In this document: piece by piece, positions 1-64,000 of the stretch | How the letters are laid out: each line of letters starts with the position of its first letter | Numbering within the stretch: the stretch's first letter is position 1 | From: Raillietiella orientalis | Taxonomy: Eukaryota | Direction: 5' to 3' | Assembly: GCA_036172245.1 (NCBI GenBank) | Contig: JAYWIR010000092.1 | Location: forward strand, 186,001 to 250,000 | Length of the DNA stretch: 64,000 nt | The notes under the pieces: model-generated | The model's input: the letters and a program-made list of their open reading frames with translations, nothing else | Told to the model about the DNA's origin: nothing | The model's database searches: none | Program-made: the position numbers and the translations under genes

Positions 1-2423
1 GCGGCTCCTCCCTAAGGGAGGAGATCTGAGGAGCATGAACAACTGGCGTCCCATCACAATAGTGAATGCGGACGCTAAGTTGGTGGCTAAGGTTTGGGCA
101 GAGCGTCTGGGACGGGTTGCCAACATCTTCATCAGCCCGGAACAGACATATGCTGTTCCCGGGCGAAGCATGGAGGCGAACCTTTTCCTCGCTTCCACCT
201 ACCTAGAGCTCCAACATGAAAGGAGCTTGGTGCGCAGCCGGAATTCCGGTGCGTGCGCCGCAAAGGGGTTGGATGGTCGGGTGGGTGAGGGAGCCCTTGC
301 GGTCGCAATCCACTTGCGAAAAGCATTCGATTGCGTCGACCAGAATCTCCTTCTGGTGCTTCTGGAACGCTTGGGCTTCCCAACCTCATTAGTGGCCTAT
401 CTGCGCTCCTGCTGGCGCGACGCGCTCATCAATGTTACTTTCAGCGGACAGACCGTGCACGGCGTGCCGGTGCGGCGTGCGATCCGGCAGGGAGACAGCC
501 TGAGCCGCTTGGTCTTCAGTACCTACTTTGAGTTGGTACTGAGAGCGTACAGGGGAACTCCGGCGCACCTGCCGCACGACTGTGCCGGTACGCCGGCTGT
601 TTCAGCATACGCGGACGACCTTCTGCTGCTGCTCCCTATGTCCACCCCGGCTGCGGCGGTCGAGGAGTTCTTCGACCTGCTGCATCGGGGAACCGGACTT
701 ACGGTGAACAGGGCGAAGTCGTCCGTGATGCCAGTTGGTGCGGCGTGGGCAGAGCAGCAGGACTGGGTCCGTTTTGGGATCCCCACGGTGAGGTACTTCA
801 AGTACCTTGGTGTGCCGTTGGGGGACTACTCCCCTGCGGAAGCGAGGTCCGGCTGCCTTCAAAAAGTAGAGACGGCGATCGGCCCGTTCCGAGGCGGCAG
901 GTTTTTTCTACCTGAACGGGCCGCGGTTTGGAATACGTTCGCGGCTCCTCTCCTCCGCCCCCTGCTTTTTGTTTGCCCCCCCACAGAGAGGATTGAAAAG
1001 CGGACAAAGGACCTCCTCCGTATCGCCCTTTGGGGCAACGGGAGGGCCCGAGGCCGCTTAAAGGACTCGTGCGCTCCTCGTCGGGATGGTGGTCTGGACC
1101 TCCTGACGCTGAAGCGGCTGGAGCTTCAGCTCCAGTTCCGCTTGTCGGCACTCGTTCCAGAGTTGTGGTGCACCTTTTGGTGCGTCCCTGCACGTCTTCT
1201 TCTCCAGCAAGCCACCGTCAAGACGGGACTGACGTCGTTTCTTGCACTCCGTCGCCGCGTCAACCGATGCGGACTCCAGCTACGGAGGGTGGCTGCGCTG
1301 TATCGGAAAAACCCAGGATTGCTCACCTGTCGCCCGTTTAACGGTAGTGCCTGGTTGCAGGAAACCGTTTGAACGTGGGGACAGTTCGGCATGCAACGCT
1401 CCCAACAGGAACGAAGGTTCCTGTTTGGGGGTTACAGAAGTTGCACGCTCCGCGAGATCCTGGAGGATCCAAAGAAGAGAGCGTGGGCAGGAAGAACCGC
1501 CCTCGCTGCTGCGCTGCCCTCCCTGATGGAAGATCTGGACAGCAATGTTGCGGCGAAGTGGGTGGTTACAGTAACAATCTCCGGAAAGGAGAAGAAGATA
1601 GGAGAGTGAAAGACGGGCCAGTTAACAGACGCTGCGACCCGGAGTACGCCTCCCAATGGACTTCTGCGCTGGGGCGCGCTGCTCGATGTTCCCATTGAAC
1701 ATCTGAAGTGGCCCCCGGTGCTCATGAACACTTCCGCCCTCCCCTTAAAATGGCAGGAGTCGGCTCTCCCGTTGCAGCACTGGGGACTCTTCTGCAATGC
1801 CCGCCGACACCACTGGACCTGGGGAGCGGTGGACCCCAATTGCGTCAGGTGTGGGGAACGGGAGTCCCTCCCCCACCTGCTAGTGGATTGTGTTGCCCTT
1901 CGGCCCCTTTGGTTTCGCTTTGCCGCGGCCATCGGAATCCCCTGCGGCAACCCCAGGGACGCACTGAAAGCCCTCTTCGTTGCTGACGCCCTTCGGCCAG
2001 CGGCCTCGTTAGCAGCTTTGTGCTGCCTACGCGGGATCGTCACCGCTTGGAGCAAGGCTACGGGAGGACAACGCGACCAGGGTGCCATCCAGCCAGCCTC
2101 CCAGTTTCTAAGGAGGGCGTCCCGATGGCCCCACCTGGATCCAGGAATACAGAAGGAGCTTGCCGGCATCCTGCAAAGGATGCAATGGCCCCACCAGCAA
2201 CTGTGATCCCTTCCCTTACCCTCCCAACTTTTCTTTTCTTTTTTGTTTTGTTTTTTGTTTTTCCCCCTTCCCCCTGCTGCCGTGGTGGACCGTACCGGTC
2301 CGCGAACCGGTGACCCGGCAGGCTCTGTGTTTCTTCGTGCGTGGCTGGAGCAATGGTCCAGCCACCGCACGTCTTTGTAAAAGTTTATTTTACAATAAAC
2401 GCCCCGGCGAAATCCGGCTGAAA
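1..2423 (+). mobile_element. Tx1/L1-clade non-LTR retrotransposon, copy A (family 1): RT, C-terminal Cys motif and complete 3'UTR
   Basis: ORFs 35-1372, 1391-1609 and 1718-2206 give NWRPITIVNADAK, LRKAFD, IRQGDSLS, AYADD, FKYLG, DGGL and CVRCGERESLPHLLVDC. Premature TGA codons at 1370 and 1607. Pyrimidine-rich 3'UTR ends AATAAAcgccccggcgaaatccggctgaaaa. Confidence 0.95.
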
Positions 2424-5400
2424 ATCGAACGCCTTGTGGAGATCACTGCGAGCGCTAGGGCCCCCTTCCCCGCCTGGGGTTCCCTTCTAAGCCAGGCTGG
2501 CGGCCCCAATGTGGAGTTGCCGATTTTTCCTTTCCCTTCCTTTTGACACCTCTGCGCGTGCATCCATGTGCTCGCGAAGAAGAGGTTGGCATCCATACTT
2601 CGCCCGGGAACAGCATATGTCTGCTCCGGGCTAGTTATGGATTCTGCCACTTGTTCCAGACGCGAATCACATAGCTCTGCTATGAACTTGGCGTCCTTAT
2701 TCACGATCGTGATCGGACGCCAGTTCTTTAAATCATTGAGGTCTCCCCCTTTCGGAAGGAGCCTCACTCTGGCTGATCGAAACGAGGCGGGAACAATCGC
2801 CTTCGTCTCGGTTCAGCCTGATCAACTTAAGCAACAGGGGTGCCAGCTCTTCCGCGAAGCTCTGATAGAACTCCGCGGGCAAGCCGTCTTCCCCTGGAGC
2901 TTAACGCCTCTTGAGCCTTTTGATACCGGCGAGAATTTCGCCGGTGGTAAATGGCTCGTCGAGGCCTAACATCTCCTCCTCTTCTATTTCCGGGGCGCCA
3001 TCCGGAAGCAAGCTTCGAGAGGCGTCTCGATCCGGGGGCTCCCTGGCGTAAAAACAGGAACAAAAACTCCGCCCGAGATGCCGTACCGACGCCGGGGACG
3101 AACATTCCCGGCCCTGGTCGTCCAGCAAGCTGGCCGACTTGGTTTGTTAGGCTTGGCGTTCGGCCCGGCGCGGTACTCGGCCAGGCGACGGACATTAGGG
3201 GTTCTCTTGTACCTACAAGCCTGTAAATAGGCCCGATGTTTGCAAGGACCCTTGCCGGATCCGAGGGGCAGGCGGTACAGGGGGAACTGCTCGCAGAACT
3301 CCCGGACCGAGGCCTTAAAAAGATACCTATCCGTAAGTTTCTGGAGACTGACGCCTCTCAGGAATTCGCGAAGGTGTTCCTTCGCACCTGAGAGTCGCGT
3401 CCAGTCCCCTGGCAGACGCCAGTCCCTGGATGGCGGTCCTTTGTCGCGAGGCCGCACCTCGAAAATTAACCGGGAATGGACCGACAACCTCGACGCAACT
3501 TTCCCCCGTTTGCCGACCCGTGAACACAGGTCAGCGTCGAGGAAGACGTGGTCGATGCTGCGGACCATTCCCCTCTCACCCGCGAACAAGTTGCGCGCAC
3601 GCATGGCGGCGCACAACTCGTTCATCGCGTTCACCTGTGTTTCCGGCTCACCTGTTAGCAGGCGGAGATTGAAATCTCCCGCTATCAGGTGAGCCTTCCG
3701 CACGTTCGTGTCCGCAAGCCAGTCGCGCTTCAGGGATTTTAGCAACCTGTTGCGGTCGCTGTATCCCTGTTTACCGCTGGGGGCGTACACATTCGTGACG
3801 ATCAGTTTGATCGAGTCGGACCAGCTGAGAATCAGCTGACCGACCTGACCGTCGTCATCGGAACGCACGCGCTTCACGGCAGCGTCGATTGCCGGCTTCA
3901 CGAAGAACGCGAGCCCGCAGGTGTTGCGGAGGCCGCATCGCCAATACAACCGACCCCCCGCGATCGTCTCGATCTCCTGGGCGTCTGCCGCGGTGATCAC
4001 GTGGATCTCCTGCAGCAGGGCCAGGTCGAGCTCACGCAGGGTGTCGGCCGTATCTCGCCTGTTACCGTCGCCGCGTAGCCCGTTGACGTTCCAACAGACT
4101 GCGCGAATGCGACGGCGACAGGCGAGCCCAGGTGTTACCCCTGGAAAGATGGCGATGCGGCGTCCGCCACTTGTTGGGTCGGGACGCTAGGTGGAGGAGG
4201 AGGGTCAGGCGCTTCGTGCACATGGGGTCCCTCCTCCATAGGTAACGGCGCGTCGAGCGGGTCACCCTTAGGTGAAGTCGCGCCTTCCTGTTGGCCTTCC
4301 TCCATGGGGGCGGGCTGTTCAGGCTGGGCGACTGCAGAGAGGTCTTCGCACCCCTGCTCACCCTCCTCCATGGGGGTGGCCGGCTCCACGGCTTCCGAGC
4401 GTGGGAGTTCCTTCTCCGGGAATCCCACGCTACCGCTACCTTCCTGCTTCTCCTCCTCGCTGGTGGAGGGAGGCTCCTCCTGGGTTTCTGGGACTTGCGA
4501 CCCGACTTCCTAGGGGGTGCCTCCGAGGAGGAGAATTCGCTACCGGCTCCCAGGTCCAACTCACCTGTGGGGGCTTTTATCGCGGGAGCCGGCCTTCGTC
4601 CGGCCTTGCGCAAAGGGTTCTCACGCTCGGCCAGCGTGGCCGCGAGATCCGCCGCCTGCGCGAACGCGGCGTCCTCGTTGTCGTCCGGCGCGTCTCGCGG
4701 CTCACCCTCTGTGTGCACAGAGGCTTCGCCGTCGCAAGCTCCGGGCGCGACGGAAACGGGGAGGGAAGGCTCGTAGCCTTGGGTGGCATCTTCAGGAACG
4801 ACGATACGTGCACTCGCGTAAGGTTTTCGAACGCGGCCCGGGTTTTTTTGCCTTACCGGCCGACTTCTCTTTCTTCTCCTTTAAAGAAGCTTTTTTCACT
4901 TTTCTGGCTGCTACAAGTTGCCAGCCCTCTTCACCTTCCGCCACTTGGGAAGTTTTATCCTCCGTTTTTTTTTTTGGAGGTTGAGGATCTGGCAGCTTCT
5001 GCAGGCGAGCGTCCGCCTTAGGTCTTGTGACCTTTACTGCGCGTTTCCCCTGCGCCTTTTTCGCGGCAGGAGTTACCAGGGTGAGGCGTTTTAAGCACAC
5101 ACGTGGAACGTGGCCCTTCTCCTCGCACATGTGGCATTAGATGTTGGGACACCTCTTGCGAAGATGTCCTATGGTATCGCAGTAGCCGCAATACCGAGGC
5201 TTTCCCGCGCACCAGACGTCCACGCACTTTTTCGCGACCTCCAGCTTGTGGGGAAGCCCACAATCCTTATTCACGGTTACCCACGCTGCAGCCTGGCCTC
5301 AGAAATGGCTATTAAAGCCTTCGAAGATTGTTGGTTTAGGCCAAAGCGCGTGCACCTCGCCGAACTTTCGAAGTTCTTGTGCTACTGCAGAGCGAATCAT

Positions 5401-5957
5401 ACGGCTCGTGATTCCAGTGAGATGGACCACCACGAAGCGGTCCATTGTCACCGGCAAGATCTTGCGGCCGTCGACGTTCAACGGGTTGGTTATCAGACTT
5501 TGAGCCAAGGTGATCTCCTCGCACACCACCTCGACTCGCTGACTTCCGCTGAGAAGGAACAGGCCGTCAAGATATTGTTCTTTAACTCCGGCGTTTTGCA
5601 GCGCTTTCAAAAAAACGCGTGCCGTTTTTCCATTAAATAAGGGGCCTACCTGGTACACCAAGCTGGGCTTGTACCCAGCTTCCCGATAGGCCGCCATCTC
5701 GGCCATGGTTTCCGCGCTCGGCGCGGCCGCCATGGCGCTCCAGCTCCTCGCCTTGGGCGGCGAGGGCGATTCCGGGGCGGACGCCCCTGATTCTGTAGGC
5801 TGTGGGTATGGGCAAGCCTCCCCCACACCTACCTTTATCGTGGTGTCCTCAGGCATCGCTGCCATCGGACGCCAACGATGTTCCACACCAAAAACACACT
5901 AAGAAAACCGCTTCCTGTCGACTCGCTCGGGAGCGTAGGAAAAACACGTCCACTCGC
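2424..5957 (-). mobile_element. Tx1-like copy B: 5'UTR, ORF1 (about 5865-4135) and ORF2 endonuclease/RT N-terminus, cut at KAFD by copy A
   Basis: Zinc knuckles (YCGYCD..GH..KRC, CHMCEEKGHVPRVC); endonuclease motifs WNVNG, LQEIH, NVYAP, AGDFN, IDH; RT WRPITIVN. Several frameshifts. 5' end reads gcgagtggacgtgtttt. Confidence 0.93.
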
Positions 5958-6796
5958 CAAGGGATTCGGCGACGGGCTGAGGAACGACCGGGTATACCAC
6001 CACGTCCGTCTTTACTCTAGGACTCCCGACGTTCGACGCCTGGCGGAGTATAAAGCTGGGGCTGAGCGACAGACCTGGCAATCCGGGTCGGCCAGCTTGC
6101 TGGACGCCCAAGGCCAGGAATTCTCAGCTCCGGCGAGAATAAACCGCATCCTGCGGGACTATTACTCCTCCTTGTACGCGCGTAGAACAACAGAGCGCGC
6201 CGTGGCACAGCGCTTGCTGCCGCAAGGCGCCCCCGTGCTACAGGAGGAGCAGACACATCAACTAGGGGCATTTCTCGATGGCGGAGATCGTCTCCGCCAT
6301 CGGAAAGCTCAGAAAGAGGAAAGCATCAGGAGAAGACGGTCTGTCCGCGGAGTTCTACCAAGGCTTCGTGGCGGAGCTGGCCCCCCTGGTGCATAGGCTT
6401 TGCATGCTGATCCGAGAACAAGGGGACGTCCCCAAATCGTTCCGGTCAGCTATAGTACGTCTCCTGCCGAAAGGAGGAGACAATCGCAACGTAGGCAACT
6501 GGCGTCATATCACAGTAGTGAATGCGGATGCGAAGCTGCTTGCCAAGCTTTGGGCTGAGCGACTGGGACGGGTGGCGGAATCCGAGGTGAGTCCGGAGCA
6601 GACATACGCTGTTCCCGGACGAAGCATGGAGGCCAACCTGTTCCTCGCCAGTACATGGTGGCAGTTGCAACAAAGCAAAGACCAGGGAGGTCAAGAAAAT
6701 CCTGGATTCTCTTCTGACCAGGAAGGGGACGCCCTTCATGGAAGAGCCGCGCTCGGTGCCCTTGCGGTCGCAGTCGATCTGCGAAAAGCGTTCGAT
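5958..6796 (+). mobile_element. Tx1-like copy C: internal ORF2 fragment from KGFGD to KAFD
   Basis: ORFs 5878-6396 and 6278-6835 give YYSSLYA, KASGEDG, RLLPKGG, QTYAVPGR and DLRKAFD. Bounded by the 5' end of B and the 3' end of D. Confidence 0.92.
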
Positions 6797-9508
6797 TTTC
6801 ACTTGGATTGCTTTGGGTCGTTCACTAAAAAATGAACTTTATAAAGTAATTATTAATGGCTGTGGCAATGCTCCAGCCAGAAGCTAAGAACCACGGAGCC
6901 TGCCAATTCACCGGTTTCTATACCGGTACGGTCCACCAAGGCAGCAGGGGAAAGGGGAAAAACAAAAAAAATAAACAAAAAGAAACAAAGGGTGGGAGGG
7001 AACGGGAAGGGATCACTGATGCTGCTGGGGCCGCATCATCCCTCTCAGGATGCTAACAAGCTCTTGTTCGTTGTGAACATTCAGGTGGGGCCATCGCGAC
7101 GCCCCTCCTCAGGAATTGGAAGGCGCACTGGATGGCGTCCTGATCGCTGGGTCCTCCCGTCTCCGGGCTCCATGCGACGACCATCCCACGAAGGCAGCAC
7201 AACGCTGCTATGGAGGACGCTGGACGAAGAACGTCGGCACCGAAGAAGGCTTTAAGTGCGTCCCTGGGGTTCCTGCAAGATATACCGATGGCCGCGGCAA
7301 AGCGCAACCAAAAAAGCCGAAGGGCAACACAATCCACTAGGAGGTAGGGGAGGGATTACCGTTCCCCGCACCTTACACAATTGGGATCCACCGCTCCCCA
7401 GGTCCAGTGGTGTCGACGGGCGTTGCAGGGGAGTCCCCAGTGCTGCAACAGGAATGCCTACTCTTGCCATTATAAGGAGAGGATGGAAGTGTTTATAAGA
7501 ACCGGGACCCACTTCAGATGTTCAATCGGAACATCAAGCAGCGCTCCCCAGCGCAGAAGTCCATTAGGAGGCGTATTCGGGGTCGTAGCATCAGTTAGCT
7601 GGCCCGTCTTCCACTCTCTCTGCTTCTTCTCCTTCCCGCAGATTTTTATTGTAACCTCCCACTTCGCCGCAACATCGCTGTCCTGATGTTCCACTAAGGA
7701 GTCCCGCGCAGCAGCGAGGGGGGTTATTCCTGACCACGCTTTCTTCTTAGGATCCTCCAGGATCTCACGAAGCGTGCAACTTCTGTAACACTTAAACAGG
7801 AACCTTCGTTCCTGTTGGGAGCGTTGCATGCCGAACTGTCTACACGTTCCAACGGTTTCCTGCAACCAGGCACTACTGTTCGCGGGGAGACAGGTGATCC
7901 ATTCTTGATTTTTCCTTGCCAGCGCAGCCACCCTCCGTAGCTGAAGCCTACATCGGTTGATGCAGCCTTAATGGAGTGCAAGAAACGTCGTAACTCCCGT
8001 CTAGCAGGTGGCTTGCTAAATAAGGAGACGTGCAGGGACGCACAAACAGGTGCACCACAACTCCGGCACAAGTGCCAAAATCCGGAACTGGTGCTGCAGC
8101 TCCAGCCGCTCCAATGTCATGAGGCCGAGACCACCGTCCCGACAAGGAGCGCACAAGTCCTTTAAGCGGACACGGGCCCTCTCGTTGCCCCAAAGGGCGA
8201 TACTGAGGAGGTCCTTCGTCCGGTTTTTGATCCTCTCTGTGGGGGGCAAACAAAAAGCAGGAAACGGAGAAGAGGAGCCGCGAACATGTTCCAAACTGCA
8301 GCCCGTTCAGGCACGAATAACCTGCCGCCTCGGAGCGGGCCGATAGCCATCTCTAGTTTTCAAAGGCAGCCGGACCACGCTCCCGCAGGGGAGTAGTGTC
8401 CCGAAGGCACACCAAGGTACTTGAACTGACTCACCGTGGGGATCCCCAAACGTACCCAGTCCTGCTGCCCTGCCCACGCCGCACCAACTTACATCAGGGA
8501 CGACTTCGCCCTGTTGAACGTGAGTCCGGTTCCTCGATTCAGCAGCTCGAAGAACTTCTCGACCGCCAAAACCGGGGTGGACATAGGGAGCGGTAGCAGA
8601 AGGTCGTCCGCATATGCTGAAACCGCAGGCGTTCCGGCGCATTCATGCGAAGGTGCGCTAGAGTTTCCCTGTACGCTCTCAGTACCAACTCAAAGTAGGT
8701 ACTGAAGAGCAAGGGGCTCAGGCTGTCTCCCAGCCGGTTCCCACGTCGCACCGGCACGCCGTGAACAGTCTGCCCGCTGAAAGTAAGATTGATTTGCGAA
8801 TCGCGTTAGCTGGAGCGCAGATAGGCCAATAATGAGGCCGGGAAGGCCAAGCGTTGCAAAACCTCCAGCAGGAGATTCTGATCGACGCTGTCGAATGCTT
8901 TACGCAAGTCGATCGCGACCGCAAGTGCTTACTTCCCCATGCGACAATCCTTTGAATGGCTAACGGACTCAACGGAATTATCAATGCGCATCAAGCCCCT
9001 TTCGTGTTTGAGCTCTAGCCAGGTGGAAGCGTGGAACAGGTTCGCCTCCATGCTTCGCCGGAAACAGCATACGTCTGTTCCGGGCTGATGAAGGAGTTTG
9101 CAACCCGTCCCAAGCGCTCAGCCTAATCCTTAGCCAGCAACTTGGCATCCGTGTTCACTATTGTGATGGGACGCCAGTTGTTCATGCTCCTCAGATCTCC
9201 TCCCTCAAGGAGGAGCCGCAACTTTGCCGAACGAAACGAGGCGGAAACGTCACCTGTCTCGCGTATCAGCAAAGTGAGTTGCTGTACCAGGGGGTTAGCT
9301 CAGCCGCGAAAGTTCAATAAAACTCCGCGGACAGGCCGTTCTATCCTGGAGCCTTGCGTTTCTTATGCTTTCCGATGTCCGGGATGATCTCGATCATCGT
9401 GAAAGGCTCGTCAAGAAACTTTTGCTCCTCTTCCTTGATCGCAGGAAAGCTTTCCGGAAGCAGGAGTCGTGAGAAATCCCGATCGGGAGGCGCCGTGGCG
9501 TACAGGAA
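6797..9508 (-). mobile_element. Tx1-like copy D: degenerate RT, C-terminal region and 3'UTR
   Basis: Minus-strand fragments homologous to A (GDSLSPLLFSTYFELVL, DGGLGL, NGLLRWGALLDVP); its 3'UTR matches that of A. Confidence 0.92.
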
Positions 9509-9530
9509 GCGTGCGGACGTGTTTCTTCTG
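9509..9530 (+). promoter_or_regulatory. Conserved 5'-end motif GCGWGYGGACGTGTTT (DPE-like internal promoter element)
   Basis: Same motif at the 5' ends of B (5940-5957, minus), 32416-32432 (minus) and a variant in G (63141-63156, minus); matches the RGWCGTG downstream promoter consensus. Confidence 0.6.
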
Positions 9531-9675
9531 CGCTCCTGCCGCACTAGTTTTCTAAGCCTTTTTTTCTATTGTGTTAGTGCGTGGTGCATCGCCGGTGTCC
9601 CATGGCAGGAATGCCTAAGGACAACGCGATGGAAGCAGGCGGAAGAGAGGATGGTTCTTCTCCCCAACCCACAGA

Positions 9676-9842
9676 GGTGGGGGCAACCGCCCCCACGGAG
9701 GAGAGGGCAACCGGCCCCTTGAAAAAGTAGGCAACCGCCTCTCCGGAGACGAGGGCTACCGCCACCTTAAAAAAGGGTGCAACCGCCCTCGTGGAAAAGG
9801 GCGCAACCGCTCCCTTGAAAAAGGGGGCAACCGCGTCTTCGG
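9676..9842 (+). repeat. 24-bp coding minisatellite (about 7 units, GATAPLKK-like) in the ORF1 N-terminus of E
   Basis: Repeated ggggcaaccgc(t/c)cccttgaaaaag-like units. Confidence 0.9.
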
Positions 9843-12800
9843 ATCCGTCTGCTCCATCCACGAGGACCTGGAGCTCCGTGGCTGCAGCGCCATCTCCTGC
9901 AGCCTTAGCAGAACAGCGCGCCTACCTTGAACAAGGATACAAGCCGTCCTTGATTTACAAGGTAGGAAATCTGTTTGTGGGAAACACCGCTCCTAACTTT
10001 AAAAGAGAGTTTCAGCGGTCGGATGTAAAAGAGGAAGACCTGGAAGGTCTCTCCGTGATGAGTGGGGGCCAGCGGGTGGAGCTAACTTGCAAAAATGCAA
10101 GTCTGGCTCAACGCCTGCTGTACACTCCTATCACTCTGGAAGGCCGAAAGGTCTTCCCTGTAACGGAGGACCGCTCCATTGTTGCACACCTAACCGGTGT
10201 TACTCTTCGCATGACCAAAGCTGGCGTGCAGGAAGAGTTGCAAACACATGGTACGGTACACGCGCTCTGGACCAAGCCGAACGTCTTCCAAACATACGGA
10301 AGACTGTTCAGTGGCATGCCTGCAGCGCGTGTGACGGTCCACGAAAACGGTGGGCTGCTTCACAAACTCGACGTCGGCAACGAGGTCGTCGACGTCTGAT
10401 ACGTGGGCAAGCTCAAGTACTGTGGGCACTGTGATGCAACAGGGCACCTGAAAAAACGGTGCCCCCACATCCAGTGCTTCCACTGAGCCGAAAAGGGCCA
10501 CCTGCGGAAGGTGTGTCCTAAACGCGAAACCCCGGCTCCCCCTGCTTTGAAAAAAGCCAAAGGGAAACGCGCGGGGCGATCGGACAAGCCTAAGGAGGCA
10601 CCTGAGAGGCGGAACCCACAGCCAGAGCCCGAACCCGTGCTGCAAGCGCCGGTGGAGGGTACTCCCGACGACGCTGGAGAGAGCGAGGGCTGGCATGAGG
10701 CGAAGCCTAAAAGGAAAAAAATAAAGAATACCGAAGAACCGACAGCGGAACCCGCGACATCTTCTTTAAATAGGAGACAACGCCGCGCGTTGCTCGGCGA
10801 ATGTTCGTTCACTTTGGAGCGTGTGGAGGTCCCCGAGACCGTCACCGGGGGAGATATCCCCCGCCTCGTTGACGACGAAGTCGCGACCGCGGAAGGCGAA
10901 CCCTCTGTGCAAACAGAGGGGGAGCCCAGCGACGCGTTCGCCGCAATCGAGGACGCCGCCTTCCAGCAGGCGGGGGAAGAGCTCGCGGCCGAACTCGCTG
11001 AGCGTGAGAACGGCGCACGAAAGGCCTTGCGAAGGCCGGCCGCGAGCAAGGCACCTCCGACAGGTGACTACGAACCGGATGCCGGAAGTGCGTCCTCCTC
11101 CGCGGAGGCGCCTTCGAAGAAGACTGGACGGAAGTCCAAGAATCCCAAGAGGCGCATCCCGACAAAGCAGGAGGGGACGCACCGGCATCCGAGGGGGAAG
11201 CCGGCAGCGTGGGAACGGAGGGAGGGATTTTCCCACCCTCTGCTACGGAGCAACTGGCGACCCCCATGGAGGAGGGGGATAAGGTAAGCGATTGCCGTCC
11301 CCTCCCAACGGTGGAGCCTGCTCAGGAGATAGCCATGGAAGAGGGGGAGCAGACAGCTGACAAGCGCTCCCCCCTGCCGTCCAGCGCAGCCGACGAATCG
11401 GCCCTTATGAAAGAGGGGGAGCAGGTGCGTGAAACCCGCCCCCTTAAACCGTTGCGGTCCGCCGAGGAATCGGCCCCTATGGAGGAGGGAGAACCGGTGC
11501 GCGGTGATCCCCTTCCTCCATCCGTCCCTTTCGACCAGGTGCCGGGCGCTTCATTATCACTTTCCCAGAAATAAAACCTGGGCCCGCCTGTCGTCGTCGA
11601 TTACGCGTGGCCTGCAGGAACGTCAACGGGCTGCGCGACGACGGCCACAGACGGGACACGGCCTCCACCCTGCGTGACTTCGACCTGGCGCTCCTGCAGG
11701 AGATCCACGTGATCACCGCGGAGAACGCCCAGGAGATCGAAAGGATCGCAGGGGAGCGGCTTGTGTGGCAATGCGGCGCCCGCAAAACCTGTGGGGTCGC
11801 GATTCTTCATGAAGCCGGCGGTCGACGCAGCCGTGAAGGGCGTGCACTTCGACGAAGCCGGTCGTATCGGCCTGCTGATTCTCAGGTGGTCCCACGCTAT
11901 TGACTTCGTCTTTACAAACGTGTATGCCTCGAGCGGTCCTGCCAGGTACCAGGAACGTGCGGCGTTCCTGGAAACCCTGAAGCGCGACTGGCTGGTGGAA
12001 GCGAACGTGCGCAGGGTTCACCTGATTGCTGGCGATTTCAACCTGCGCCTGCTCTCAGGTGATGCCCACGCACAGGTACGGACAGCCAACGAGTTGTGCG
12101 CTGCCATGCGCACGCGCAACTTGTTGGGGGATCTCCCGGGAATGGCCAACAGCATCGACTATTTTTTCCTGGATGCTGACCTGCGTTCACGGGTCGGCAA
12201 TCGGGGGAGAGTTGCGTCGACGCTGCGAACCATTCCCGGCTAATTATCGAGGTATGCCCTCGCTACAAGGGTCCCCCTTCCAGGGCGTGGCGGCTGCCTG
12301 GGGACTGGACGCGACTCTCATGTGCGAAAGAACATCTTCGCCAATTCCTGAGAGGCGTCACCCTCCGGAATCTCGCTGATTGAGACCTTTTAAAGGCCTC
12401 GGTCCGCGAGTTCTGCGAGGAGTTCCCTTGCACCGCCTGCCCCTCGGATTTGGGGATTGGGTCCGTAACGAACGGGCGTATTTGTATGCCCGCCGTTACG
12501 CAAAGACCCCCAACATCCGTCGCCTGGCGAAGTATCGAGCCAAGGCCGAACGTCAAGCCTGGCAATCCGGGTAGGCCAGCTTGCTGGACGACCAGGGCCG
12601 GGAGCACTCGGCTCCGGCTAGAATACGGCACCTCGTGCGGTGTTATTATTCCTCCCTTTACGCCAAGGCACCTCGGGAACAAAATGCCTCTCGGCGCTTG
12701 CTTCCGGATGGTGCTTCGGCAATAGGGAAGGAAGAGAAGGAAAGCCTGGACGAGCCTTTTATTACCGGCGAAATTCTCGCCGGTATCGAAAGGCTCAAGA

Positions 12801-13435
12801 GGCGGAAAGCACCAGGGGAGGACGGCCTGCTCGCGGAGTTTTTTCAATGCTTCGCGGCAGTTGGCACCCCTGGTGCTTCAGTTGACAAGGCTTATCCGAG
12901 ACGAAGGCGATGTTCCCGTCTCGTTTCGGTCAGCCAGTGTGAGGCTCCTTCCCAAGAGAGGAGACCTCAGAGAACTCAGCAACTGGCGTCCGATCACCAT
13001 TGTGAATACGGACGCCAAGCTGATGGCCGGACTGTAAGCGTCGCGTCTAGGACAGGTGGCAGAATCCTTAATTAGCCCGGAACAGACTTACGCTGTTCCC
13101 GTGCGAAGTATGGATGCCAACCTGTTCTTCGCGAGCACATGGTTTTGCTGGCAGAGTAGTAAACATGATCGAGAGCGTGTGAGTGGTTACCCCGCTGTGG
13201 GGGCGCCAGCCGGGCAGGGAAGGGACACCGGGGCGGAGAAGGGGGCCTTAGCGATCGCGGTCGATCTGCATAAAGCGTTCGACTGCGTGGACCAGGAGCT
13301 TTTGTTGGAGCTCCTGGGTCGCATGGGCTTCCCACCCTCCCTACTAACCTACCTGCGCTCCTGCTGGCGCAACGCTATAATCAACGTCTCTTTCAGTAGT
13401 CAACAAGTGTACGGCGTGCCGGTGCGACGGGGCAT

Positions 13436-14070
13436 AGCCTTCCACCACCGCACAAGTATTGCGGTGATGAACAGGGCCATGGTCGTCCTCACCATGGTAT
13501 TGTAACAGGGAACATTACCATCTCTCTGAAACATCCCAGCGAGGATCTCCATTGTGCAGCTGGTGGGGAGTCCAATGATCCTTTTCAGGGTCAGCCAGTC
13601 GTGTAGCAACGTGGGACACGTCAAGACGTGGAGTCTGGTGTCAGTATCACCACATGCTACGCAGTCTCGATCTTCCCGTCTTCCGGTAAAGTACTGGAGT
13701 CTGGACCCGCTTTGGATTCCTCCATGATAAAACATCAGGAGGTTGTCCTGCGTGTCCGGCGGTAGGTGACTCCTTCAGAGCGTGGTTTCGATCGCTAGCA
13801 GCTTGATTCGATGACACCCGTAGCGATCGGCTGCTTCTTGGAGGGCACTGATGTCTCTGTCGTCTTCTTTAATCAATCTTCTGAGGTTTATTTTGGTCAC
13901 CGTAGACCACGCGAGATCGTAGTGGTTGATCCACACCTCGCGGGTCATATGGGTGTACCTTCCTAACATCATCTCTATTTACTGAAGTATACGAGTATGG
14001 TGTAGGTAACCTCCGCTGCGTAAATCAGTTCGACTCGCCAACCCATACTATGGACGGGAAACTCTTAAGG
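13436..14070 (-). mobile_element. Copy F: ORF2 C-terminal fragment of a divergent L1/Tx1 family
   Basis: ORF 13400-13735 has FYHGG and CVACGDTDTRLHVLTC, resembling the C-terminal Cys motif of L1-type ORF2. Confidence 0.7.
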
Positions 14071-14329
14071 GTTTCCTATCACAATTTCAACCTCGAAAGT
14101 TCCCATTTATACAAACGTGCAGTGTTCTCCTCATGAGATTATCTATCCCGTAGACCAGGGACGGCTAGTAGCTTCTGGCATTCTAGGTTGTGGGTTTGAC
14201 GATTTATGCAGCGATGTTGCTGCAACAACTAAGCTCCAGCTCATCGCCTGTGACCGAGACGGTAGCGCAGTGGCAGTTGTCCTTGATACCGATGAGACGG
14301 GTGCTTAGGATTCCATGAAATTGATAGCC

Positions 14330-15202
14330 ACCACTTCCAAATGTGAAGCAGAGGAACACGTTTCTCCCTTCCTTATCTAAATTGCAGTGTCATGATGCAT
14401 CGCTGCAATGGGACACCAGCAGTCCCACAAACCACACGAACTCGAAAATAAAACCTTATTAACCACCAGTTCGCGAAGCGACGACAAAGCACATCCGATC
14501 GCAAAAAGAACTGTTTGGATTGCGGATGCCAATTGTGCATGATACGGAGAAAGAGAAACCTAAACTTACCTCCAATTCGACTGTCGGCCTGCGCCTCATG
14601 TGGGGACAAAATTCGTCGATTTTGAACACCTGTCTGTGCGACTCAAAATACATTTTCGATCGTCTTCTCATTCGCAACACCATGCCAACATTCGCGTGTG
14701 TAGCAGTTCTTTGCTGAATTCGCAGAATCCAGGAGAAGTGGACTCCGCCGAGGATAGGACACCAAAGCCGGGTAGCAATTCATTGGGCAGTCATTTCCAT
14801 GAAGAGGGCTTCTCAATGGCCCCGGTTGAGGAAAATTTTGCGGGCAGTTGTCCACATCCAAAAGTAGATGCACAGGCCTTCTCGCCGTATACCTTGATCC
14901 CTCCTTTTATTCCCTCTCCCTATAAAACTTTGATAAATATGTTTTTGTTTTGGTTTCCTTTTTTTTGTTTTTCTGTATAGTTCTTTCATTTAGAGCACTA
15001 TAGAGGCAAGCAAGTCGGTAAGGACAGGTGTAACAAATCAAATCAGAATTGTGGGTTCTGGCTCAAAAAAACTACAATAAAATTAGACTTTATAATACAG
15101 TTTATTGAGAAATTCGAATCATAATAAAATAAATAAGAAGATAAAGAAATAATCTTAATAATACAATTTTAGTAATAAAAGATCCGGATTATCCGAGTGA
15201 AA
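14330..15202 (+). mobile_element. Old 3' fragment of a Tx1-like family (family 4) with terminal module
   Basis: Similar to 38400-38700 and 25270-25604; has the T-rich tract after gatccctcc and ends aataaaagatccggattatccgagtgaaa. Confidence 0.6.
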
Positions 15203-15400
15203 ATCAAGAAGATACCAAATGGATCAAATATTATCCAAGAGGCACAGATTCTTCTGAAAACACCGTGGAGAGAGTCCCACTAGAAAAAGAACATCCATAA
15301 ATTCATAAGATGTCTTGCACGAAACTTTATTTAAAATAAACCAGTTGATTCTGATGCTTTCAATCGATGGTTTCAACACTTTGCACGCAGTGTTCTTCTA
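15203..15400 (+). mobile_element. Fragment of family-2 ORF2 (post-RT region)
   Basis: Aligns by eye with 44282-44450 (cttctgaaaac..ggagaga..cccact..actttatttaaaataaaccagttgattct). Confidence 0.7.
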
Positions 15401-18400
15401 ATAGAATACTGTTCTTGGCATGTTTCGGGGAACCTCACGCAACTGCTGTCTTTTCCCTGTCTTTCACGGTTTCTCGGTGCTTCTCTCGATATCTACCAGA
15501 GGGAAAGCACATTCCAGATAATCGGACCGGGCTGTACAGGAGAACGTGTTAGTTCATATGCGGGCTTGAGTTAGCGTGCAACAACGACCTCGGACGCCGG
15601 CAGCTGGAATCCGAGTTCAACGGCGTCCCTGATTTCACATTAAACAATTGCCACCCACTCACGTAGTTTTCGTCTCTCCACGCTTTTCTTGAGTGCAGTA
15701 CCGTTTTGGGTGCTGGCCTCCCAGCAAAAAGTCACAATAGCAGTGAAGGATGTGTCATCTGCCAATTTGCTTCTCAGGCAAGACACCAGGCCGTCTCTTT
15801 AGTAAATGCTTTGCCAGAAACGCCAGTTTTTGTCCAATCAAAGGAATGTTAATCTGTCTATGTGAAATGACCTCTGCTTCTACAAAAATTTCATATAGTT
15901 AAATCCTTAGTTGAATCCCTTTGCTAGAGTACTCTTATCTCGTGGATACAGTATCGCTGGCGGTTTCGAATTGGTAGTTTTTTTGTACCTTCGATCTGAA
16001 TTTTCTGCTTCTTAATGGACCTTTCTTCGGAGCAAAGTGAACGAAGTACATGTGAAGAATTTGAAGACTTATTCAGGGCACTGCCTGCAGGCAACGCTTT
16101 GGACCGACATTCTTCAGTGTGCGATCGAATGATAGGCAAGGAAGTTTAAGAATGTGTTCAATGAGATCGCAAACGACTGAGTACGTGCAGCAGGAATAGA
16201 ACCCGTGCTACCCTACCAACGGAAGGGTCTGATTCCAGGAAGCCGTTAACACGTGAGCAATAAACCGGTAGCCAAACGTGAACGGAAGCAATGTATCCTC
16301 TGCGTGCGTAACGCAACTCCATCCTTCGATAGGTCCTCGAAGTTCCTGCAAAGGATGCGTCGTGTGCAAGTCCTGAATCGCCAGCAAGCCAATCTCCCTT
16401 AAGCAGCACAAGGACATCCGCCATACAACAAGATGGGTAGTTACTGTGGAAACCGCAAATGGAGAAGAGACCTAAGAAATTAAAGCACCTTCTAGAACCC
16501 CAACTCTGCGAGTTAAAATGGTGGAAATCGTGAACTTATATGTTAATGTGTTGAACAAAGAATTGCGGCGAGAGACCTGCAGTGACTCTGTGCACATGAA
16601 TTCCAGCATCTTTCCTTTAACGTGACAGAAGTCGGCACTCATGCTACTGCACTAAGGCCATCCGTGCAACCCCCGATGGTATCAATGGACACGGGTGTGC
16701 TTGCAAGCTGTGGAGAGTGGGTACATCTTCCTCACCATCAAGATCACTATCCGGCCCAATTGCCTCTTGAGGTGTGCATTAACGGGAGAGGTCCCTTCGA
16801 ATATTTGCGGAAACTGCAAATACGTTTTGCAGTTCATCTTCATGCCTTTGCGCTGTCCGCATCCTTAGCGGCACTTTGCTGCCCCAGTGTCAGGACCGCG
16901 ACTGTTTGCAGCAAGAGTAGAGGACATTAGAACGAAACTGAAGGCATCTCTGCCGCTGTTCTCTGCATCGCGGCATCGTCTAAATACCTCGAACTGGTAT
17001 TGATGAAACGGAGACTCAATATCACGTTTAAGGAATCGCAGATAATATTCTGCGACACAAGGCTATCCCTTGCCCAACCTCCCCATTCCTTCGCCTCTAT
17101 GCTTTCCTTCTTCTACGTTTTTTCCGTGCCGTCGCAGAAATGTTTGCATGCCTTTTGCTATTTTCCTTCACATTCCTGCTCGCAAATGCATGTAAGCCAG
17201 CAGGATCGAACGTCATGACACAGACGTGAAGCATTTTGTAAACAAACCTATCAGTTGACCTGATGTGAATTCGTCTTTATGGTGTGAATCAAAAACGAAC
17301 ATCTAGGCAATATATGCTTTATTGCACGTTATGGAGACGCAAACGTATATTCCACTTCTATTTAGGTTTCTGTTCGCCTGATGGAGTGGAAAACGCTAAT
17401 AATACGCCGCACCAGCCGCCTTCGTTAAAAGAGCAGCCCAAACGAAAAGGTGTGGTTTTGGGCAATTTTGTTTCATACGGTAAGCTCCTGGAACAGAACA
17501 TGAGCGGAATGAAAGGTGTTTGACACACCCAACGTTTGCATTGCATGCACAGTATTGCCGTCGGTTTCTTTCTTTGCATCTATTAGCCAAATGTGCAGTC
17601 GGACCTAGAAATAGAACCGATGTACGATGGAGAAATTGAAACGGAACCCAGTCGTATTTCGAGGTCGTTTCAACGTCTCTGTAGTACATCGGTTCTGACG
17701 TAAGCAAGAGTTTTGTTTTACTTATGGATTTGTTGAATTTCTGTGTTTACATTTCGATTAGAGGTGTTCAACTGGATTCAAGGGGTTCCAAAATGTATGA
17801 ACTCCGGTAAGCTTCTATAAGTTTCTTTATAGAGCACATGTACAAACATGATTATATATAAGCTAAAGAAAGAATAAGATGAGAACAATTGCAAACACAT
17901 GTAAAATGAAGAAAACGGACATAGACTTAGGTTCAATCAATGAATCGCTTTCGTTTTCCGCAAAGCCTTTAGGAATGTCGGTAACCCTGATTTCTAGAAA
18001 CAATCTTCACGCAAGCTATCTCAGACCTGATCCCATAGTCAATCTGTTGACTGCGCTATTCGAATGCCTACCATGGGAGTAATTTCTACCAAATTCTATA
18101 CATGCACTGTCCAGAAAATTTTTTTCATGAAGTGCCAATGTGTCGCAAATTATCTTTTAGTAAAAGATTTTGCCTTTGCAATGCTTTTGTTTCCCTCGTG
18201 AGAACCAAGGAATTTTGGCTACAGCATTTCTGTTTTGCGGTTCTGATCATAGCCGACAAAAGCAGATCATAGGTTCCTAGTTGCAATCCTTTTTCAATTC
18301 CTCATAAAATAGCGGTTCCCAAACTACACCAACGCATGTCGATGCCACCCTCAACAGGCATACAAAAACATTTTGCATGGGTCGCAGCGCCTTCTCGAAT

Positions 18401-18999
18401 TCTGCAATAAGAGAGTGTCTTACCCGCGACTTCCTTGAATTTGGCACAAACAGGTTTTTTTATCTCCCACAATTACAATCGTGGTTTCACGGGGATCGCC
18501 GTTCACTGTCTGAAAGAAAATCATGTGAAGGATCCGAAGCCACAGGATAACTTTACCGTCACATCCACAGTGCAGTTTGTTGCGCGAAGATCTTCAAAAC
18601 CGGGACCCCACGCCTGGATGCAGTGCTGATCTGATTTGTCATCTCTTGGAGTTGCAAACAACAATGAGCATCCTCCCGTCAGATTCCAAAATCTAAAGTC
18701 AGCAGGAGACTGTCGACCTTGTAGCCCAATTTGAGTAGCCACGGTTGCTCCGAGCAACGCGGCCACTACAAGCAGCAGACTCCAAAACGTTTGATATCTT
18801 GCATGTCCAGCCTTTTGAAATCACGCGAATCATGAAAGAAATGTTAGGAAGATCAATGGCAGTCACTCTTCCGATCACATGAACACACGTAGTACTTTTC
18901 TGAGAAGGGTAAACGTCATTTGCAGACATACCAACAGCCGCACTCTTTGGCCGCGTTCCGCAGTCACAACACGAAGATGAGAGCCCACGCGTTTGGAAT

Positions 19000-19850
19000 C
19001 GACACAAGAACTCCCGGTTCATATTGCAGCAGATGTTTTAGCAGATATCAAGAGCCATCGCAGATTTTGTTTCGAAAGAGCCACTTCAGCATTGGAACAT
19101 ATGCTACCTATTCTCTCTCCGCACGCGCGCCGCAGGGGCAACCATTCTGCTAACAAGGCAGTTTCATGTGAGGAACCAGGCGCTGTTCTTCATCGTCTAA
19201 AAACGGCGCAGGAATAATAGCGTGCTTGAAATGCAAACATTAGAGTTAGACCATGAGACATGGATTTCCGATCACCGCAACGGAAGAAGTCGCCCAGGAG
19301 CTTTTAATTATAATGAAGAGGACGAATTTCTAGAGAAACAAGCATAGCGTCAAGGCACGCCTCCGGTTTCAAATGCCATATGCCCAGATATTTCAGGGCA
19401 TCGGTTTAGGCACATTTGTTTGCTTTTAGCCTCGCCCGTATGTTCCCAAACGATCACCGTAATTCTGTTGGCATCTCTGTGAAAGAGCGTTAACGTACAA
19501 GACAGTTCTCACCATTTGCATCTTGATAAGCATCACAGCGCTCGGTTTCTTCTGCGCAGTTGTCGTGGTGTTGAATAAGCCACTGAGGGAGACGTAAACT
19601 GTGGTTGATTCGATGTCTCTTCTGGAGATGAAGGCGGAACCTTTGGCTTTCCTGTTGCTAATGGCAGCGCAAGGAGCCTGACACCGATGCTGGCTTTGCA
19701 TAGTGCTCGAGACACTTGGATGCTGAGTACCTGCTTTGCGTCACTCCTGCAGATGAGATCCATCTTCGCTGTAGTGCTTGTTTGTTGTTGCAGCAAATTC
19801 ACAATGTGCATCTCGTTCAGGGAAGATTTTCTTTTTTTCTCTCTAGCAAG
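19000..19850 (-). pseudogene. Very decayed LINE endonuclease relic
   Basis: Residual DLIC and SNRKAKGSAFI..YVSLSG motifs resemble an APE endonuclease N-terminus. Confidence 0.35.
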
Positions 19851-21999
19851 CCGTGTGCTCGTGATTCGGTAGACTGCCGCACAACCTTGCAGGTTGCGCC
19901 CGAAAGAGGAAAAAAACTCGTAGACGGCGACGACTCTTTCTAGAAGCTAGGTGGGGATTCGTGTGGCGCCAATCCATCGGCGCAGAGGAAAAGAAACACA
20001 TCGTATTTTTGGTTTTCCATGTAAACAAGCTTCTTTAAAACTGGATGATCAGCGAACAGCAAGGATTTATTTCGAGATTTGGAAATCCTTCAATTGGATT
20101 GCAAAACATTTACAAATCTAGCTCTCTGTGGAAATCATTGGCCACATGGCAGTTCTCGTTCACAAAAGGTCATCCGGAATCACATAGACAAATTTGAGGA
20201 CTTTGCCTGTGTATGTTTTAAACGGAGCACAATGTGCCAAGGATCAACTCCGTTGTATTCATGAAGCTGAAAATTACTCCGTTGAGAAATCATGGTAACG
20301 CTGCTTACAGTCCAAATGTCATGTCTTTTGAGTTTCATTTTTGCCTGTATCAAGATGGGACTTCCGAGACACCTTGGTTGAACAGCTATATCCATGAGAC
20401 CCAATCGTCAGGGCTCGGCTTTTTTATTGAAGTCTCAGTGGAGCACCGAATTTGCAGCAGAAGCATCAGAAGATTTGTCGCGGACGATGGAAGGACAGCA
20501 GGCGTTTTTTGCTTCATCCAGAGTTCTTCAGGTTAAAACCTGCATACGTGACTGCTAAGCAAACACGTGATCAGACGTTTGTGTTTGAGAAACAAGAGCA
20601 GGCTGATTTCTGCTGCGGCGAGCACGTGACGCAATTTTTTGCTTCCCTTTGCAAGAAATCGACGGGCGTTGCAGTTCACACTCGTAAAATGGTATTCATG
20701 GCAGGCAAACATTTTATTCTTGAAATCAAGCAAGCGATACCAAAAACCGACAAAAGTGTGTCTGGCGGTACCACAGCAGAGGAGAAGAGTGGGACCAAAG
20801 GAAATAAACAAAGGGATGATTAGCGAAAAAGCACCTTTTGAGAAGAGTAAAGACGCTTGGAAGAACTCTCGGGAATCAATGTGTTCAACTTATGTCCGTT
20901 GTGTATAGCAGTCTGTCAGAAAAAAGCTGCTATAATAGATTGTGGACTCAATGAATAGCGTATAATACATGCTATATGGAACTTGTTCACTAGCCTGAAC
21001 AAGTAGCACACGCCGGGAAACCACCAAAAGAACTGCAGGCAAAGCAGTAAAGGTATCACATAGACAATTGAAGTTTTCTCTTTATCGTTCCTTACAGGCA
21101 GTGGATATCTGCTCGCAAACATAAGGAAAGTTTGCCTGGGACTAATAAAGCTCGCCTATACATCAGGCAAGTTCATCTTCCAGACGCGCCTAATCTAAGA
21201 TACCTTTTTCGACAATTCGGTCAAATATTTGGCCCAATAGACGCTCAAAAGTGTTCAAAGAGAATTCTACCAAGACCTCTCTGATGCATATCCAAGAGAC
21301 TTAACAAGAAGCGCTTATTCTGGAAAGTTTGGGAATCTTAATATTTCTCAGAACACGACATCAAGAATATGTGGCAAAAAGAAAGGAAGGCTTAAAATAA
21401 AACAGAAAACTATTGAAATACCTTTAAAGGATGCGCAGGATAACAACTTAATTCACTTGCATCGTATCTCAAGCAACCGGACGGTTGTAGCTCAGCAGAA
21501 CAAAAAGCTAGGACTTCAAAGAGGACATGACATTTCGGATCAGCCAGTTTGCCAGAGGAGCCGGCCGATATCATCCGGTTCCTGCTCAGTAAGGCACTTC
21601 GATTTCCTGGATAGTGTATTCTTCAAATAATAGAGATAACATTTCAGAGTAAACTCGAAAACCTTTTTCATGTGAACTAAATTGCTTTTTGCGTTCTGAT
21701 CGAACAGGACTTTAGGGCTAAGATGCAGAGAGCACTTGCTCAACACCGTTGTGCACTCCGCTGTGGTTCAGTTCCATGTTAAAGAAGAAGGAAAAACTAA
21801 ACCAAACTAAAAGCACAATAAACAATGGAATCCTAAATTACTCATGGAGAGAGTTCGGGAAATGAATTGAGGTTTTCCATTGAAGAATTTCAGGATCATG
21901 GAGAGCATCCTTAGGGTGTACGGAGGGTAACGCATATTTGATAAATTCAACAAGGTTTACCTTTCCCTCACGCTGTTTCTCTTCTCAGTTTTGCGGCCC

Positions 22000-22402
22000 C
22001 CCAGCTTGGTCCCCTACTTTTTGTGTGCTCCGTTCCTAATCAAATTATGACACGAACAAGGGGTCTAATCAAGAAAGCCCTTTGGGATACCCGGAGGTTC
22101 CGCGACCGACTGAAGGACTTGTGCGCTCCACGCAGGGACGGTAAGCATGGTCTCCTAACGTTCGAGCGCATCGAGAGTCAGCTCCAAATTACGAAACTTG
22201 CCCTTGCAGCACACTACTGCATAGCACCATGGTGTGCGCCTGCAAAACTCCTTGCCCACGGGGCAACCGGCTGCAGCGGATGGACCTCAATCCTAGTAAC
22301 CAACGACTGTAGAATGTACCATTGTGGCATTCAGCTACGGGAATTGGTGGATCTGGTGAGGAGCAGCCCGCTGATTTCCTGCAGCACCGCAAATTGAACT
22401 AC
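22000..22402 (+). mobile_element. Degenerate family-1 ORF2 fragment
   Basis: ORF 22023-22397 has KALW..RLKDLCAPRRDG..GLL..WCAPAKLL..CGIQLR. Confidence 0.85.
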
Positions 22403-24023
22403 TCGGCTCTTCCAGGGAATACATCTTCGGTATGCAGAGAAAAAAGAATGCATTGCTGTTTCCATTGTGTGGAAAACGAATGATGCCAATGCATACGCTG
22501 CCAATGCATCTACAATCCTCTGTACTTTGCGAGACTCTCACAACGAGAATATGGTCGTTTGACTTCTTTTGCAGCCTCTATTCGTTTTTTCTTCTGCAAA
22601 GATTTCTCTGAAGTATGTTGTTGCAGAAAAAGCTTGTTCAAAAAAGCTTCTATGTACTTGGACTTCCATTTTACCGAGATAGATCGATTTTCATTTCATA
22701 TGCCTCTACTCTTTATTTATGAATTACATTTTACGTTGATGGTACCGAAGTAACCAAGTAACAAACGCCAGAGAAGTAAGAAACCTAAACCGGACTACTT
22801 TTGAAGAATCTGTCTAATCACAGGAAAGTTTTCCATTTGCTGTGGGCGCTTCCTCGTTCTGAGATCATGAGCTCTTGGTCTTGCAGTTTGTGCAAAGGAA
22901 GCGAAAGCCCCGTGATCTAAGAAAAAAGTTGCTCGTTTCTCAACTTGCTAGTGGCCTGGGAGGCAATTGACTTCATATGTAAATTTAACTTGCCTTTGCT
23001 AATAAACAAACGAGGAAAAGAAAAACTCAGTTCTTCCAAACCTTCAAGGTACCATGCAGTGTGGCCGACATCCCTCTTGGCGCACAGTAAGCATGCGAGC
23101 TTATCAGCTCGAGCGGAGATGTCCGAACGTCTCTATAGGCAAAGAAACTACGAAACGCCTGATTTCTTTGTTCGCAATCGCCAACCATCAATGTTTTTCT
23201 TCTCGATTTCGCGACCATCGTACCATTTTTGTTATACGATGAAGGCAATCCTACAAACCAGTATCCGTGTTCCTCCCCAGAACTTTTCATTAGCGTCACA
23301 CAGGGTGTCGTGAATCTGTTCCCCGTGATCTCTCATCTTGGAGAGATCAGCTTTACCGATCCCTCTTTTACAGTATAAACCAACTTTTCTTTTCCAAACA
23401 CACATGGAAAAAATAAAATTTAGTTTGTGTTCCCTTATTTGGATCGTTATGAAACCCATGCCGTGCCATAAAGTCAGCAGACCTTTATGTCAATGCACAC
23501 CCTTCCAATGGAACCAAAGAACAAGCGGTTAATAGCTTCGCTTTAGCAATCATGTGAAAGCAATTGAGCACTATAGTTTCGTCACTTTGATCAGGTTGCT
23601 TCCTGGAATTGCAGCCAGCAATTCAAGTTCTTCGGAAAAGTGCAATTTGCCACGAATGGTGTCTGCAGTATCAGTTTTTCATTTTCTCTTCCAGGGAGTC
23701 TGAAACAAAGCTGCAGTCAAAATAGGCGGCAATGCAATTTGAATTTGGGGATGCATTTGTTTACATGGTCACAATTAAGCATGGAAAACAACTTTTCCGA
23801 TTCCGATATTGGAATTCGCGATAAATGTTCACTCGATATTTACGTACGAAAACGTTTTCATACGTTCCACCGCACACCCGACAGGTCAGAATTAAACTGC
23901 TAATCTCAGCTGTAAGTCTCATACGAGAAAAGAGTTTCATGGATCACCAGCAATAATTCAGCGTTATTGAATTGCATGCTGGAGCAAGGCACTGTTTCAC
24001 CTGAGATTTGGGTGGAATGTGCA
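22403..24023. repeat. 1.6-kb segment, arm 1 of an inverted duplication
   Basis: Reverse complement of 34959-36580; mirrored short ORFs are nearly identical (e.g. 23338-23532 vs 35450-35644). Confidence 0.95.
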
Positions 24024-24657
24024 TCCGCAGGCGTACCGGGATAGTCGCGAGGCAGGTTCGCTTGAGTTTGCCTGCAGGCTCTGAATATCAACTCGATGAA
24101 GGTACTGAAGAGCAAGGGGCTCAGTCTATATTCCTGCCGTATGCCACGCAACATCGGAACAGTGTGCACGGTGTGCTTGCCGAAAAAAACGTTGATGAGC
24201 GCGTCGGACCAACTGGAGCTCAGATAGGCTGGGAAGCCCAAGGGTTACAGAAAATCGAACACGTTTTTCTCTTCCATGCATCGATGTTTTTCATGCAAGT
24301 CGACAGCCACCGCAAGGGCGTTCTTTTCTGTTCACCATCGACCTCCTTAGCGACGTACGCAACGGAATTTCCGTCACGCATCTACCCCGTTTCATGCTAG
24401 AGATCCAGTCATTTGGAAGCGTGGAAAAGTTTAACCTATAATGCTTCGCCCGGTAATAGCATATGTCTGCTGCGAGCGGATGGAAACGTTTGCAACTTGT
24501 CCTAGCCGCGAAGGTCACAACTGAGCCAGCAATAAGGTGTCCTCATTGACTATTGCGATACTTGTTCACGTTCCTCAGATCTTCCTTATGTAGAAGGCAC
24601 ACCTTTGATGAGCGAAATGAGGCGGAAACCTCACCTGTTCCGCGGTTCAGCAACGTA
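24024..24657 (-). mobile_element. Degenerate family-1 RT fragment
   Basis: GFPAYLSSSWSDALINV..RGIRQEYRLSPLLFS. Confidence 0.85.
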
Positions 24658-25604
24658 TTTCACTCAGTTTTGCCAAGGCTTTTATTATTAGAAGTTTACA
24701 AATGAAAATTTCTTACTGGAGTATTGTCACATGAACTTAATTTTCAGTCAGAATGATGTGCATTGACTGACTTGAGGCACTTGTTCATACCGACACGCAG
24801 GCCGGTAAGGTCCTCTCCACTGGCGAAGGGGGCGGGTAGACCTGAAGAAAAACAAAAACACACACAATCGCCTAGGAAGACAATGTTTTATGGGCAGGAG
24901 AGGGAAGAGAAGAGACCACGAAATGCCGAGAAGAGGTCTGTGCATCCGGTTTTGGATGCAATCAAGTGCGGGCAGTATTTTTCTCAGCCACCGCTAACGA
25001 GAAGTGTCCTCCTTTGAGATCACCGCAAAGTCGATGGCGTTCCGACTCCTGCGAACTCTTTTTGACGCAGTCTACTTATACAGGATTCCGCGTATGCAAC
25101 AGAGCACTGCTACACATCCGGAAGCTGGCATGGCTTCCCGCATCAGGAGGAGTCGAAAAATGTTCTTGGAGTCGCCCACCGGAATGTTCAGGATCGACGA
25201 GAGTTCCGTTGAAGGAATTTGGCGCTGCAAAAGCATGTTCCCACCGTTTCCTGTTGGCCTGAAAGTTTAATGTTGGCACCGACTAAGGAAACTTCTGCCG
25301 AAACTTCTTCGCATCCAAAACTGGATGAAGAGGCCTCACCACGGCGTACCCTGATTCCTTCCATACCCTCCGCTCCCCAGAAGCATTGTACCCCCAGGAG
25401 TTTTTATTATGTGCTGTTTTTTCTGCGTTTCTCGACCCCATTGTCAGTGCAGAGAACATTACCGGCCTCAGGGTCAGTAAGTACAGGTGCGTCAAGGCAG
25501 AATTTCGTGTTTTTACTGAAAATTAACTAAAACGACAAGAGATTATTATGAAATTTTGTAAGTAAAATTTTCGTGATCAAAGCCCTGGCTAACCGGCGTG
25601 AGAA
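24658..25604. mobile_element. Two back-to-back 3' fragments of family 4 (about 24658-25270 minus; about 25270-25604 plus)
   Basis: Mutually inverted similarity (gcatcc..tggatg, T-rich tract, taccggcct hairpin). Each ends in a terminal module (aataaaagccttggcaaaactgagtgaa; gccctggctaaccggcgtgagaa). Confidence 0.6.
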
Positions 25605-25946
25605 ACCTGCCAAGGTGTAACGGGCTTTGAGCACTCTAAGCCTTCCGAAAGCAGTCTGGCCACGCTTCCACTGGGCTGATTTTTTTCATCGGGATGCCTA
25701 AGCACTTCAAAGACTCAGAGGTGGGGATCCCCAAGCGGATCCAGTCGGACTGCCGCTCCTTCACTGCACCAACAGGAACCGGAACAAACTTGTTCCGCTC
25801 CACGTCAAATCAGCTCGAGGAAATGCTCGAGACTGGAAGCCAGAGTGATTATGGGTAAAAGGGGAAGCAGGTCATCGGCGTATGCGCTACGGACGGCGTA
25901 CCTGATCAAGAGCTATGCAGGTTAGCCATCGTCAGCCTTTATTTGC
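25605..25946 (-). mobile_element. Degenerate family-1 RT fragment containing YADD
   Basis: Reverse complement reads gcatacgccgatgacctgctt (AYADDLL) and cagtccgactggatccgcttggggatcccc (QSDWIRLGIP). Confidence 0.85.
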
Positions 25947-28690
25947 AGACAGGTCTGCGAGTCGCTGCCAAAGGTGACAGCTGGATTGTAAAGTAAGTAA
26001 ATTTTTCTCAAGGGGTTTACTTTTATATTGAATTGCATGTGTCTTACGGATTTATTTTACTTGTTTACAAGGAATCGTAGTGATACAGTGAATATTGTGG
26101 TGAACGAAAGGGCTCTCCTTTGACCGTCTGCAACTGCGATAGTCTAACTAGAAAGGTGTTGGTTCGCTTAGGTAAAGGTTACCCCAATCTTCCTTTTGAC
26201 CTTAATATTTTGAAAGAACTATTAAATTTTTGTGAAAACTTTCTTACACCAAGTGGGAATCAAAATTATCAGTGCAAGCTTGAATTGATTCTCAATAGTT
26301 ACGGTCTCAAAGCATCACACGGTCTCAACAGTTAATTTCGAGTTTCCATTCTTAATACGACCAAAAATTGGCATTTTCTGTGCTTTTTGGAATATTATGA
26401 AAACTGAAATTTTTGATCAATTAGTTAATTCTTTTTTCTTTCATTTGCAAAACTAATTTTCCAAAGATGGCGGAGCGACCACGTGCCACACATATAACAG
26501 ACTCTTACCGCGTTCAACGTAGCTGAAGTTGAGCCTGTACCCCTAACGCCGTCTTCGCATGCACTGCTGTGCCTGCCTTTGCAATCGTTTGTGGGAAATT
26601 CCCCTTTACTCCGGTCACATGAAGGAAACCACTCTTTGAACCATGGAAACTCGAAAACAAAATTCGCAAATTGCATTTTTATACGCCAACCGTGGGTTAT
26701 ATATTTGCATTTCGCTTCCACGTCCTTGCCCATGTCCTATTCCTGACTGTGAAATCGCATCCTCTGCCGAAGAAAGGCACAATTATTCCCGTAACCTCGA
26801 GCACCATCTGACACGTATACATGGTGTAACTCCCCAAAGGTCCACTTGCTTTTGTGACCAATACGATTTTACTGCAGATGTGTTCCACTATTCCTCCGAC
26901 TCATAAATGTACTTACTCAATTCGAAATGTGGCGCTTCCTCGTTTCCTGAAAAAACTTAAATATTCATGCGCGTCCTGTGCATCCAGCTTCGACTGTAAA
27001 AGCCACCTCTGTACTCACAAGCGGACAACACACGGTACATCAAAAACCCAGAAATCGTTACTACACGGAGCCTTCGACGAAAAACCTGGCACTAGTTACA
27101 TAACAACATACGAACACCCCATTGAAGACCAATCAGCGACTGTCATCGAATTATCAAGCAACTACCAACCACCGCTCAATGCGACTGCTCAACGTGAACC
27201 TGACAACAATGTGATTCCCGAACCACAACCTGTAATGACTACTGGAACACAAAAAGCAATTGCCATTTTCCAACATCACAAAGACGTATTCCGACCTTTA
27301 CCTGCCGAAATTCTCTCACTGACTGATTCTTATATGACTGAGCAACTGCAAGCAGACCCCAATGCCTAATCGCCTCTAGATTCACGTCAAATGAAATCCA
27401 CGCTGTCGCCTTGATCACTGACATTTGCTGATGTAGAAAATCAGCATCGCGTCATGCTCCCAGGAACTTTCTCCGCTAAAGTTTCCTCTCTACGCTACCC
27501 TCCCATTACACCAACCTCTTTCACCATAAGTTGCAAAACATCCCTCGTTAGAGTGCGATCGCTCGGGAAGATTACTGTTCGGCTGAAACATCATGCCCTT
27601 TTGAGAATGCTGCACACACCATGCATAGCATCACACAATCAATTTCTGCTCCAATACTTAACAGAGATGACCCTTCACCCACCACTTGGCAACCAATACA
27701 TAGTGCTGCTTCCGTGTCACCTTCATCTATATAGCGCAAAGGCCCTTCTCCGAAATACAACCAGAAACAAATACCACCGTTGATTCCGAAGCTCTCCTCG
27801 TCAGTGAGTTATAACCCCACCTCTAGCTCGAGTCCTTGCTACCTCTACTGCGTCCACACTACCCAATTCCTTTCCCACTAACCCCCACGCACGGACATTC
27901 GAATACCTTTCTATTCCTGTAAAACACAAAATCTCGATTTCCGCAACACGCTTCGCTCTCTAACGCCACTTAAGCACTGCACACAAGCGGTCTTTTTGCA
28001 AGCACAAGCTGCACTGCGGGAAATGCAACTCGGATATCTCCTATCATGCACATCACCACCCATAGTTTAAACACATCGCTCTTCAGCAGCTTCCCGTGGC
28101 ACTCCTTTCTTCCCAATGTAGCATTTCCAACTGTAAAGCCACCTTTCCCTCAATAAGTGGATTACACAGTCAAACTCGATGGCAGATGCGATTGCAAAAT
28201 CAACGCAAGGAACCACTTCCTAAACCACGTGCTCCTCCTTCGATACCCACATTCAATCGTTTTGCTACAATAGCAACACACGGAACCGTTTTACCTAATA
28301 AACTGGAAATGAGGGATCTCTTACGCACAGCAAAATGTTTTGACCGCTCCTGAACATCCAAGAGTACCATCAGATTCCCCTGTTTCCCGTACTTCACAAC
28401 ACAACGTGCCACTCGTACATCTAACTCACCCGTATCCTTTGCGCTAATCCAACGAGCCCATATCGAGTGACTTTGAAGTACAACAGGAATTGCCAAACTT
28501 TCAGCATACACTACACACAAACACACATTCTGTGCTCAGTGCTTACAGCCCGAGTCTCACATCTCTGCTAACACAACCACAGTCTAACGACAATTGGCAG
28601 CGTACCATTGACATCCTCAACAAAGTCATGAATGCGATGACCTCTAGATTCAACGTACGCCCCTTCAACCCTTCTACAAGACTCACTGCT
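25947..28690 (+). mobile_element. 5' remnant of a putative RLE-type (R2/NeSL/Utopia-like) retrotransposon with multiple N-terminal C2H2 zinc fingers; RT absent
   Basis: CPIPDC..LEHHLTRIHG, YSCASCASSFDCKSHLCTHKRTTH, RHLSTAH..CGKC and CSISNCKATFPSISGLHSQ, separated by P/T-rich linkers; many stop codons. Confidence 0.55.
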
Positions 28691-28859
28691 GCCACCTGCT
28701 GCCCAGGCTTCTTGCCGTTTCCGTTGACAATTTCGGCGTTGGTCGCCGGGGTGTCGTGTGCGGCCTGGGCCTTAGGGTTTCCATCCGTATCCGTGCTGTT
28801 ACTCCTTACAGCTGGACCACACTACTGCGGTCCACCGTAGTGGAAAGAGACCTGCTTGT

Positions 28860-29250
28860 CTCTGTGAAAACGGGGATTTTCAGCATACCTAAGGACAGAT
28901 CTGCCTGTTTGCAGATCACCTGAACATACTGTCCCCGCTGCGAACGGTCATTGCGCAAAGTTCTTCCTCTTAAAGGTTGAGATCGCCTGTCGCCTAGGAA
29001 ACGTCACGCGCGACCTCTGCAGTATATGTTACCTACCTTGTCACGTAACGAGAGTTTGTACCACTACTTCACGTAGGCACTGAATTCCGCCGCGGTAGCG
29101 AGCATAGTCGCCGCTGCAACCGCGCTCCATACCCGTGCTGCAGCAGGTAACGTTTCTGTAAGGGTGACTGCTTCCTCCACCTTCGCCTCTGAGAACGAGG
29201 TCACCGTCTCCCACTGGCAGTCACTGCTGGTCGTATCTAACTTTGCGGCC
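28860..29250 (-). mobile_element. Degenerate family-1 ORF1 N-terminus
   Basis: ARVWSAVAAA..AAEFSAYV..YK, homologous to ORF1 of copy G. Confidence 0.7.
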
Positions 29251-31030
29251 TGAACGACCACCGAGCCACACAGCGCGAATGCTAAGGGAAAGTTCCTGGA
29301 ACCGAGGAGTATCGAGAATACACGTCCACCCAGCAAGCATAAGGCGTTCCACTCTGGGAATCAAAAGTTTCTTATCGAGAACTTGGAACATCTACGGCAG
29401 CTTTCTTGTCGTACTTGCGCTCCGGCTGGTGCCCTGAGGAAACATTCACGGATTTCAGTGGCTGCTGCGTGTGCGGTGTAGCGGTACAACGCGATATCAT
29501 TCAAGGCGATTGCTTAAGCGCGTTGCTCTTCAGTATCTACTCTCGATTGTTGATGCCGGCTTACATGCTAACGCTCATCAACCTGCCAAACTCCTGTGCT
29601 GATGCGCCGGCAGTCGCGGCCTATTTCGAATACCTGCTTTTCCTGCTGCCCATGTCCACTTCAGCGGCGTCGCTTGAGAATTTCTTTAATCTGTTCCGTT
29701 GTGGAGCGGGTGTCAGCGTCCACAGTTGCAAGTGCATGGTCTTCCTGGTGCTTGCGTCGCGAAAGGGCAGTCCCACTGCATCCTTTTGCGGACCACACGA
29801 GCAGGTGCTTCAAGTATCTTGCATGCCTTTAGGCTTCTTCTGACTTGGGGAAGAGTAGGCAGACTGCCTTCAGTAGGCAGAGCGTGCACTTCGTACGTTG
29901 TCCGGTGACGAGTTGGTCTTGCCAGAACGGGATAGCATATGGAACACCTTTGTTGCTCTTCTCCCTCGCCCCCTGCTTTTTGTTTACCCACCCCCCAGGA
30001 AGTCATAGCCTGGGCGCAGCGCCTTCTACGCAAAGCGTTGTGGAGCGCTGCAAGATCCCGAGTACGACTTAAAGACTTGGTGGTGCCGCCTCAGGATGAA
30101 GGCTTCTCATACTCGACATAAAAAGAATCAAGCTGCAGATGCAGTTTCGTATGCTGCGCCTCTGTGCCAAGCTGCGCTGTACGCCTTGGTGCTTACCCGC
30201 ACGCCTTATACTAAGGCGCTGCACGTGTAGCGAGGGACTGCTTCCGTTGCTGTCCCACTTTCGGTACATTAGAAAAGGGTTTGGTTTCCCGCTGAGCCAG
30301 CTTTCCTCGCTGCTGGAAGCCCTCAGTTGGATTTCCTGCCGTCCTATAAACAATAGTGCGTAGCGATAGTAATGTTTTGCATCGCTGGTTGCTAGCGGAG
30401 GAATGAGCGCGGAAGATCTGCGACGTCTAAGAGTTCTCTCCACCCATTCACTTGGCGAATTCATGAAGTCCAAGAAGTCGGATCGTCTTTTCGACATACT
30501 GTTCGCCGCTGCGCTGTCTGCCTTTAGGGCAATCAGTGACAGTTGCCTACTGGCGGAATGAGACTTTTCCTGCACAATTGGAGGAGTGTCTATGCTCATC
30601 GGTTCAAGGATGGCAAAAGAGTCGGTGGAAGTCGCCACACATCGGAATCGGTGCTTCGGTGCAACGAATATTTAAGTATGCCCCCCAAAGAGATAGCAAA
30701 TCCCCCGTGTGTTTGGACAGCTGCGTGCTCCCTTGAAATGGAAAGATGTGCTGCTGTTTTTCCACTAGGTTCTACACCGTAATGAGCAAGAGGGATCGTT
30801 TCTGGGGGAGCTGCCTGGCCAAACTGCTTGAGGTACGGAGAGATCGAGTCTTTTCCTTCCCACTTGTGGACTGCAGTGTCCTGCGAAAACTGTGTTGGTA
30901 ACTGGTTTTAACCATAATAGCTTAGGGAGGCACTGCTATTGATGTGTTGCCACGTTTGTTTAGCGCAATCGGACTTTTCGTAGGCGGGATTGAGCCTCGT
31001 CTGCCTCCGGGGGCTTTCTAGCGGTCGGCT
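29250..31030 (+). mobile_element. Degenerate family-1 ORF2 (H-like subfamily)
   Basis: IIQGDCLSALLFSIY, WAQRLLRKALWSAARSRVRLKDLV and QFRMLRLCAKL; collinear with 59000-60700. Confidence 0.85.
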
Positions 31031-32452
31031 ATCACTAGGTGCTTTGCGGACCTTGTGATAGCCGCTTTTCGCTCTCAGGGCCTTGCAGTTCGGCTGCGAG
31101 TTCTTCCGCCGCATTCTGGAAGGCGGCCACTTCGATCACGTAAAGCGAGTCTCACGGCTCCGCCTCTGTTTGCACAGATGGTTCGTCCACGCTTGTCCCG
31201 GCTTCGGCGTACACGATGGAGGGGATTGCTGCCCCAGTGGCGGCATCGTTTGCCACCATACACTCTAAGGTCACCGAACATTTATGTTTTTCGCGTCGTG
31301 GTTTTTCATGCGCCACAGTTGTCTCCGCTTTGGGAGACTTTTTCATATTTTCTCGGAGCTTCACCAATTGCCAACTGTCGTTGTCACCAGCGTCGTCGGC
31401 ATTTCTGTCCGACGACGACGTTTACTGACTGGGATGAGGATCTCGTTTTTGGTTCGGCCCCTTTTCCATGCAGGACTTTTCCAAAATTCCCCTGCCCGTT
31501 TTGCTTGTTCTTTGTTCTCTGCTGCGAATACTGCGGTTTTCCTTTTCGAGCACGCACTTCGCATATGGCTTTTTTTCTTACACATAATGCAATAGAAGTT
31601 CGGACACTGTTTTTTGAGGTGTTTCGGAACATCGCAGTACCCGTAGTACTTGGACTTCCCCACATACCAAACTTCCACGGAGTCGTTTCTGAGCTGGATC
31701 TTGTAGGGAAGCCCTTTATTTTCCGCAATAGTGATGCGCGCGGCAGTTAGCCTGATGAAGAACCCACGGAACACTTTATGAACTTTCGACTTGACCCATA
31801 ACGCGTTTAAGGTGCTTAATTCTTGCAGTCTCTCGTGCACTGCCTTTTTTTCTATTCATTGGGTGATGCCCGTTAGGTGGAATACCGTCGATTGATCCTG
31901 GAAGAAAGGAAAGTCCTTGCAACGGTTTAGCCCCATGGGAGTCCTTAACAAGCGCTGTGCCAGACTTGCTTCTTTGCAAGTCAGCTCGTTGCACTGACCC
32001 CTACTCAGCACTGATAGTCCTCCAAGGTCTGCCTCCTTCACGTTCAGTACCTGGAATTCCCTCGTGATCGCACGCGAGGTATCCTCTTGAAATATGCAAT
32101 CTACCTTGTATATTAGGCTAGGTTTATAGTCCTGTGCCTTATATGCGGCTGCTCCTACTAAGGCTTCAGGAGATGTTGCGAAAATCACGCTGTTCCAGCC
32201 TCTCTACTTCCGCGAAGAGGGTCTCGAGGGGTCAGTTGCCTCCGATTCTGATGGTTCGGATGCTTGTACCACTGTAGGTAGGGGAGAGGAACTGGCCTCT
32301 CTCCCTGGTCTCTATCGCAGTGACCTCACGTATCTCCGCCATGAATCACCGGCGATCCCTCACAGCACCCACAATTAAAGAAGCCTTCCCAACCACCACT
32401 TTGTGGATCGATTCGAAAACACGTCCGCTCGCAAGAAAGACAGGTTGGAGTA
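31030..32452 (-). mobile_element. Degenerate family-1 5'UTR and ORF1
   Basis: YKPSLIYKV, WYVGKSKYYGYCDVPKHLKKQC..CIMC..H..C; 5' motif gcgagcggacgtgtttt. Confidence 0.85.
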
Positions 32453-33339
32453 CCATCTGATCACAGCGAGGCGTTTATTGAAAAATTACTGAACAATTGT
32501 GGTACAAGACCCACAGGAGGGAGTGTGGATGCCAATTAAGCAGCGTGCGGGAGAAGGGAAAGTTTTTCCCACATTTTCATCTAATGCGTTGCCCTACGCC
32601 CCATGTGGGATCGACTGTCGTCTATTGTTAACATTCCGGTAGGCGACCGAAAGAACATGTTGTCGCCGCCTTTCGTTGCGGGACGCCCCGCTAGCAGCCG
32701 CTTTGCTGGCCTGCTCGGAGCCTAAAACAATTGCTTCTTAATTGCTTAAAGGATGAAAACAGATTATTTTGACAAATTCTGCGGAGAGCATACGCAGCAA
32801 TCACAACAGCTTCACTCTGATTTTTAGCTCGGGAAAGCAATTTTTATCATCTGCTCCGCTTTTGAAACAACAGCAAGCTTCACTGGACCCTTATCATAGC
32901 AAATTTGCTCAACATGTGCACGGTAAATCGAAAAAAAAAAGCCTTCCAACAAGCGCGTATGCTAATACAAATGAAAATCCTTTTTGCAGCATTCTTTCGT
33001 GCTCAGCGCACGTGACTGGGAACATGTGGTTCCCATCTACGAAAATCACGCATGTTCTGCTTTCGAAGACTTCCATCCAAGTGACGCAAACATCTCGCGG
33101 TTTCTGGATTTATGGTCTGCTGCCGGCGCTTCTTGCAGCATTTGTAAAACCAGCAAATATGGATAACTTTAATTGTAGGCACGTTTGGTTTTCGCAGTTG
33201 AGGTAACGTTTCCTGGTGTGACGAAGGCTCCAGTCAATAGCAAACAGGAATAAAGGAGAACCTGCGAGCGATGACAATTCCTAGGATGAGTAGGGTGAGA
33301 ATTTCTGCCGTTTCCTTAGCATCAATCAAGCAATTTGTA

Positions 33340-33830
33340 AGAGAAAACCCGATGGTTGCTTAGCAGGAACACCGGAATGGTGTCGAGGGACGGATTTGAA
33401 TAGTCGCGATCAAATAAGTGAAAAATCTATAATGAATTAAAGGGACGAGAAGACCATTTATAACTAGTGTCTTAGAGGAATTGTAGGAGTAGTAGTAAGA
33501 TGAGATCATAAAAGGATGTTGTCTGGTGCGGATGATGAAGAATTTATCTTCATAGTTTGTACATTTTATGTGAAGTAAAAGAGATCTGAAAATGAAGAAA
33601 AAGTTACCTCAGGGATAACGGTGTAATTTTTACGCAGAGTTCTAATTGATGTGATATTTTGCTACCTCGATTTTGAATTAGGGATCTATGAGGTGCATGA
33701 TGTTCACGGTATGAGTCTGTTCGCCTAAAAATTCTACAAGATTTAAGTTCAGATCGGCGTAAGCCAGATTGGTTTCTATCTTTTTACAGTGGTCGTATTT
33801 CTTATTACGAAAGGATTGAAAAGCTGAACA
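33340..33830 (+). pseudogene. rrnL: NUMT: degraded mitochondrial large-subunit rRNA (3' half)
   Basis: Ordered animal mt-16S landmarks: gacgagaagacc (33444), aagttacctcagggataac (33601), acctcgat, gtctgttcg, agttcagatcggcgtaagccagattggtttctatc, tacgaaagga. Substitutions at normally invariant sites. Confidence 0.85.
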
Positions 33831-33879
33831 TTTTTTAAATGCAGCAAAATTGCAAAATGTGTTGAAGGTAGCTCAAAGA

Positions 33880-34130
33880 CAATTATGCGATGTGGGAGGT
33901 ATCATCATGTAGGATTTGTGATTTTCACTGAACTTAAGATTGGTTGGGTACAATGGTGTTAACGACTGAATTAAGTGGCGAATAATAAAGGCGAAGAACG
34001 TTCAGCAAATTGAGCTTTAAAATAATTCTGTAGTCAGAGGATCATCACTCTGGTTTGCGCATTTTCTTGAAACTGACTACTTTGGCTCATGGAAATACCG
34101 ATTTCCCTATTTGTACATTGGTCCGAGAGA
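33880..34130 (+). pseudogene. nad1: NUMT: degraded 5' part of mitochondrial nad1
   Basis: From 33909 it reads VGFVIFTELKI-GWVQWC*RLN*V...ALKI, resembling the ND1 pattern VAFLTLLERKILGYIQxRKGPNKV...ALKL, directly after rrnL. Confidence 0.55.
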
Positions 34131-34958
34131 AAGGTACTACGTACAGACCTTTATGCGGCTAATTGTATGCTAATTTCTGTTTACGTGCATAACTTGGAAG
34201 TGCAGTTTCATAAATCCACGCTTCCTCGTTGTCTGATCATACGATGGCAACTATATTGAGATTGCGCTTAGACAAACTTTCCCTGTAATCCGAAGTGAGT
34301 GGCCGAGGGCGGAGGTACGAGACGTGTGGATCGGACATGTAATGCAATTGCCGAACAGAATAGCTTCTGGGAGAACGTAAGCATTTCCTCAGTATTGCGT
34401 AGGGACTTTGAGATTCTGAAACAAGGAACTGAACACGTTATGCGGAATGGTTTTGTTCTTTCATCGCAGCATTATCGACGAGTAGAAATGGACACTTCCT
34501 CCATCTAAGATTCATAGGATAAACTGTGATTGACATTAGCAGTTTCGGATGGTCATTCATGCAAGGCTGCCACGCAATATAGACCTTTGGTTGCTTTGAA
34601 AATTTCAAGTTTCAGTGGTTGCTGCTGGTGGTCACTCTTTTCATCAAAAGCAACCTGGGAGTTGAGGATCTCTTTTCACGATATCATACGGGATTCGCCC
34701 TTCAGTTTTGCGAAACAAAGGGAAGCTGCTCGTTCGTTTTCGAGACTACAAATGATGTCAGTGAAGGCAAATACCCACTCTGCAAGCAAGGATGGGGACC
34801 AAATAACTTGCCACCAGCAGAAGATACACCGTGTTCGGTACTCGTGAAAGTAAGTTTCAACTGCTCCCTGCAAGGTTTTCAATCAGTTTTCTTAGTCTCC
34901 GCAGGGAAGTACTGAACCTGTGGCTGTAGTCATCCGTGAGGATCAGAAGACTTGTGGC

Positions 34959-36580
34959 TGCACATTCCACCCAAATCTTAGGTAAAATAGTGCCTTGCTC
35001 CAGCATTCAATTCAATAACGTTGAATAACTGTTGGTGATCCATGAAACTCTTTTCTCGTATGAGACTTACAGCTGAGATTAGCAGTTTAATTCTGAGCTG
35101 TCGGGTGTGCGGTGGAATGTATGAAAACGTTTTCGTACGTAAATATCGAGTGAACATTTATCGCAAATTCCAATATCGGAATCGGAAAAGCCGTTTTCCA
35201 TGCTTAATTGTAACCATGTCAACAAATGCATCCCCAAATTCAAATTGCATTGCCGCCTATTTTGACTGCAGCTTTGTTTCAGACTCCCTGGAAAAGAAAA
35301 TGAAAAACTGATACTGCAGACACCATTCGTGGCAAATTGCACTTTTCCGAAGAACTTGAATTGCTGGCTGGAATTCCAGGAAGCTACCTGATCAAAGTGA
35401 CGAAACTAAAGTGCTCAATCGCTTTCACATGATTGCTAAAGCGAAGCTATTAACCGCTTGTTCTTTGGTTCCATTGGAAGGGTGTGCATTGACATAAAGG
35501 TCTGCTGACTCTATGGCACGGCATGGGTTTCATAACGATCCAAATAAGGGAACACAAACTAAATTTTATTTTTTCCATGTGTTTTTGGAAAAGAAAAGTT
35601 GGTTTATACTGTAAAAGAGGGATCGGTAAAGCTGATTTCTCCAAGATGAGAAATCACGGGGAACAGATTCACGACACACTGTGTGACGCTAATGAAAGGT
35701 TGAGGGGAGGAACACGGATACTGGTTTGTAGGATTGTCTTCATCGTATAACAAAAATGGTACGATGGTCGCGAAATCGAGAAGAAATACATTGATGGTTG
35801 GCGATTGGCGAACATAGAAATCAGGCGTTTCGTAGTTTCATTGCCTATAGAGACGTTCGGACATCTCCGCTCGAGCTGATAAGCTCGCATGCTTACTGTG
35901 CGCCAAGAGGGATGTCGGCCACACTGCATGGTACCTTGAAGGTTTGGAAGAACTGAGTTTTTCTTTTCCTCGTTTGTTTGTTAGCAAAGGCAAGTTAAAT
36001 GTACATATGAAGTCAATTGCCTCCCAGGCCACTAGAAGTTGAGAAACGAGCAACTTTTTTCTTAGATCACGGGGCTTTCGCTTCCTTTGCACAGACTGCA
36101 ACACCGATAGCTCATGATCTCAGAACGAGGAAGTGCCCACAGCAAATTGAGAACTTCCTTGTGATTAGACAGATTCTTCAAAAAGTAGTCCGGTTTAAAT
36201 TTCTTACTTCTCTGGCGTTTGTTACTTGGTTACTTCGGTACCATCAACGTAAAATTTAATTCATAAATAAAGAGTAGAAGCATATGAAATGAAAATCGAT
36301 CTATCTCGGTAAAATGGAAGTCCAAGTACATAGGAGCTTTTTTGAACAAGCTTTTTCTGCAACAACATACTTCAGAGAAATCTTTGCAGAAGAAAAAAGG
36401 AATAGAGGCTGCAAAAGAAGTCAAACGACCATATTCTCGTTGTGACAGTCTCGCAAAGTACAGAGGATTGTAGATGCATTGGCAGCGTATGCATTGGCAT
36501 CATTCGTTTTCCACACAATGGAAACAGCAATGCATTCTTTTTTCTCTGCATACCCAAGATGTATTCCCTGGAAGAGCCGA
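34959..36580. repeat. 1.6-kb segment, arm 2 of the inverted duplication
   Basis: Reverse complement of 22403-24023. Confidence 0.95.
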
Positions 36581-36639
36581 TCCTGATGTAGCAGCCAGTG
36601 CCATTCTTACAGAGGCGAGCAATTCTGCTCCGTACATGA

Positions 36640-36847
36640 TGATGATCCCTGATCCCTTCTCACTTTCCCACGTTTTGCATTTTTTTGTTTGTTTCCGCTT
36701 CTCCCTGCTGCCGTGGTGGACTGTACCGCCTTGCGAAACCTTGCCTCAGAGGCTCTGTGTTTCTGCGGGCGTGGCTGGATCACTGGTTTTAAGTGTAGGG
36801 GGTTTGAGTTTGCTTGTAATAAACGCCCTGGCGAAAACCAGGTGAGA
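36640..36847 (+). mobile_element. Solitary family-1 3'UTR (severely 5'-truncated copy)
   Basis: Matches A 2205-2423 (tgatcccttc, ctgctgccgtggtggac, ggctctgtgtttct, aataaacgccctggcgaaaaccaggtgaga). Confidence 0.85.
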
Positions 36848-38199
36848 ATCGATTGCTTAATGCACTTCGGAAGCTCATTTTCAGACACATATATCCTGAT
36901 TAAAGTAGTCTAAAGGGATTTGATTTTGAAGTGTAAAGCACGGTGGGAAGTTGAACTTTTTTGAACCTAACATTGAATTTGGGTGTACGGCGGCACTTTG
37001 GAAGACCGATAGCGGGAAAATGCACGTCATTCAGCGCTTTGTCCTAGCCGGAACACAGCTACGTTCTAAAGATAGATTGAAGAATCTCAATATCAATTTC
37101 TTCACAAGATTATTGACCGTAATCTTTGCAGTAGACTCGGAATGAGTGTACTCAAATGTCTCTCACAAGGAAAACCCAGCCGGAAGGAATTGTGCAGCAT
37201 CGTTTCTTAAACGGTATGAGCGCCTATCAATATTCTGTTCAGTAGTGCCGAGCAAATGTTTCTCCCGGGTGCCATCGGTCTTTTTATCTGCGTGCATGTA
37301 CTGAAGAGGAAAGAATTAGATTCCGTACTTTATCAAATAATGGCGCAAGTCTTCTTCAGACGTATTCCTGGTACTTCTCTTTCCGACACCCAATCAGTCG
37401 GCAGCCTGTTTGCCGGTAAGAAAGGCACGTTCATGCGTGGCAAGGAGCTTTCATGGGATACTGAACTGAGCACTCCTTATTTGGAAGAAATCTTCCTTTC
37501 CCTCGCCGTAAGTGTTTAGGATCTTCTCTCGCTCCAGGATTTAGGGTTTTCCGCAAATGTTGCAAGAACTCCTCTCTTGACATATGCACCTTTGGATCTC
37601 CGCAGGCAGCCTACGTTTTCCTTTAGTTTTTTTGTATAGGTGTTCGTTAATTTTCTTTTGAGAACACTGTGTCAATTTTTGGTCATAATAAGGGACTGTC
37701 TATTTGCATTTCGAATGTGAGACAACTTCATTACCGCAAAGATATCGGTTTCCAACAAAACCACATGGGATAAAGCAATTTTGCAAGCACAAAGACACAA
37801 ATTTCCCCATACTATATGCATCAAAACAGGATGCACATACAGTGAAGGAGGAAAAGAATTAATGTATAGTTTGCGTATAATGGACATTCCACTTTCTAGA
37901 GATTCTTTTCGCTAATAGTTGCTGTATCTATAAACGAATATTTGACAATTTGCCTGCTAGTTCAGTGTGCTAGCAAATGTTCCAAAAATTCTGACTCACT
38001 CCACATTCTCAGATAAATTTTGACTTCACTGCTGTTTCACCAAGGGATCACCGCAAGGATTTCAACGTGCCTTCCTTTCGCGTCAGGCGGAGTGTCGTTA
38101 ATTGCGTTGATCGCAACGATCTCTTGCATCCGCACCATCCCCGCAGCCCGCCTTCGGTTCGAATCGTAGCCAGTTTAAGGAGAGGCCAACAGTTTAGCC

Positions 38200-38770
38200 G
38201 ATGATAAGGTGTCCTCATCGGCTCTGTGGCTTCATCTTTCAGAGGACGTTAAGAAGGGGATTCCCGACATTCAACATTGGTTTAAAATTAAGGAAGGACC
38301 CAAGTCAAAGATCCGTGTCCACGACACTCCTATTTTTTTTTCTTCATATATTTATTTGTGGTTCCCTCCCTCTTGTATTTGACTTTCAGTTTCATCTACC
38401 CTCGTGTGGAGTCTCTCTTTTCTCGTTCTTCTGCGTCCTTTCCTGGGAACATTTGTTCCGGGATGGTTTTCGAATATACGCCTCGGCACATTCAGGTGGT
38501 AAGCAGACTGGACCTCATTCACTGGGCTGCAAGCAACATGGAGATAGCTTTCTGATGGCGCCGGCTAGGAACCTTGCGACCAGCACTTGGGCTCATGTAC
38601 AACCTAATGCAGAGGACTACTCGAGGCGAACGGTGATCTCTTCACCTCCGTCCATTTCCCGTTAAAATTTGTTCTCCCTTTATGTTTTCGTTTGATTTCT
38701 TTTTTTTTGGTGGTTTGCTATTCCCTATCGCTAATAGCAGGGATTTTCCCGGCCTGCTGGCGGGCAATGG
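38200..38770 (+). mobile_element. Old family-4 3' fragment
   Basis: Similar to 14740-14970. Confidence 0.5.
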
Positions 38771-39879
38771 CAAGTGATTCCAAACAGCCGTAATCACGTG
38801 TTAAGGATAAACATACTTCCATGAGGACGTCGGAAAAATTTTGTTGTGTAGATTTTGATAATTAATGCCCTGCTTATCCGCATCTCAAACAACGTATCGT
38901 AACTTTTGAATTTCCAGATTAATCGGAGTGAAAAATGAATTCTGTGATGTGTAGGGAACAATTTTCAGCTCCAGCAAAGTTTGATTGAGTAATAGTAATC
39001 GTTACGATGAACACCCGTTGAAGCTCCAACCGAAGAATCTATGCCAAATTTCCGTTCCTGCACCTCAGATGCCGTGTGGAAATCAAGGCAATTTTTCACA
39101 GAACTTCATATCTATATTTATATATATCTTTACGATAAACACGGTTCTGCGAAAAACCCGCTGAAGCAACACTTGGATGATCCGTGGATTACGATCACGT
39201 AGCACCTCAATCTTTTCTCAGTATTTAACACTTGATTCTTCCATGAGGTCATTTCTGATTTATTCTCGGATGGCTCAACGAATAGTGGTTCTGCAGAGAA
39301 GAATGCACTGATGACTTTGTAGATCATCTTAATTGATAAACTGTAAAGTTTCATTGTCTTGAAGCACTCTTACATTGGTTGTCGTTGTTTTTACCTCAAT
39401 CGTTTATCTTGATTGGTTTCGCCATGAGCAGCAACTAATTTATGGCTTCCGAAAGAAGGATGCATTCCGTTTGAGCGAGAAACATGAGGAAGCATTTAAA
39501 ACCTACCTATCGGCATCCATCTTCCCCAGGTTGCACTTGAATTTGAAATTCAGGTTTGCCGATATCGGATTGAGATTTGAAAATATCTCATTCTTTCACC
39601 TGTAAAGTTTAAAGAGTTTACGCTGCTTGCTAGGAAGGTACATAACAGCTTGAGTGTAATACGTAATAAATTACGAGAGCCAAATTGTACAAATGCTTAG
39701 TTCCCTCCAGGAGGATTAACTTACGTTTCTTCGCAACAGATAGAAGTAGGGTGTTATCGAGGAACAGTCCTGAAATGAATATCCCACAGGAAAGCAATGC
39801 AGAATTGTATGTGTGGTTGGCATCTGCTGAAATCACGCATGTTTAGATTTTGAATTCTCCAATAAAAGTAAGCCAATCA

Positions 39880-41100
39880 TTTCGGAGTTCTCTCATCTGT
39901 GCTTAGGGGCCTGCATTGCTTGCAGACATCGCTAAACGAGCGAATCTGGAAACCATCTGGAGTAAGGAAATTCTGTTTTCGCATTTGGCGCAACGCTTCC
40001 TTGTGCATCCACGACTCCAGTAAATACCAGGAAACACTGACAAAAAAGACTTGCGAGGTGACACATCCTTGGAGAATAAATTTAGTGAGAATTTCTGGCA
40101 TTTCTCAAGCTTCTGCTGATTAAATTGGCAGATCACGCCTGAAGAGTGCTCATCGGAATCGGCGGATTGGTGCGCTAACCCGCTACTCCGAGTTAAGAGC
40201 CTGAATCAAAGCAAGGCCAAGAATCGGCAACAACCTAAGTTGCGCAATATTTAGTCGTACAGCTGCTCATTACTCAAGGCTGCCAGCCGTATTGAAATGA
40301 ACCAATGTACCCTCTTATAAAGGGGAGCTGCTTCGTTTGGAGTGGAATGCCACTCGCTTAGCACAACGCTGTCCATTGAGACCATTCTAGTTCTTGTAAC
40401 TCGTATGTGGAACTTCCAGATCAATTGGATACACCCTGAGTTTGAGGTTTCATCCTTACTTCATGGCCTGTGTTTCCAATTGCCTTTACTAGAATTCTCA
40501 AGATGAAAATTACCAGGTAACAAACGTTGAGAACACACTATATGCATGGTAATTTGTCGTATGAGTTCTCGTTTCTCGTTTTTTCCGCACGCATGAGCGA
40601 TGGAGAGGGATGATACGGTTTTCTTTTTCGAATCAGTAACTGGGTGAACTTAATCCTGGATGACATCGTGAGAGCATTCCTGTGTCACATTGAGCGATTT
40701 TAATGGCTTCTGCTATTCGTCTCTTCCTTTCTTAAGAGTAGGAATCCCTGCCAGGAACTTCCCATAAATCCTCCGGTCCTGTTTTTTCCATTCAGCAGTT
40801 TCTGGATATCCTTGGATGGTGTTATCTGGTGCTTTTCTCTTCCACGTTCTTCTGCGGATGTCCAACCGTGCGGGGAGAAGTTTTGAATCAATGGAATGCC
40901 ATCTCTTCGGATGTGGAATGCTCAGTAGATGTCACGGTATGGCGCGAGTGCATTCTATGGAATCTCACAATGTGTTTCATACTGTTCATGAAACTTTTCG
41001 GAACATGGAAACCATTCTTTCATTTCCCAGGGGTCACGTGGTTCCTAATGTCCTCCTAAGAAAAGTAAGTTGCCCCATCTTTTCAAATTCCAACGAAACA
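39880..41100 (-). pseudogene. Very decayed non-LTR RT relic, possibly RTE- or Jockey-like
   Basis: Correctly ordered remnants KAP, IPTLKKG and ILQGCVTSQVFF. Confidence 0.35.
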
Positions 41101-41349
41101 CCTGAATTTACATATGTGATACATTCATAATCTGCACAGACAATACACGCAATTCAAATTTAAATTTCAATGGGCTTATCGCCAAAAATCGCCAGAATGC
41201 TTTGAGAGCACAAATTTGATCACCTCTTGGCCGCAGAAATCCAAAGGTAGTAGAAAGCAAAGTCGAGGAGGATCCTCACCTCCGAGATTGTTACTTTAGT
41301 TTTGCACCGCCCTCGCTTCCGATTGCGTCTCAATCATTGAACACCGATA

Positions 41350-44300
41350 GTCAGAATGTCTTTCGAAAAAGTTTCGTGGACGTTGCGTGGAATCTCCCTT
41401 GGTGAGGAAGAAGGTTTCGGCGGAGATGTTGATGCCTCAAATGCAGACAGAGAAGCAGAGGAAGGCGACAAAGTAGAGATTCATGAATCCAACCTGGCGA
41501 CGCAAGAGGTCTTGCAGTTCACCCAGAAGGTTGTGAATCTTGTGGTGTAGGTGCACCAGAGTGCAGCAACAGCAAATCCTGACTCGCATCTGCGAGGTCC
41601 AGCAGGACATCTGTGATTTGGTGGAGGCATGCGAACGCGAAAAGCTGAAGACCAAGCTTTTCGAGGTTAAGGCGGCCCAAGGCGCGACGGTCAGCTCGGA
41701 GACCTTCCTGCGCAAGCAGGTACCCACAGCCGAACGCTCGATGGAAGAACACGACAAGACAGACAAAAGCAGCACGCACAGCAATGCCGGAAACCAGAAG
41801 CCCTCTTCTTCTTTCTCAGGGAGAATACAACGTTCTCCCCGACAGAAGAAGCTCAGAAAGCGCAAAAAATACATTCCCTTGATGGTTTCGTCTTTGTCCA
41901 CCTCCAGGAGACTACACATCGCCTCTTAGAATGTTAATGGACCTCAAGACCAAAAAGAAGAAGAATAGTGCGGAACATCGTTCAATACGACATCGTGTGC
42001 CTACAAGAAACTCACCTGATGGGACAAGAATTGAGCCTTTACTTGTAAAGGCTATTGAACGCCAAACTGCTTACCAGCAAAGAACAGAACATACCTTGGG
42101 GATGGCGATCTCAAACAAGAACGAGCTCGCCGCCACTAACCTCGAAACTTCCGTCGCATACCTGGAAGAGTCATAGTCTTACTTTTGTCCTGGTCCGCAA
42201 ACGTTCTCCTGTTCCTGTTGGATGTTTAGGAACCCCATTAACATAAACATCGGTGCGCGGAGACGCTCGACCAAACCCTCCGATAAACGGTCGCACCGGA
42301 GGACATCGTCATCATCGTTGGGGACTTCAACATACCCGATGAAGTCGTCTATTTCCGTGACATCAGGGGCAGTACGGCGTAACGGCGGCCTGTCCGACGA
42401 TTTCGGACTGCTATGGCTAACAACCAGCCATATCCTCTGCAGCTCCGACATAGGGAACCGCTTCTTGGGTTTCCTGACACGCTTCACTCAGTGTTGGAGC
42501 TCCCGTTAATAAGGTTTTCCTTGAGAACTGCAAAAACTCGGCAAAAGCAGGCACTCATGTAGGCGCTCATCTGCATGCCCGCCTGCTTCGACACGCTACC
42601 CTACTACCATGAGCTAATAGAGGCCATACAGCAGACGACCATTATCAGTAGATTCGCCGACTGGGATAGCTTGAAACACCGAGTCCACCTTTTCTGCAGC
42701 ATACAGTTCGGTGATAAGAGATTAAGGCGGTAACCGGATCGGTAGCTGAACATCCAAGACCTCTCCCTCTTGACGTATTGGATACAGTTCGAGATTCTGT
42801 ACGTCTTCCAAAACTTCAAGGTAGAAGTCGGCGTTCTAGAGAAGCGGGATCTGGCAACAGATATCTTCTGCATCTAGTACGATGGTCGCGCCAAACACAC
42901 GTTCGAGGATATCATTAAAACCATCCAAAGACACTATGTGGAACACTTACGACTCAGACTTCTGTGCAATTCATATGAAAATAGTTTCTTGAAACATCTG
43001 GAGACAAGTGTCGACGAAAGCAATCGAAGGATCATCCATGAAAAATTCTCCTAAGAAGTGAAAGCTGCGTTTCAGGACCTTCGCAAGGATGTGGTAGCGT
43101 GCCCTGATAGTGTTCCCATCGCACACTATCAACGGTGCCAGCATCCCTACGAGCGTTTGTTCCACCTGCTGACGCTACGCACCAAGGACGAAGGACGACT
43201 ACCGCAATGCTTTCACTGGAGTAGGATGCGATTGCTGCCAAAAGAAGGTGAGCTGACGTAGGTCACCAATGGAGGCCAATATCTATCCTCAACCCCGACG
43301 CAAAGTGGTTGGAGAAGATCTGAGCCAACCGCTTAAGCAAGGTCATGCCGAAACTGATCTTCCGGTCCAGACATGTGCCTTGCCTGGACGCCACATGTCG
43401 GAACATGTGAAGTGCGCCCAAGCTACCATTGGACTCAGCTGAGAATCTGTGATAACTTGTTACTGGGATTCACTGACATGTAGACGGCTTTGGATACGGT
43501 GGACCTCGGTATGCTGCTGAAGATTCTAGGAAGACTGGGTCTCCCGGAATACTTCGCCAACTTTGTGAAGACGGTACTTGAAGAACAAAACTTCCGCATC
43601 AATATTAACGGTGAAACGACAACAGCTTTCCGGATGGAACGCAGAGTCCGCCAGAGCGATGCTTCAAGTCCGAGCGTGTTTGTCATCTACATGGAAGCCC
43701 TCTCGTTGTTCATCGAGAGATTTGGATACCTTCAAGGTTTCAACGTGAACAGCCACAGACTCATCCATCTGGCTTATGCAAGCGATCTTGTCTTCTTCTT
43801 AAAATGGGAGGGAGATCAGCGAGGTTCTCTGCATGTGTTGGTGCTTATAAATAAAGGATTAAGCTTAAAGATCAACGCCGAGAAGAACCAGCTTTTGCCA
43901 ATCGGAGAACTGGATCTCTGCGCACTCACGAAAGAAGGATTCCGCACGGTGGATCGAGTGAATTACCTATGTGTCCACATCGGAGTTGCTCCAACACCAC
44001 GATTATTGTGAAAGGAAAACCTGGGGAAAACATTCTCCAGGATTTCCTTCCACAATAATCGTTTTCCTTGCAAGGTTTCGGCGTGAAAGCGAATTGAAGT
44101 AATGTGTTGAAGTGTGCCGCCCTGCGTATCATGTGCGATCGTCTGTCAATCACCCTAGACATTGCAGAAGGCAGCACCAGGGACATTTTCGAGCCCCTGT
44201 ACCTTCGTTTCCGTCTTCTTTTGAACGCGCTCATAATTCCTCTCTGCTTTATGCTAAAAATCTAAGAGGAATGGAAGCCTGCAAGAAAAAACAAATGATT

Positions 44301-44900
44301 TAAATATTATGCAAGAGATGCAGCTTCTTCTGAAAACCGTATGGAGAGACCCCCACTAAAACAATAACAGCAACCAATTTTTCGTCATTTGTTCGCGATA
44401 CTTTATTTAAAATAAACCAGTTGATTCTCCACTTTTCAAACGACGGTTAGAGCACCGCAATGGTTAGCAAGATGCATCCACACTCAACCCTTGTCAACAA
44501 GATTTCCAAACAATGAAGCGAACAAATGACAAGAAAACTGTATAAATCGGGTGAGAAGAGCTGAGAATCCTTCTAATCATTCTGCGTGCAACTGAACCCA
44601 AAAGAAAACATGGAAAACTTACGAAGCAAATAGGAATGTGGAATCGGAGCAATAGAAACAAAGATGTAGAATGGAAAACGATCACAGAGTCTTTCTTTGC
44701 AATTGGCCTCGAACCAGCAACCCGGATGCGATAGATTTCCTCCGTGGCCCCCATTTCGTAATCAGATCACTTTGCAGTAGTCTTGGTGTACCCCTTCTAG
44801 TGTTTCCCATTCACCGACTGGTAATTTTCGGCATTAATCGAGCCCCGATGGTGGCACGGATGCCACCAATAGTTGCCATAACTTCGGCCGGGTAAAGGCT
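41350..44900 (+). mobile_element. Degenerate family-2 L1/Tx1 element: ORF1 C-terminus and ORF2
   Basis: Collinear with copy I on the opposite strand (RQKKLRK, SSLSTSRRLHIAS, VCLQETH, MRLLPKEG, RVRQSD, HLAYASD). Confidence 0.9.
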
Positions 44901-45949
44901 CCATGGTGCATTCCATCTCCGCAACACATCGCACTCAATGTTATTTTCATACAATGCCATTCTTGGAATGATTCGGGGAACCCCACGCGATTGTGGCTTT
45001 TTCCCTGTCTTTCGCGGATTCTCGGTGCTTCTCTCGATTTCTACCAGAAGGGAAGTATAATCCAGATCGTCAAGATGGGGTGAGTTTATGCTTATTACGT
45101 GAGATGCATGCACACATGCGTACATGCTACTTGAATACCGGATGCAGGTGACTGCCATTTATTGTCTCACTTTGACAAGCTGTATTTCGGTATTGCATTG
45201 TATAGTGTTCCCTCTCCATTTCCACGAGACCACGCTTTCGTTATCCGAAAATCATCTCTCATGGAAATGTTGCCGTGAACGTAACGGTTTATGTTGTGTA
45301 CCGCAATTCATGGGCAGGTGAGAGATGTACTTCTTTGAATCGTACCTTGCAGATTCCAGAAAGGCAACCTCTCCTGGGACTGGATACCGTTGTTTGTTGT
45401 ACCGGGATGCAAAGGGAATCAAAATCACTAATGCAGGCTTCCATGAGGAAAAGAGCATCGAGGCGCCCAAACAACAAAAAAGGACCAGAAGCTCCACAGA
45501 ACTAACACCCTAGATGTCGCCTCACCGTGGCGGTCCAATGAAGGAAGTTTTAGCTGCTAGGGCACTGAATTGCTCTCTTCTCGTAGACTCCAATTGGTTT
45601 TCTCCTGCACGTCATGATGCAGGACATCTTCCACTCAGCTCGTGGGACACTGTTACTTCTTGTCCTATATACAGGCAGTCCAGCGGTGGGAATGCTCAGA
45701 TCCATGCTCAGTTACCTGTTAACTGTCAACCTTCACCTCTTGAACTGCTAGTACCTTAGCACATGGTACCAAATTCGTAGAAGAAAAAGGTCTTCAGGAG
45801 TCAATCCCCACAACGAATTGTAGTAGCCAACTGCCTTCTACCGTCAAACACTGGTTTCCTCAGTTCGGAGAAGATTCACGACTGTGCATCAACTTGAGAG
45901 GAGAATGCTTAACGTTAGAAGCTGCTTCCAGTAGTTCCTCATTTTCTAG

Positions 45950-46670
45950 TGAGTACCTCTTAGCAACGACAGCGTAATTTCGCTGCCGACGCATCACCGT
46001 ATTAAAATGCCTGCAGGCGTGCGAATCGAGAATGTTAAGAGCTTGATACAGGTTTTGGATCAGCGCTTGCAGTCCGAATCTTTCCGACGTGAGTATACCT
46101 CAAGCAGCAATGGGAGGCGCAATTGCGGACTCTTTCACGCGGATCCTGAACCTTACAAATCCTCCAAGATTGCTTATCAGTTGACACAGAGTTTACTGAT
46201 CTATTTCGATGAGGAACCTACAAAGAAATAAAAGGGGTCGAGCAACAAAACCAGAAGATGTTCCGAGAGACAGTTAGTTTAAGGAAGTGGATCTTGCTTG
46301 AAGGTACGCGGTTGAAGTTGCCTCGCCTCATAAAGACAGTATCCCTGTGCTTTGGCTGTTTCGTGTACCCACAACGAATCACCAGCGCACTTTTAGTGTC
46401 TCCTCATGAAAGAAAAGTACTGTGAGCTGTGCAACACATTTAGGCATCTGAAAAAGAGATGCCCGGATGCCACATGCCCAACCTGTAGCGCGAAGGGCCA
46501 CACTAGTGCTGTGTGACCGAAAAATGCCGCGACAACGCCTTTAGCCCCTTCGACAAATGAGGGGAAGAAGGCAGAAAGCAAAAAAAGCAGCGATCAACAG
46601 CCGACTTCAGAAGAAGTCGTGCAAACGGGACAGGAGCCTCAAAAGGAGACTTCTGAGCCAAATGCCGACG
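45950..46670 (+). mobile_element. Degenerate family-1 ORF1 fragment
   Basis: KYCELCNTFRHLKKRCPDATCPTCSAKGHT zinc knuckles. Confidence 0.75.
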
Positions 46671-47875
46671 AGGAAGGCTTTTGTCGTTTCTGTCTGTGCG
46701 CGTCGGCAGAAGAGCACATTGTGGCTCTCACCTGCGACGCATGGCCGTTGTGGTACGGGAGAACACCTGGATCTCCTGCCTCCCAGAGAACTACTCGGCA
46801 TGGTTGCACGAGTCAGTCTCCACCTGGGAAAAGATCTACGTACCGGCGGGCACAAAGAACACTTGCCTGAAAAGGCGTGCCCGCTGGGCGCTCCAGGAGA
46901 TCGTGCAGTCCCACGACAAGCTTATGTGGGCTTTGATAACCCCCCTTGCCCCAGTGTTGCCCTTTCTCATCAGTGCCAGGGACAGTAGGGAGCTGGGGAA
47001 ATGGACCGTGTCCTGCACCGTAATCGGAGGGACACAACCGATAAAGCCGTGGACATCTCGGCAGCTAGCGGACGCTGCGACGCCGAGTGTCATGCCCAAC
47101 GAAATTCGACGCTGGAGCGAGCTACTCGGACTATCTCCGGAGGAGATGAAGTGGCCCCCAGCGTCCTGGAACAGTGGATCTCTCCCCCTTAAATGGCAGG
47201 AGGTGGCGTTGCTTGTAATGCATTGGGGTTTACCCTTTAAAGCACGCCTGTATCACACCACCCGGGAGGCTGTGGATCCCCAGTGCGACTGGTGCGGGGA
47301 AAAGGAGACCTTCCTCCACCTTCTCATTGAGTGCAGTGCCATCCGTCCTTTATGGGATCGCCTTACGGCGATCCTGGACTTGCGCGGATGCGGCCCCAAG
47401 GACGTTTTCAGGCGCCTCTTCTGTAGTAACGCCTTGTCCCCCCCCGCTTCTGTAGCAATCCTCTGCTGCATTCGAGGGATCGTGACGGCTTGGAACGCCA
47501 CCAGAAGACGTCAGCCAACTGACAACGCCTTACGATGGACTCGCCTATTCGTGCGAGCTGTATGCAAGTGGCGCCACTTAGGCGCACAGCGGACTCAGCT
47601 TGTCCGGATCCTGAATAGGATCTAGAGGACCTATCCGGGCGCAAAGTGATCCCTTCCCTGCCCTCCCATCCCTAAAACATTTATCCCCTCCCGTGTTTTA
47701 ACTTTTTGTTTGTTTTGTTTTTTCTGTCCCAACCCCCGCGCATCGGACGGACCTCTCCGGCATAGAGCCGGGAGCCAGTAAGCTGTTTTGGCGTGGTGCA
47801 CCTCCGGGTTCTCCACTCGAAAAATTAATGTATTTTTGTTTTTCGAAATAAATGCCCCGGAATATCCGGGTGAAA
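46671..47875 (+). mobile_element. Copy N: 5'-truncated Tx1-like element, ORF2 C-terminus and 3'UTR
   Basis: Open 314-aa frame 46681-47625 with LPLKWQE..HWGLP and CDWCGEKETFLHLLIEC; ends aataaatgccccggaatatccgggtgaaaa. Confidence 0.92.
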
Positions 47876-49250
47876 ACGCTAACGCCGCGGAACCTCCGCA
47901 GGAAATCTGCGGCAAGAACGCAAGCACCAGCGACGAGAAAAATTTCGCAAAGGCGGCGGAGGAACTCGCGGCCACCTTAATGCAGCCGCCTAAGGCTGCA
48001 AAGAAGGTCATAAGACGTCCGGCGGAAGTCAAGGGCCCGGAAACTTCCGAGTCCGAGGCGGAAGCAGGAAACACTCCCACCGTCGCCCTCCCGAAGAGGA
48101 AGGCGGGCCGGAAGTCTCGCAACCCTATGCGCGTCGCTCCCCCTCGGGCTGATGAGGAGGGGATGCGCTCGGGTAGCGAGGAGGCGATGTCCGCGAGGTC
48201 GCGGGATCCTTCCTTGGAGAGTGTACGGAGCGACATTCCCATCGATCTCAGTCCGGCTGCCGACGTTCCGGTCGTCTTCGGAACACAGCCTATACAGGTG
48301 GACATCGACCAGCCGCCTCCCGAACAGGAGGCGGCTACACAATCGCCACCACCATCATTAGCATGATGCGTGGAATCGCCTCTTGCCGGCAGCTACGTAT
48401 AGCCTGTTGGAATGTCAACGGGCTGCGTAGCGAAAGCAAGAGGCGTAGCGTGGTTGACACCCTGCGAGCTTTCGACCTGGCACTTCTCCAAGAGGTGCAT
48501 GCCCTGAGAGGAGAGGACGTCCAGGAAATCGAGAGGCTCACAGGGGGGAGGCTACTATGGCGTTGTGGAGGAGACCACTCCCGCGGAGTGGCCTTTCTGC
48601 TGAAGCCGGCCGTCGCTAATGCGGTGCGCAGTGCACACTTCGACGAGGAAGGTCGAGTTGGGCAACTTGTCCTCAAGTGGTCCGAATCGATCGACCTCGT
48701 AGTTACGAACGTGTACGCGCCATGCACCAGCCACAGGCGCGGAGAACGCACTGCGTTCTTCGAAGCCCTGCGGCAAGACTGGCTGGCTGAAGCAGGCGTG
48801 CGGCGGGCGCATCTGATAGCATGAGACTTCAACGTCCGCCTGCTGTCGGAAGCGCCCGACATAAGAGCACAATTCGTCAACGAGTTGTGTGCGGCTATGC
48901 ACACACGCAACTTGTTGGCCGATGAATCCGGGGTAAGAAGCAGAATAGACCACGTGTTCCTGGATAACCACTTGTGTACGCGGGTGGGGACACGAGGAGC
49001 ACTTGCGTCGGAGCTGTCCGATCACCCTCGGCTAGTGCTCAACATCCATCCGCGGGACAGAGGTCCACCCTCCGAAGCGTGGCGCCTGCCGGGGGACTGG
49101 TTGCGACTCGCAGGAGCGCGCGAACATTTGCGCGCATTCCTGCGTAGTTGCGAACTGCAGACTCTCGCTGACTGGGACAAAATAAAACGCTCAGTCCGAG
49201 AGTTCTGTGACCAGTTTCCCCTCCATCAACTTCCTCCAGGTTTCGGCGAT
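47876..49250 (+). mobile_element. Copy M: ORF1 C-terminus and ORF2 endonuclease, cut at GFGD by copy L
   Basis: FAKAAEELAATL; ATGA overlap at 48363-48366; WNVNG, LQEVH, NVYAP, RIDH, LSDH. Confidence 0.93.
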
Positions 49251-50547
49251 GCCACCCGGATACGCCGGGACGTTTATTAAAAACATTTCAACAGTCAATA
49301 CAGAACGTGGTACAAGGCCCCAGTGACGGCCACGCAATACCGGAACTGCCGGGACACCGGGACGCAGCCCGGTGTGGCTCTCCTCGGCAGTGGAGGGGGA
49401 TGGGGGAGAAAACAAAAATAAAATAAAAGAGAAAAACAAACAACAAAAGGAGTTTGAAGGGCCGGTAAGGGATCACAGAAAACAGCTGGGAGCGCCCATC
49501 CTTTGCAGGATGCCTTCTAGTTCCATTTTCAGTTTTCCTAGATGGAGCCATCGGGTAGCTCTCTGCAGGAAGCAAGAAGCATACTAGATGACGTCCCTCA
49601 CGATGCAGTCTTCATCTTCGGCATCACTCCAGGCCGCCACGATACCACGAATGCAGCAAAGTGCTGCCAGGGCTGCGGCTGGACTGAGGGCGTCCCGCAC
49701 GAAGACAAGACTGAAGACACATTCAACATTGCCACCATCCGGTATCCCAAGTGCCGTTTTAAGACGATCCTGAAGAATCCGGACGGCAGGGCATTGAACT
49801 AAGAGGTTGGGGAGCGACTCTCGCTCCCCACACCTGGCACACGCAGGATTTACTCTTCCCCGCGTCCAGTGGAAGCGGCGCGCGTTGTAGGGTAAACCCG
49901 AATGCAGCCACAGAAGCGCCGATTCTGGCCACTTCAGGGGAAGAATCCTGGATCCAAGTAGAACCGGGGGCCACTTCAGGTCATCCAATCGAATGCCGAG
50001 CAGCTCGCCCCATCTTCTTAATCCACGCGGCTGGAGACTAGGGGTCGTTGCTTCTGTCATCTCTCCCATGGTCCAGCCGCTCATCATCTTCTCTCTGCCT
50101 GCGATACGGCAGCAGACTCGCCACCTTGGCTTCCGGCTTTCGAGAAGCGCACTTTGGAGGAAGGGCATCGCCGTAACAAGGGGTGTGCCTTCCGTCCACG
50201 TGCAACTCGGTGCAAATTCAAGAATTTCACGCAGAGTTCAGCGGGCGTAAAGGCCGACTCGCAGGTAGTTCATCCGGTCTTCGCACCTCTGGTTCTGCTT
50301 GGCCCAGGTGCGAGCAGTCTTCTTTAGCCAAGCGGAGGAATTGGTGGGGCCACAAACCATCCAGTCGTTCTCCTTTGCCAGGGTTGCCATGCGGCCGAGC
50401 AGTGAACCGCATCTTCGAATCTTCCGGCCAGGGCACAGACGAAACGATGCGAGTCCTTCGCAGCGAAACACACGCCTGGCCAGAAGGCGGGCCGGAATGC
50501 ACCAAGCGGTGCTCCACATCTTCGCTGCGATGGCGAGGGTTCGCTAT
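49251..50547 (-). mobile_element. Copy L: ORF2 C-terminus and 3'UTR
   Basis: LPLKW..HSGLP and CARCGERESLP; ends aataaacgtcccggcgtatccgggtg. Confidence 0.92.
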
Positions 50548-51386
50548 CCAACAATCTTCGAAGGCTTTAATAGCCATTTCGGAGGCCAGGCTGCAGTGCG
50601 GGTAACCGTGAATAAGGATTGTGGGCTTCCCCACAAGCTAGAGGTCGCGAAAAAGTGCGTGGACGTCTGGTACGTGGGAAAGCCCCGGTATTGCGGCTAC
50701 TGCGATACCGTAGGACACCTTCGCAAGAGGTGTCCTAACATCCAATGCCACATGTGCGAGAAGGGACACGTTCGACGTGTGTGCCCAAAACGCCCCACCC
50801 CGGTACCTCCTGCCGCGAAAAAGGCGCAGGGGAAACGCGCAGTAAAGGTCACAAGACCTAAGGCGGACGCTGTCCGGCAAAAGCTGCCACATCCTCAACC
50901 TCCAAAAGAAAAGACGGAGGATAAAACTTCCCAAGTGGCGGAAGGTGAAGAGGGCTGGCAACTTGTAGCAGCCAGAAAAGAGAAAAAAGCTCCTTTAAAG
51001 GAGAAGAAAGAGAAGTCGATCGGTAAGGCAAAAAAACCCGGGCCGCGTTCGAAAACCTTACGCGAGTGCACGGTGGCATTGGAACGTATCGTCGTTCCTG
51101 AGGATGCCACCCGGGGCGACGAGCCTCCCCTCGCCGTTTCCGTCGCGCCCGAAGTTTGCGACGGCGAACCGTCTGTGCAAACAGAGGGTGAGCCGCGCGA
51201 CATAGCGGCGGTCGAAGCCGCGGACGCCGCGTTCCCGCAGGCGGCGGAGGAGCTCGCGGCCACGCTGGCCGAGCGTGAGAATCCTTCGCGCAAGGCCGGG
51301 CGAAGGCCGGCTACTGCGAAAAAGGCCCCCACAGGTGAGTTCGACCTGGGGGCCGGAAGCGCATCCTCCTCCTCGGAGGCACCCCT
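50548..51386 (+). mobile_element. Copy K: internal ORF1 fragment, closely related to B
   Basis: PTIFEGFNSHF..WYVGKPRYCGYCDTVGHLRKRC..GEFDLGAGS; near-identical to the reverse complement of about 4512-5333. Confidence 0.93.
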
Positions 51387-52345
51387 GAATAAAGCTGAAG
51401 CTGTGGGTTCCAAATGGGGCCATCGCGTCGCCATCATCAGGAAACGGGCGGCGTACACGTTGGCGTCCGTGTCGCTGGACCCTCCCGTCGCTTTGTTCCA
51501 GGCCACGACGATCCCGCGTAGGCAGCACAGGGCTGCAAGCAAGGCCGCCGGAGGCAGAGCATCACGGAAGAAGTGGGGGCGCAAAGCGTCTCTGGGGTTG
51601 CCTCCGGGAATCCCCAGGGCCGCGGCAAAGCGTTCCCACAGGGGACGGAGGGCAACACATTTCACTAGCAGGAAGGGGAGGTATTCCCTCTCCCCGCACC
51701 TGACACAATTGGGGTTGACACCCTCCAGCGTCCAGTGGTGTCGGCGGGCGTTACAGGGTAGGCCTCAAAGCAACACCAGGAGTGCCGACTGTTGCCACTT
51801 CAAGGGGAGGGTGCGCGAGTCCATGAGCACCGAGGGCCACTCCAGTTGTTCCTCCGGAACATCCAATAGCTCGCCCCAGCGCAAGAGTCCGTGTGGGGTG
51901 GTCCTCGGGGTCGCAGCGTTGTTTAGCTGACCCGTTCTCCAATCCACGATCTTCTTCTCCCTTTCGTCGATCTTGAAAGTTACCTCCCATTGTGCCGCGA
52001 CGTCGCTGCCCAGATGTTCTTGTAGGGTAGGCAGTACCGCAGCAAGGGAGGCTCTTTGTGCCCACGCTTTCCTTCGGGGATCCTCGATGATTTCTCGGAG
52101 CGTGCAATGGGCGTGCGGCCCGAACAGAGCTATTCGTTCGTGTTGCGGGCTCTGCTCCTGATTCATCGCCCACGTGCGGACGGTTTCCTGCAGCCAGGCA
52201 GGACCGTTCGAGGGGCGTACAAGGATCCGCTCCGAGTTGGTCTTCACGAGCTTGGCCGCCCTTCGAATCTGAAGTCCGCAGTGGCAGATGGGGCTTTGGA
52301 GTGCAAAGTAGGATGAGAGTCCCGCATTGCCGGTGGCCCGCTCTT
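51387..52345 (-). mobile_element. Copy J: family-1 ORF2 C-terminal fragment
   Basis: CGLQIRR..WLQET..GLLRWGELLDVP..LPLKWQ..RWPHL. Confidence 0.9.
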
Positions 52346-55300
52346 TTTCTCTGCAGCTTGTCAAACTTCCTCGTGGTGTCCTTGTTCATCCTCGCGAAGG
52401 CCGCCCCAAAGAGCACTTTTGGAAGGAGTACTCCGTTCCATATGTTGGCCTTTCGCTTCATTCCAAGGTCCGTTCGGGTGTACTTGGCTGCTTCCTTGGC
52501 CGTTTTCCCTAGGATCTCGGTCCACAATATCTTCGACGCGGAGACGTCGCCAATGTAGACACCCAGGTACTTGGCCTTGTCCACCGTTTGGAATCCTCTC
52601 CCCGCTAGAGTGGAGAGATCGAGAATTCCAACGGGCAAGAGCTGGCTTTTCTGGGCGTTGATCTTTAGACCGAGGTTTTGATCCATCAGGTCTACCACAT
52701 CCAGAAACGCTCGTTGATTTCTTTCTCCCTTGATAAAGGAGAGTAGATCATCAACGTATGCCAGATGGGTAAGACGCTGGCCATCGATTGTTTTGCCTTG
52801 CAGTCGTCCGCTCTTCTCGATAAAGGACGACAACGCCTCCATGTAGATGACGAACAGCATCGGACTTAGCGAGTCGCCCTGCCGGACTCCCCGTTCCATC
52901 CGGATTGCTGCCGTCTCCTGGCCGTTGATTTTGATTCGGCAGTACTGGTTCTGGAGTACCACCCTTACGAAAATGCTGAAGTGTTCCGGAAGGCCTAGCT
53001 TCTCCAGAACCTTCAGCAGCATCCCATGGTCGATGGAGTCGAAAGCCTTCTCCATGTCAGTGAACACCAGCGCCAGATTCTCGCCGACGTATCGGCTGAG
53101 TCCGACGGTGGCCTGGGCACACTTGACATTGTCCGACATGTGACGACCAGGGACTGCACACGTTTGGACCGCAGAGATGAGCCTCGACATGACCTTGCCT
53201 AAGCGGTTGGACCAGATCTTCGCCAACCACTTGGCAACCGAGTTCAGGATCGAGATTGGCCTCCATTGAGCGACCTGCGTGAGGTCGCCTCCTTTTGGAA
53301 ACAATCTCATCCTACTCTCGTAGAAGCACTGTGGAAGTCTTCCTTCTTCGCGGATGCAGAGGGTCAACTGGTGGAACAAACGCAGTTACGCATGCAGGTA
53401 CCGCTGATAGTGAGTGATGGGTACACTTTCAGGGCCCGCTGCCACGTCCTTGCGTAGTTCATTAAACGCAGTCTTTACCTCGTCTTCGGAGAATTCCTCC
53501 TCCAGTCTGTTCCGCTGGAGATCGTCGGTCCTCTTCTCGAGGTAGCTCAGAAAGGCCTGTTGACTAGAGCGAGTGAGATGTTGTCGCCTAAAGTGTTTCG
53601 TGTAATGCCTTTGAAAGGCATCCACGATATCTTCGGACGACTGTCGCTCTTGACCGTCGTACTGGGTGCAGAAGATATCTGTTGCCAGATTTCTCTTCTC
53701 CAGCACGCCGACTTTCTCTTTTATGTTTTTGAAGACGTACTTACTCTCGTACTGATCGAAGTACTTTGAGAGTATGCGATCTTGGATTTTCAGCTCCCGG
53801 TACGCCTCCTGCCTCAAGCGCCTATCCCCGAACTGCATGTTTGCTAACAGGTGTATCCTGTGTTTCAGGCTGTCTTAGTCGGCGACTCTTCGGATTGTTG
53901 TTGCCTTCAGAATCGTCTCCAGGACTGCCTGATGTCCGGGATGGGTTTCGAACCAGGCGGGCATGCTGATGAGCGCCGCCCTGGTGCCTTGCCTCCGCCG
54001 AGGATTCTCCGTTCTTAGGGAAAACCGCACCAACGGGAGATCGGACAGAGTGGTCAATGTGTCTCGAAAACCCTGAATGCGATTCCCTAGTTCGGTGCTG
54101 TGCAGGACGCGATCGATCGGCTTGTGACTTGCTGTTGGCCACACCAGTCCGAACTCTTTGGATAGCCACCGATACGCCGTCCTTCCTCTGGCGTCTTGGG
54201 AATGAGTGATCTCATCCAATATGTTGAGATCGCCTGCAACAATCACGACGTCCTTGGGGGCGACCTTTTCACGGAGTGCTGCATGCAGTGCCTCCGCACA
54301 AAGATGTTTCAGCCTGTGCAGCCCCTACACGTTCACCAGGATGAGGTGAACAGTAGCGGACCAGGACAGTTGCACGCCGATGATTCGTTTCGGTTATGGA
54401 CAGAACAATTCCAGAATAGTGGAAGCCAAGTTGTTCTTGATTAGGTCCGCCACACCCTGCGTGTTCCGTTCTTCCTCGCTGACGAACATCTGCCTGTTAA
54501 ATCGCCGTTCCATTTGCTGACTAATCTCGAGATCCATCTTGTGGGTCTCCTGCAGGCACACTATGTCTTGTTGTGCGATGGTCCGCACAATCCTTTTTCT
54601 TTTTCCCTGGTCGACCACACCGTTCAGATTCCAGGAGGCGATGTTCAGCCACCTGGCGGTCGATAGGGAAGAGGCCATAAAAGGGGAAGACCTATTTCTT
54701 GGCCTTCCTGAGCTTCTTCTGTCTGAGAGAGCGTGCTCTTCCAGACAATGAAGAAGCAGTTGGCTTCTCGCTGCCGGCGTCACTCTCTGTTCCGGTGAGG
54801 TCGGTTACTTCCGCCTTCTCCGTGCAGTGTTCGGCACGCGCGATCAATTTTCCAGATGGCGCCTCTATTTCGACCTTGGCGCAGAAGTTCGCCTTTACGT
54901 CGAGAAGCTGTTCCTCTAGCTTCTCGCGCTCGGTGACCTTCACAACCTGGTTGACCTTCTCCTGTGCATTGCAGATCCTCTGCAAGACTTTCTCTTGCTG
55001 GGGACCGCTCTGCACCTCTAGGACTTCATTAGCCAGTGATGCCAGCTCCTCCGTAGATTGCAGGGCCTTTTGCGACACCGGAGTAGCTTCGGATATTTCT
55101 TCTTCCGCGCCTTTTTGCGCTAACTCTATCTTCTGGCCTTCCGGCTCCTTACCTTCCAGGATAAGAGGGGTTTCTTGATCCTTGACGAGTATCCTCCTCT
55201 TTCCTTCCTTCCCTACCTGTATGAAGCCGTGTTGCGATACCGGGACGGCTTGTTTCAGCTTCTTCGGCCTTCCTGCCTTCTAAGGCTGTTCCGTCTTCTT

Positions 55301-56610
55301 GGTGTTTCTCTCTCTCACGGAAGAGAGACCTCGAATCCTTCTGCAGTTTGCAAGCTCCGGACAGCTCCATTTAGCATGTCCGTGTTTCTTGCAGAAGGAG
55401 CACACCTCCGGCTGCGGGCAGTTTCGGACTTGATGTCCTACTTTGCCGCAGCGGAAACAACGACACGTTGGGCAAGCGCCGGTTCTATAACCAAACTGCT
55501 TGCACCCGGTGCAGAATATCGGTTGTTGCCGGTAACGCACGTTCACTCAATGGGATTGTTCGTCAAGAACGGCTAATCCAGGGATCACAGCTCCCTCTTT
55601 CAACTTCATTTTGACGATCATGTCGCCAGAAAATATATTTCCAGAGAAGTTCTGGAATTCAAGGTCCAGAACTTCCCCATACAGCTCCAAAAATTCTACA
55701 CCGTTAGTTGCGGTGTGAGGATGAAGATGCCGTTCAGAAAGACGGTTGTGTATGGCATTTTGCCAATACCAGAAACCATCCTCCCTTGTATATTGATCTC
55801 CTTCTGGATCAATCGCTCTCTAAGATTTTCACAGTCTGTGAAGACTGTGAACCCGTTATTTGCCGATATGATCGCTTTTATGCGATCAAAATTAATATCC
55901 GTTTTATCGAGGGACAGATACACCTCCCTGATATTATTGAATTTGATCAGCTCAGTCTTGAAAATGATGGGCTTCACATTCGGCCCTAAATCCACGATTG
56001 TCCGATCCACCTTTTGGACTTTGCCGCATAGCGGCTTTCCGAATTTTCTAGGTGGGTGGACACCCACTTGTCCAGCCGCCACCAACGCATAGGAAAAGGG
56101 CTGCGCCGCCGCAGCCGAACAAGATGGCGTCTCGCCCTGAACCGCGTGGACGCCTGCGGGTTCTGCCTGGGACGCCGCCGCCGCGAGCGCAACCCTCGAC
56201 GTCGCCACCGTTGCCGCCGCGGGCGGCACACTCGGCATCGCCGCCGCAGGCGCAACCTTCCCCGCCGCGGGCATGATCCTCGGCATCGCCGCCGCAGGCA
56301 CGACCTCCGCCGTCGTCGCCGCGGGCACGACCCTTGGCGTCGCCGCCGCCGGCGCAGCAAAGCCCTCCGCGGGCGCGATCCTCGGCATGCCTGCCACCGC
56401 CTCGCCGTTGCCGCACGTTACCTCCATGGCTTCCATGGGGGACGACGGTCTCTCCACTCCTCCTCCAGGTGCCTGCATCCTGGCAGCTGGTCATGCTGCA
56501 CGGGACTACTGAAGGTCTTCCGCGGCGATTTCCTTGGCGCTTCTTTTGTAGTTTCGTCTGGAAACTTCCCCTCTCCGGGCACACACGATCACAATTAACT
56601 GATTAAGTTG
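52346..56610 (-). mobile_element. Copy I: family-2 L1/Tx1 element with 5'UTR, ORF1 (56478-54692) and ORF2 (about 54679-52346)
   Basis: Three CCHC-type knuckles; SWNLNG, CLQETH, AGDLN, IDR; QWRPISILN, DMEKAFD, GVRQGDSLSPMLF, AYVDD, KYLG. Several stops and frameshifts. Confidence 0.94.
56170..56400 (-). repeat. About 27-bp GC-rich coding minisatellite (AAAxPxVxP) in the ORF1 N-terminus of I
   Basis: AAATPRVVP/AATTAEVVP/AAAMPRIMP/AAAMPSVPP. Confidence 0.85.
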
Positions 56611-56619
56611 TCGTGCGCA

Positions 56620-59600
56620 CAATACTTTGAGCCGCGAATCAGGTTCATTGAATCGGCAGGAGAGGAGCAATCTCCCGACGGTCAAGAAGGTGACTCCGTT
56701 GCCGCCTTTAAAAGGCGTAGGGAACGCAGCTCCCCTAGAGAACGCAGCGAAAATCCCGGAGGTTTCCGCAACTACTGTCGCGAAAGCCTCCGAAAATCGC
56801 GAAGGCGAATGTAAGGTTGTGTAAAGGAGGAAAGAAAAATCTCCAAAAGAAGCTTCGCAACATCCATCTTTGAGCTCTTCCAAAGGAAAAAGCAGTCGCG
56901 CGAATACGAAACCACGCGCAGCTTGTGCCTCTTCCCAGGAAAAAGCCAGCGCCTCCAACGCGTGCAAGTCCGCTTCTGTAACCACCGAGAAGACCATTCC
57001 GGTGCAATCGGACGGATGCAAGCTTTCGTCGATCGTGCGAGCATCAGACTCCGTAAAGGAGTCCCATTGCGCCGCTGAACGACGCGTTACTCGCCCGGGA
57101 GCGAGCGCCCGCTGGGTTGAAGCCCTAAGGCGTGACACACTCACCGCAGAACGGCGAGTGCTTACCCCGGAATCCACAGGTTCTGCACCCGGGGAGGAGC
57201 ACTCGATTACGTGCAGCACATTCGAGGCCGGTGGCGACCGCGCCCTCCAGCCCGTCGTGCTGCTTACCTCCCGCTTGCCGGGTGAGGCGAGCACGCTTTC
57301 CCAGCCGCGATCAGGGCAATCGCGTCTTCTCGTCGTGTTGTTGTGACGTCTTGGACCGTCAACGGGCTTCAACACGACGAGAAGAGGCAACTAGTGGCTC
57401 ACGCTCTGCGCGCCTGCGACTTGACGCTCCTGCAGGAGATTCACAGCATCTCCGAAGAGCAGGCTGCCGAAATCGAACGGCGCGCGGGCGGAACGCTACT
57501 TCATAGGTGCGGCGTTGCGCGTACGTGCGGCGTCGCTTTCCTCGTGTGAGGAACTTTGGCGGGAGCGGTGCGCAGCGTTCGTTTCGACACGGAAGGTCGA
57601 GTGGGACAGCTTGTACTCAAGTGGTTGGACTCGATCGACCTTGTCGTAACCAACGTGTACGCGCCGAGCGGTGCTGGACGATGGGCCGAAAGGATTGAGT
57701 TCTTCGGTACCCTTCAAAGTTAGTGGCTCACTCGATCGCACCCTACTGTGGCCCATCTCATTGCGGGGGAATTCAACGTCCACCTGCTTTCCGAGAATAG
57801 ATCCCACAAAAGGGAAAAGTTCCTACCAAAAGAGATGTGCGCGTCCGTCCACGCGTGCAACTTGTTCGCTAGCGACAATGTTATGCTAGCAAATTCGGAC
57901 CACGTTTACCTTGAACAACACTTGCTCTCTCAAGTGGGTGGGAGAGGGCCCGTGCCGTCCGTGCTTTCAGACCACAACAGGCTCGAGTTCAAGTTTCTCC
58001 CGCCAGGCAAGGGGCTTCCAAACTGTTTTTGGACGATGCCGGCAGACTGGCTGAGCCACCCGGAGGCGGCTGAGCGTCTTTGCCAGTACCTCCTTGGCTC
58101 TGCCATAAGTGAGCTCGAGGACTGCGACGATCTGAAAAGATCGGTCCGCGAGTTCTGCTGACGGTTTCACTTGCACCAGCTTCGGCGCGGCTTCGGAGAG
58201 GGCGTACTTAACAGCAGAGATTTTCTGCAGGCCCGCTCCTTTTCCAGGCGCGCGGACGTTGGTCGATTATCCGAGTACAAGGCCAAGGCCGAGCGCCAGG
58301 TCTGGCAGTCAGGGGCGACAGTTCTGCTCGACGACCAGGACCGGGAATGCTCGGCTCCAGCCGACGTGCGACGGATAGTCAGGCGCTATTACTCTTCTCT
58401 GTATGCAGAGGCACCAACGGAACGCAGCCTTTCCCGGCTGCTCCTGCCGATTGATGCACCTGTTCTAGACGAGGAGGAACGCGCGCGTCTTGATGAGCCC
58501 TTCACGGCAGAGGGAATTTCCTCGGCCATCTCGGGGCTCAAGAAACGAAAAGCGCAAGGCGAAGATGGGTTCCCCGCGGAATTCTTCCAGTGTTTTGCGG
58601 CGGAGCTCATCCTCCTGGTGCTCCAACTCTCGTCGCTGATGCGAGACTCGGGCGATGTACCCGCCTCGTTTCGATCAGCAAATGTGCGTCTACTGCCGAA
58701 TTTTGGAGATTTGCGCCAACTGAACAACGGGCGTCCGATCACATCAGTGAATTCGGATGTCAAGTTGTTGTCGAAACTTCGGGTGGCGCGGATGGGTAGG
58801 ATCGCGGAATCCTTGTTAAGTCCGGATCAGACGTACGCTGTTCCTGAACGGTCCATGGACGCAAATCTCTTGTTCATCCGCACATGGCTGCAATTGCAGC
58901 ATCGTGTGGCGGTGGATCGTCGTGCGGAAGCGACGCCTTCGATCTCTCACCGACGGAGGCGCGGGACGCAAAGGGAGACACCGGGAGCCTTGGCGGTTGC
59001 AGTCGATTTGCACAAAGCTTCCGATTGCGTGAACCAAAAGCTTCTTCTTGAGCTTTAGGAACGTCTGGGTCTTCCGGCAACCCTGTTGGCGTACTTGCGC
59101 TTCTGCTGGCGCCACGCGATTACACCTTATTTTTCAGTGGCTGTCGCATGAACGGCGTGCCGTTACGACGAGTAATTAGGCAGGGTGACAGCTTAAGCCC
59201 GCTGCTCTTCAGCATCTATTTTGAATTGGGGCTGAAGGCTTACAGGCTGACGCTAGCCAACCTGCCGAGCTCCTGTCCAGGTACGCCCGCCGTGGCAGCC
59301 TATGCCGACGACCTGCTTCTCCTGTTGCCCATGTCCACCCCGGCGACATCGCTTGAAGACTTCTTTGAGTTGATTCGTCGCGGTGCGGGCGTGAGCGTTA
59401 ACAGGAGTAAGTGTATGGTTGTTCCGGTGGGTGCGATGTGGGAGCGGCAGTCCGACTGGATTGGCCTGGGGATCCCCACGGGCAGGTACCTCAGGTACCT
59501 TGGCGTGCCGTTGGGCGACCTCTGCATCTCAGAAGCGTGGTCGGACTGCCTTCGGAAGGCAGAGCGTGCACTTGGCCCATTTTCAGGAGGCCAGTTAGTC

Positions 59601-61230
59601 TTGTCGAAACGGGCCTGCTACTGGAACACCTTCGTTGCCCCCCTCCTCCGCCCCCTGTTTTTTGTTGGTCCACCCCCACAGGAACTCGAAGTCTGGGCGC
59701 AGCGCCTTCTACGCAAAGCGTTGTGGGGTGCTGCAAGATCCCGTGTTAGACTTAAAGACTTGGTGGCGCTGCGTCAGGATGCAGGCTTGGGCATCCTCGA
59801 CTTAAACAGCATCGAACTGCAGGTGCAGTTTCGCATGCTGCGGCCCTGTGCCAAGCTGTGGTGTATGCCTTGGTGCTTACCCGCACGCCTTATACTGAGA
59901 CGCTGCACGGGAAGCGAGGGACTGCTTTCGTTGCTACCCTACTTTCGACACACCAGAATAGAGTTTCGCTTCCCGCTGAGGCAGCTGTCCTCACTGCTGG
60001 AAGCTCAAAGCTGGATCTTCTGCCGCCCCATGAACATTAATGCATGGCGGCAGGAATCTTTTTCATCGTGGGCAGCTTCCGAAGGATCGCGCTTGGAATA
60101 TCTTCACGCCTGCGAGTTCTCATTCATCAAGTGGACGAAGTCATGCAGGACAACAAGATGTCGGATCGTCTGGCCGCCACATCACTCGCCGCAGCGCTGT
60201 CTGCCCTCAGGGCAAGCAACGACGGTTGCCTACCGGCGGAATGGGAATTCTCCGGCAAAAAAGCGGGAGTCAGTAAGCTCCTCGGCAGCTGGACGACAAA
60301 GGAGCTGGTGCAAGCCGCCACTCCTCGGAATGGGGCGAAGGGCCTTCTTCGGTGGAGAGAACATTTATGTGTGCCTCCCGAAGAGGTATTGGTTCTCCTC
60401 GTTTGTTTCGACAGCTCCGTTTCCCCCTTAAAGAGGAAACAAGATGTGTTTCTCTTTTTACATTGTGCTATTCACTGTAATAGCCAGCCAAGCATCGTTT
60501 CCGGGGGAGCTGCTTTGCCAAACTGTTCAAGGTGCGGAGAGATCGAGTCTTTTCCGCACCTTTTGCTGGACTGCGTTGACCTCCGGGAACTGTGGCGAAG
60601 GCTCCCTTCGGCCATCATGCCACAAGGAGGCACTGCCATTGATGTGCAGCGGCGCTTCTTCAGCAGAAATGGACTTTTGATTGGCGCGATTGTCGCAACC
60701 ATGTGTTGCGTTCGCGCCATCGTGAAGGCCCGCTACGCCCTGGAGTTGTCAGCGCAGCGAAGGGAGGCTCAGCTGCTTGCAGCTTAATTCATGGAGAAGG
60801 CTTCAAGGTGGTCTCATCTTCGTGACAAGGTGAAAGAGGACATCACCAGCATACATCGCCAGTTTACAGATCTTTCAGAACGGCGTAATCCGGTCACCCC
60901 TGTTACCTCTTGCCCACCCATACCCCGTGCCCGTTCGCTTGGTAAAATTTCCGGTGCCCATGCTTTTATTCCCGTGTCTTCCAGAGCGATCCCAAAGACC
61001 CTTATCCCGTCCTGCTTATTGATTGTTTTTATTTTATTCTGGTTTCTTTGTGTTCCCCGCCCCACCATACCGTTCGCAAAACTGTTATTGTGGCCTCCGT
61101 GCCAGTAATATTCTCTTCATTCTTGTTCAGTCGTCAGTTGGGAGTTTGGTTCCTAACTGGTTTATTTTGTATAATTGCTTTTTTTGGTTATGTTATATGG
61201 AATAAACGCCCCGGCGTGACCGGGTGAGAA
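56620..61230 (+). mobile_element. Copy H: ORF1 C-terminus, near-complete disrupted ORF2 (about 57300-60880) and 3'UTR
   Basis: WTVNG, LQEIH, NVYAP, LSDH, KAQGEDG, IRQGDSLSPLLF, YADD, RYLG, CSRCGEIESFPHLLLDC; ends aataaacgccccggcgtgaccgggtgagaa. Confidence 0.94.
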
Positions 61231-63162
61231 ATCTTTTGCGCTTGTTCTGCGGAGATCACGTGGATCTCCTGCAGCAGCGCAAGGTCGTAGGACTCCAGAA
61301 GGGCGGCCATGTCTCGTCTCCTGCCTGCGTCTGTCATGCCGTTCACGTTCCAAACGGCGATGCGCAGACGACGGCAGGAGGAGATTCCCGGCATTACTGC
61401 TGGGAAGATTAAGGTGTGGGGGAGCCCGCCTCTTGCGAGGCGGGCGGGATGTCCATGGGGGTTTCGGCCTTCTCAGGCACCTGAGGCACCTGTTCGGCCT
61501 CCACCTCCTCCATCCCCTCCGTGTCCGCGCGTGGGAGTCTCTCGGGCGAGGGGACCCGAGAGTTTCCCACGCTCATGGCACCCTCGCTTGCGGAAGCCAT
61601 CTCTTCCCCTTCGACGGGGGAGACGAGCTTCCTTGGCTTTGTGGACTTACGTCCAGCCTTCTTGCGCGGTGCCGTGGAAACGCAGGCTGCGCTTCCGGCC
61701 TCCACCTCGGGGTCGGAAGTGCGGGACTACTGAGGGGAGGCCGGACGCCTTACGGCCTTCTTGCCAGCCTTGGAGGGTTCTGTCTGCAACGAAGCTGCCA
61801 GCTCCTCCGCGGCTCGCGCGAAGGCTACGTCGTCGATGGTGGTGTCGATGACGGACGCCGCCGCCGGCTCGCTCCCCTCGCTGTTGACTGTGTCAACCGA
61901 GGGGAGGTCGTCGGTAGCGGCGAGCTCTTTCCGGCAGCGTTCGGCAACATCGAGAACGCGTTCGACAACGACGCTGCACTCTTTAATTATCGCGCTACCC
62001 TGCTCTTTCTTCTTCTGTTGGTAGGCGATTTTCTTTTCCATCCTCCTCTCCTTCTTTGATTTTTTGGCCGTAGCCACCTGCCACCCAGGCTCCTGGCTTG
62101 TTCCCTCGACTTGTTCGGCGTTGTTCGTCGGGGTCTCGGTTGCGGCCGGGGCCTTGGGCGCGGGTGGCACAGCCTTCGCGGCAGCTTTCGCCGCCAGTCT
62201 TTTCTGCAGAAGCCGGGCGCGTTTTTTAAGGTTTCTCTTGGAAACCACCCGCACTGCTGCTTTTGGGCACACCTCCCTCGTGTGGCCCATTGTGCCGCAT
62301 ACTTGGCACTGCACATTGGGACACCTCTTTTTGAGGTGGCCCGACGTATTGCAATAGCCACAGTATTTCGGCTTCCCCACATACCAGAGGTCGACGGTTT
62401 CGCCTTTGACCACCAGTTTGTGGGGAAGAGTGCAGCCCTCCCGAACGGTCACGCGCGCAGCAGTGAGGCCGTGTTGCAGCCCCGTGTAGTCCTCGAAAGG
62501 ACTAACTTTCGTCCACTGCGCGTGGACCGTTCCGAACTGTTCCAAAGCGGCGCCAACCTGTTCTTTGCGTATTCGCGCGGTTACGCCTAACAGGTGGACC
62601 ACCATGCTGCGGTCCGCCGTAGTGGGGAGGAGCCTGCGCTTCCCCATCACAACAAGGGTTTTAAGCAGTCGTTGGGCCAGCTCTGCATGTTCGCAGATGA
62701 CCTCAACGTACTGACCCCCGCTGCGGATGGTCATAGCGCTAAGCTCCTCCTCTTTCACATCGACAGCGCGCATGCCCTTCGAGAAGGCGCGCGCTCTCTA
62801 AAGAATATAAATTGCCTACCTTGTAGAACAATGAGGGGTTGTACCCCTCCTCTACATAGGCCGACAATTCCGCCGCGGCTGCAGGCGATGGCGCCGACAC
62901 AACGGCGCTCCACGCCCGCGCTGCAGCGGGGACCGATTCTGTGGGGGCGGATGCCCCCACCTCCATCGCCTCTGGGGGCGACGTTGCCGCCGCCCCCTGG
63001 CTCTCCATCGCCTCTGGGGGCGGCGTTGCCGCTGTCCCCTGGCCATCCCTGGTGGTCGCGTCAGGCATCTCTGCCTGATCGACCACCGAACCACACGACG
63101 CTTGCACTGGGGGAGACTTCCTGGCACGAGGAGCACCGAGAAAACGCGTCCACCCTGGAGCA
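61231..63162 (-). mobile_element. Copy G: 5'UTR, ORF1 (about 63071-61409) and ORF2 start, cut in the endonuclease by copy H
   Basis: YNPSLFYKVG, KYCGYCNTSGHLKKRC..CQVCGTMGHTREVC; MPGISSCRRLRIAVWNVNG..LQEIH. Confidence 0.93.
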
Positions 63163-64000
63163 CGCAAGCCGGTCGACTGCGTCGACCAGGATCTCCTTCT
63201 GGAGCTCCTGGAACGCATGGGTTTCCCGTCCGTGCTCCGGTCTAACCTGCGTTCCTGCTGGCGCAACGCGTATATAAATATTGGTTTCAGCGGCCTGCAC
63301 GTGTACGGCGTGCCAGTTCGCCGCGGCATCCGGCAGGGTGACAGTTTGAACCCTTTGCTCTTCAGCATCTACTTCGAGTTGGTGCTGAGGGCATACAGGG
63401 TAACTCTGGCAACACTACCGAGCTCGTGTGCCGGCACGCCAGCCGTGTCGGCCTATGCAGATGATCTTCTGCTGCTGCTTCCTGGGTTCACCCCGGCAAG
63501 TGCACTCGAGGAATTCTTCGAGTTGCTGCGCCGCGGGACGGGCCTGGAGGAGAACAGGGCGAAGGCAACGATGGCTTGTGTTGGCTCGGCGTGGGCTGGA
63601 CGGTCGGACTGGATCCGCTTGGGGATCCCCACGTGCAGGTGCTTCAAGTACCTTGGCGTTCCGTTGGGGGAATACTGCGCAGCAGAAGCCTGGTCCGACC
63701 GTCTCCAAAAGGCAGCGTTGGCGATCGGTTTGTTCCAAGAAACCAAGTTCTACCTGCAGAAACAGGCCGCGGTGTGGAACGCGTTTGCGGTTCCCCTTTT
63801 TCGCCTTCTCCAAAGGGAGGTCCCGTGTGAGGCTCAAAGACTTGTGCGCTCCACTTAAGGACGGTGGACTTGGCGTACTTACGCTGGAGCGCATGGAACT
63901 GCAACTCCAGTTCAGGACTCCCGCCCTCGCGGCCGAATTGTGGGATACGCCTTGGTGCGTTCCAGCACGCTTCCTGGCCCAACGAACCTGCGGATCTGGC
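63163..64000 (+). mobile_element. Copy O: family-1 RT from motif A onward
   Basis: cgcaagccggtcgactgcgtcgaccag (RKPVDCVDQ, equivalent to RKAFDCVDQ), IRQGDSLNPLLF, AYADD, KYLG. Confidence 0.93.

Follow-up and report, generated by a model that had tools for sequence, protein, structure and literature searches.

A nest of related non-LTR retrotransposons

The window, that is, the whole 64-kb stretch of DNA analysed here, is a nest of related non-LTR retrotransposons that encode APE and RT and show an L1/Tx1-type architecture. ORF2 consists of an N-terminal APE, the RT and a C-terminal zinc-binding region, and upstream of it lies ORF1, an ORF1-like frame without a Pfam family that is common to at least seven copies. 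Pfam domains were found as follows: RVT_1 in A (E 3.6e-18), in the N-terminal RT stubs of B and C, and in O; Exo_endo_phos in B and 48k; zf-RVT in k47. This domain architecture fits an assignment to L1/Tx1, but since the combination of APE, RT and zinc-binding region is common to the L1 clade, it does not discriminate Tx1 from L1. The closest database proteins are fish 'pol-like' or RT-domain proteins with 26-32% identity, and a search of long proteins with the APE query gave no match.

Complete termini can be recognised by a canonical 3' end, AATAAACGCCCCGG-loop-CCGGGTGARAA, and by a full-length 5' terminus, G[TC]GGACGTGTTTT. The copies and their roles as invader or host are:

1..2424, + strand: A, invader; from the start of the RT through the canonical 3' end, with the window start cutting it off; 3' tail ...CCGGCTGAAAA with its end at 2424; own KAFD intact at 320-331
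2425..5953, - strand: B, host of A and also invader of C; 5' end (5953), ORF1, APE and RT N-terminus, stops at the KAFD codons (2425); Exo_endo_phos, RVT_1 stub and ORF1 homology; 5' terminus GTGGACGTGTTTT ends at 5953; KAFD at 2435-2424, - strand
5954..6796, + strand: C, fragment between the linker hot spot (TCGCCAAGGGATTCGGCGAC...) and the KAFD codons (6785-6796); RVT_1 stub; a host that was entered by B (5' junction) and by D (3' junction)
6797..9512, - strand: D, invader of C and host of F; linker hot spot to canonical 3' end, which is CpG-decayed, with the tail ...CCAAGTGAAAA; starts with ACGCTTCCTGTACGCCACGGCGCC, adjoining the 5' end of F
9513..13436, + strand: F, invader that entered D at the linker site; extends from a full-length 5' end as far as RT residue ~161; 5' terminus GCGGACGTGTTTC at 9513; KAFD intact at 13272-13283
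28690..29329, - strand: k29i, invader; comprises a full-length 5' end plus a portion of ORF1 (by homology); 5' terminus GTGGACGTGTATTCTC ends at 29329, then a 7-nt filler (29330-29336)
29337..30894, + strand: k29h, host; RT from GCATAAGGCGTTCCAC (H-K-A-F-H) into the C-terminal region
36640..36865, + strand: k36, 5'-truncated copy of ~210 bp, 3' UTR only, ends at 36848
46657..47876, + strand: k47, ORF2 C-terminus (zf-RVT) to canonical 3' end ...CCGGGTGAAAA at 47876
47877..49249, + strand: 48k, host; ORF1 C-terminus and APE, stops at the linker hot spot ...CAGGTTTCGGCGA(T); Exo_endo_phos, and tblastn with the B APE query 5-311
49250..50543, - strand: k49, invader of 48k at the linker; RT C-terminal part to 3' end ...CCGGGTGGCA
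57200..61231 (5' limit not fixed), + strand: N; APE, RT, C-terminus and canonical 3' end ...CCGGGTGAGAAA; KASD intact at 59014; inserted antisense in the APE of G at ~codon 81
61232..63162, - strand: G, invader of O; 5' terminus at 63153, 9-nt filler, ORF1, and APE to ~codon 81
63163..64000, + strand: O, host; RT from CGCAAGCCGGTCGAC (R-K-P-V-D), cut by the window end; RVT_1, and tblastn with the A RT query 106-321

The region also contains an inverted duplicate (22403-24029 vs 34953-36580, 96.5% identical) and a head-to-tail pair at 32.4 kb.

Within the 64-kb window 10 junctions join one element to another. Seven of them lie at one of two positions, the K-A-F-D codons of RT motif A or a site in the linker between APE and RT, and nine are antisense, including all seven at the hot spots relative to the ORF of the host. 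Canonical 3' ends are present six times in the window, twice at KAFD, once at the linker and once at a KAFD-like site in non-element DNA. These counts come from a single window, which is possibly an atypical nest.

Junctions at RT motif A and at the APE-RT linker

A preliminary description of this DNA had claimed three junctions at the KAFD codons (A/B, C/D and G/O), each with the invader antisense to its host. All three are present in the sequence where they had been placed, and the orientation holds for 3/3. At A/B (2424|2425), A (+) ends with ...AATAAACGCCCCGGCGAAATCCGGCTGAAAA and is followed by TCGAACGCCTTGTGG, which is the reverse complement of ...CAC AAG GCG TTC GA(T) of B; the T/A placement at this joint is ambiguous by 1 nt. 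At C/D (6796|6797), C (+) ends with ...CGA AAA GCG TTC GA(T), and past 6796 follows the reverse complement of the D tail ...CCAAGTGAAAA. In both cases a canonical 3' tail meets antisense K-A-F-D codons at the identical nucleotide, the hosts at the 3' ends of A and D stopping at ...AAGGCGTTCGA(T) and ...AAAGCGTTCGA(T), respectively.

The third junction, G/O, preserves a 5' end. Here GTGGACGCGTTTT (- strand), the conserved 5' terminus of G, extends to 63153, the RT homology of O begins at 63163 with CGC AAG CCG GTC GAC TGC GTC GAC CAG (RKPVDCVDQ), and the 9 nt in between (63154-63162) are of uncertain origin. Since O begins 15 nt upstream of the stop point of B and C, the claim that all three junctions fall at the same ORF2 codons stands for the codons, but the phosphodiester bond at G/O is a different one. 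A target-site duplication of 15 bp predicts exactly this earlier resumption of the host (R-K-A-F-D). Beyond the three junctions first noticed, a fourth KAFD junction was found at 29329/29337, where k29i has entered k29h; next to the 5' termini of G and k29i the hosts resume at CGCAAGCCGGTCGAC and GCATAAGGCGTTCCAC. Altogether, 4 of the 11 RT copies that span the KAFD position are broken exactly there; the seven uninterrupted copies include F with AAAGCGTTCGAC.

A second hot spot lies in the linker between APE and RT at the codons G-F-G-D (...TTCGGCGA^). In one alignment, this site takes three antisense junctions (49249/50, 5953/4 and 9512/3), and half of the family copies that span it (3/6) are broken there. 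The 3' end of k49 is placed after ...GGTTTCGGCGA(T) of 48k, while TCGCCAAGGGATTCGGCGAC of C and ACGCTTCCTGTACGCCACGGCGCC of D are preceded by B and F, respectively, each with a full-length 5' end. The KAFD and linker sequences have little in common beyond TTCG and CGA^T, and a single specificity may therefore not explain both hot spots.

Three of the six canonical 3' ends lie neither at KAFD nor at the linker. N has inserted antisense into the APE of G, and a further off-site antisense insertion places the element E in ORF1 of the copy 50k. The 3' flank of k47 is ORF1 of 48k in sense orientation, the sole sense junction of the window. Behind the end of k36 at 36848, in non-element DNA, stands the KAFD-like sequence TCGATTGCTTAATGCAC, which matches TCGAACGCYTT at 8/11 positions (empirical p 0.007); a search of this flank for RT similarity found none, and no target-site duplication was recognised by eye between 36581-36640 and 36849-36880. 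The flank of k47 has AACGCC in common with the target (p 0.04), while in an ungapped test the flanks of k49 and N are unlike the KAFD target (p 0.93 and 0.38). Taken together, the four non-KAFD flanks give a Fisher-combined p of 0.019 for target likeness, with a target consensus that was built from two of the six flanks and in a register that was picked after inspection of the flanks. A candidate junction at the 5' terminus of k32 (32428) was rejected as a KAFD site, since its 32-nt spacer, which ends with CTTGCGA, is no closer to KAFD than shuffled controls (p 0.17-0.84 vs seven hosts).

As to KAFD as a target, the recurrent and independent antisense insertions bear out the preliminary description, but with 2/6 canonical 3' ends KAFD is not the sole target. 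The off-site insertions also bear on how a site is chosen. Targeting could be guided by homology if the sense RNA of the invader paired with the antisense strand of a relative and formed an R-loop, so that the displaced sense strand of the host, nicked at a small number of fragile or preferred positions, would prime reverse transcription. Such a process implies that every insertion is antisense to a related host, and in fact 9/10 element-in-element junctions are antisense, including N in the APE of G and E in ORF1 of 50k, the hosts are all related to their invaders, and the two hot spots have only a short motif in common. However, k36 lies in non-element DNA beside a KAFD-like sequence, k47 is in sense orientation, the DNA identity of host and invader around the sites (50-65%) is poor for stable RNA-DNA pairing, and recurrence at the exact nucleotide is more typical of a nuclease site. 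We therefore regard guidance by homology as unlikely. The flanks of k36 and k47 and the combined p value suggest that a sequence may be recognised rather than mere homology.

Independence of the insertion events

The preliminary description had taken A and D for distinct copies and had named descent of the junctions from one duplicated ancestral event, with congruent phylogenies of hosts and invaders, as a finding that would contradict recurrence. A and D are indeed distinct, with 2021 of 2418 aligned bases identical (83.6%), and the comparison of both sides argues against one duplicated event: the hosts B and C are only 61.2% (980 nt) or 67.2% (330 nt) identical, which differs from the A-D value with a Fisher p of 1e-41 for the 980 nt and of 5e-6 for the same 330-nt region. 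Likewise, G and k29i are 69.8% identical vs 58.1% for their hosts O and k29h (p 5e-5), and O and k29h each resemble another copy more than one another, O being 73.1% identical to A and k29h 70.6% to N. At the linker, B and F are 75.9-78.3% identical vs 65.0% for C and D (p 0.003 to 4e-6), and B is nearer to the uninterrupted F (78%) than to C. This unequal divergence of invaders and hosts makes the junction pairs independent of each other.

The same values bear on the possibility that the recurrence is only apparent, segmental or inverted duplication having multiplied one or two ancestral nested insertions. Some features of the window would be expected from such copying: A/B and D/C are mirror images 4 kb apart, the self-blastn alignment of 1..2464 with 9219..6755 (A vs D) extends 40 bp across both junctions, and a 96.5% identical inverted duplicate is present elsewhere in the region. 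A duplication nevertheless needs equal divergence on both sides, and in all three comparisons (A-D vs B-C, G/O vs k29, B/C vs F/D) the two sides differ significantly; in addition, B, O and k29h are each closer to a copy other than the partner that a common duplication would give them. We consider this explanation highly improbable.

Chance also offers little to account for the clustering. The odds that two independent hits in a ~5.8-kb element coincide in nucleotide and strand are ~1 in 10^4. In a simulation of 2,000,000 sets of 11 random junctions, 0.23% of the sets had three junctions within 25 bp on one strand, and 0.0015% had four.

Two further origins of the structures were rejected. In L1-type twin priming an inverted internal segment would lie against the 5'-truncated start of the sense segment, both belonging to one copy, and the poly(A) or 3' end would adjoin the target; here the antisense fragment borders on a canonical 3' tail or on a full-length 5' terminus, and A and B are different copies that are 63.8% identical over their 330-nt overlap. 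The 3' transduction of a composite element was dismissed on the basis of structure and of the unequal divergence.

Since the region consists almost wholly of repeats, a misjoining of repeats at a conserved motif during assembly had to be considered as well. Independent sequence data came from contigs of run X1 in Logan (possibly DNA; share 0.09), which were aligned to 1-13600 at 90% likeness and gave 169 short contig pieces, 90-99% alike; joints at a likeness below 95 may stem from repeats. None of the eight pieces listed, out of 180, bridges 2424/2425 or 6796/6797, which is compatible with an artefact. One piece of 357 nt covers 2425-2776 and stops at the A/B junction, and one contig joins 6797 to 13350, which we read as a probable C-like paralogue whose RT continues past KAFD. 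The X1 data thus neither confirm nor contradict the junctions. A metagenome scan for the pattern of tail plus target returned 65 loci, all of them chance matches in which only 21-26 nt align and with no tblastn match to the RT. Against an artefact speaks the structure of the joints themselves: a 3' tail and an antisense coding sequence have no homology at the joint and so give an assembler no cause to link them, the copies, at 58-84%, are diverged and not collapsed, the joints respect genuine termini (canonical tail, conserved 5' start), and the same architecture occurs seven times with different partners. We give the artefact very little credence. Taken together, the structure and divergence of the copies support the reading that related elements were entered in antisense at RT motif A repeatedly and independently.

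Site choice and comparison with known systems

The positions of the junctions, their orientation, their recurrence and their independence can be read directly from the window, and they suggest that these elements may, perhaps also outside the window, prefer two short conserved coding sequences of one another, with the hot-spot insertions antisense. We propose that an endonuclease with a site preference (...CGA^T) probably nicks related LINEs in conserved coding sequence and that target-primed reverse transcription then follows. In a first step, the endonuclease, as the putative determinant of site choice, would nick the sense strand of the host after ...TTCGA^T (K-A-F-D, RT motif A) or after ...TTCGGCGA^T/C (G-F-G-D, APE-RT linker). 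The freed 3'-OH would then prime reverse transcription at the 3' tail of the RNA, ...CCGGGTGARAA, and because priming occurs from the sense strand of the host, the new copy would lie antisense to it. A second nick in the other strand, 15-16 nt (KAFD) or 19-22 nt (linker) away and after ...GCG(A)^, would yield a target-site duplication that covers R/H-K-A-F-D. The putative first-strand nick contexts are TCGA^T (x3), GGCGA^T, AAGA^T and AGCG^T, and those of the second strand are TTGGCGA^, TTGCG^, AAGCGT^ and TTATGC^, plus TTGCGA^ at k32. The predicted duplication of 15-16 bp at KAFD and 19-22 bp at the linker combines 3' and 5' junctions of different events, since no single insertion (0) has both ends inside the window. 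Fillers of 7-9 nt at the 5' junctions of k29i and G are unexplained by the model.

Each insertion would destroy ORF2 of the host copy. Since the targets are multicopy and are kept constant through selection on active elements, relatives would offer a renewable landing site, and targeting its own kind may in this sense provide a 'safe harbour'. A more specific reading, which we consider possible but doubtful, is that two sister LINE lineages attack each other: elements of the A/D type would enter KAFD of the B type, and elements of the B/F type the G-F-G-D linker of the A/D type, the sites being quasi-palindromic (TCG...CGA) and both strands being nicked by one ...CGA^ specificity. A and D went to KAFD (2/2) and B and F to the linker (2/2), numbers too small for testing; for want of overlap between the preserved portions, G and k29i are not comparable with A and D, and k49 is not comparable with B and F. 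Such a choice of site by lineage would be a parasitism of retrotransposon on retrotransposon, the target being conserved because the victims themselves depend on a functional RT; it would limit itself and build LINE nests.

Returning to the endonuclease model as a whole, site-specific LINEs are known to land in multicopy genes of the host and in microsatellites, with transposons of other classes as additional targets in the Tx1 clade. R1 and R2 insert into 28S rDNA, Keno into U2 snRNA genes, Mutsu into 5S rDNA, and Kibi and Koshi into microsatellites. These site-specific LINEs are named in PMC4494074 and elsewhere in the literature, and they resemble the elements described here in a conserved multicopy landing site, a fixed orientation and a defined nick position. 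Their targets, however, are host genes or simple repeats that the host maintains, whereas the target here would be maintained by selection on retrotransposons, and unlike the classical site-specific LINEs each insertion would inactivate a competitor or relative. With two sites and additional off-site insertions, the specificity also looks looser than that of the classical LINEs.

If the model is correct, a group of LINEs that prefers conserved coding motifs of its own relatives represents a new target class, one that is maintained by selection on transposons and not on the host and in which every insertion disables a competitor. This would bear on the regulation of and competition between LINE families, on the formation of dense LINE nests and on the evolution of endonuclease specificity, and the short defined DNA targets (~15-20 bp) could be used for the biochemistry of the APE-type nuclease.

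Closer parallels are found in the Tx1 clade, in which a preference of families for specific sites within other transposons is known (PMC4494074). Tx1L of Xenopus laevis inserts into the DNA transposon Tx1D (PMC4494074) and is thus likewise a LINE of the APE type with a specific landing site in a mobile element, where it gives composite or nested copies; as that paper describes it, the Tx1L target is a non-autonomous piggyBac-type DNA transposon, whereas here protein-coding motifs of related LINEs are hit in antisense. The crocodilian families Tx1-Mar, Tx1-9_AMi, Tx1-8_Crp and Tx1-4_AMi prefer a defined position in other transposons, and the targets of crocodilian Tx1 families include Mariner-N4_AMi, Harbinger and LTR retrotransposons (PMC4494074). 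Unlike here, none of the targets listed in that source is a non-LTR element or of the family's own kind. At the Mariner-N4_AMi target, SINEU-3 shows a target-site duplication of ~16 bp, and tandem SINEU-3 insertions sandwich the duplication (PMC4494074), which compares with the 15-16 bp predicted here and with the head-to-tail pair at 32.4 kb. A search of the literature, with most subscription journals and Repbase Reports outside it, yielded no case of a LINE that targets the RT coding sequence of a LINE.

For crocodilian genomes, target specificity was assigned where more than 20% of flanks genome-wide carry the target (PMC4494074, 'Target Analysis'); in this window alone, two of six 3' ends lie at KAFD. 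Of the features of the target-specific class, recurrence at the same nucleotide and a fixed orientation are found in the window at four KAFD and three linker junctions. Our preferred reading is that elements of a known kind probably use a class of target that is new.

Retrotransposon content of the window

The window (G+C content 51.5%) is dense with pieces of non-LTR retrotransposons encoding APE and RT. On either strand many stop-to-stop frames match Pfam RVT_1, Exo_endo_phos or zf-RVT, and an ORF1-like frame without Pfam family is present in at least seven copies. Judged from this domain content the architecture is of the L1/Tx1 type, and the Tx1 clade name is only putative. The nearest database proteins, fish 'pol-like' or RT-domain proteins, are 26-32% identical (71 matches, long proteins), and an APE query against long proteins gave no match. 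Copy E represents a distinct family, with an RT protein about 32% identical to that of copy A and a further copy at 42440-44032; the E terminus, ...AGCTTTATTCA, has no canonical tail. At ~51393 this end (-) breaks an ORF1 fragment (50548-51385, +) which is 90% identical to the ORF1 of copy B (4514-5334), the closest family pair in the window.

Just ahead of TGARAA the canonical 3' tail contains a hairpin (CCCGG, 5-8 nt loop, CCGGG), predicted in five of six copies (2405-2420, 36828-36843, 47856-47870, 49255-49270, 61211-61226) and decayed in copy D. In the truncated copy k36 both sides have changed with pairing kept (CCTGG...CCAGG). Folding gives weak z-scores (-0.25 to -1.77). The hairpin could be the stem-loop that the RT of a stringent-type LINE recognises. 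The departures of the D tail (6797-6831) from the consensus are mainly CG-to-CA or CG-to-TG (CCGGCG to CCAAAG, CCGG to CCAA), a pattern that points to decay of methylated CpG in the source genome.

Among the large repeats of the window the youngest is an inverted pair of 1.6 kb (22403-24029 / 34953-36580, 96.5% identical) with no RT/APE similarity and no Pfam match in the ORFs tried, which may be another mobile element. Next to one copy is a piece of RT interrupted at residue ~199 (24026), and k36 lies 60 bp downstream of the other.

Junctions at RT motif A and their independence

The three junctions at the KAFD codons of RT motif A reported in the preliminary description (2424, 6796 and 63163) are all present in the sequence. 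The conserved 5' start G[TC]GGACG[TC]GTTTT, defined from the aligned 5' regions of five copies, exposed a second 5' junction (k29i/k29h); 4 of the 11 RT copies spanning this position are broken exactly there.

Copies broken or read through at KAFD:
2424/2425: invader A (+), canonical tail AATAAACGCCCCGGCGAAATCCGGCTGAAAA, then reverse complement of host B, ...CAC AAG GCG TTC GA(T)
6796/6797: host C (+), ends ...CGA AAA GCG TTC GA(T), then reverse complement of the CpG-decayed tail of invader D
63153/63163: conserved 5' terminus of invader G (-) stops at 63153; 9 nt; RT of host O resumes at 63163, CGC AAG CCG GTC GAC TGC GTC GAC CAG
29329/29337: invader k29i (-) stops at 29329; 7 nt of filler; host k29h (+) restarts at 29337, GCATAAGGCGTTCCAC (H-K-A-F-H)
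320 (A), 13272 (F), 8901 (D, -), 59014 (N, KASD): uninterrupted motif, then C/S-V-D-Q
53049 (E, -): motif followed by S-I-D-H

Since the uninterrupted copies read on past KAFD, B and C are truly broken there. A join of host sense strand to the complement of the invader 3' tail is expected when a nicked host sense strand serves as primer. Host O starts 15 nt ahead of the position at which B and C end, as expected from a 15-bp target-site duplication over R-K-A-F-D in antisense insertion by target-primed reverse transcription. At their own motif A the invader-type copies A (320-331) and D (8890-8901) carry AAA GCA TTC GA-, and GCG TTC is found in the interrupted hosts B (2425-2435), C (6785-6796) and k29h as well as in the uninterrupted F (13272-13283); this difference could come from CpG decay, and the copies are too few to tie targeting to the third position of the Ala codon. 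Within 13415-13765, F itself stops at RT residue ~161 (13436), where it meets the interior of a minus-strand fragment of the ORF2 C-terminus; neither side is an element terminus, and deletion or recombination seems a likelier origin of the break than insertion.

A self-alignment of 1..2464 with 9219..6755 (83.7%) crosses both 3' junctions, and a single duplicated event therefore had to be excluded. In global alignments the invaders A and D are 83.6% identical (2021/2418), whereas the hosts B and C share 61.2% (585/956) over 980 nt (Fisher p = 1e-41) and 67.2% (213/317) over the 330 nt ahead of KAFD, where A and D share 82.7% (p = 5e-6); B resembles the uninterrupted F (78.3%) more than it does C. 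Had a junction been duplicated, or a composite retrotransposed, its two sides would have diverged to the same extent; A/B and C/D are therefore not one copied event, the possibility that the preliminary description had raised against itself. The k29i/k29h junction is likewise independent of G/O, since hosts (58.1%) and invaders (69.8%) differ in identity (p = 5e-5) and O is nearer to A (73.1%), k29h to N (70.6%).

A second hot spot and the remaining insertions

In an alignment of the linker between APE and RT (six copies) three further junctions coincide at host codons of about L-G-F-G-D, GGATTCGGCGA[CT].

Junctions at the linker site:
49249/49250: 3' end of k49 (-) adjoins 48k (+), ending ...CAGGTTTCGGCGA(T)
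5953/5954: full-length 5' end of B at 5953; C starts TCGCCAAGGGATTCGGCGAC at 5954
9513/9512: full-length 5' end of F at 9513; D starts ACGCTTCCTGTACGCCACGGCGCC at 9512

All three are antisense, taken together they point to a duplication of some 19-22 bp, and three of the six family copies spanning the site are broken there. B/C and F/D are not one event, because B and F are 75.9-78.3% identical and C and D 65.0%.

Six canonical 3' ends are present in the window: A and D at KAFD (2/6), k49 (49250) at the linker site (1/6), N (61231) antisense in the APE of G at about codon 81, k47 (47876) in sense orientation in the ORF1 of 48k, and k36 (36848), a truncated copy of ~210 bp in DNA without RT similarity, flanked by TCGATTGCTTAATGCAC, which is similar to the KAFD site in reverse complement. 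When the flanks were scored for likeness to TCGAACGCYTT, all positions of the window serving as the null, k36 (p = 0.007), k47 (p = 0.04), k49 (p = 0.93) and N (p = 0.38) gave a Fisher-combined p of 0.019. This lends modest support to a KAFD-like sequence preference, as the two remaining flanks had supplied the consensus and its register was picked after inspection.

Including the end of E against the ORF1 fragment 50k, 7 of 10 element-in-element junctions lie at the two hot spots and 9 of 10 are antisense. Of 2,000,000 simulations that placed 11 random junctions on a 5.8-kb element with two strands, 0.0015% had four within 25 bp. Both ends of a single insertion were not found in the 64-kb window; among the contig pieces listed along 1-13600 (8 of 180) from X1, the only public sequencing run found (9% of words), none bridged or contradicted the junctions, and a metagenome scan for the junction pattern returned chance matches only.

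On the minus strand, within 32414-32480, the full-length 5' terminus of k32 (32428) follows a 32-nt spacer with CTTGCGA at its end; ahead of the spacer, on that strand, lies a 3'-UTR-like piece (CTTGTACCAC...AATAAACGCC). Head-to-tail tandems like this one have been reported for site-specific elements. No significant likeness to the KAFD region was seen in the spacer.

Proposed target preference and comparison with known LINEs

The nick contexts on the host sense strand are TCGA^T (three times), GGCGA^T, AAGA^T and AGCG^T, and the second-strand nicks, as deduced, would be TTGGCGA^, TTGCG^, AAGCGT^ and TTATGC^, with TTGCGA^ at k32; both hot spots are thereby flanked by inverted TCG...CGA. We propose that a site-preferring APE nuclease would cut after ...CGA on both strands, with RT motif A and the linker motif as its best natural sites. 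The main rival, homology-guided targeting through an R-loop, would account for the near-universal antisense orientation, but would leave k36 in non-element DNA and the sense-oriented k47 unexplained. Within this one window, the four KAFD junctions and their unequal divergences support the view that RT motif A of related elements has been targeted repeatedly, independently and in antisense orientation, as first described; as to KAFD being the target, the specificity is broader, including the linker and off-site insertions.

A full-text literature search with partial coverage of the relevant literature returned no case of a LINE targeting a LINE or its own coding sequence. LINEs that target other transposons are already known, since Tx1-clade families are described, in the part of PMC4494074 considered here, with targets in piggyBac-type Tx1D, Mariner-N4_AMi, Harbinger and LTR retrotransposons, as well as microsatellites and small RNA genes; SINEU-3 elements with the same Mariner-N4_AMi target form a ~16-bp duplication and tandem copies (PMC4494074). 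The Tx1-clade targets named in that part include neither LINEs nor coding sequence of the targeting family itself, whereas at the two hot spots in the window elements lie in the coding sequence of their relatives.

What the first reader, a model, noticed from the sequence alone, without database searches (positions are those of the whole stretch)
5950..49280. Second antisense hotspot at the GFGD codons; both hotspots imply a 15-16 bp target-site duplication
The 3' end of L joins M at ccaggtttcggcgat| (49250). The 5' end of B joins C at |caagggattcggcgac (5958-5973), 16 bp upstream of the homologous point. At KAFD the 5' junction (63163) is likewise about 15 bp upstream of the 3' junction position. 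A consistent offset at two different sites is what staggered cleavage during target-primed reverse transcription would leave. This argues for true insertions rather than recombination. The duplication is inferred across different copies because no single insertion here keeps both ends.
Basis: partly seen in the sequence, partly recalled or inferred. Interest (0 to 1): 0.78.

Follow-up and report, generated by a model that had tools for sequence, protein, structure and literature searches.

The report
LINEs targeting sister LINEs' GFG codons
Several related jumping genes (LINE retrotransposons) land backwards at one fixed spot inside their relatives' main gene and duplicate about 13-14 bases there, slightly fewer than first estimated, which makes them a natural set of site-specific inserters.

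Summary
The hotspot is real; the duplication length needs correcting. The window is a nest of L1-group non-LTR retrotransposons. Genome-wide, 153 3' and 92 5' junctions sit on the GFG core (controls 0 and 3). In lists not selected for target, 79 of 92 B-type and 54 of 100 M-type 3' ends are on it. B's missing 3' end lies 16.9 kb left of the window and abuts a GFG site. At unique off-target sites, 19 of 38 copies show a duplication of 11-16 bp, median 13 (14 counting a shared base). KAFD gives 14. Full-length copies at GFG usually share only 10 identical bases. Their 5' copy often carries donor-type rather than target-type bases (10/15 versus 1/23), suggesting the RNA brings the donor's target copy and anneals, as in R2. 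Target-primed insertion is supported, but B's two host flanks belong to different families, so later recombination also occurred. The scan has noted this guild before on other DNA of this genome. Verdict: new variant of target-specific APE LINEs.

The parts
1..2424 (+). Element A (KAFD-targeting family), 3' part: RT to 3' UTR, AATAAA, CCGG hairpin, GAAAA tail. Its 5' part lies left of the window and is interrupted by a nested copy.
2425..2438 (-). 14-bp KAFD duplication copy at A's 3' end; identical to the copy at A's 5' end left of the window
   Evidence: (EXT row)
2425..5961 (-). Element B, 5' part (ORF1, APE endonuclease, RT up to KAFD); GFG-targeting family, 86% identical to the copy in L101, which has an open ORF2
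5947..5961 (-). B's fixed 5' leader (5952-5961) and conserved GGACG motif (5947-5951); 5958-5961 is leader, not target
5962..5971 (+). 10-bp GFG core at B's 5' junction; reads GGA (donor type) where empty sites of this host family read GGT
5962..6795 (+). Host element C, from GFG to KAFD
6796..9509 (-). Element D (A family), inserted antisense at C's KAFD; tail at 6796-6800
47880..49248 (+). Host element L (end of ORF1, APE domain, linker) ending at GFG
49236..49248 (+). 13-nt target at L's GFG site, the expected duplicated unit; first nick inferred after 49248
49249..50546 (-). Element M, 3' 1.3 kb (tail 49249-49253; hairpin and AATAAA to 49278), 90% identical to the full-length copy in L126; its 5' part is missing here
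61231..63162 (-). Element O (A family), 5' part, interrupted in the APE domain by N
63163..63176 (+). 14-bp KAFD duplication copy at O's 5' end, followed by host P

Best explanation
B- and M-type elements are APE-type LINEs whose machinery prefers the GFG codons in the endonuclease-RT linker of sister LINEs. Steps: (1) The host's coding strand is nicked after GGCG. This is inferred from junctions: the tail base next to it is element-derived. (2) The 3'-OH primes reverse transcription at the short tail behind a 3' hairpin, which fixes antisense orientation. TPRT is established knowledge; the orientation is shown. (3) The other strand is cut about 13 nt away, giving a 13-14 bp duplication, shown for truncated copies. 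(4) For full-length copies the RNA begins in or before the donor's own target copy. The cDNA end anneals to the overhang and overwrites part of it, so only about 10 bp stay identical and the 5' copy often shows donor bases. This is inferred, by analogy with R2. (5) The regenerated site takes further copies, giving tandem arrays (shown). (6) Later crossovers between the many copies swap flanks; discordant flanks are shown, their cause is inferred. The A family does the same at KAFD (14 bp), and other families use other fixed sites.
For: Junction counts 153 and 92 against controls 0 and 3. Lists not selected for target, hand-counted: B-type 55 direct + 24 tandem of 92 (100 of 112 rows shown, 8 rows of another family set aside); M-type 38 + 16 of 100 (100 of 104 shown). 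At least 8 different host-flank types occur at the same nucleotide. Off-target duplications: 19 of 38 scored 10 or more against 1 of 38 controls; lengths 11 (1), 12 (5), 13 (8), 14 (4), 16 (1). The on-target truncated copy keeps 13 nt. For host family C, GGA stands in 10 of 15 full-length 5' junctions but in 1 of 23 empty, truncated or 3' junctions (Fisher p 6e-5). Trees of flanks and of elements do not group by that base. Of 21 both-end GFG copies, 8 have identical cores and 10 differ at core position 8. In the L108/L109 array the newest 5' copy differs at positions 2 and 8 from two identical target copies. Open ORF2s of 1,215 and 1,221 aa exist.
Against: 19 of 38 off-target copies gave no clear duplication. 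46 of 100 M-type ends are off-target, at short look-alike sites, so specificity is loose. Some junction copies are duplicates of one event (L187 equals the window), so counts overstate independent insertions. The search patterns leave core positions 2, 5 and 8 free, which biases where mismatches can be seen. Mismatched 5' copies could come from gene conversion or flank exchange. No RNA or biochemical data support steps 1 and 4.
Confidence: 0.8

Rival explanations
1. The insertions are real, with a plain 13-14 bp duplication, but the mismatched 5' copies and fixed leader arise afterwards by gene conversion or crossover among the many near-identical copies. The RNA carries no target sequence.
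For: Discordant flanks at the window's B, L111, L129 and L172. Exact segmental duplicate L187. Copies of the A family are 92-97% alike.
Against: A crossover inside an element cannot change the duplication copy that adjoins the same flank. Conversion should hit both ends, yet for host family C the change is at 10 of 15 5' junctions and 1 of 17 3' junctions. Of the 19 duplications around truncated off-target copies, none has a fixed leader.
Confidence: 0.2
2. There is no dedicated targeting. The endonuclease prefers a short motif (about CC(C/T)N|CGCC), and insertions pile up in GC-rich, selectively neutral LINE nests where GFG codons happen to spell the best motif.
For: Off-target sites share this short motif. 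About half of M-type ends are off-target. Insertions outside nests may be purged.
Against: Off-target ends inside sister elements are scattered singletons while one nucleotide takes 28 of 36 mapped non-tandem B-cluster ends (that set is partly selected for the site). In the unselected list 79 of 92 B-type ends use one site. Sister families use different fixed sites in the same hosts.
Confidence: 0.15
3. The junctions are recombination or assembly products rather than insertions.
For: Some flanks are discordant, and the region is highly repetitive.
Against: Junctions fall at the precise element ends in opposite orientation, where there is no homology to recombine. Clean duplications flank truncated copies at unique sites.
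Confidence: 0.03

Closest known systems
Target-specific Tx1-clade LINEs: Tx1L in Tx1D (Xenopus); Tx1-Mar in Mariner-N4_AMi; Tx1-8_Crp and Tx1-4_AMi in LTR elements (PMC4494074, passages read)
   Same: Two ORFs with APE-RT-zinc finger; another transposon is the preferred target; best named protein hits are Tx1-like at about 30% identity.
   Different: The targets here are coding codons of sister LINEs, hit antisense, with several families each on its own site. In the RT tree these elements form their own long-branched group outside the TX1-labelled rows.
R1 elements of insects (PMC2718515 and PMC1919474, passages read)
   Same: APE-type, site-specific, 14-bp duplication (11 and 13 bp variants); tandem arrays built by insertion into the regenerated duplication; off-target copies occur.
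   Different: R1 targets 28S rDNA. Its ancestral-type 5' junctions are not thought to form by cDNA annealing. It is a different clade (recalled; not tested here).
R2 elements whose RNA keeps upstream target sequence (PMC3774820, abstract and first part of Discussion read)
   Same: Uniform full-length 5' junctions; junction variants of the donor are carried in the RNA and propagated.
   Different: R2 has a restriction-like endonuclease, an rDNA target and an HDV-like ribozyme. No ribozyme family was hit in this window.
Zepp / ZeppL L1 elements of green algae (PMC8226300 and PMC3446292, passages read)
   Same: L1-group LINEs that insert into existing copies and form GC-rich nests.
   Different: Zepp forms one cluster per chromosome of mostly 3'-end tandem copies. 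Here junctions occur on dozens of contigs, with several families at fixed antisense sites. The original Zepp papers were not read.

Membership tests
APE-type non-LTR retrotransposon (L1 group) | ORF2 with APE endonuclease, RT and C-terminal zinc finger | tested here: met
   PF03372, PF00078 and PF13966 on window ORFs; open 1,215-aa ORF2 in L101
APE-type non-LTR retrotransposon (L1 group) | Separate ORF1 with nucleic-acid-binding motifs | tested here: met
   ORF1 with two CCHC-type knuckles, read by eye; no Pfam hit
APE-type non-LTR retrotransposon (L1 group) | 5' truncation and short target-site duplications | tested here: met
APE-type non-LTR retrotransposon (L1 group) | Poly(A) or simple-repeat 3' tail (recalled as typical, not universal) | tested here: not met
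   Ends are AATAAA, a CCGG hairpin and a 4-5 nt tail
Target-specific LINE (criterion of PMC4494074) | One sequence type in more than 20% of flanks | tested here: met
   B-type 79 of 92, M-type 54 of 100 (hand count)
Target-specific LINE (criterion of PMC4494074) | Endonuclease with intrinsic sequence preference | not testable with these tools
   Needs a nicking assay
Tx1 clade | RT monophyletic with Tx1 elements | tested here: inconclusive
   Free trees place B, A and R outside the TX1-labelled group; the AU test does not reject inclusion (p 0.08); branches are long and reference labels are database names
Zepp/ZeppL | One nested cluster per chromosome; RT related to Zepp | not tested
   No Zepp sequence was in hand; junctions lie on many contigs, sometimes at several places on one contig
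R2-like elements with HDV-type ribozyme | Self-cleaving 5' ribozyme | tested here: inconclusive
   No such Rfam hit at gathering score in the window; 5' ends fold into short hairpins mostly no better than shuffles

The most novel reading that the evidence does not exclude
The landing site completes the element's promoter. Each family carries only a downstream-promoter-like GGACG motif. Inserting at its fixed site places a host CA initiator 27 nt upstream, so transcription starts in the host LINE's antisense strand and the RNA includes the donor's target copy, which then guides 5' joining. Sibling families have divided up the coding sequence of their relatives among at least eight such sites. 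Support is thin: CA at -27 in 4 of 12 families (the +28 spacing and consensus are recalled), donor-type 5' copies, and leader/target pairing at p about 0.07.
Probability: 0.2. Interest if true: 0.82.

Novelty: new variant of a known kind. Interest (0 to 1): 0.6.

Why it matters
What sets the target choice of APE-type LINE endonucleases, and how the 5' end is joined, are open questions with bearing on gene-insertion tools. Here closely related families (ORF2 DNA about 70-80% alike) choose different fixed nucleotides in the same hosts, and some copies have open ORF2s. That is a ready natural panel for domain swaps and nicking assays. The asymmetry between the two duplication copies gives genomic evidence that an L1-group RNA can carry donor target sequence into the 5' junction. 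The duplication length itself is ordinary (R1-like).

Tried and rejected
15-16 bp duplication: rejected as the typical length; only 2 of 19 unique-site cases reach 15-16 even when the shared base is counted.

Leader pairing with its own target as an RNA guide: own versus swapped duplex energies gave permutation p 0.07, and one of 13 rows was a mis-picked duplicate of the A row. Individual hairpins were mostly within shuffle range. Not supported.

Descent of the GGA-type 5' junctions from one duplicated event: neither flank nor element tree groups them (short alignments, no support values).

Empty-site searches: one search had a mis-specified pattern (1 match) and one search found nothing for a second host family, so the empty-site comparison rests on host family C only. 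One search examined only 17 GFG 3' junctions and found no truncated both-end copy; L182 came.

Expression: no RNA holder listed. The single DNA run (share 0.09) gave family-level contigs and nothing decisive on junctions.

Atlas search returned only generic endonuclease clusters. Pfam on 53 ORFs in 13.4-46.6 kb found one RT fragment and no host gene.

Literature: searches returned nothing; two searches returned nothing relevant on LINEs that target fixed codons of other LINEs. The library lacks most subscription papers, so this is weak evidence of novelty. No supplements were read; the supplementary figures of PMC4494074 on crocodilian Tx1 targets may bear on novelty.

Full report
Setting. The window is G000:C92:186001-250000 in a 210-Mb eukaryotic assembly of 491 contigs. 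Its two GC-rich ends are nests of non-LTR retrotransposons with ORF1 and an APE-RT-zinc-finger ORF2. Elements start a few bases before a conserved GGACGTG motif and end in AATAAA, a CCGG hairpin and a 4-5 nt tail, without poly(A). The best named homologues are Tx1-like at about 30% identity. RT trees place these elements as their own long-branched group among L1-like sequences; membership of Tx1 is neither shown nor rejected (AU p 0.08).

Observation. Both junctions are as written. The site is a true hotspot: 153 3' junctions and 92 5' junctions lie on the GFG core genome-wide, against 0 and 3 for reversed patterns. To avoid imposing the target, I listed 3' ends by element sequence alone and classified the rows by hand. 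For B-type ends (100 of 112 rows shown; 8 rows of a family with another tail and target set aside), 55 of 92 abut GFG in a host, 24 abut a regenerated GFG core followed by another copy, and 13 are elsewhere. For M-type ends (100 of 104 shown) the numbers are 38, 16 and 46. At least eight host-flank types occur, so many events are independent. Not all are: the window's L|M junction is identical over 1,185 bp to one on C63, while seven other L-type junctions differ from it by 5-15% in M and break off at different points.

Left of the window the nest unfolds as Z(+) | B-down(-) | A-up(+) | nested copies | A-down(+) | B-up(-) | C(+). B's 3' end abuts a GFG site at L002:3147, and A is flanked by an identical 14-mer at KAFD. 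So insertions here do keep both ends once the contig is read further. However, Z is 84-88% like family B, whereas empty sites of C's family have a different upstream sequence. B's two hosts are therefore discordant, as in L111, L129 and L172. Crossovers between copies, or assembly joins, have reshuffled the nest.

Duplication length. I fetched 40 loci chosen as off-target; 38 were anchored on a 3' end. In 19 of 38 a duplication scored 10 or more, against 1 of 38 swapped controls. Lengths were 11 (1), 12 (5), 13 (8), 14 (4) and 16 (1), median 13, or 14 if a base shared with the tail is counted. The other 19 gave no clear duplication. In 9 of the 19 clear cases the fifth tail base differs from the target, so the tail is element-derived and M begins at 49249. 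A truncated M-type copy in a GFG site keeps exactly the 13 nt seen in empty sites (L182). At KAFD, 12 both-end copies show a 14-bp unit, identical in 3 of 9 non-tandem cases and 11-13 of 14 alike in the other 6.

The two copies are not equivalent. Of 23 both-end candidates at GFG I set aside two whose ends appear to come from different families (L121, L129). Of the other 21, 8 have identical 10-bp cores, 10 differ at core position 8 and 3 differ elsewhere. Beyond position 10 the fixed leader replaces the target: the three following bases match in only 2 of the 12 whose 3' flank is a host. The leader is constant even at non-GFG flanks. For host family C, empty sites read GGT in 5 of 5, the truncated junction in 1 of 1, and 3' junctions in 16 of 17, but full-length 5' junctions read GGA in 10 of 15 (p 6e-5). 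The simplest reading is that the RNA starts in or before the donor's target copy, and its cDNA anneals to the overhang and partly overwrites it. PMC3774820 (abstract and first part of Discussion read) proposes this for R2 RNAs that keep upstream target sequence. Gene conversion remains a rival, and my patterns left positions 2, 5 and 8 free.

Mechanism. Shown: fixed site, antisense orientation, 13-14 bp duplication, tandem arrays, element-derived tail and leader. Inferred: a first nick after GGCG on the host's coding strand, priming at the tail, a second cut about 13 nt away, and donor-templated 5' joining. Off-target sites share a short look-alike motif, consistent with an endonuclease preference plus added context. 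Among 212 distinct 3' ends in the fetched loci, other families map to their own fixed sites: ORF2 residues about 72, 81, 285, 460, 503 and 588 antisense, 171 sense, and a site in ORF1 (the sample is partly selected). The A family, sampled by similarity alone, has 26 of 38 ends at or next to KAFD and 6 in tandem.

A bolder reading. Taking GGACG as a downstream promoter element at +28 (consensus and spacing recalled; PMC4180977 passages confirm only strict Inr-DPE spacing and that jockey depends on it), the start falls in host sequence. CA sits at that position in 4 of 12 families, one of which suggested the idea. This is suggestive only. Pairing of leader with own target was not significant.

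Comparison. It works like R1 in duplication size and tandem arrays (PMC2718515, PMC1919474; passages read), like Tx1L and Tx1-Mar in targeting other transposons (PMC4494074; passages), and like Zepp in self-nesting (PMC8226300, PMC3446292; passages). It differs in that several sibling LINE families hit fixed codons of one another, mostly antisense. Four searches found no paper describing that, within a limited library. Earlier notes of this scan describe the same guild on other DNA of this genome; they are not independent evidence.

Verdict. The hotspot and insertion origin are supported. The length is 13-14 bp rather than 15-16, the 5' copy is partly donor-derived, and recombination also shaped this nest. 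New variant of a known kind; interest 0.6.

Noticed in passing
window 33526-33778 (+): Weak Rfam LSU rRNA hit. By eye it resembles the 3' domain of an animal mitochondrial large-subunit rRNA (recalled resemblance), so possibly a nuclear mitochondrial copy and a hint that the host is an animal.
   Followed up: no
window 22403-24029 and 34953-36580: Inverted duplicate of 1.6 kb at 96.6% identity, with no Pfam hit in its ORFs.
   Followed up: no
window 51751-56505 (-), 41786-44031 (+); L001:1915-7415 (+): A distinct, more divergent LINE family (R; about 32% RT identity to B) without the hairpin end. The two long copies sit antisense in the ORF1 region of N-family copies.
   Followed up: partly
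window 61201-61231 and L002:7190-7215: N-family 3' ends sit antisense at the same APE-domain position (about residue 72) of A-family hosts: a third hotspot in and beside this window.
   Followed up: partly
window 47846-47880: K's 3' end joins L in the same orientation within ORF1, so not all junctions are antisense; sense-orientation sites also recur at ORF2 residue 171 and in ORF1.
   Followed up: partly
window 50546-50548 and L187: M switches abruptly to a B-family ORF1 piece on the opposite strand. The same breakpoint is in the duplicate on C63.
   Followed up: partly
L101:2209-5853 (+), L108:847-4509 (-): B-family copies with open ORF2 frames of 1,215 and 1,221 aa, suggesting recent activity.
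   Followed up: partly
L188, L189, L184, L190: M-family copies inserted at GFG are themselves interrupted at their own GFG or KAFD sites: targeters are also targets.
   Followed up: partly
L115, L127, L007: Some 5' leaders are reverse-complementary to the start of their own duplication, with variants that keep the pairing; overall test not significant.
   Followed up: yes
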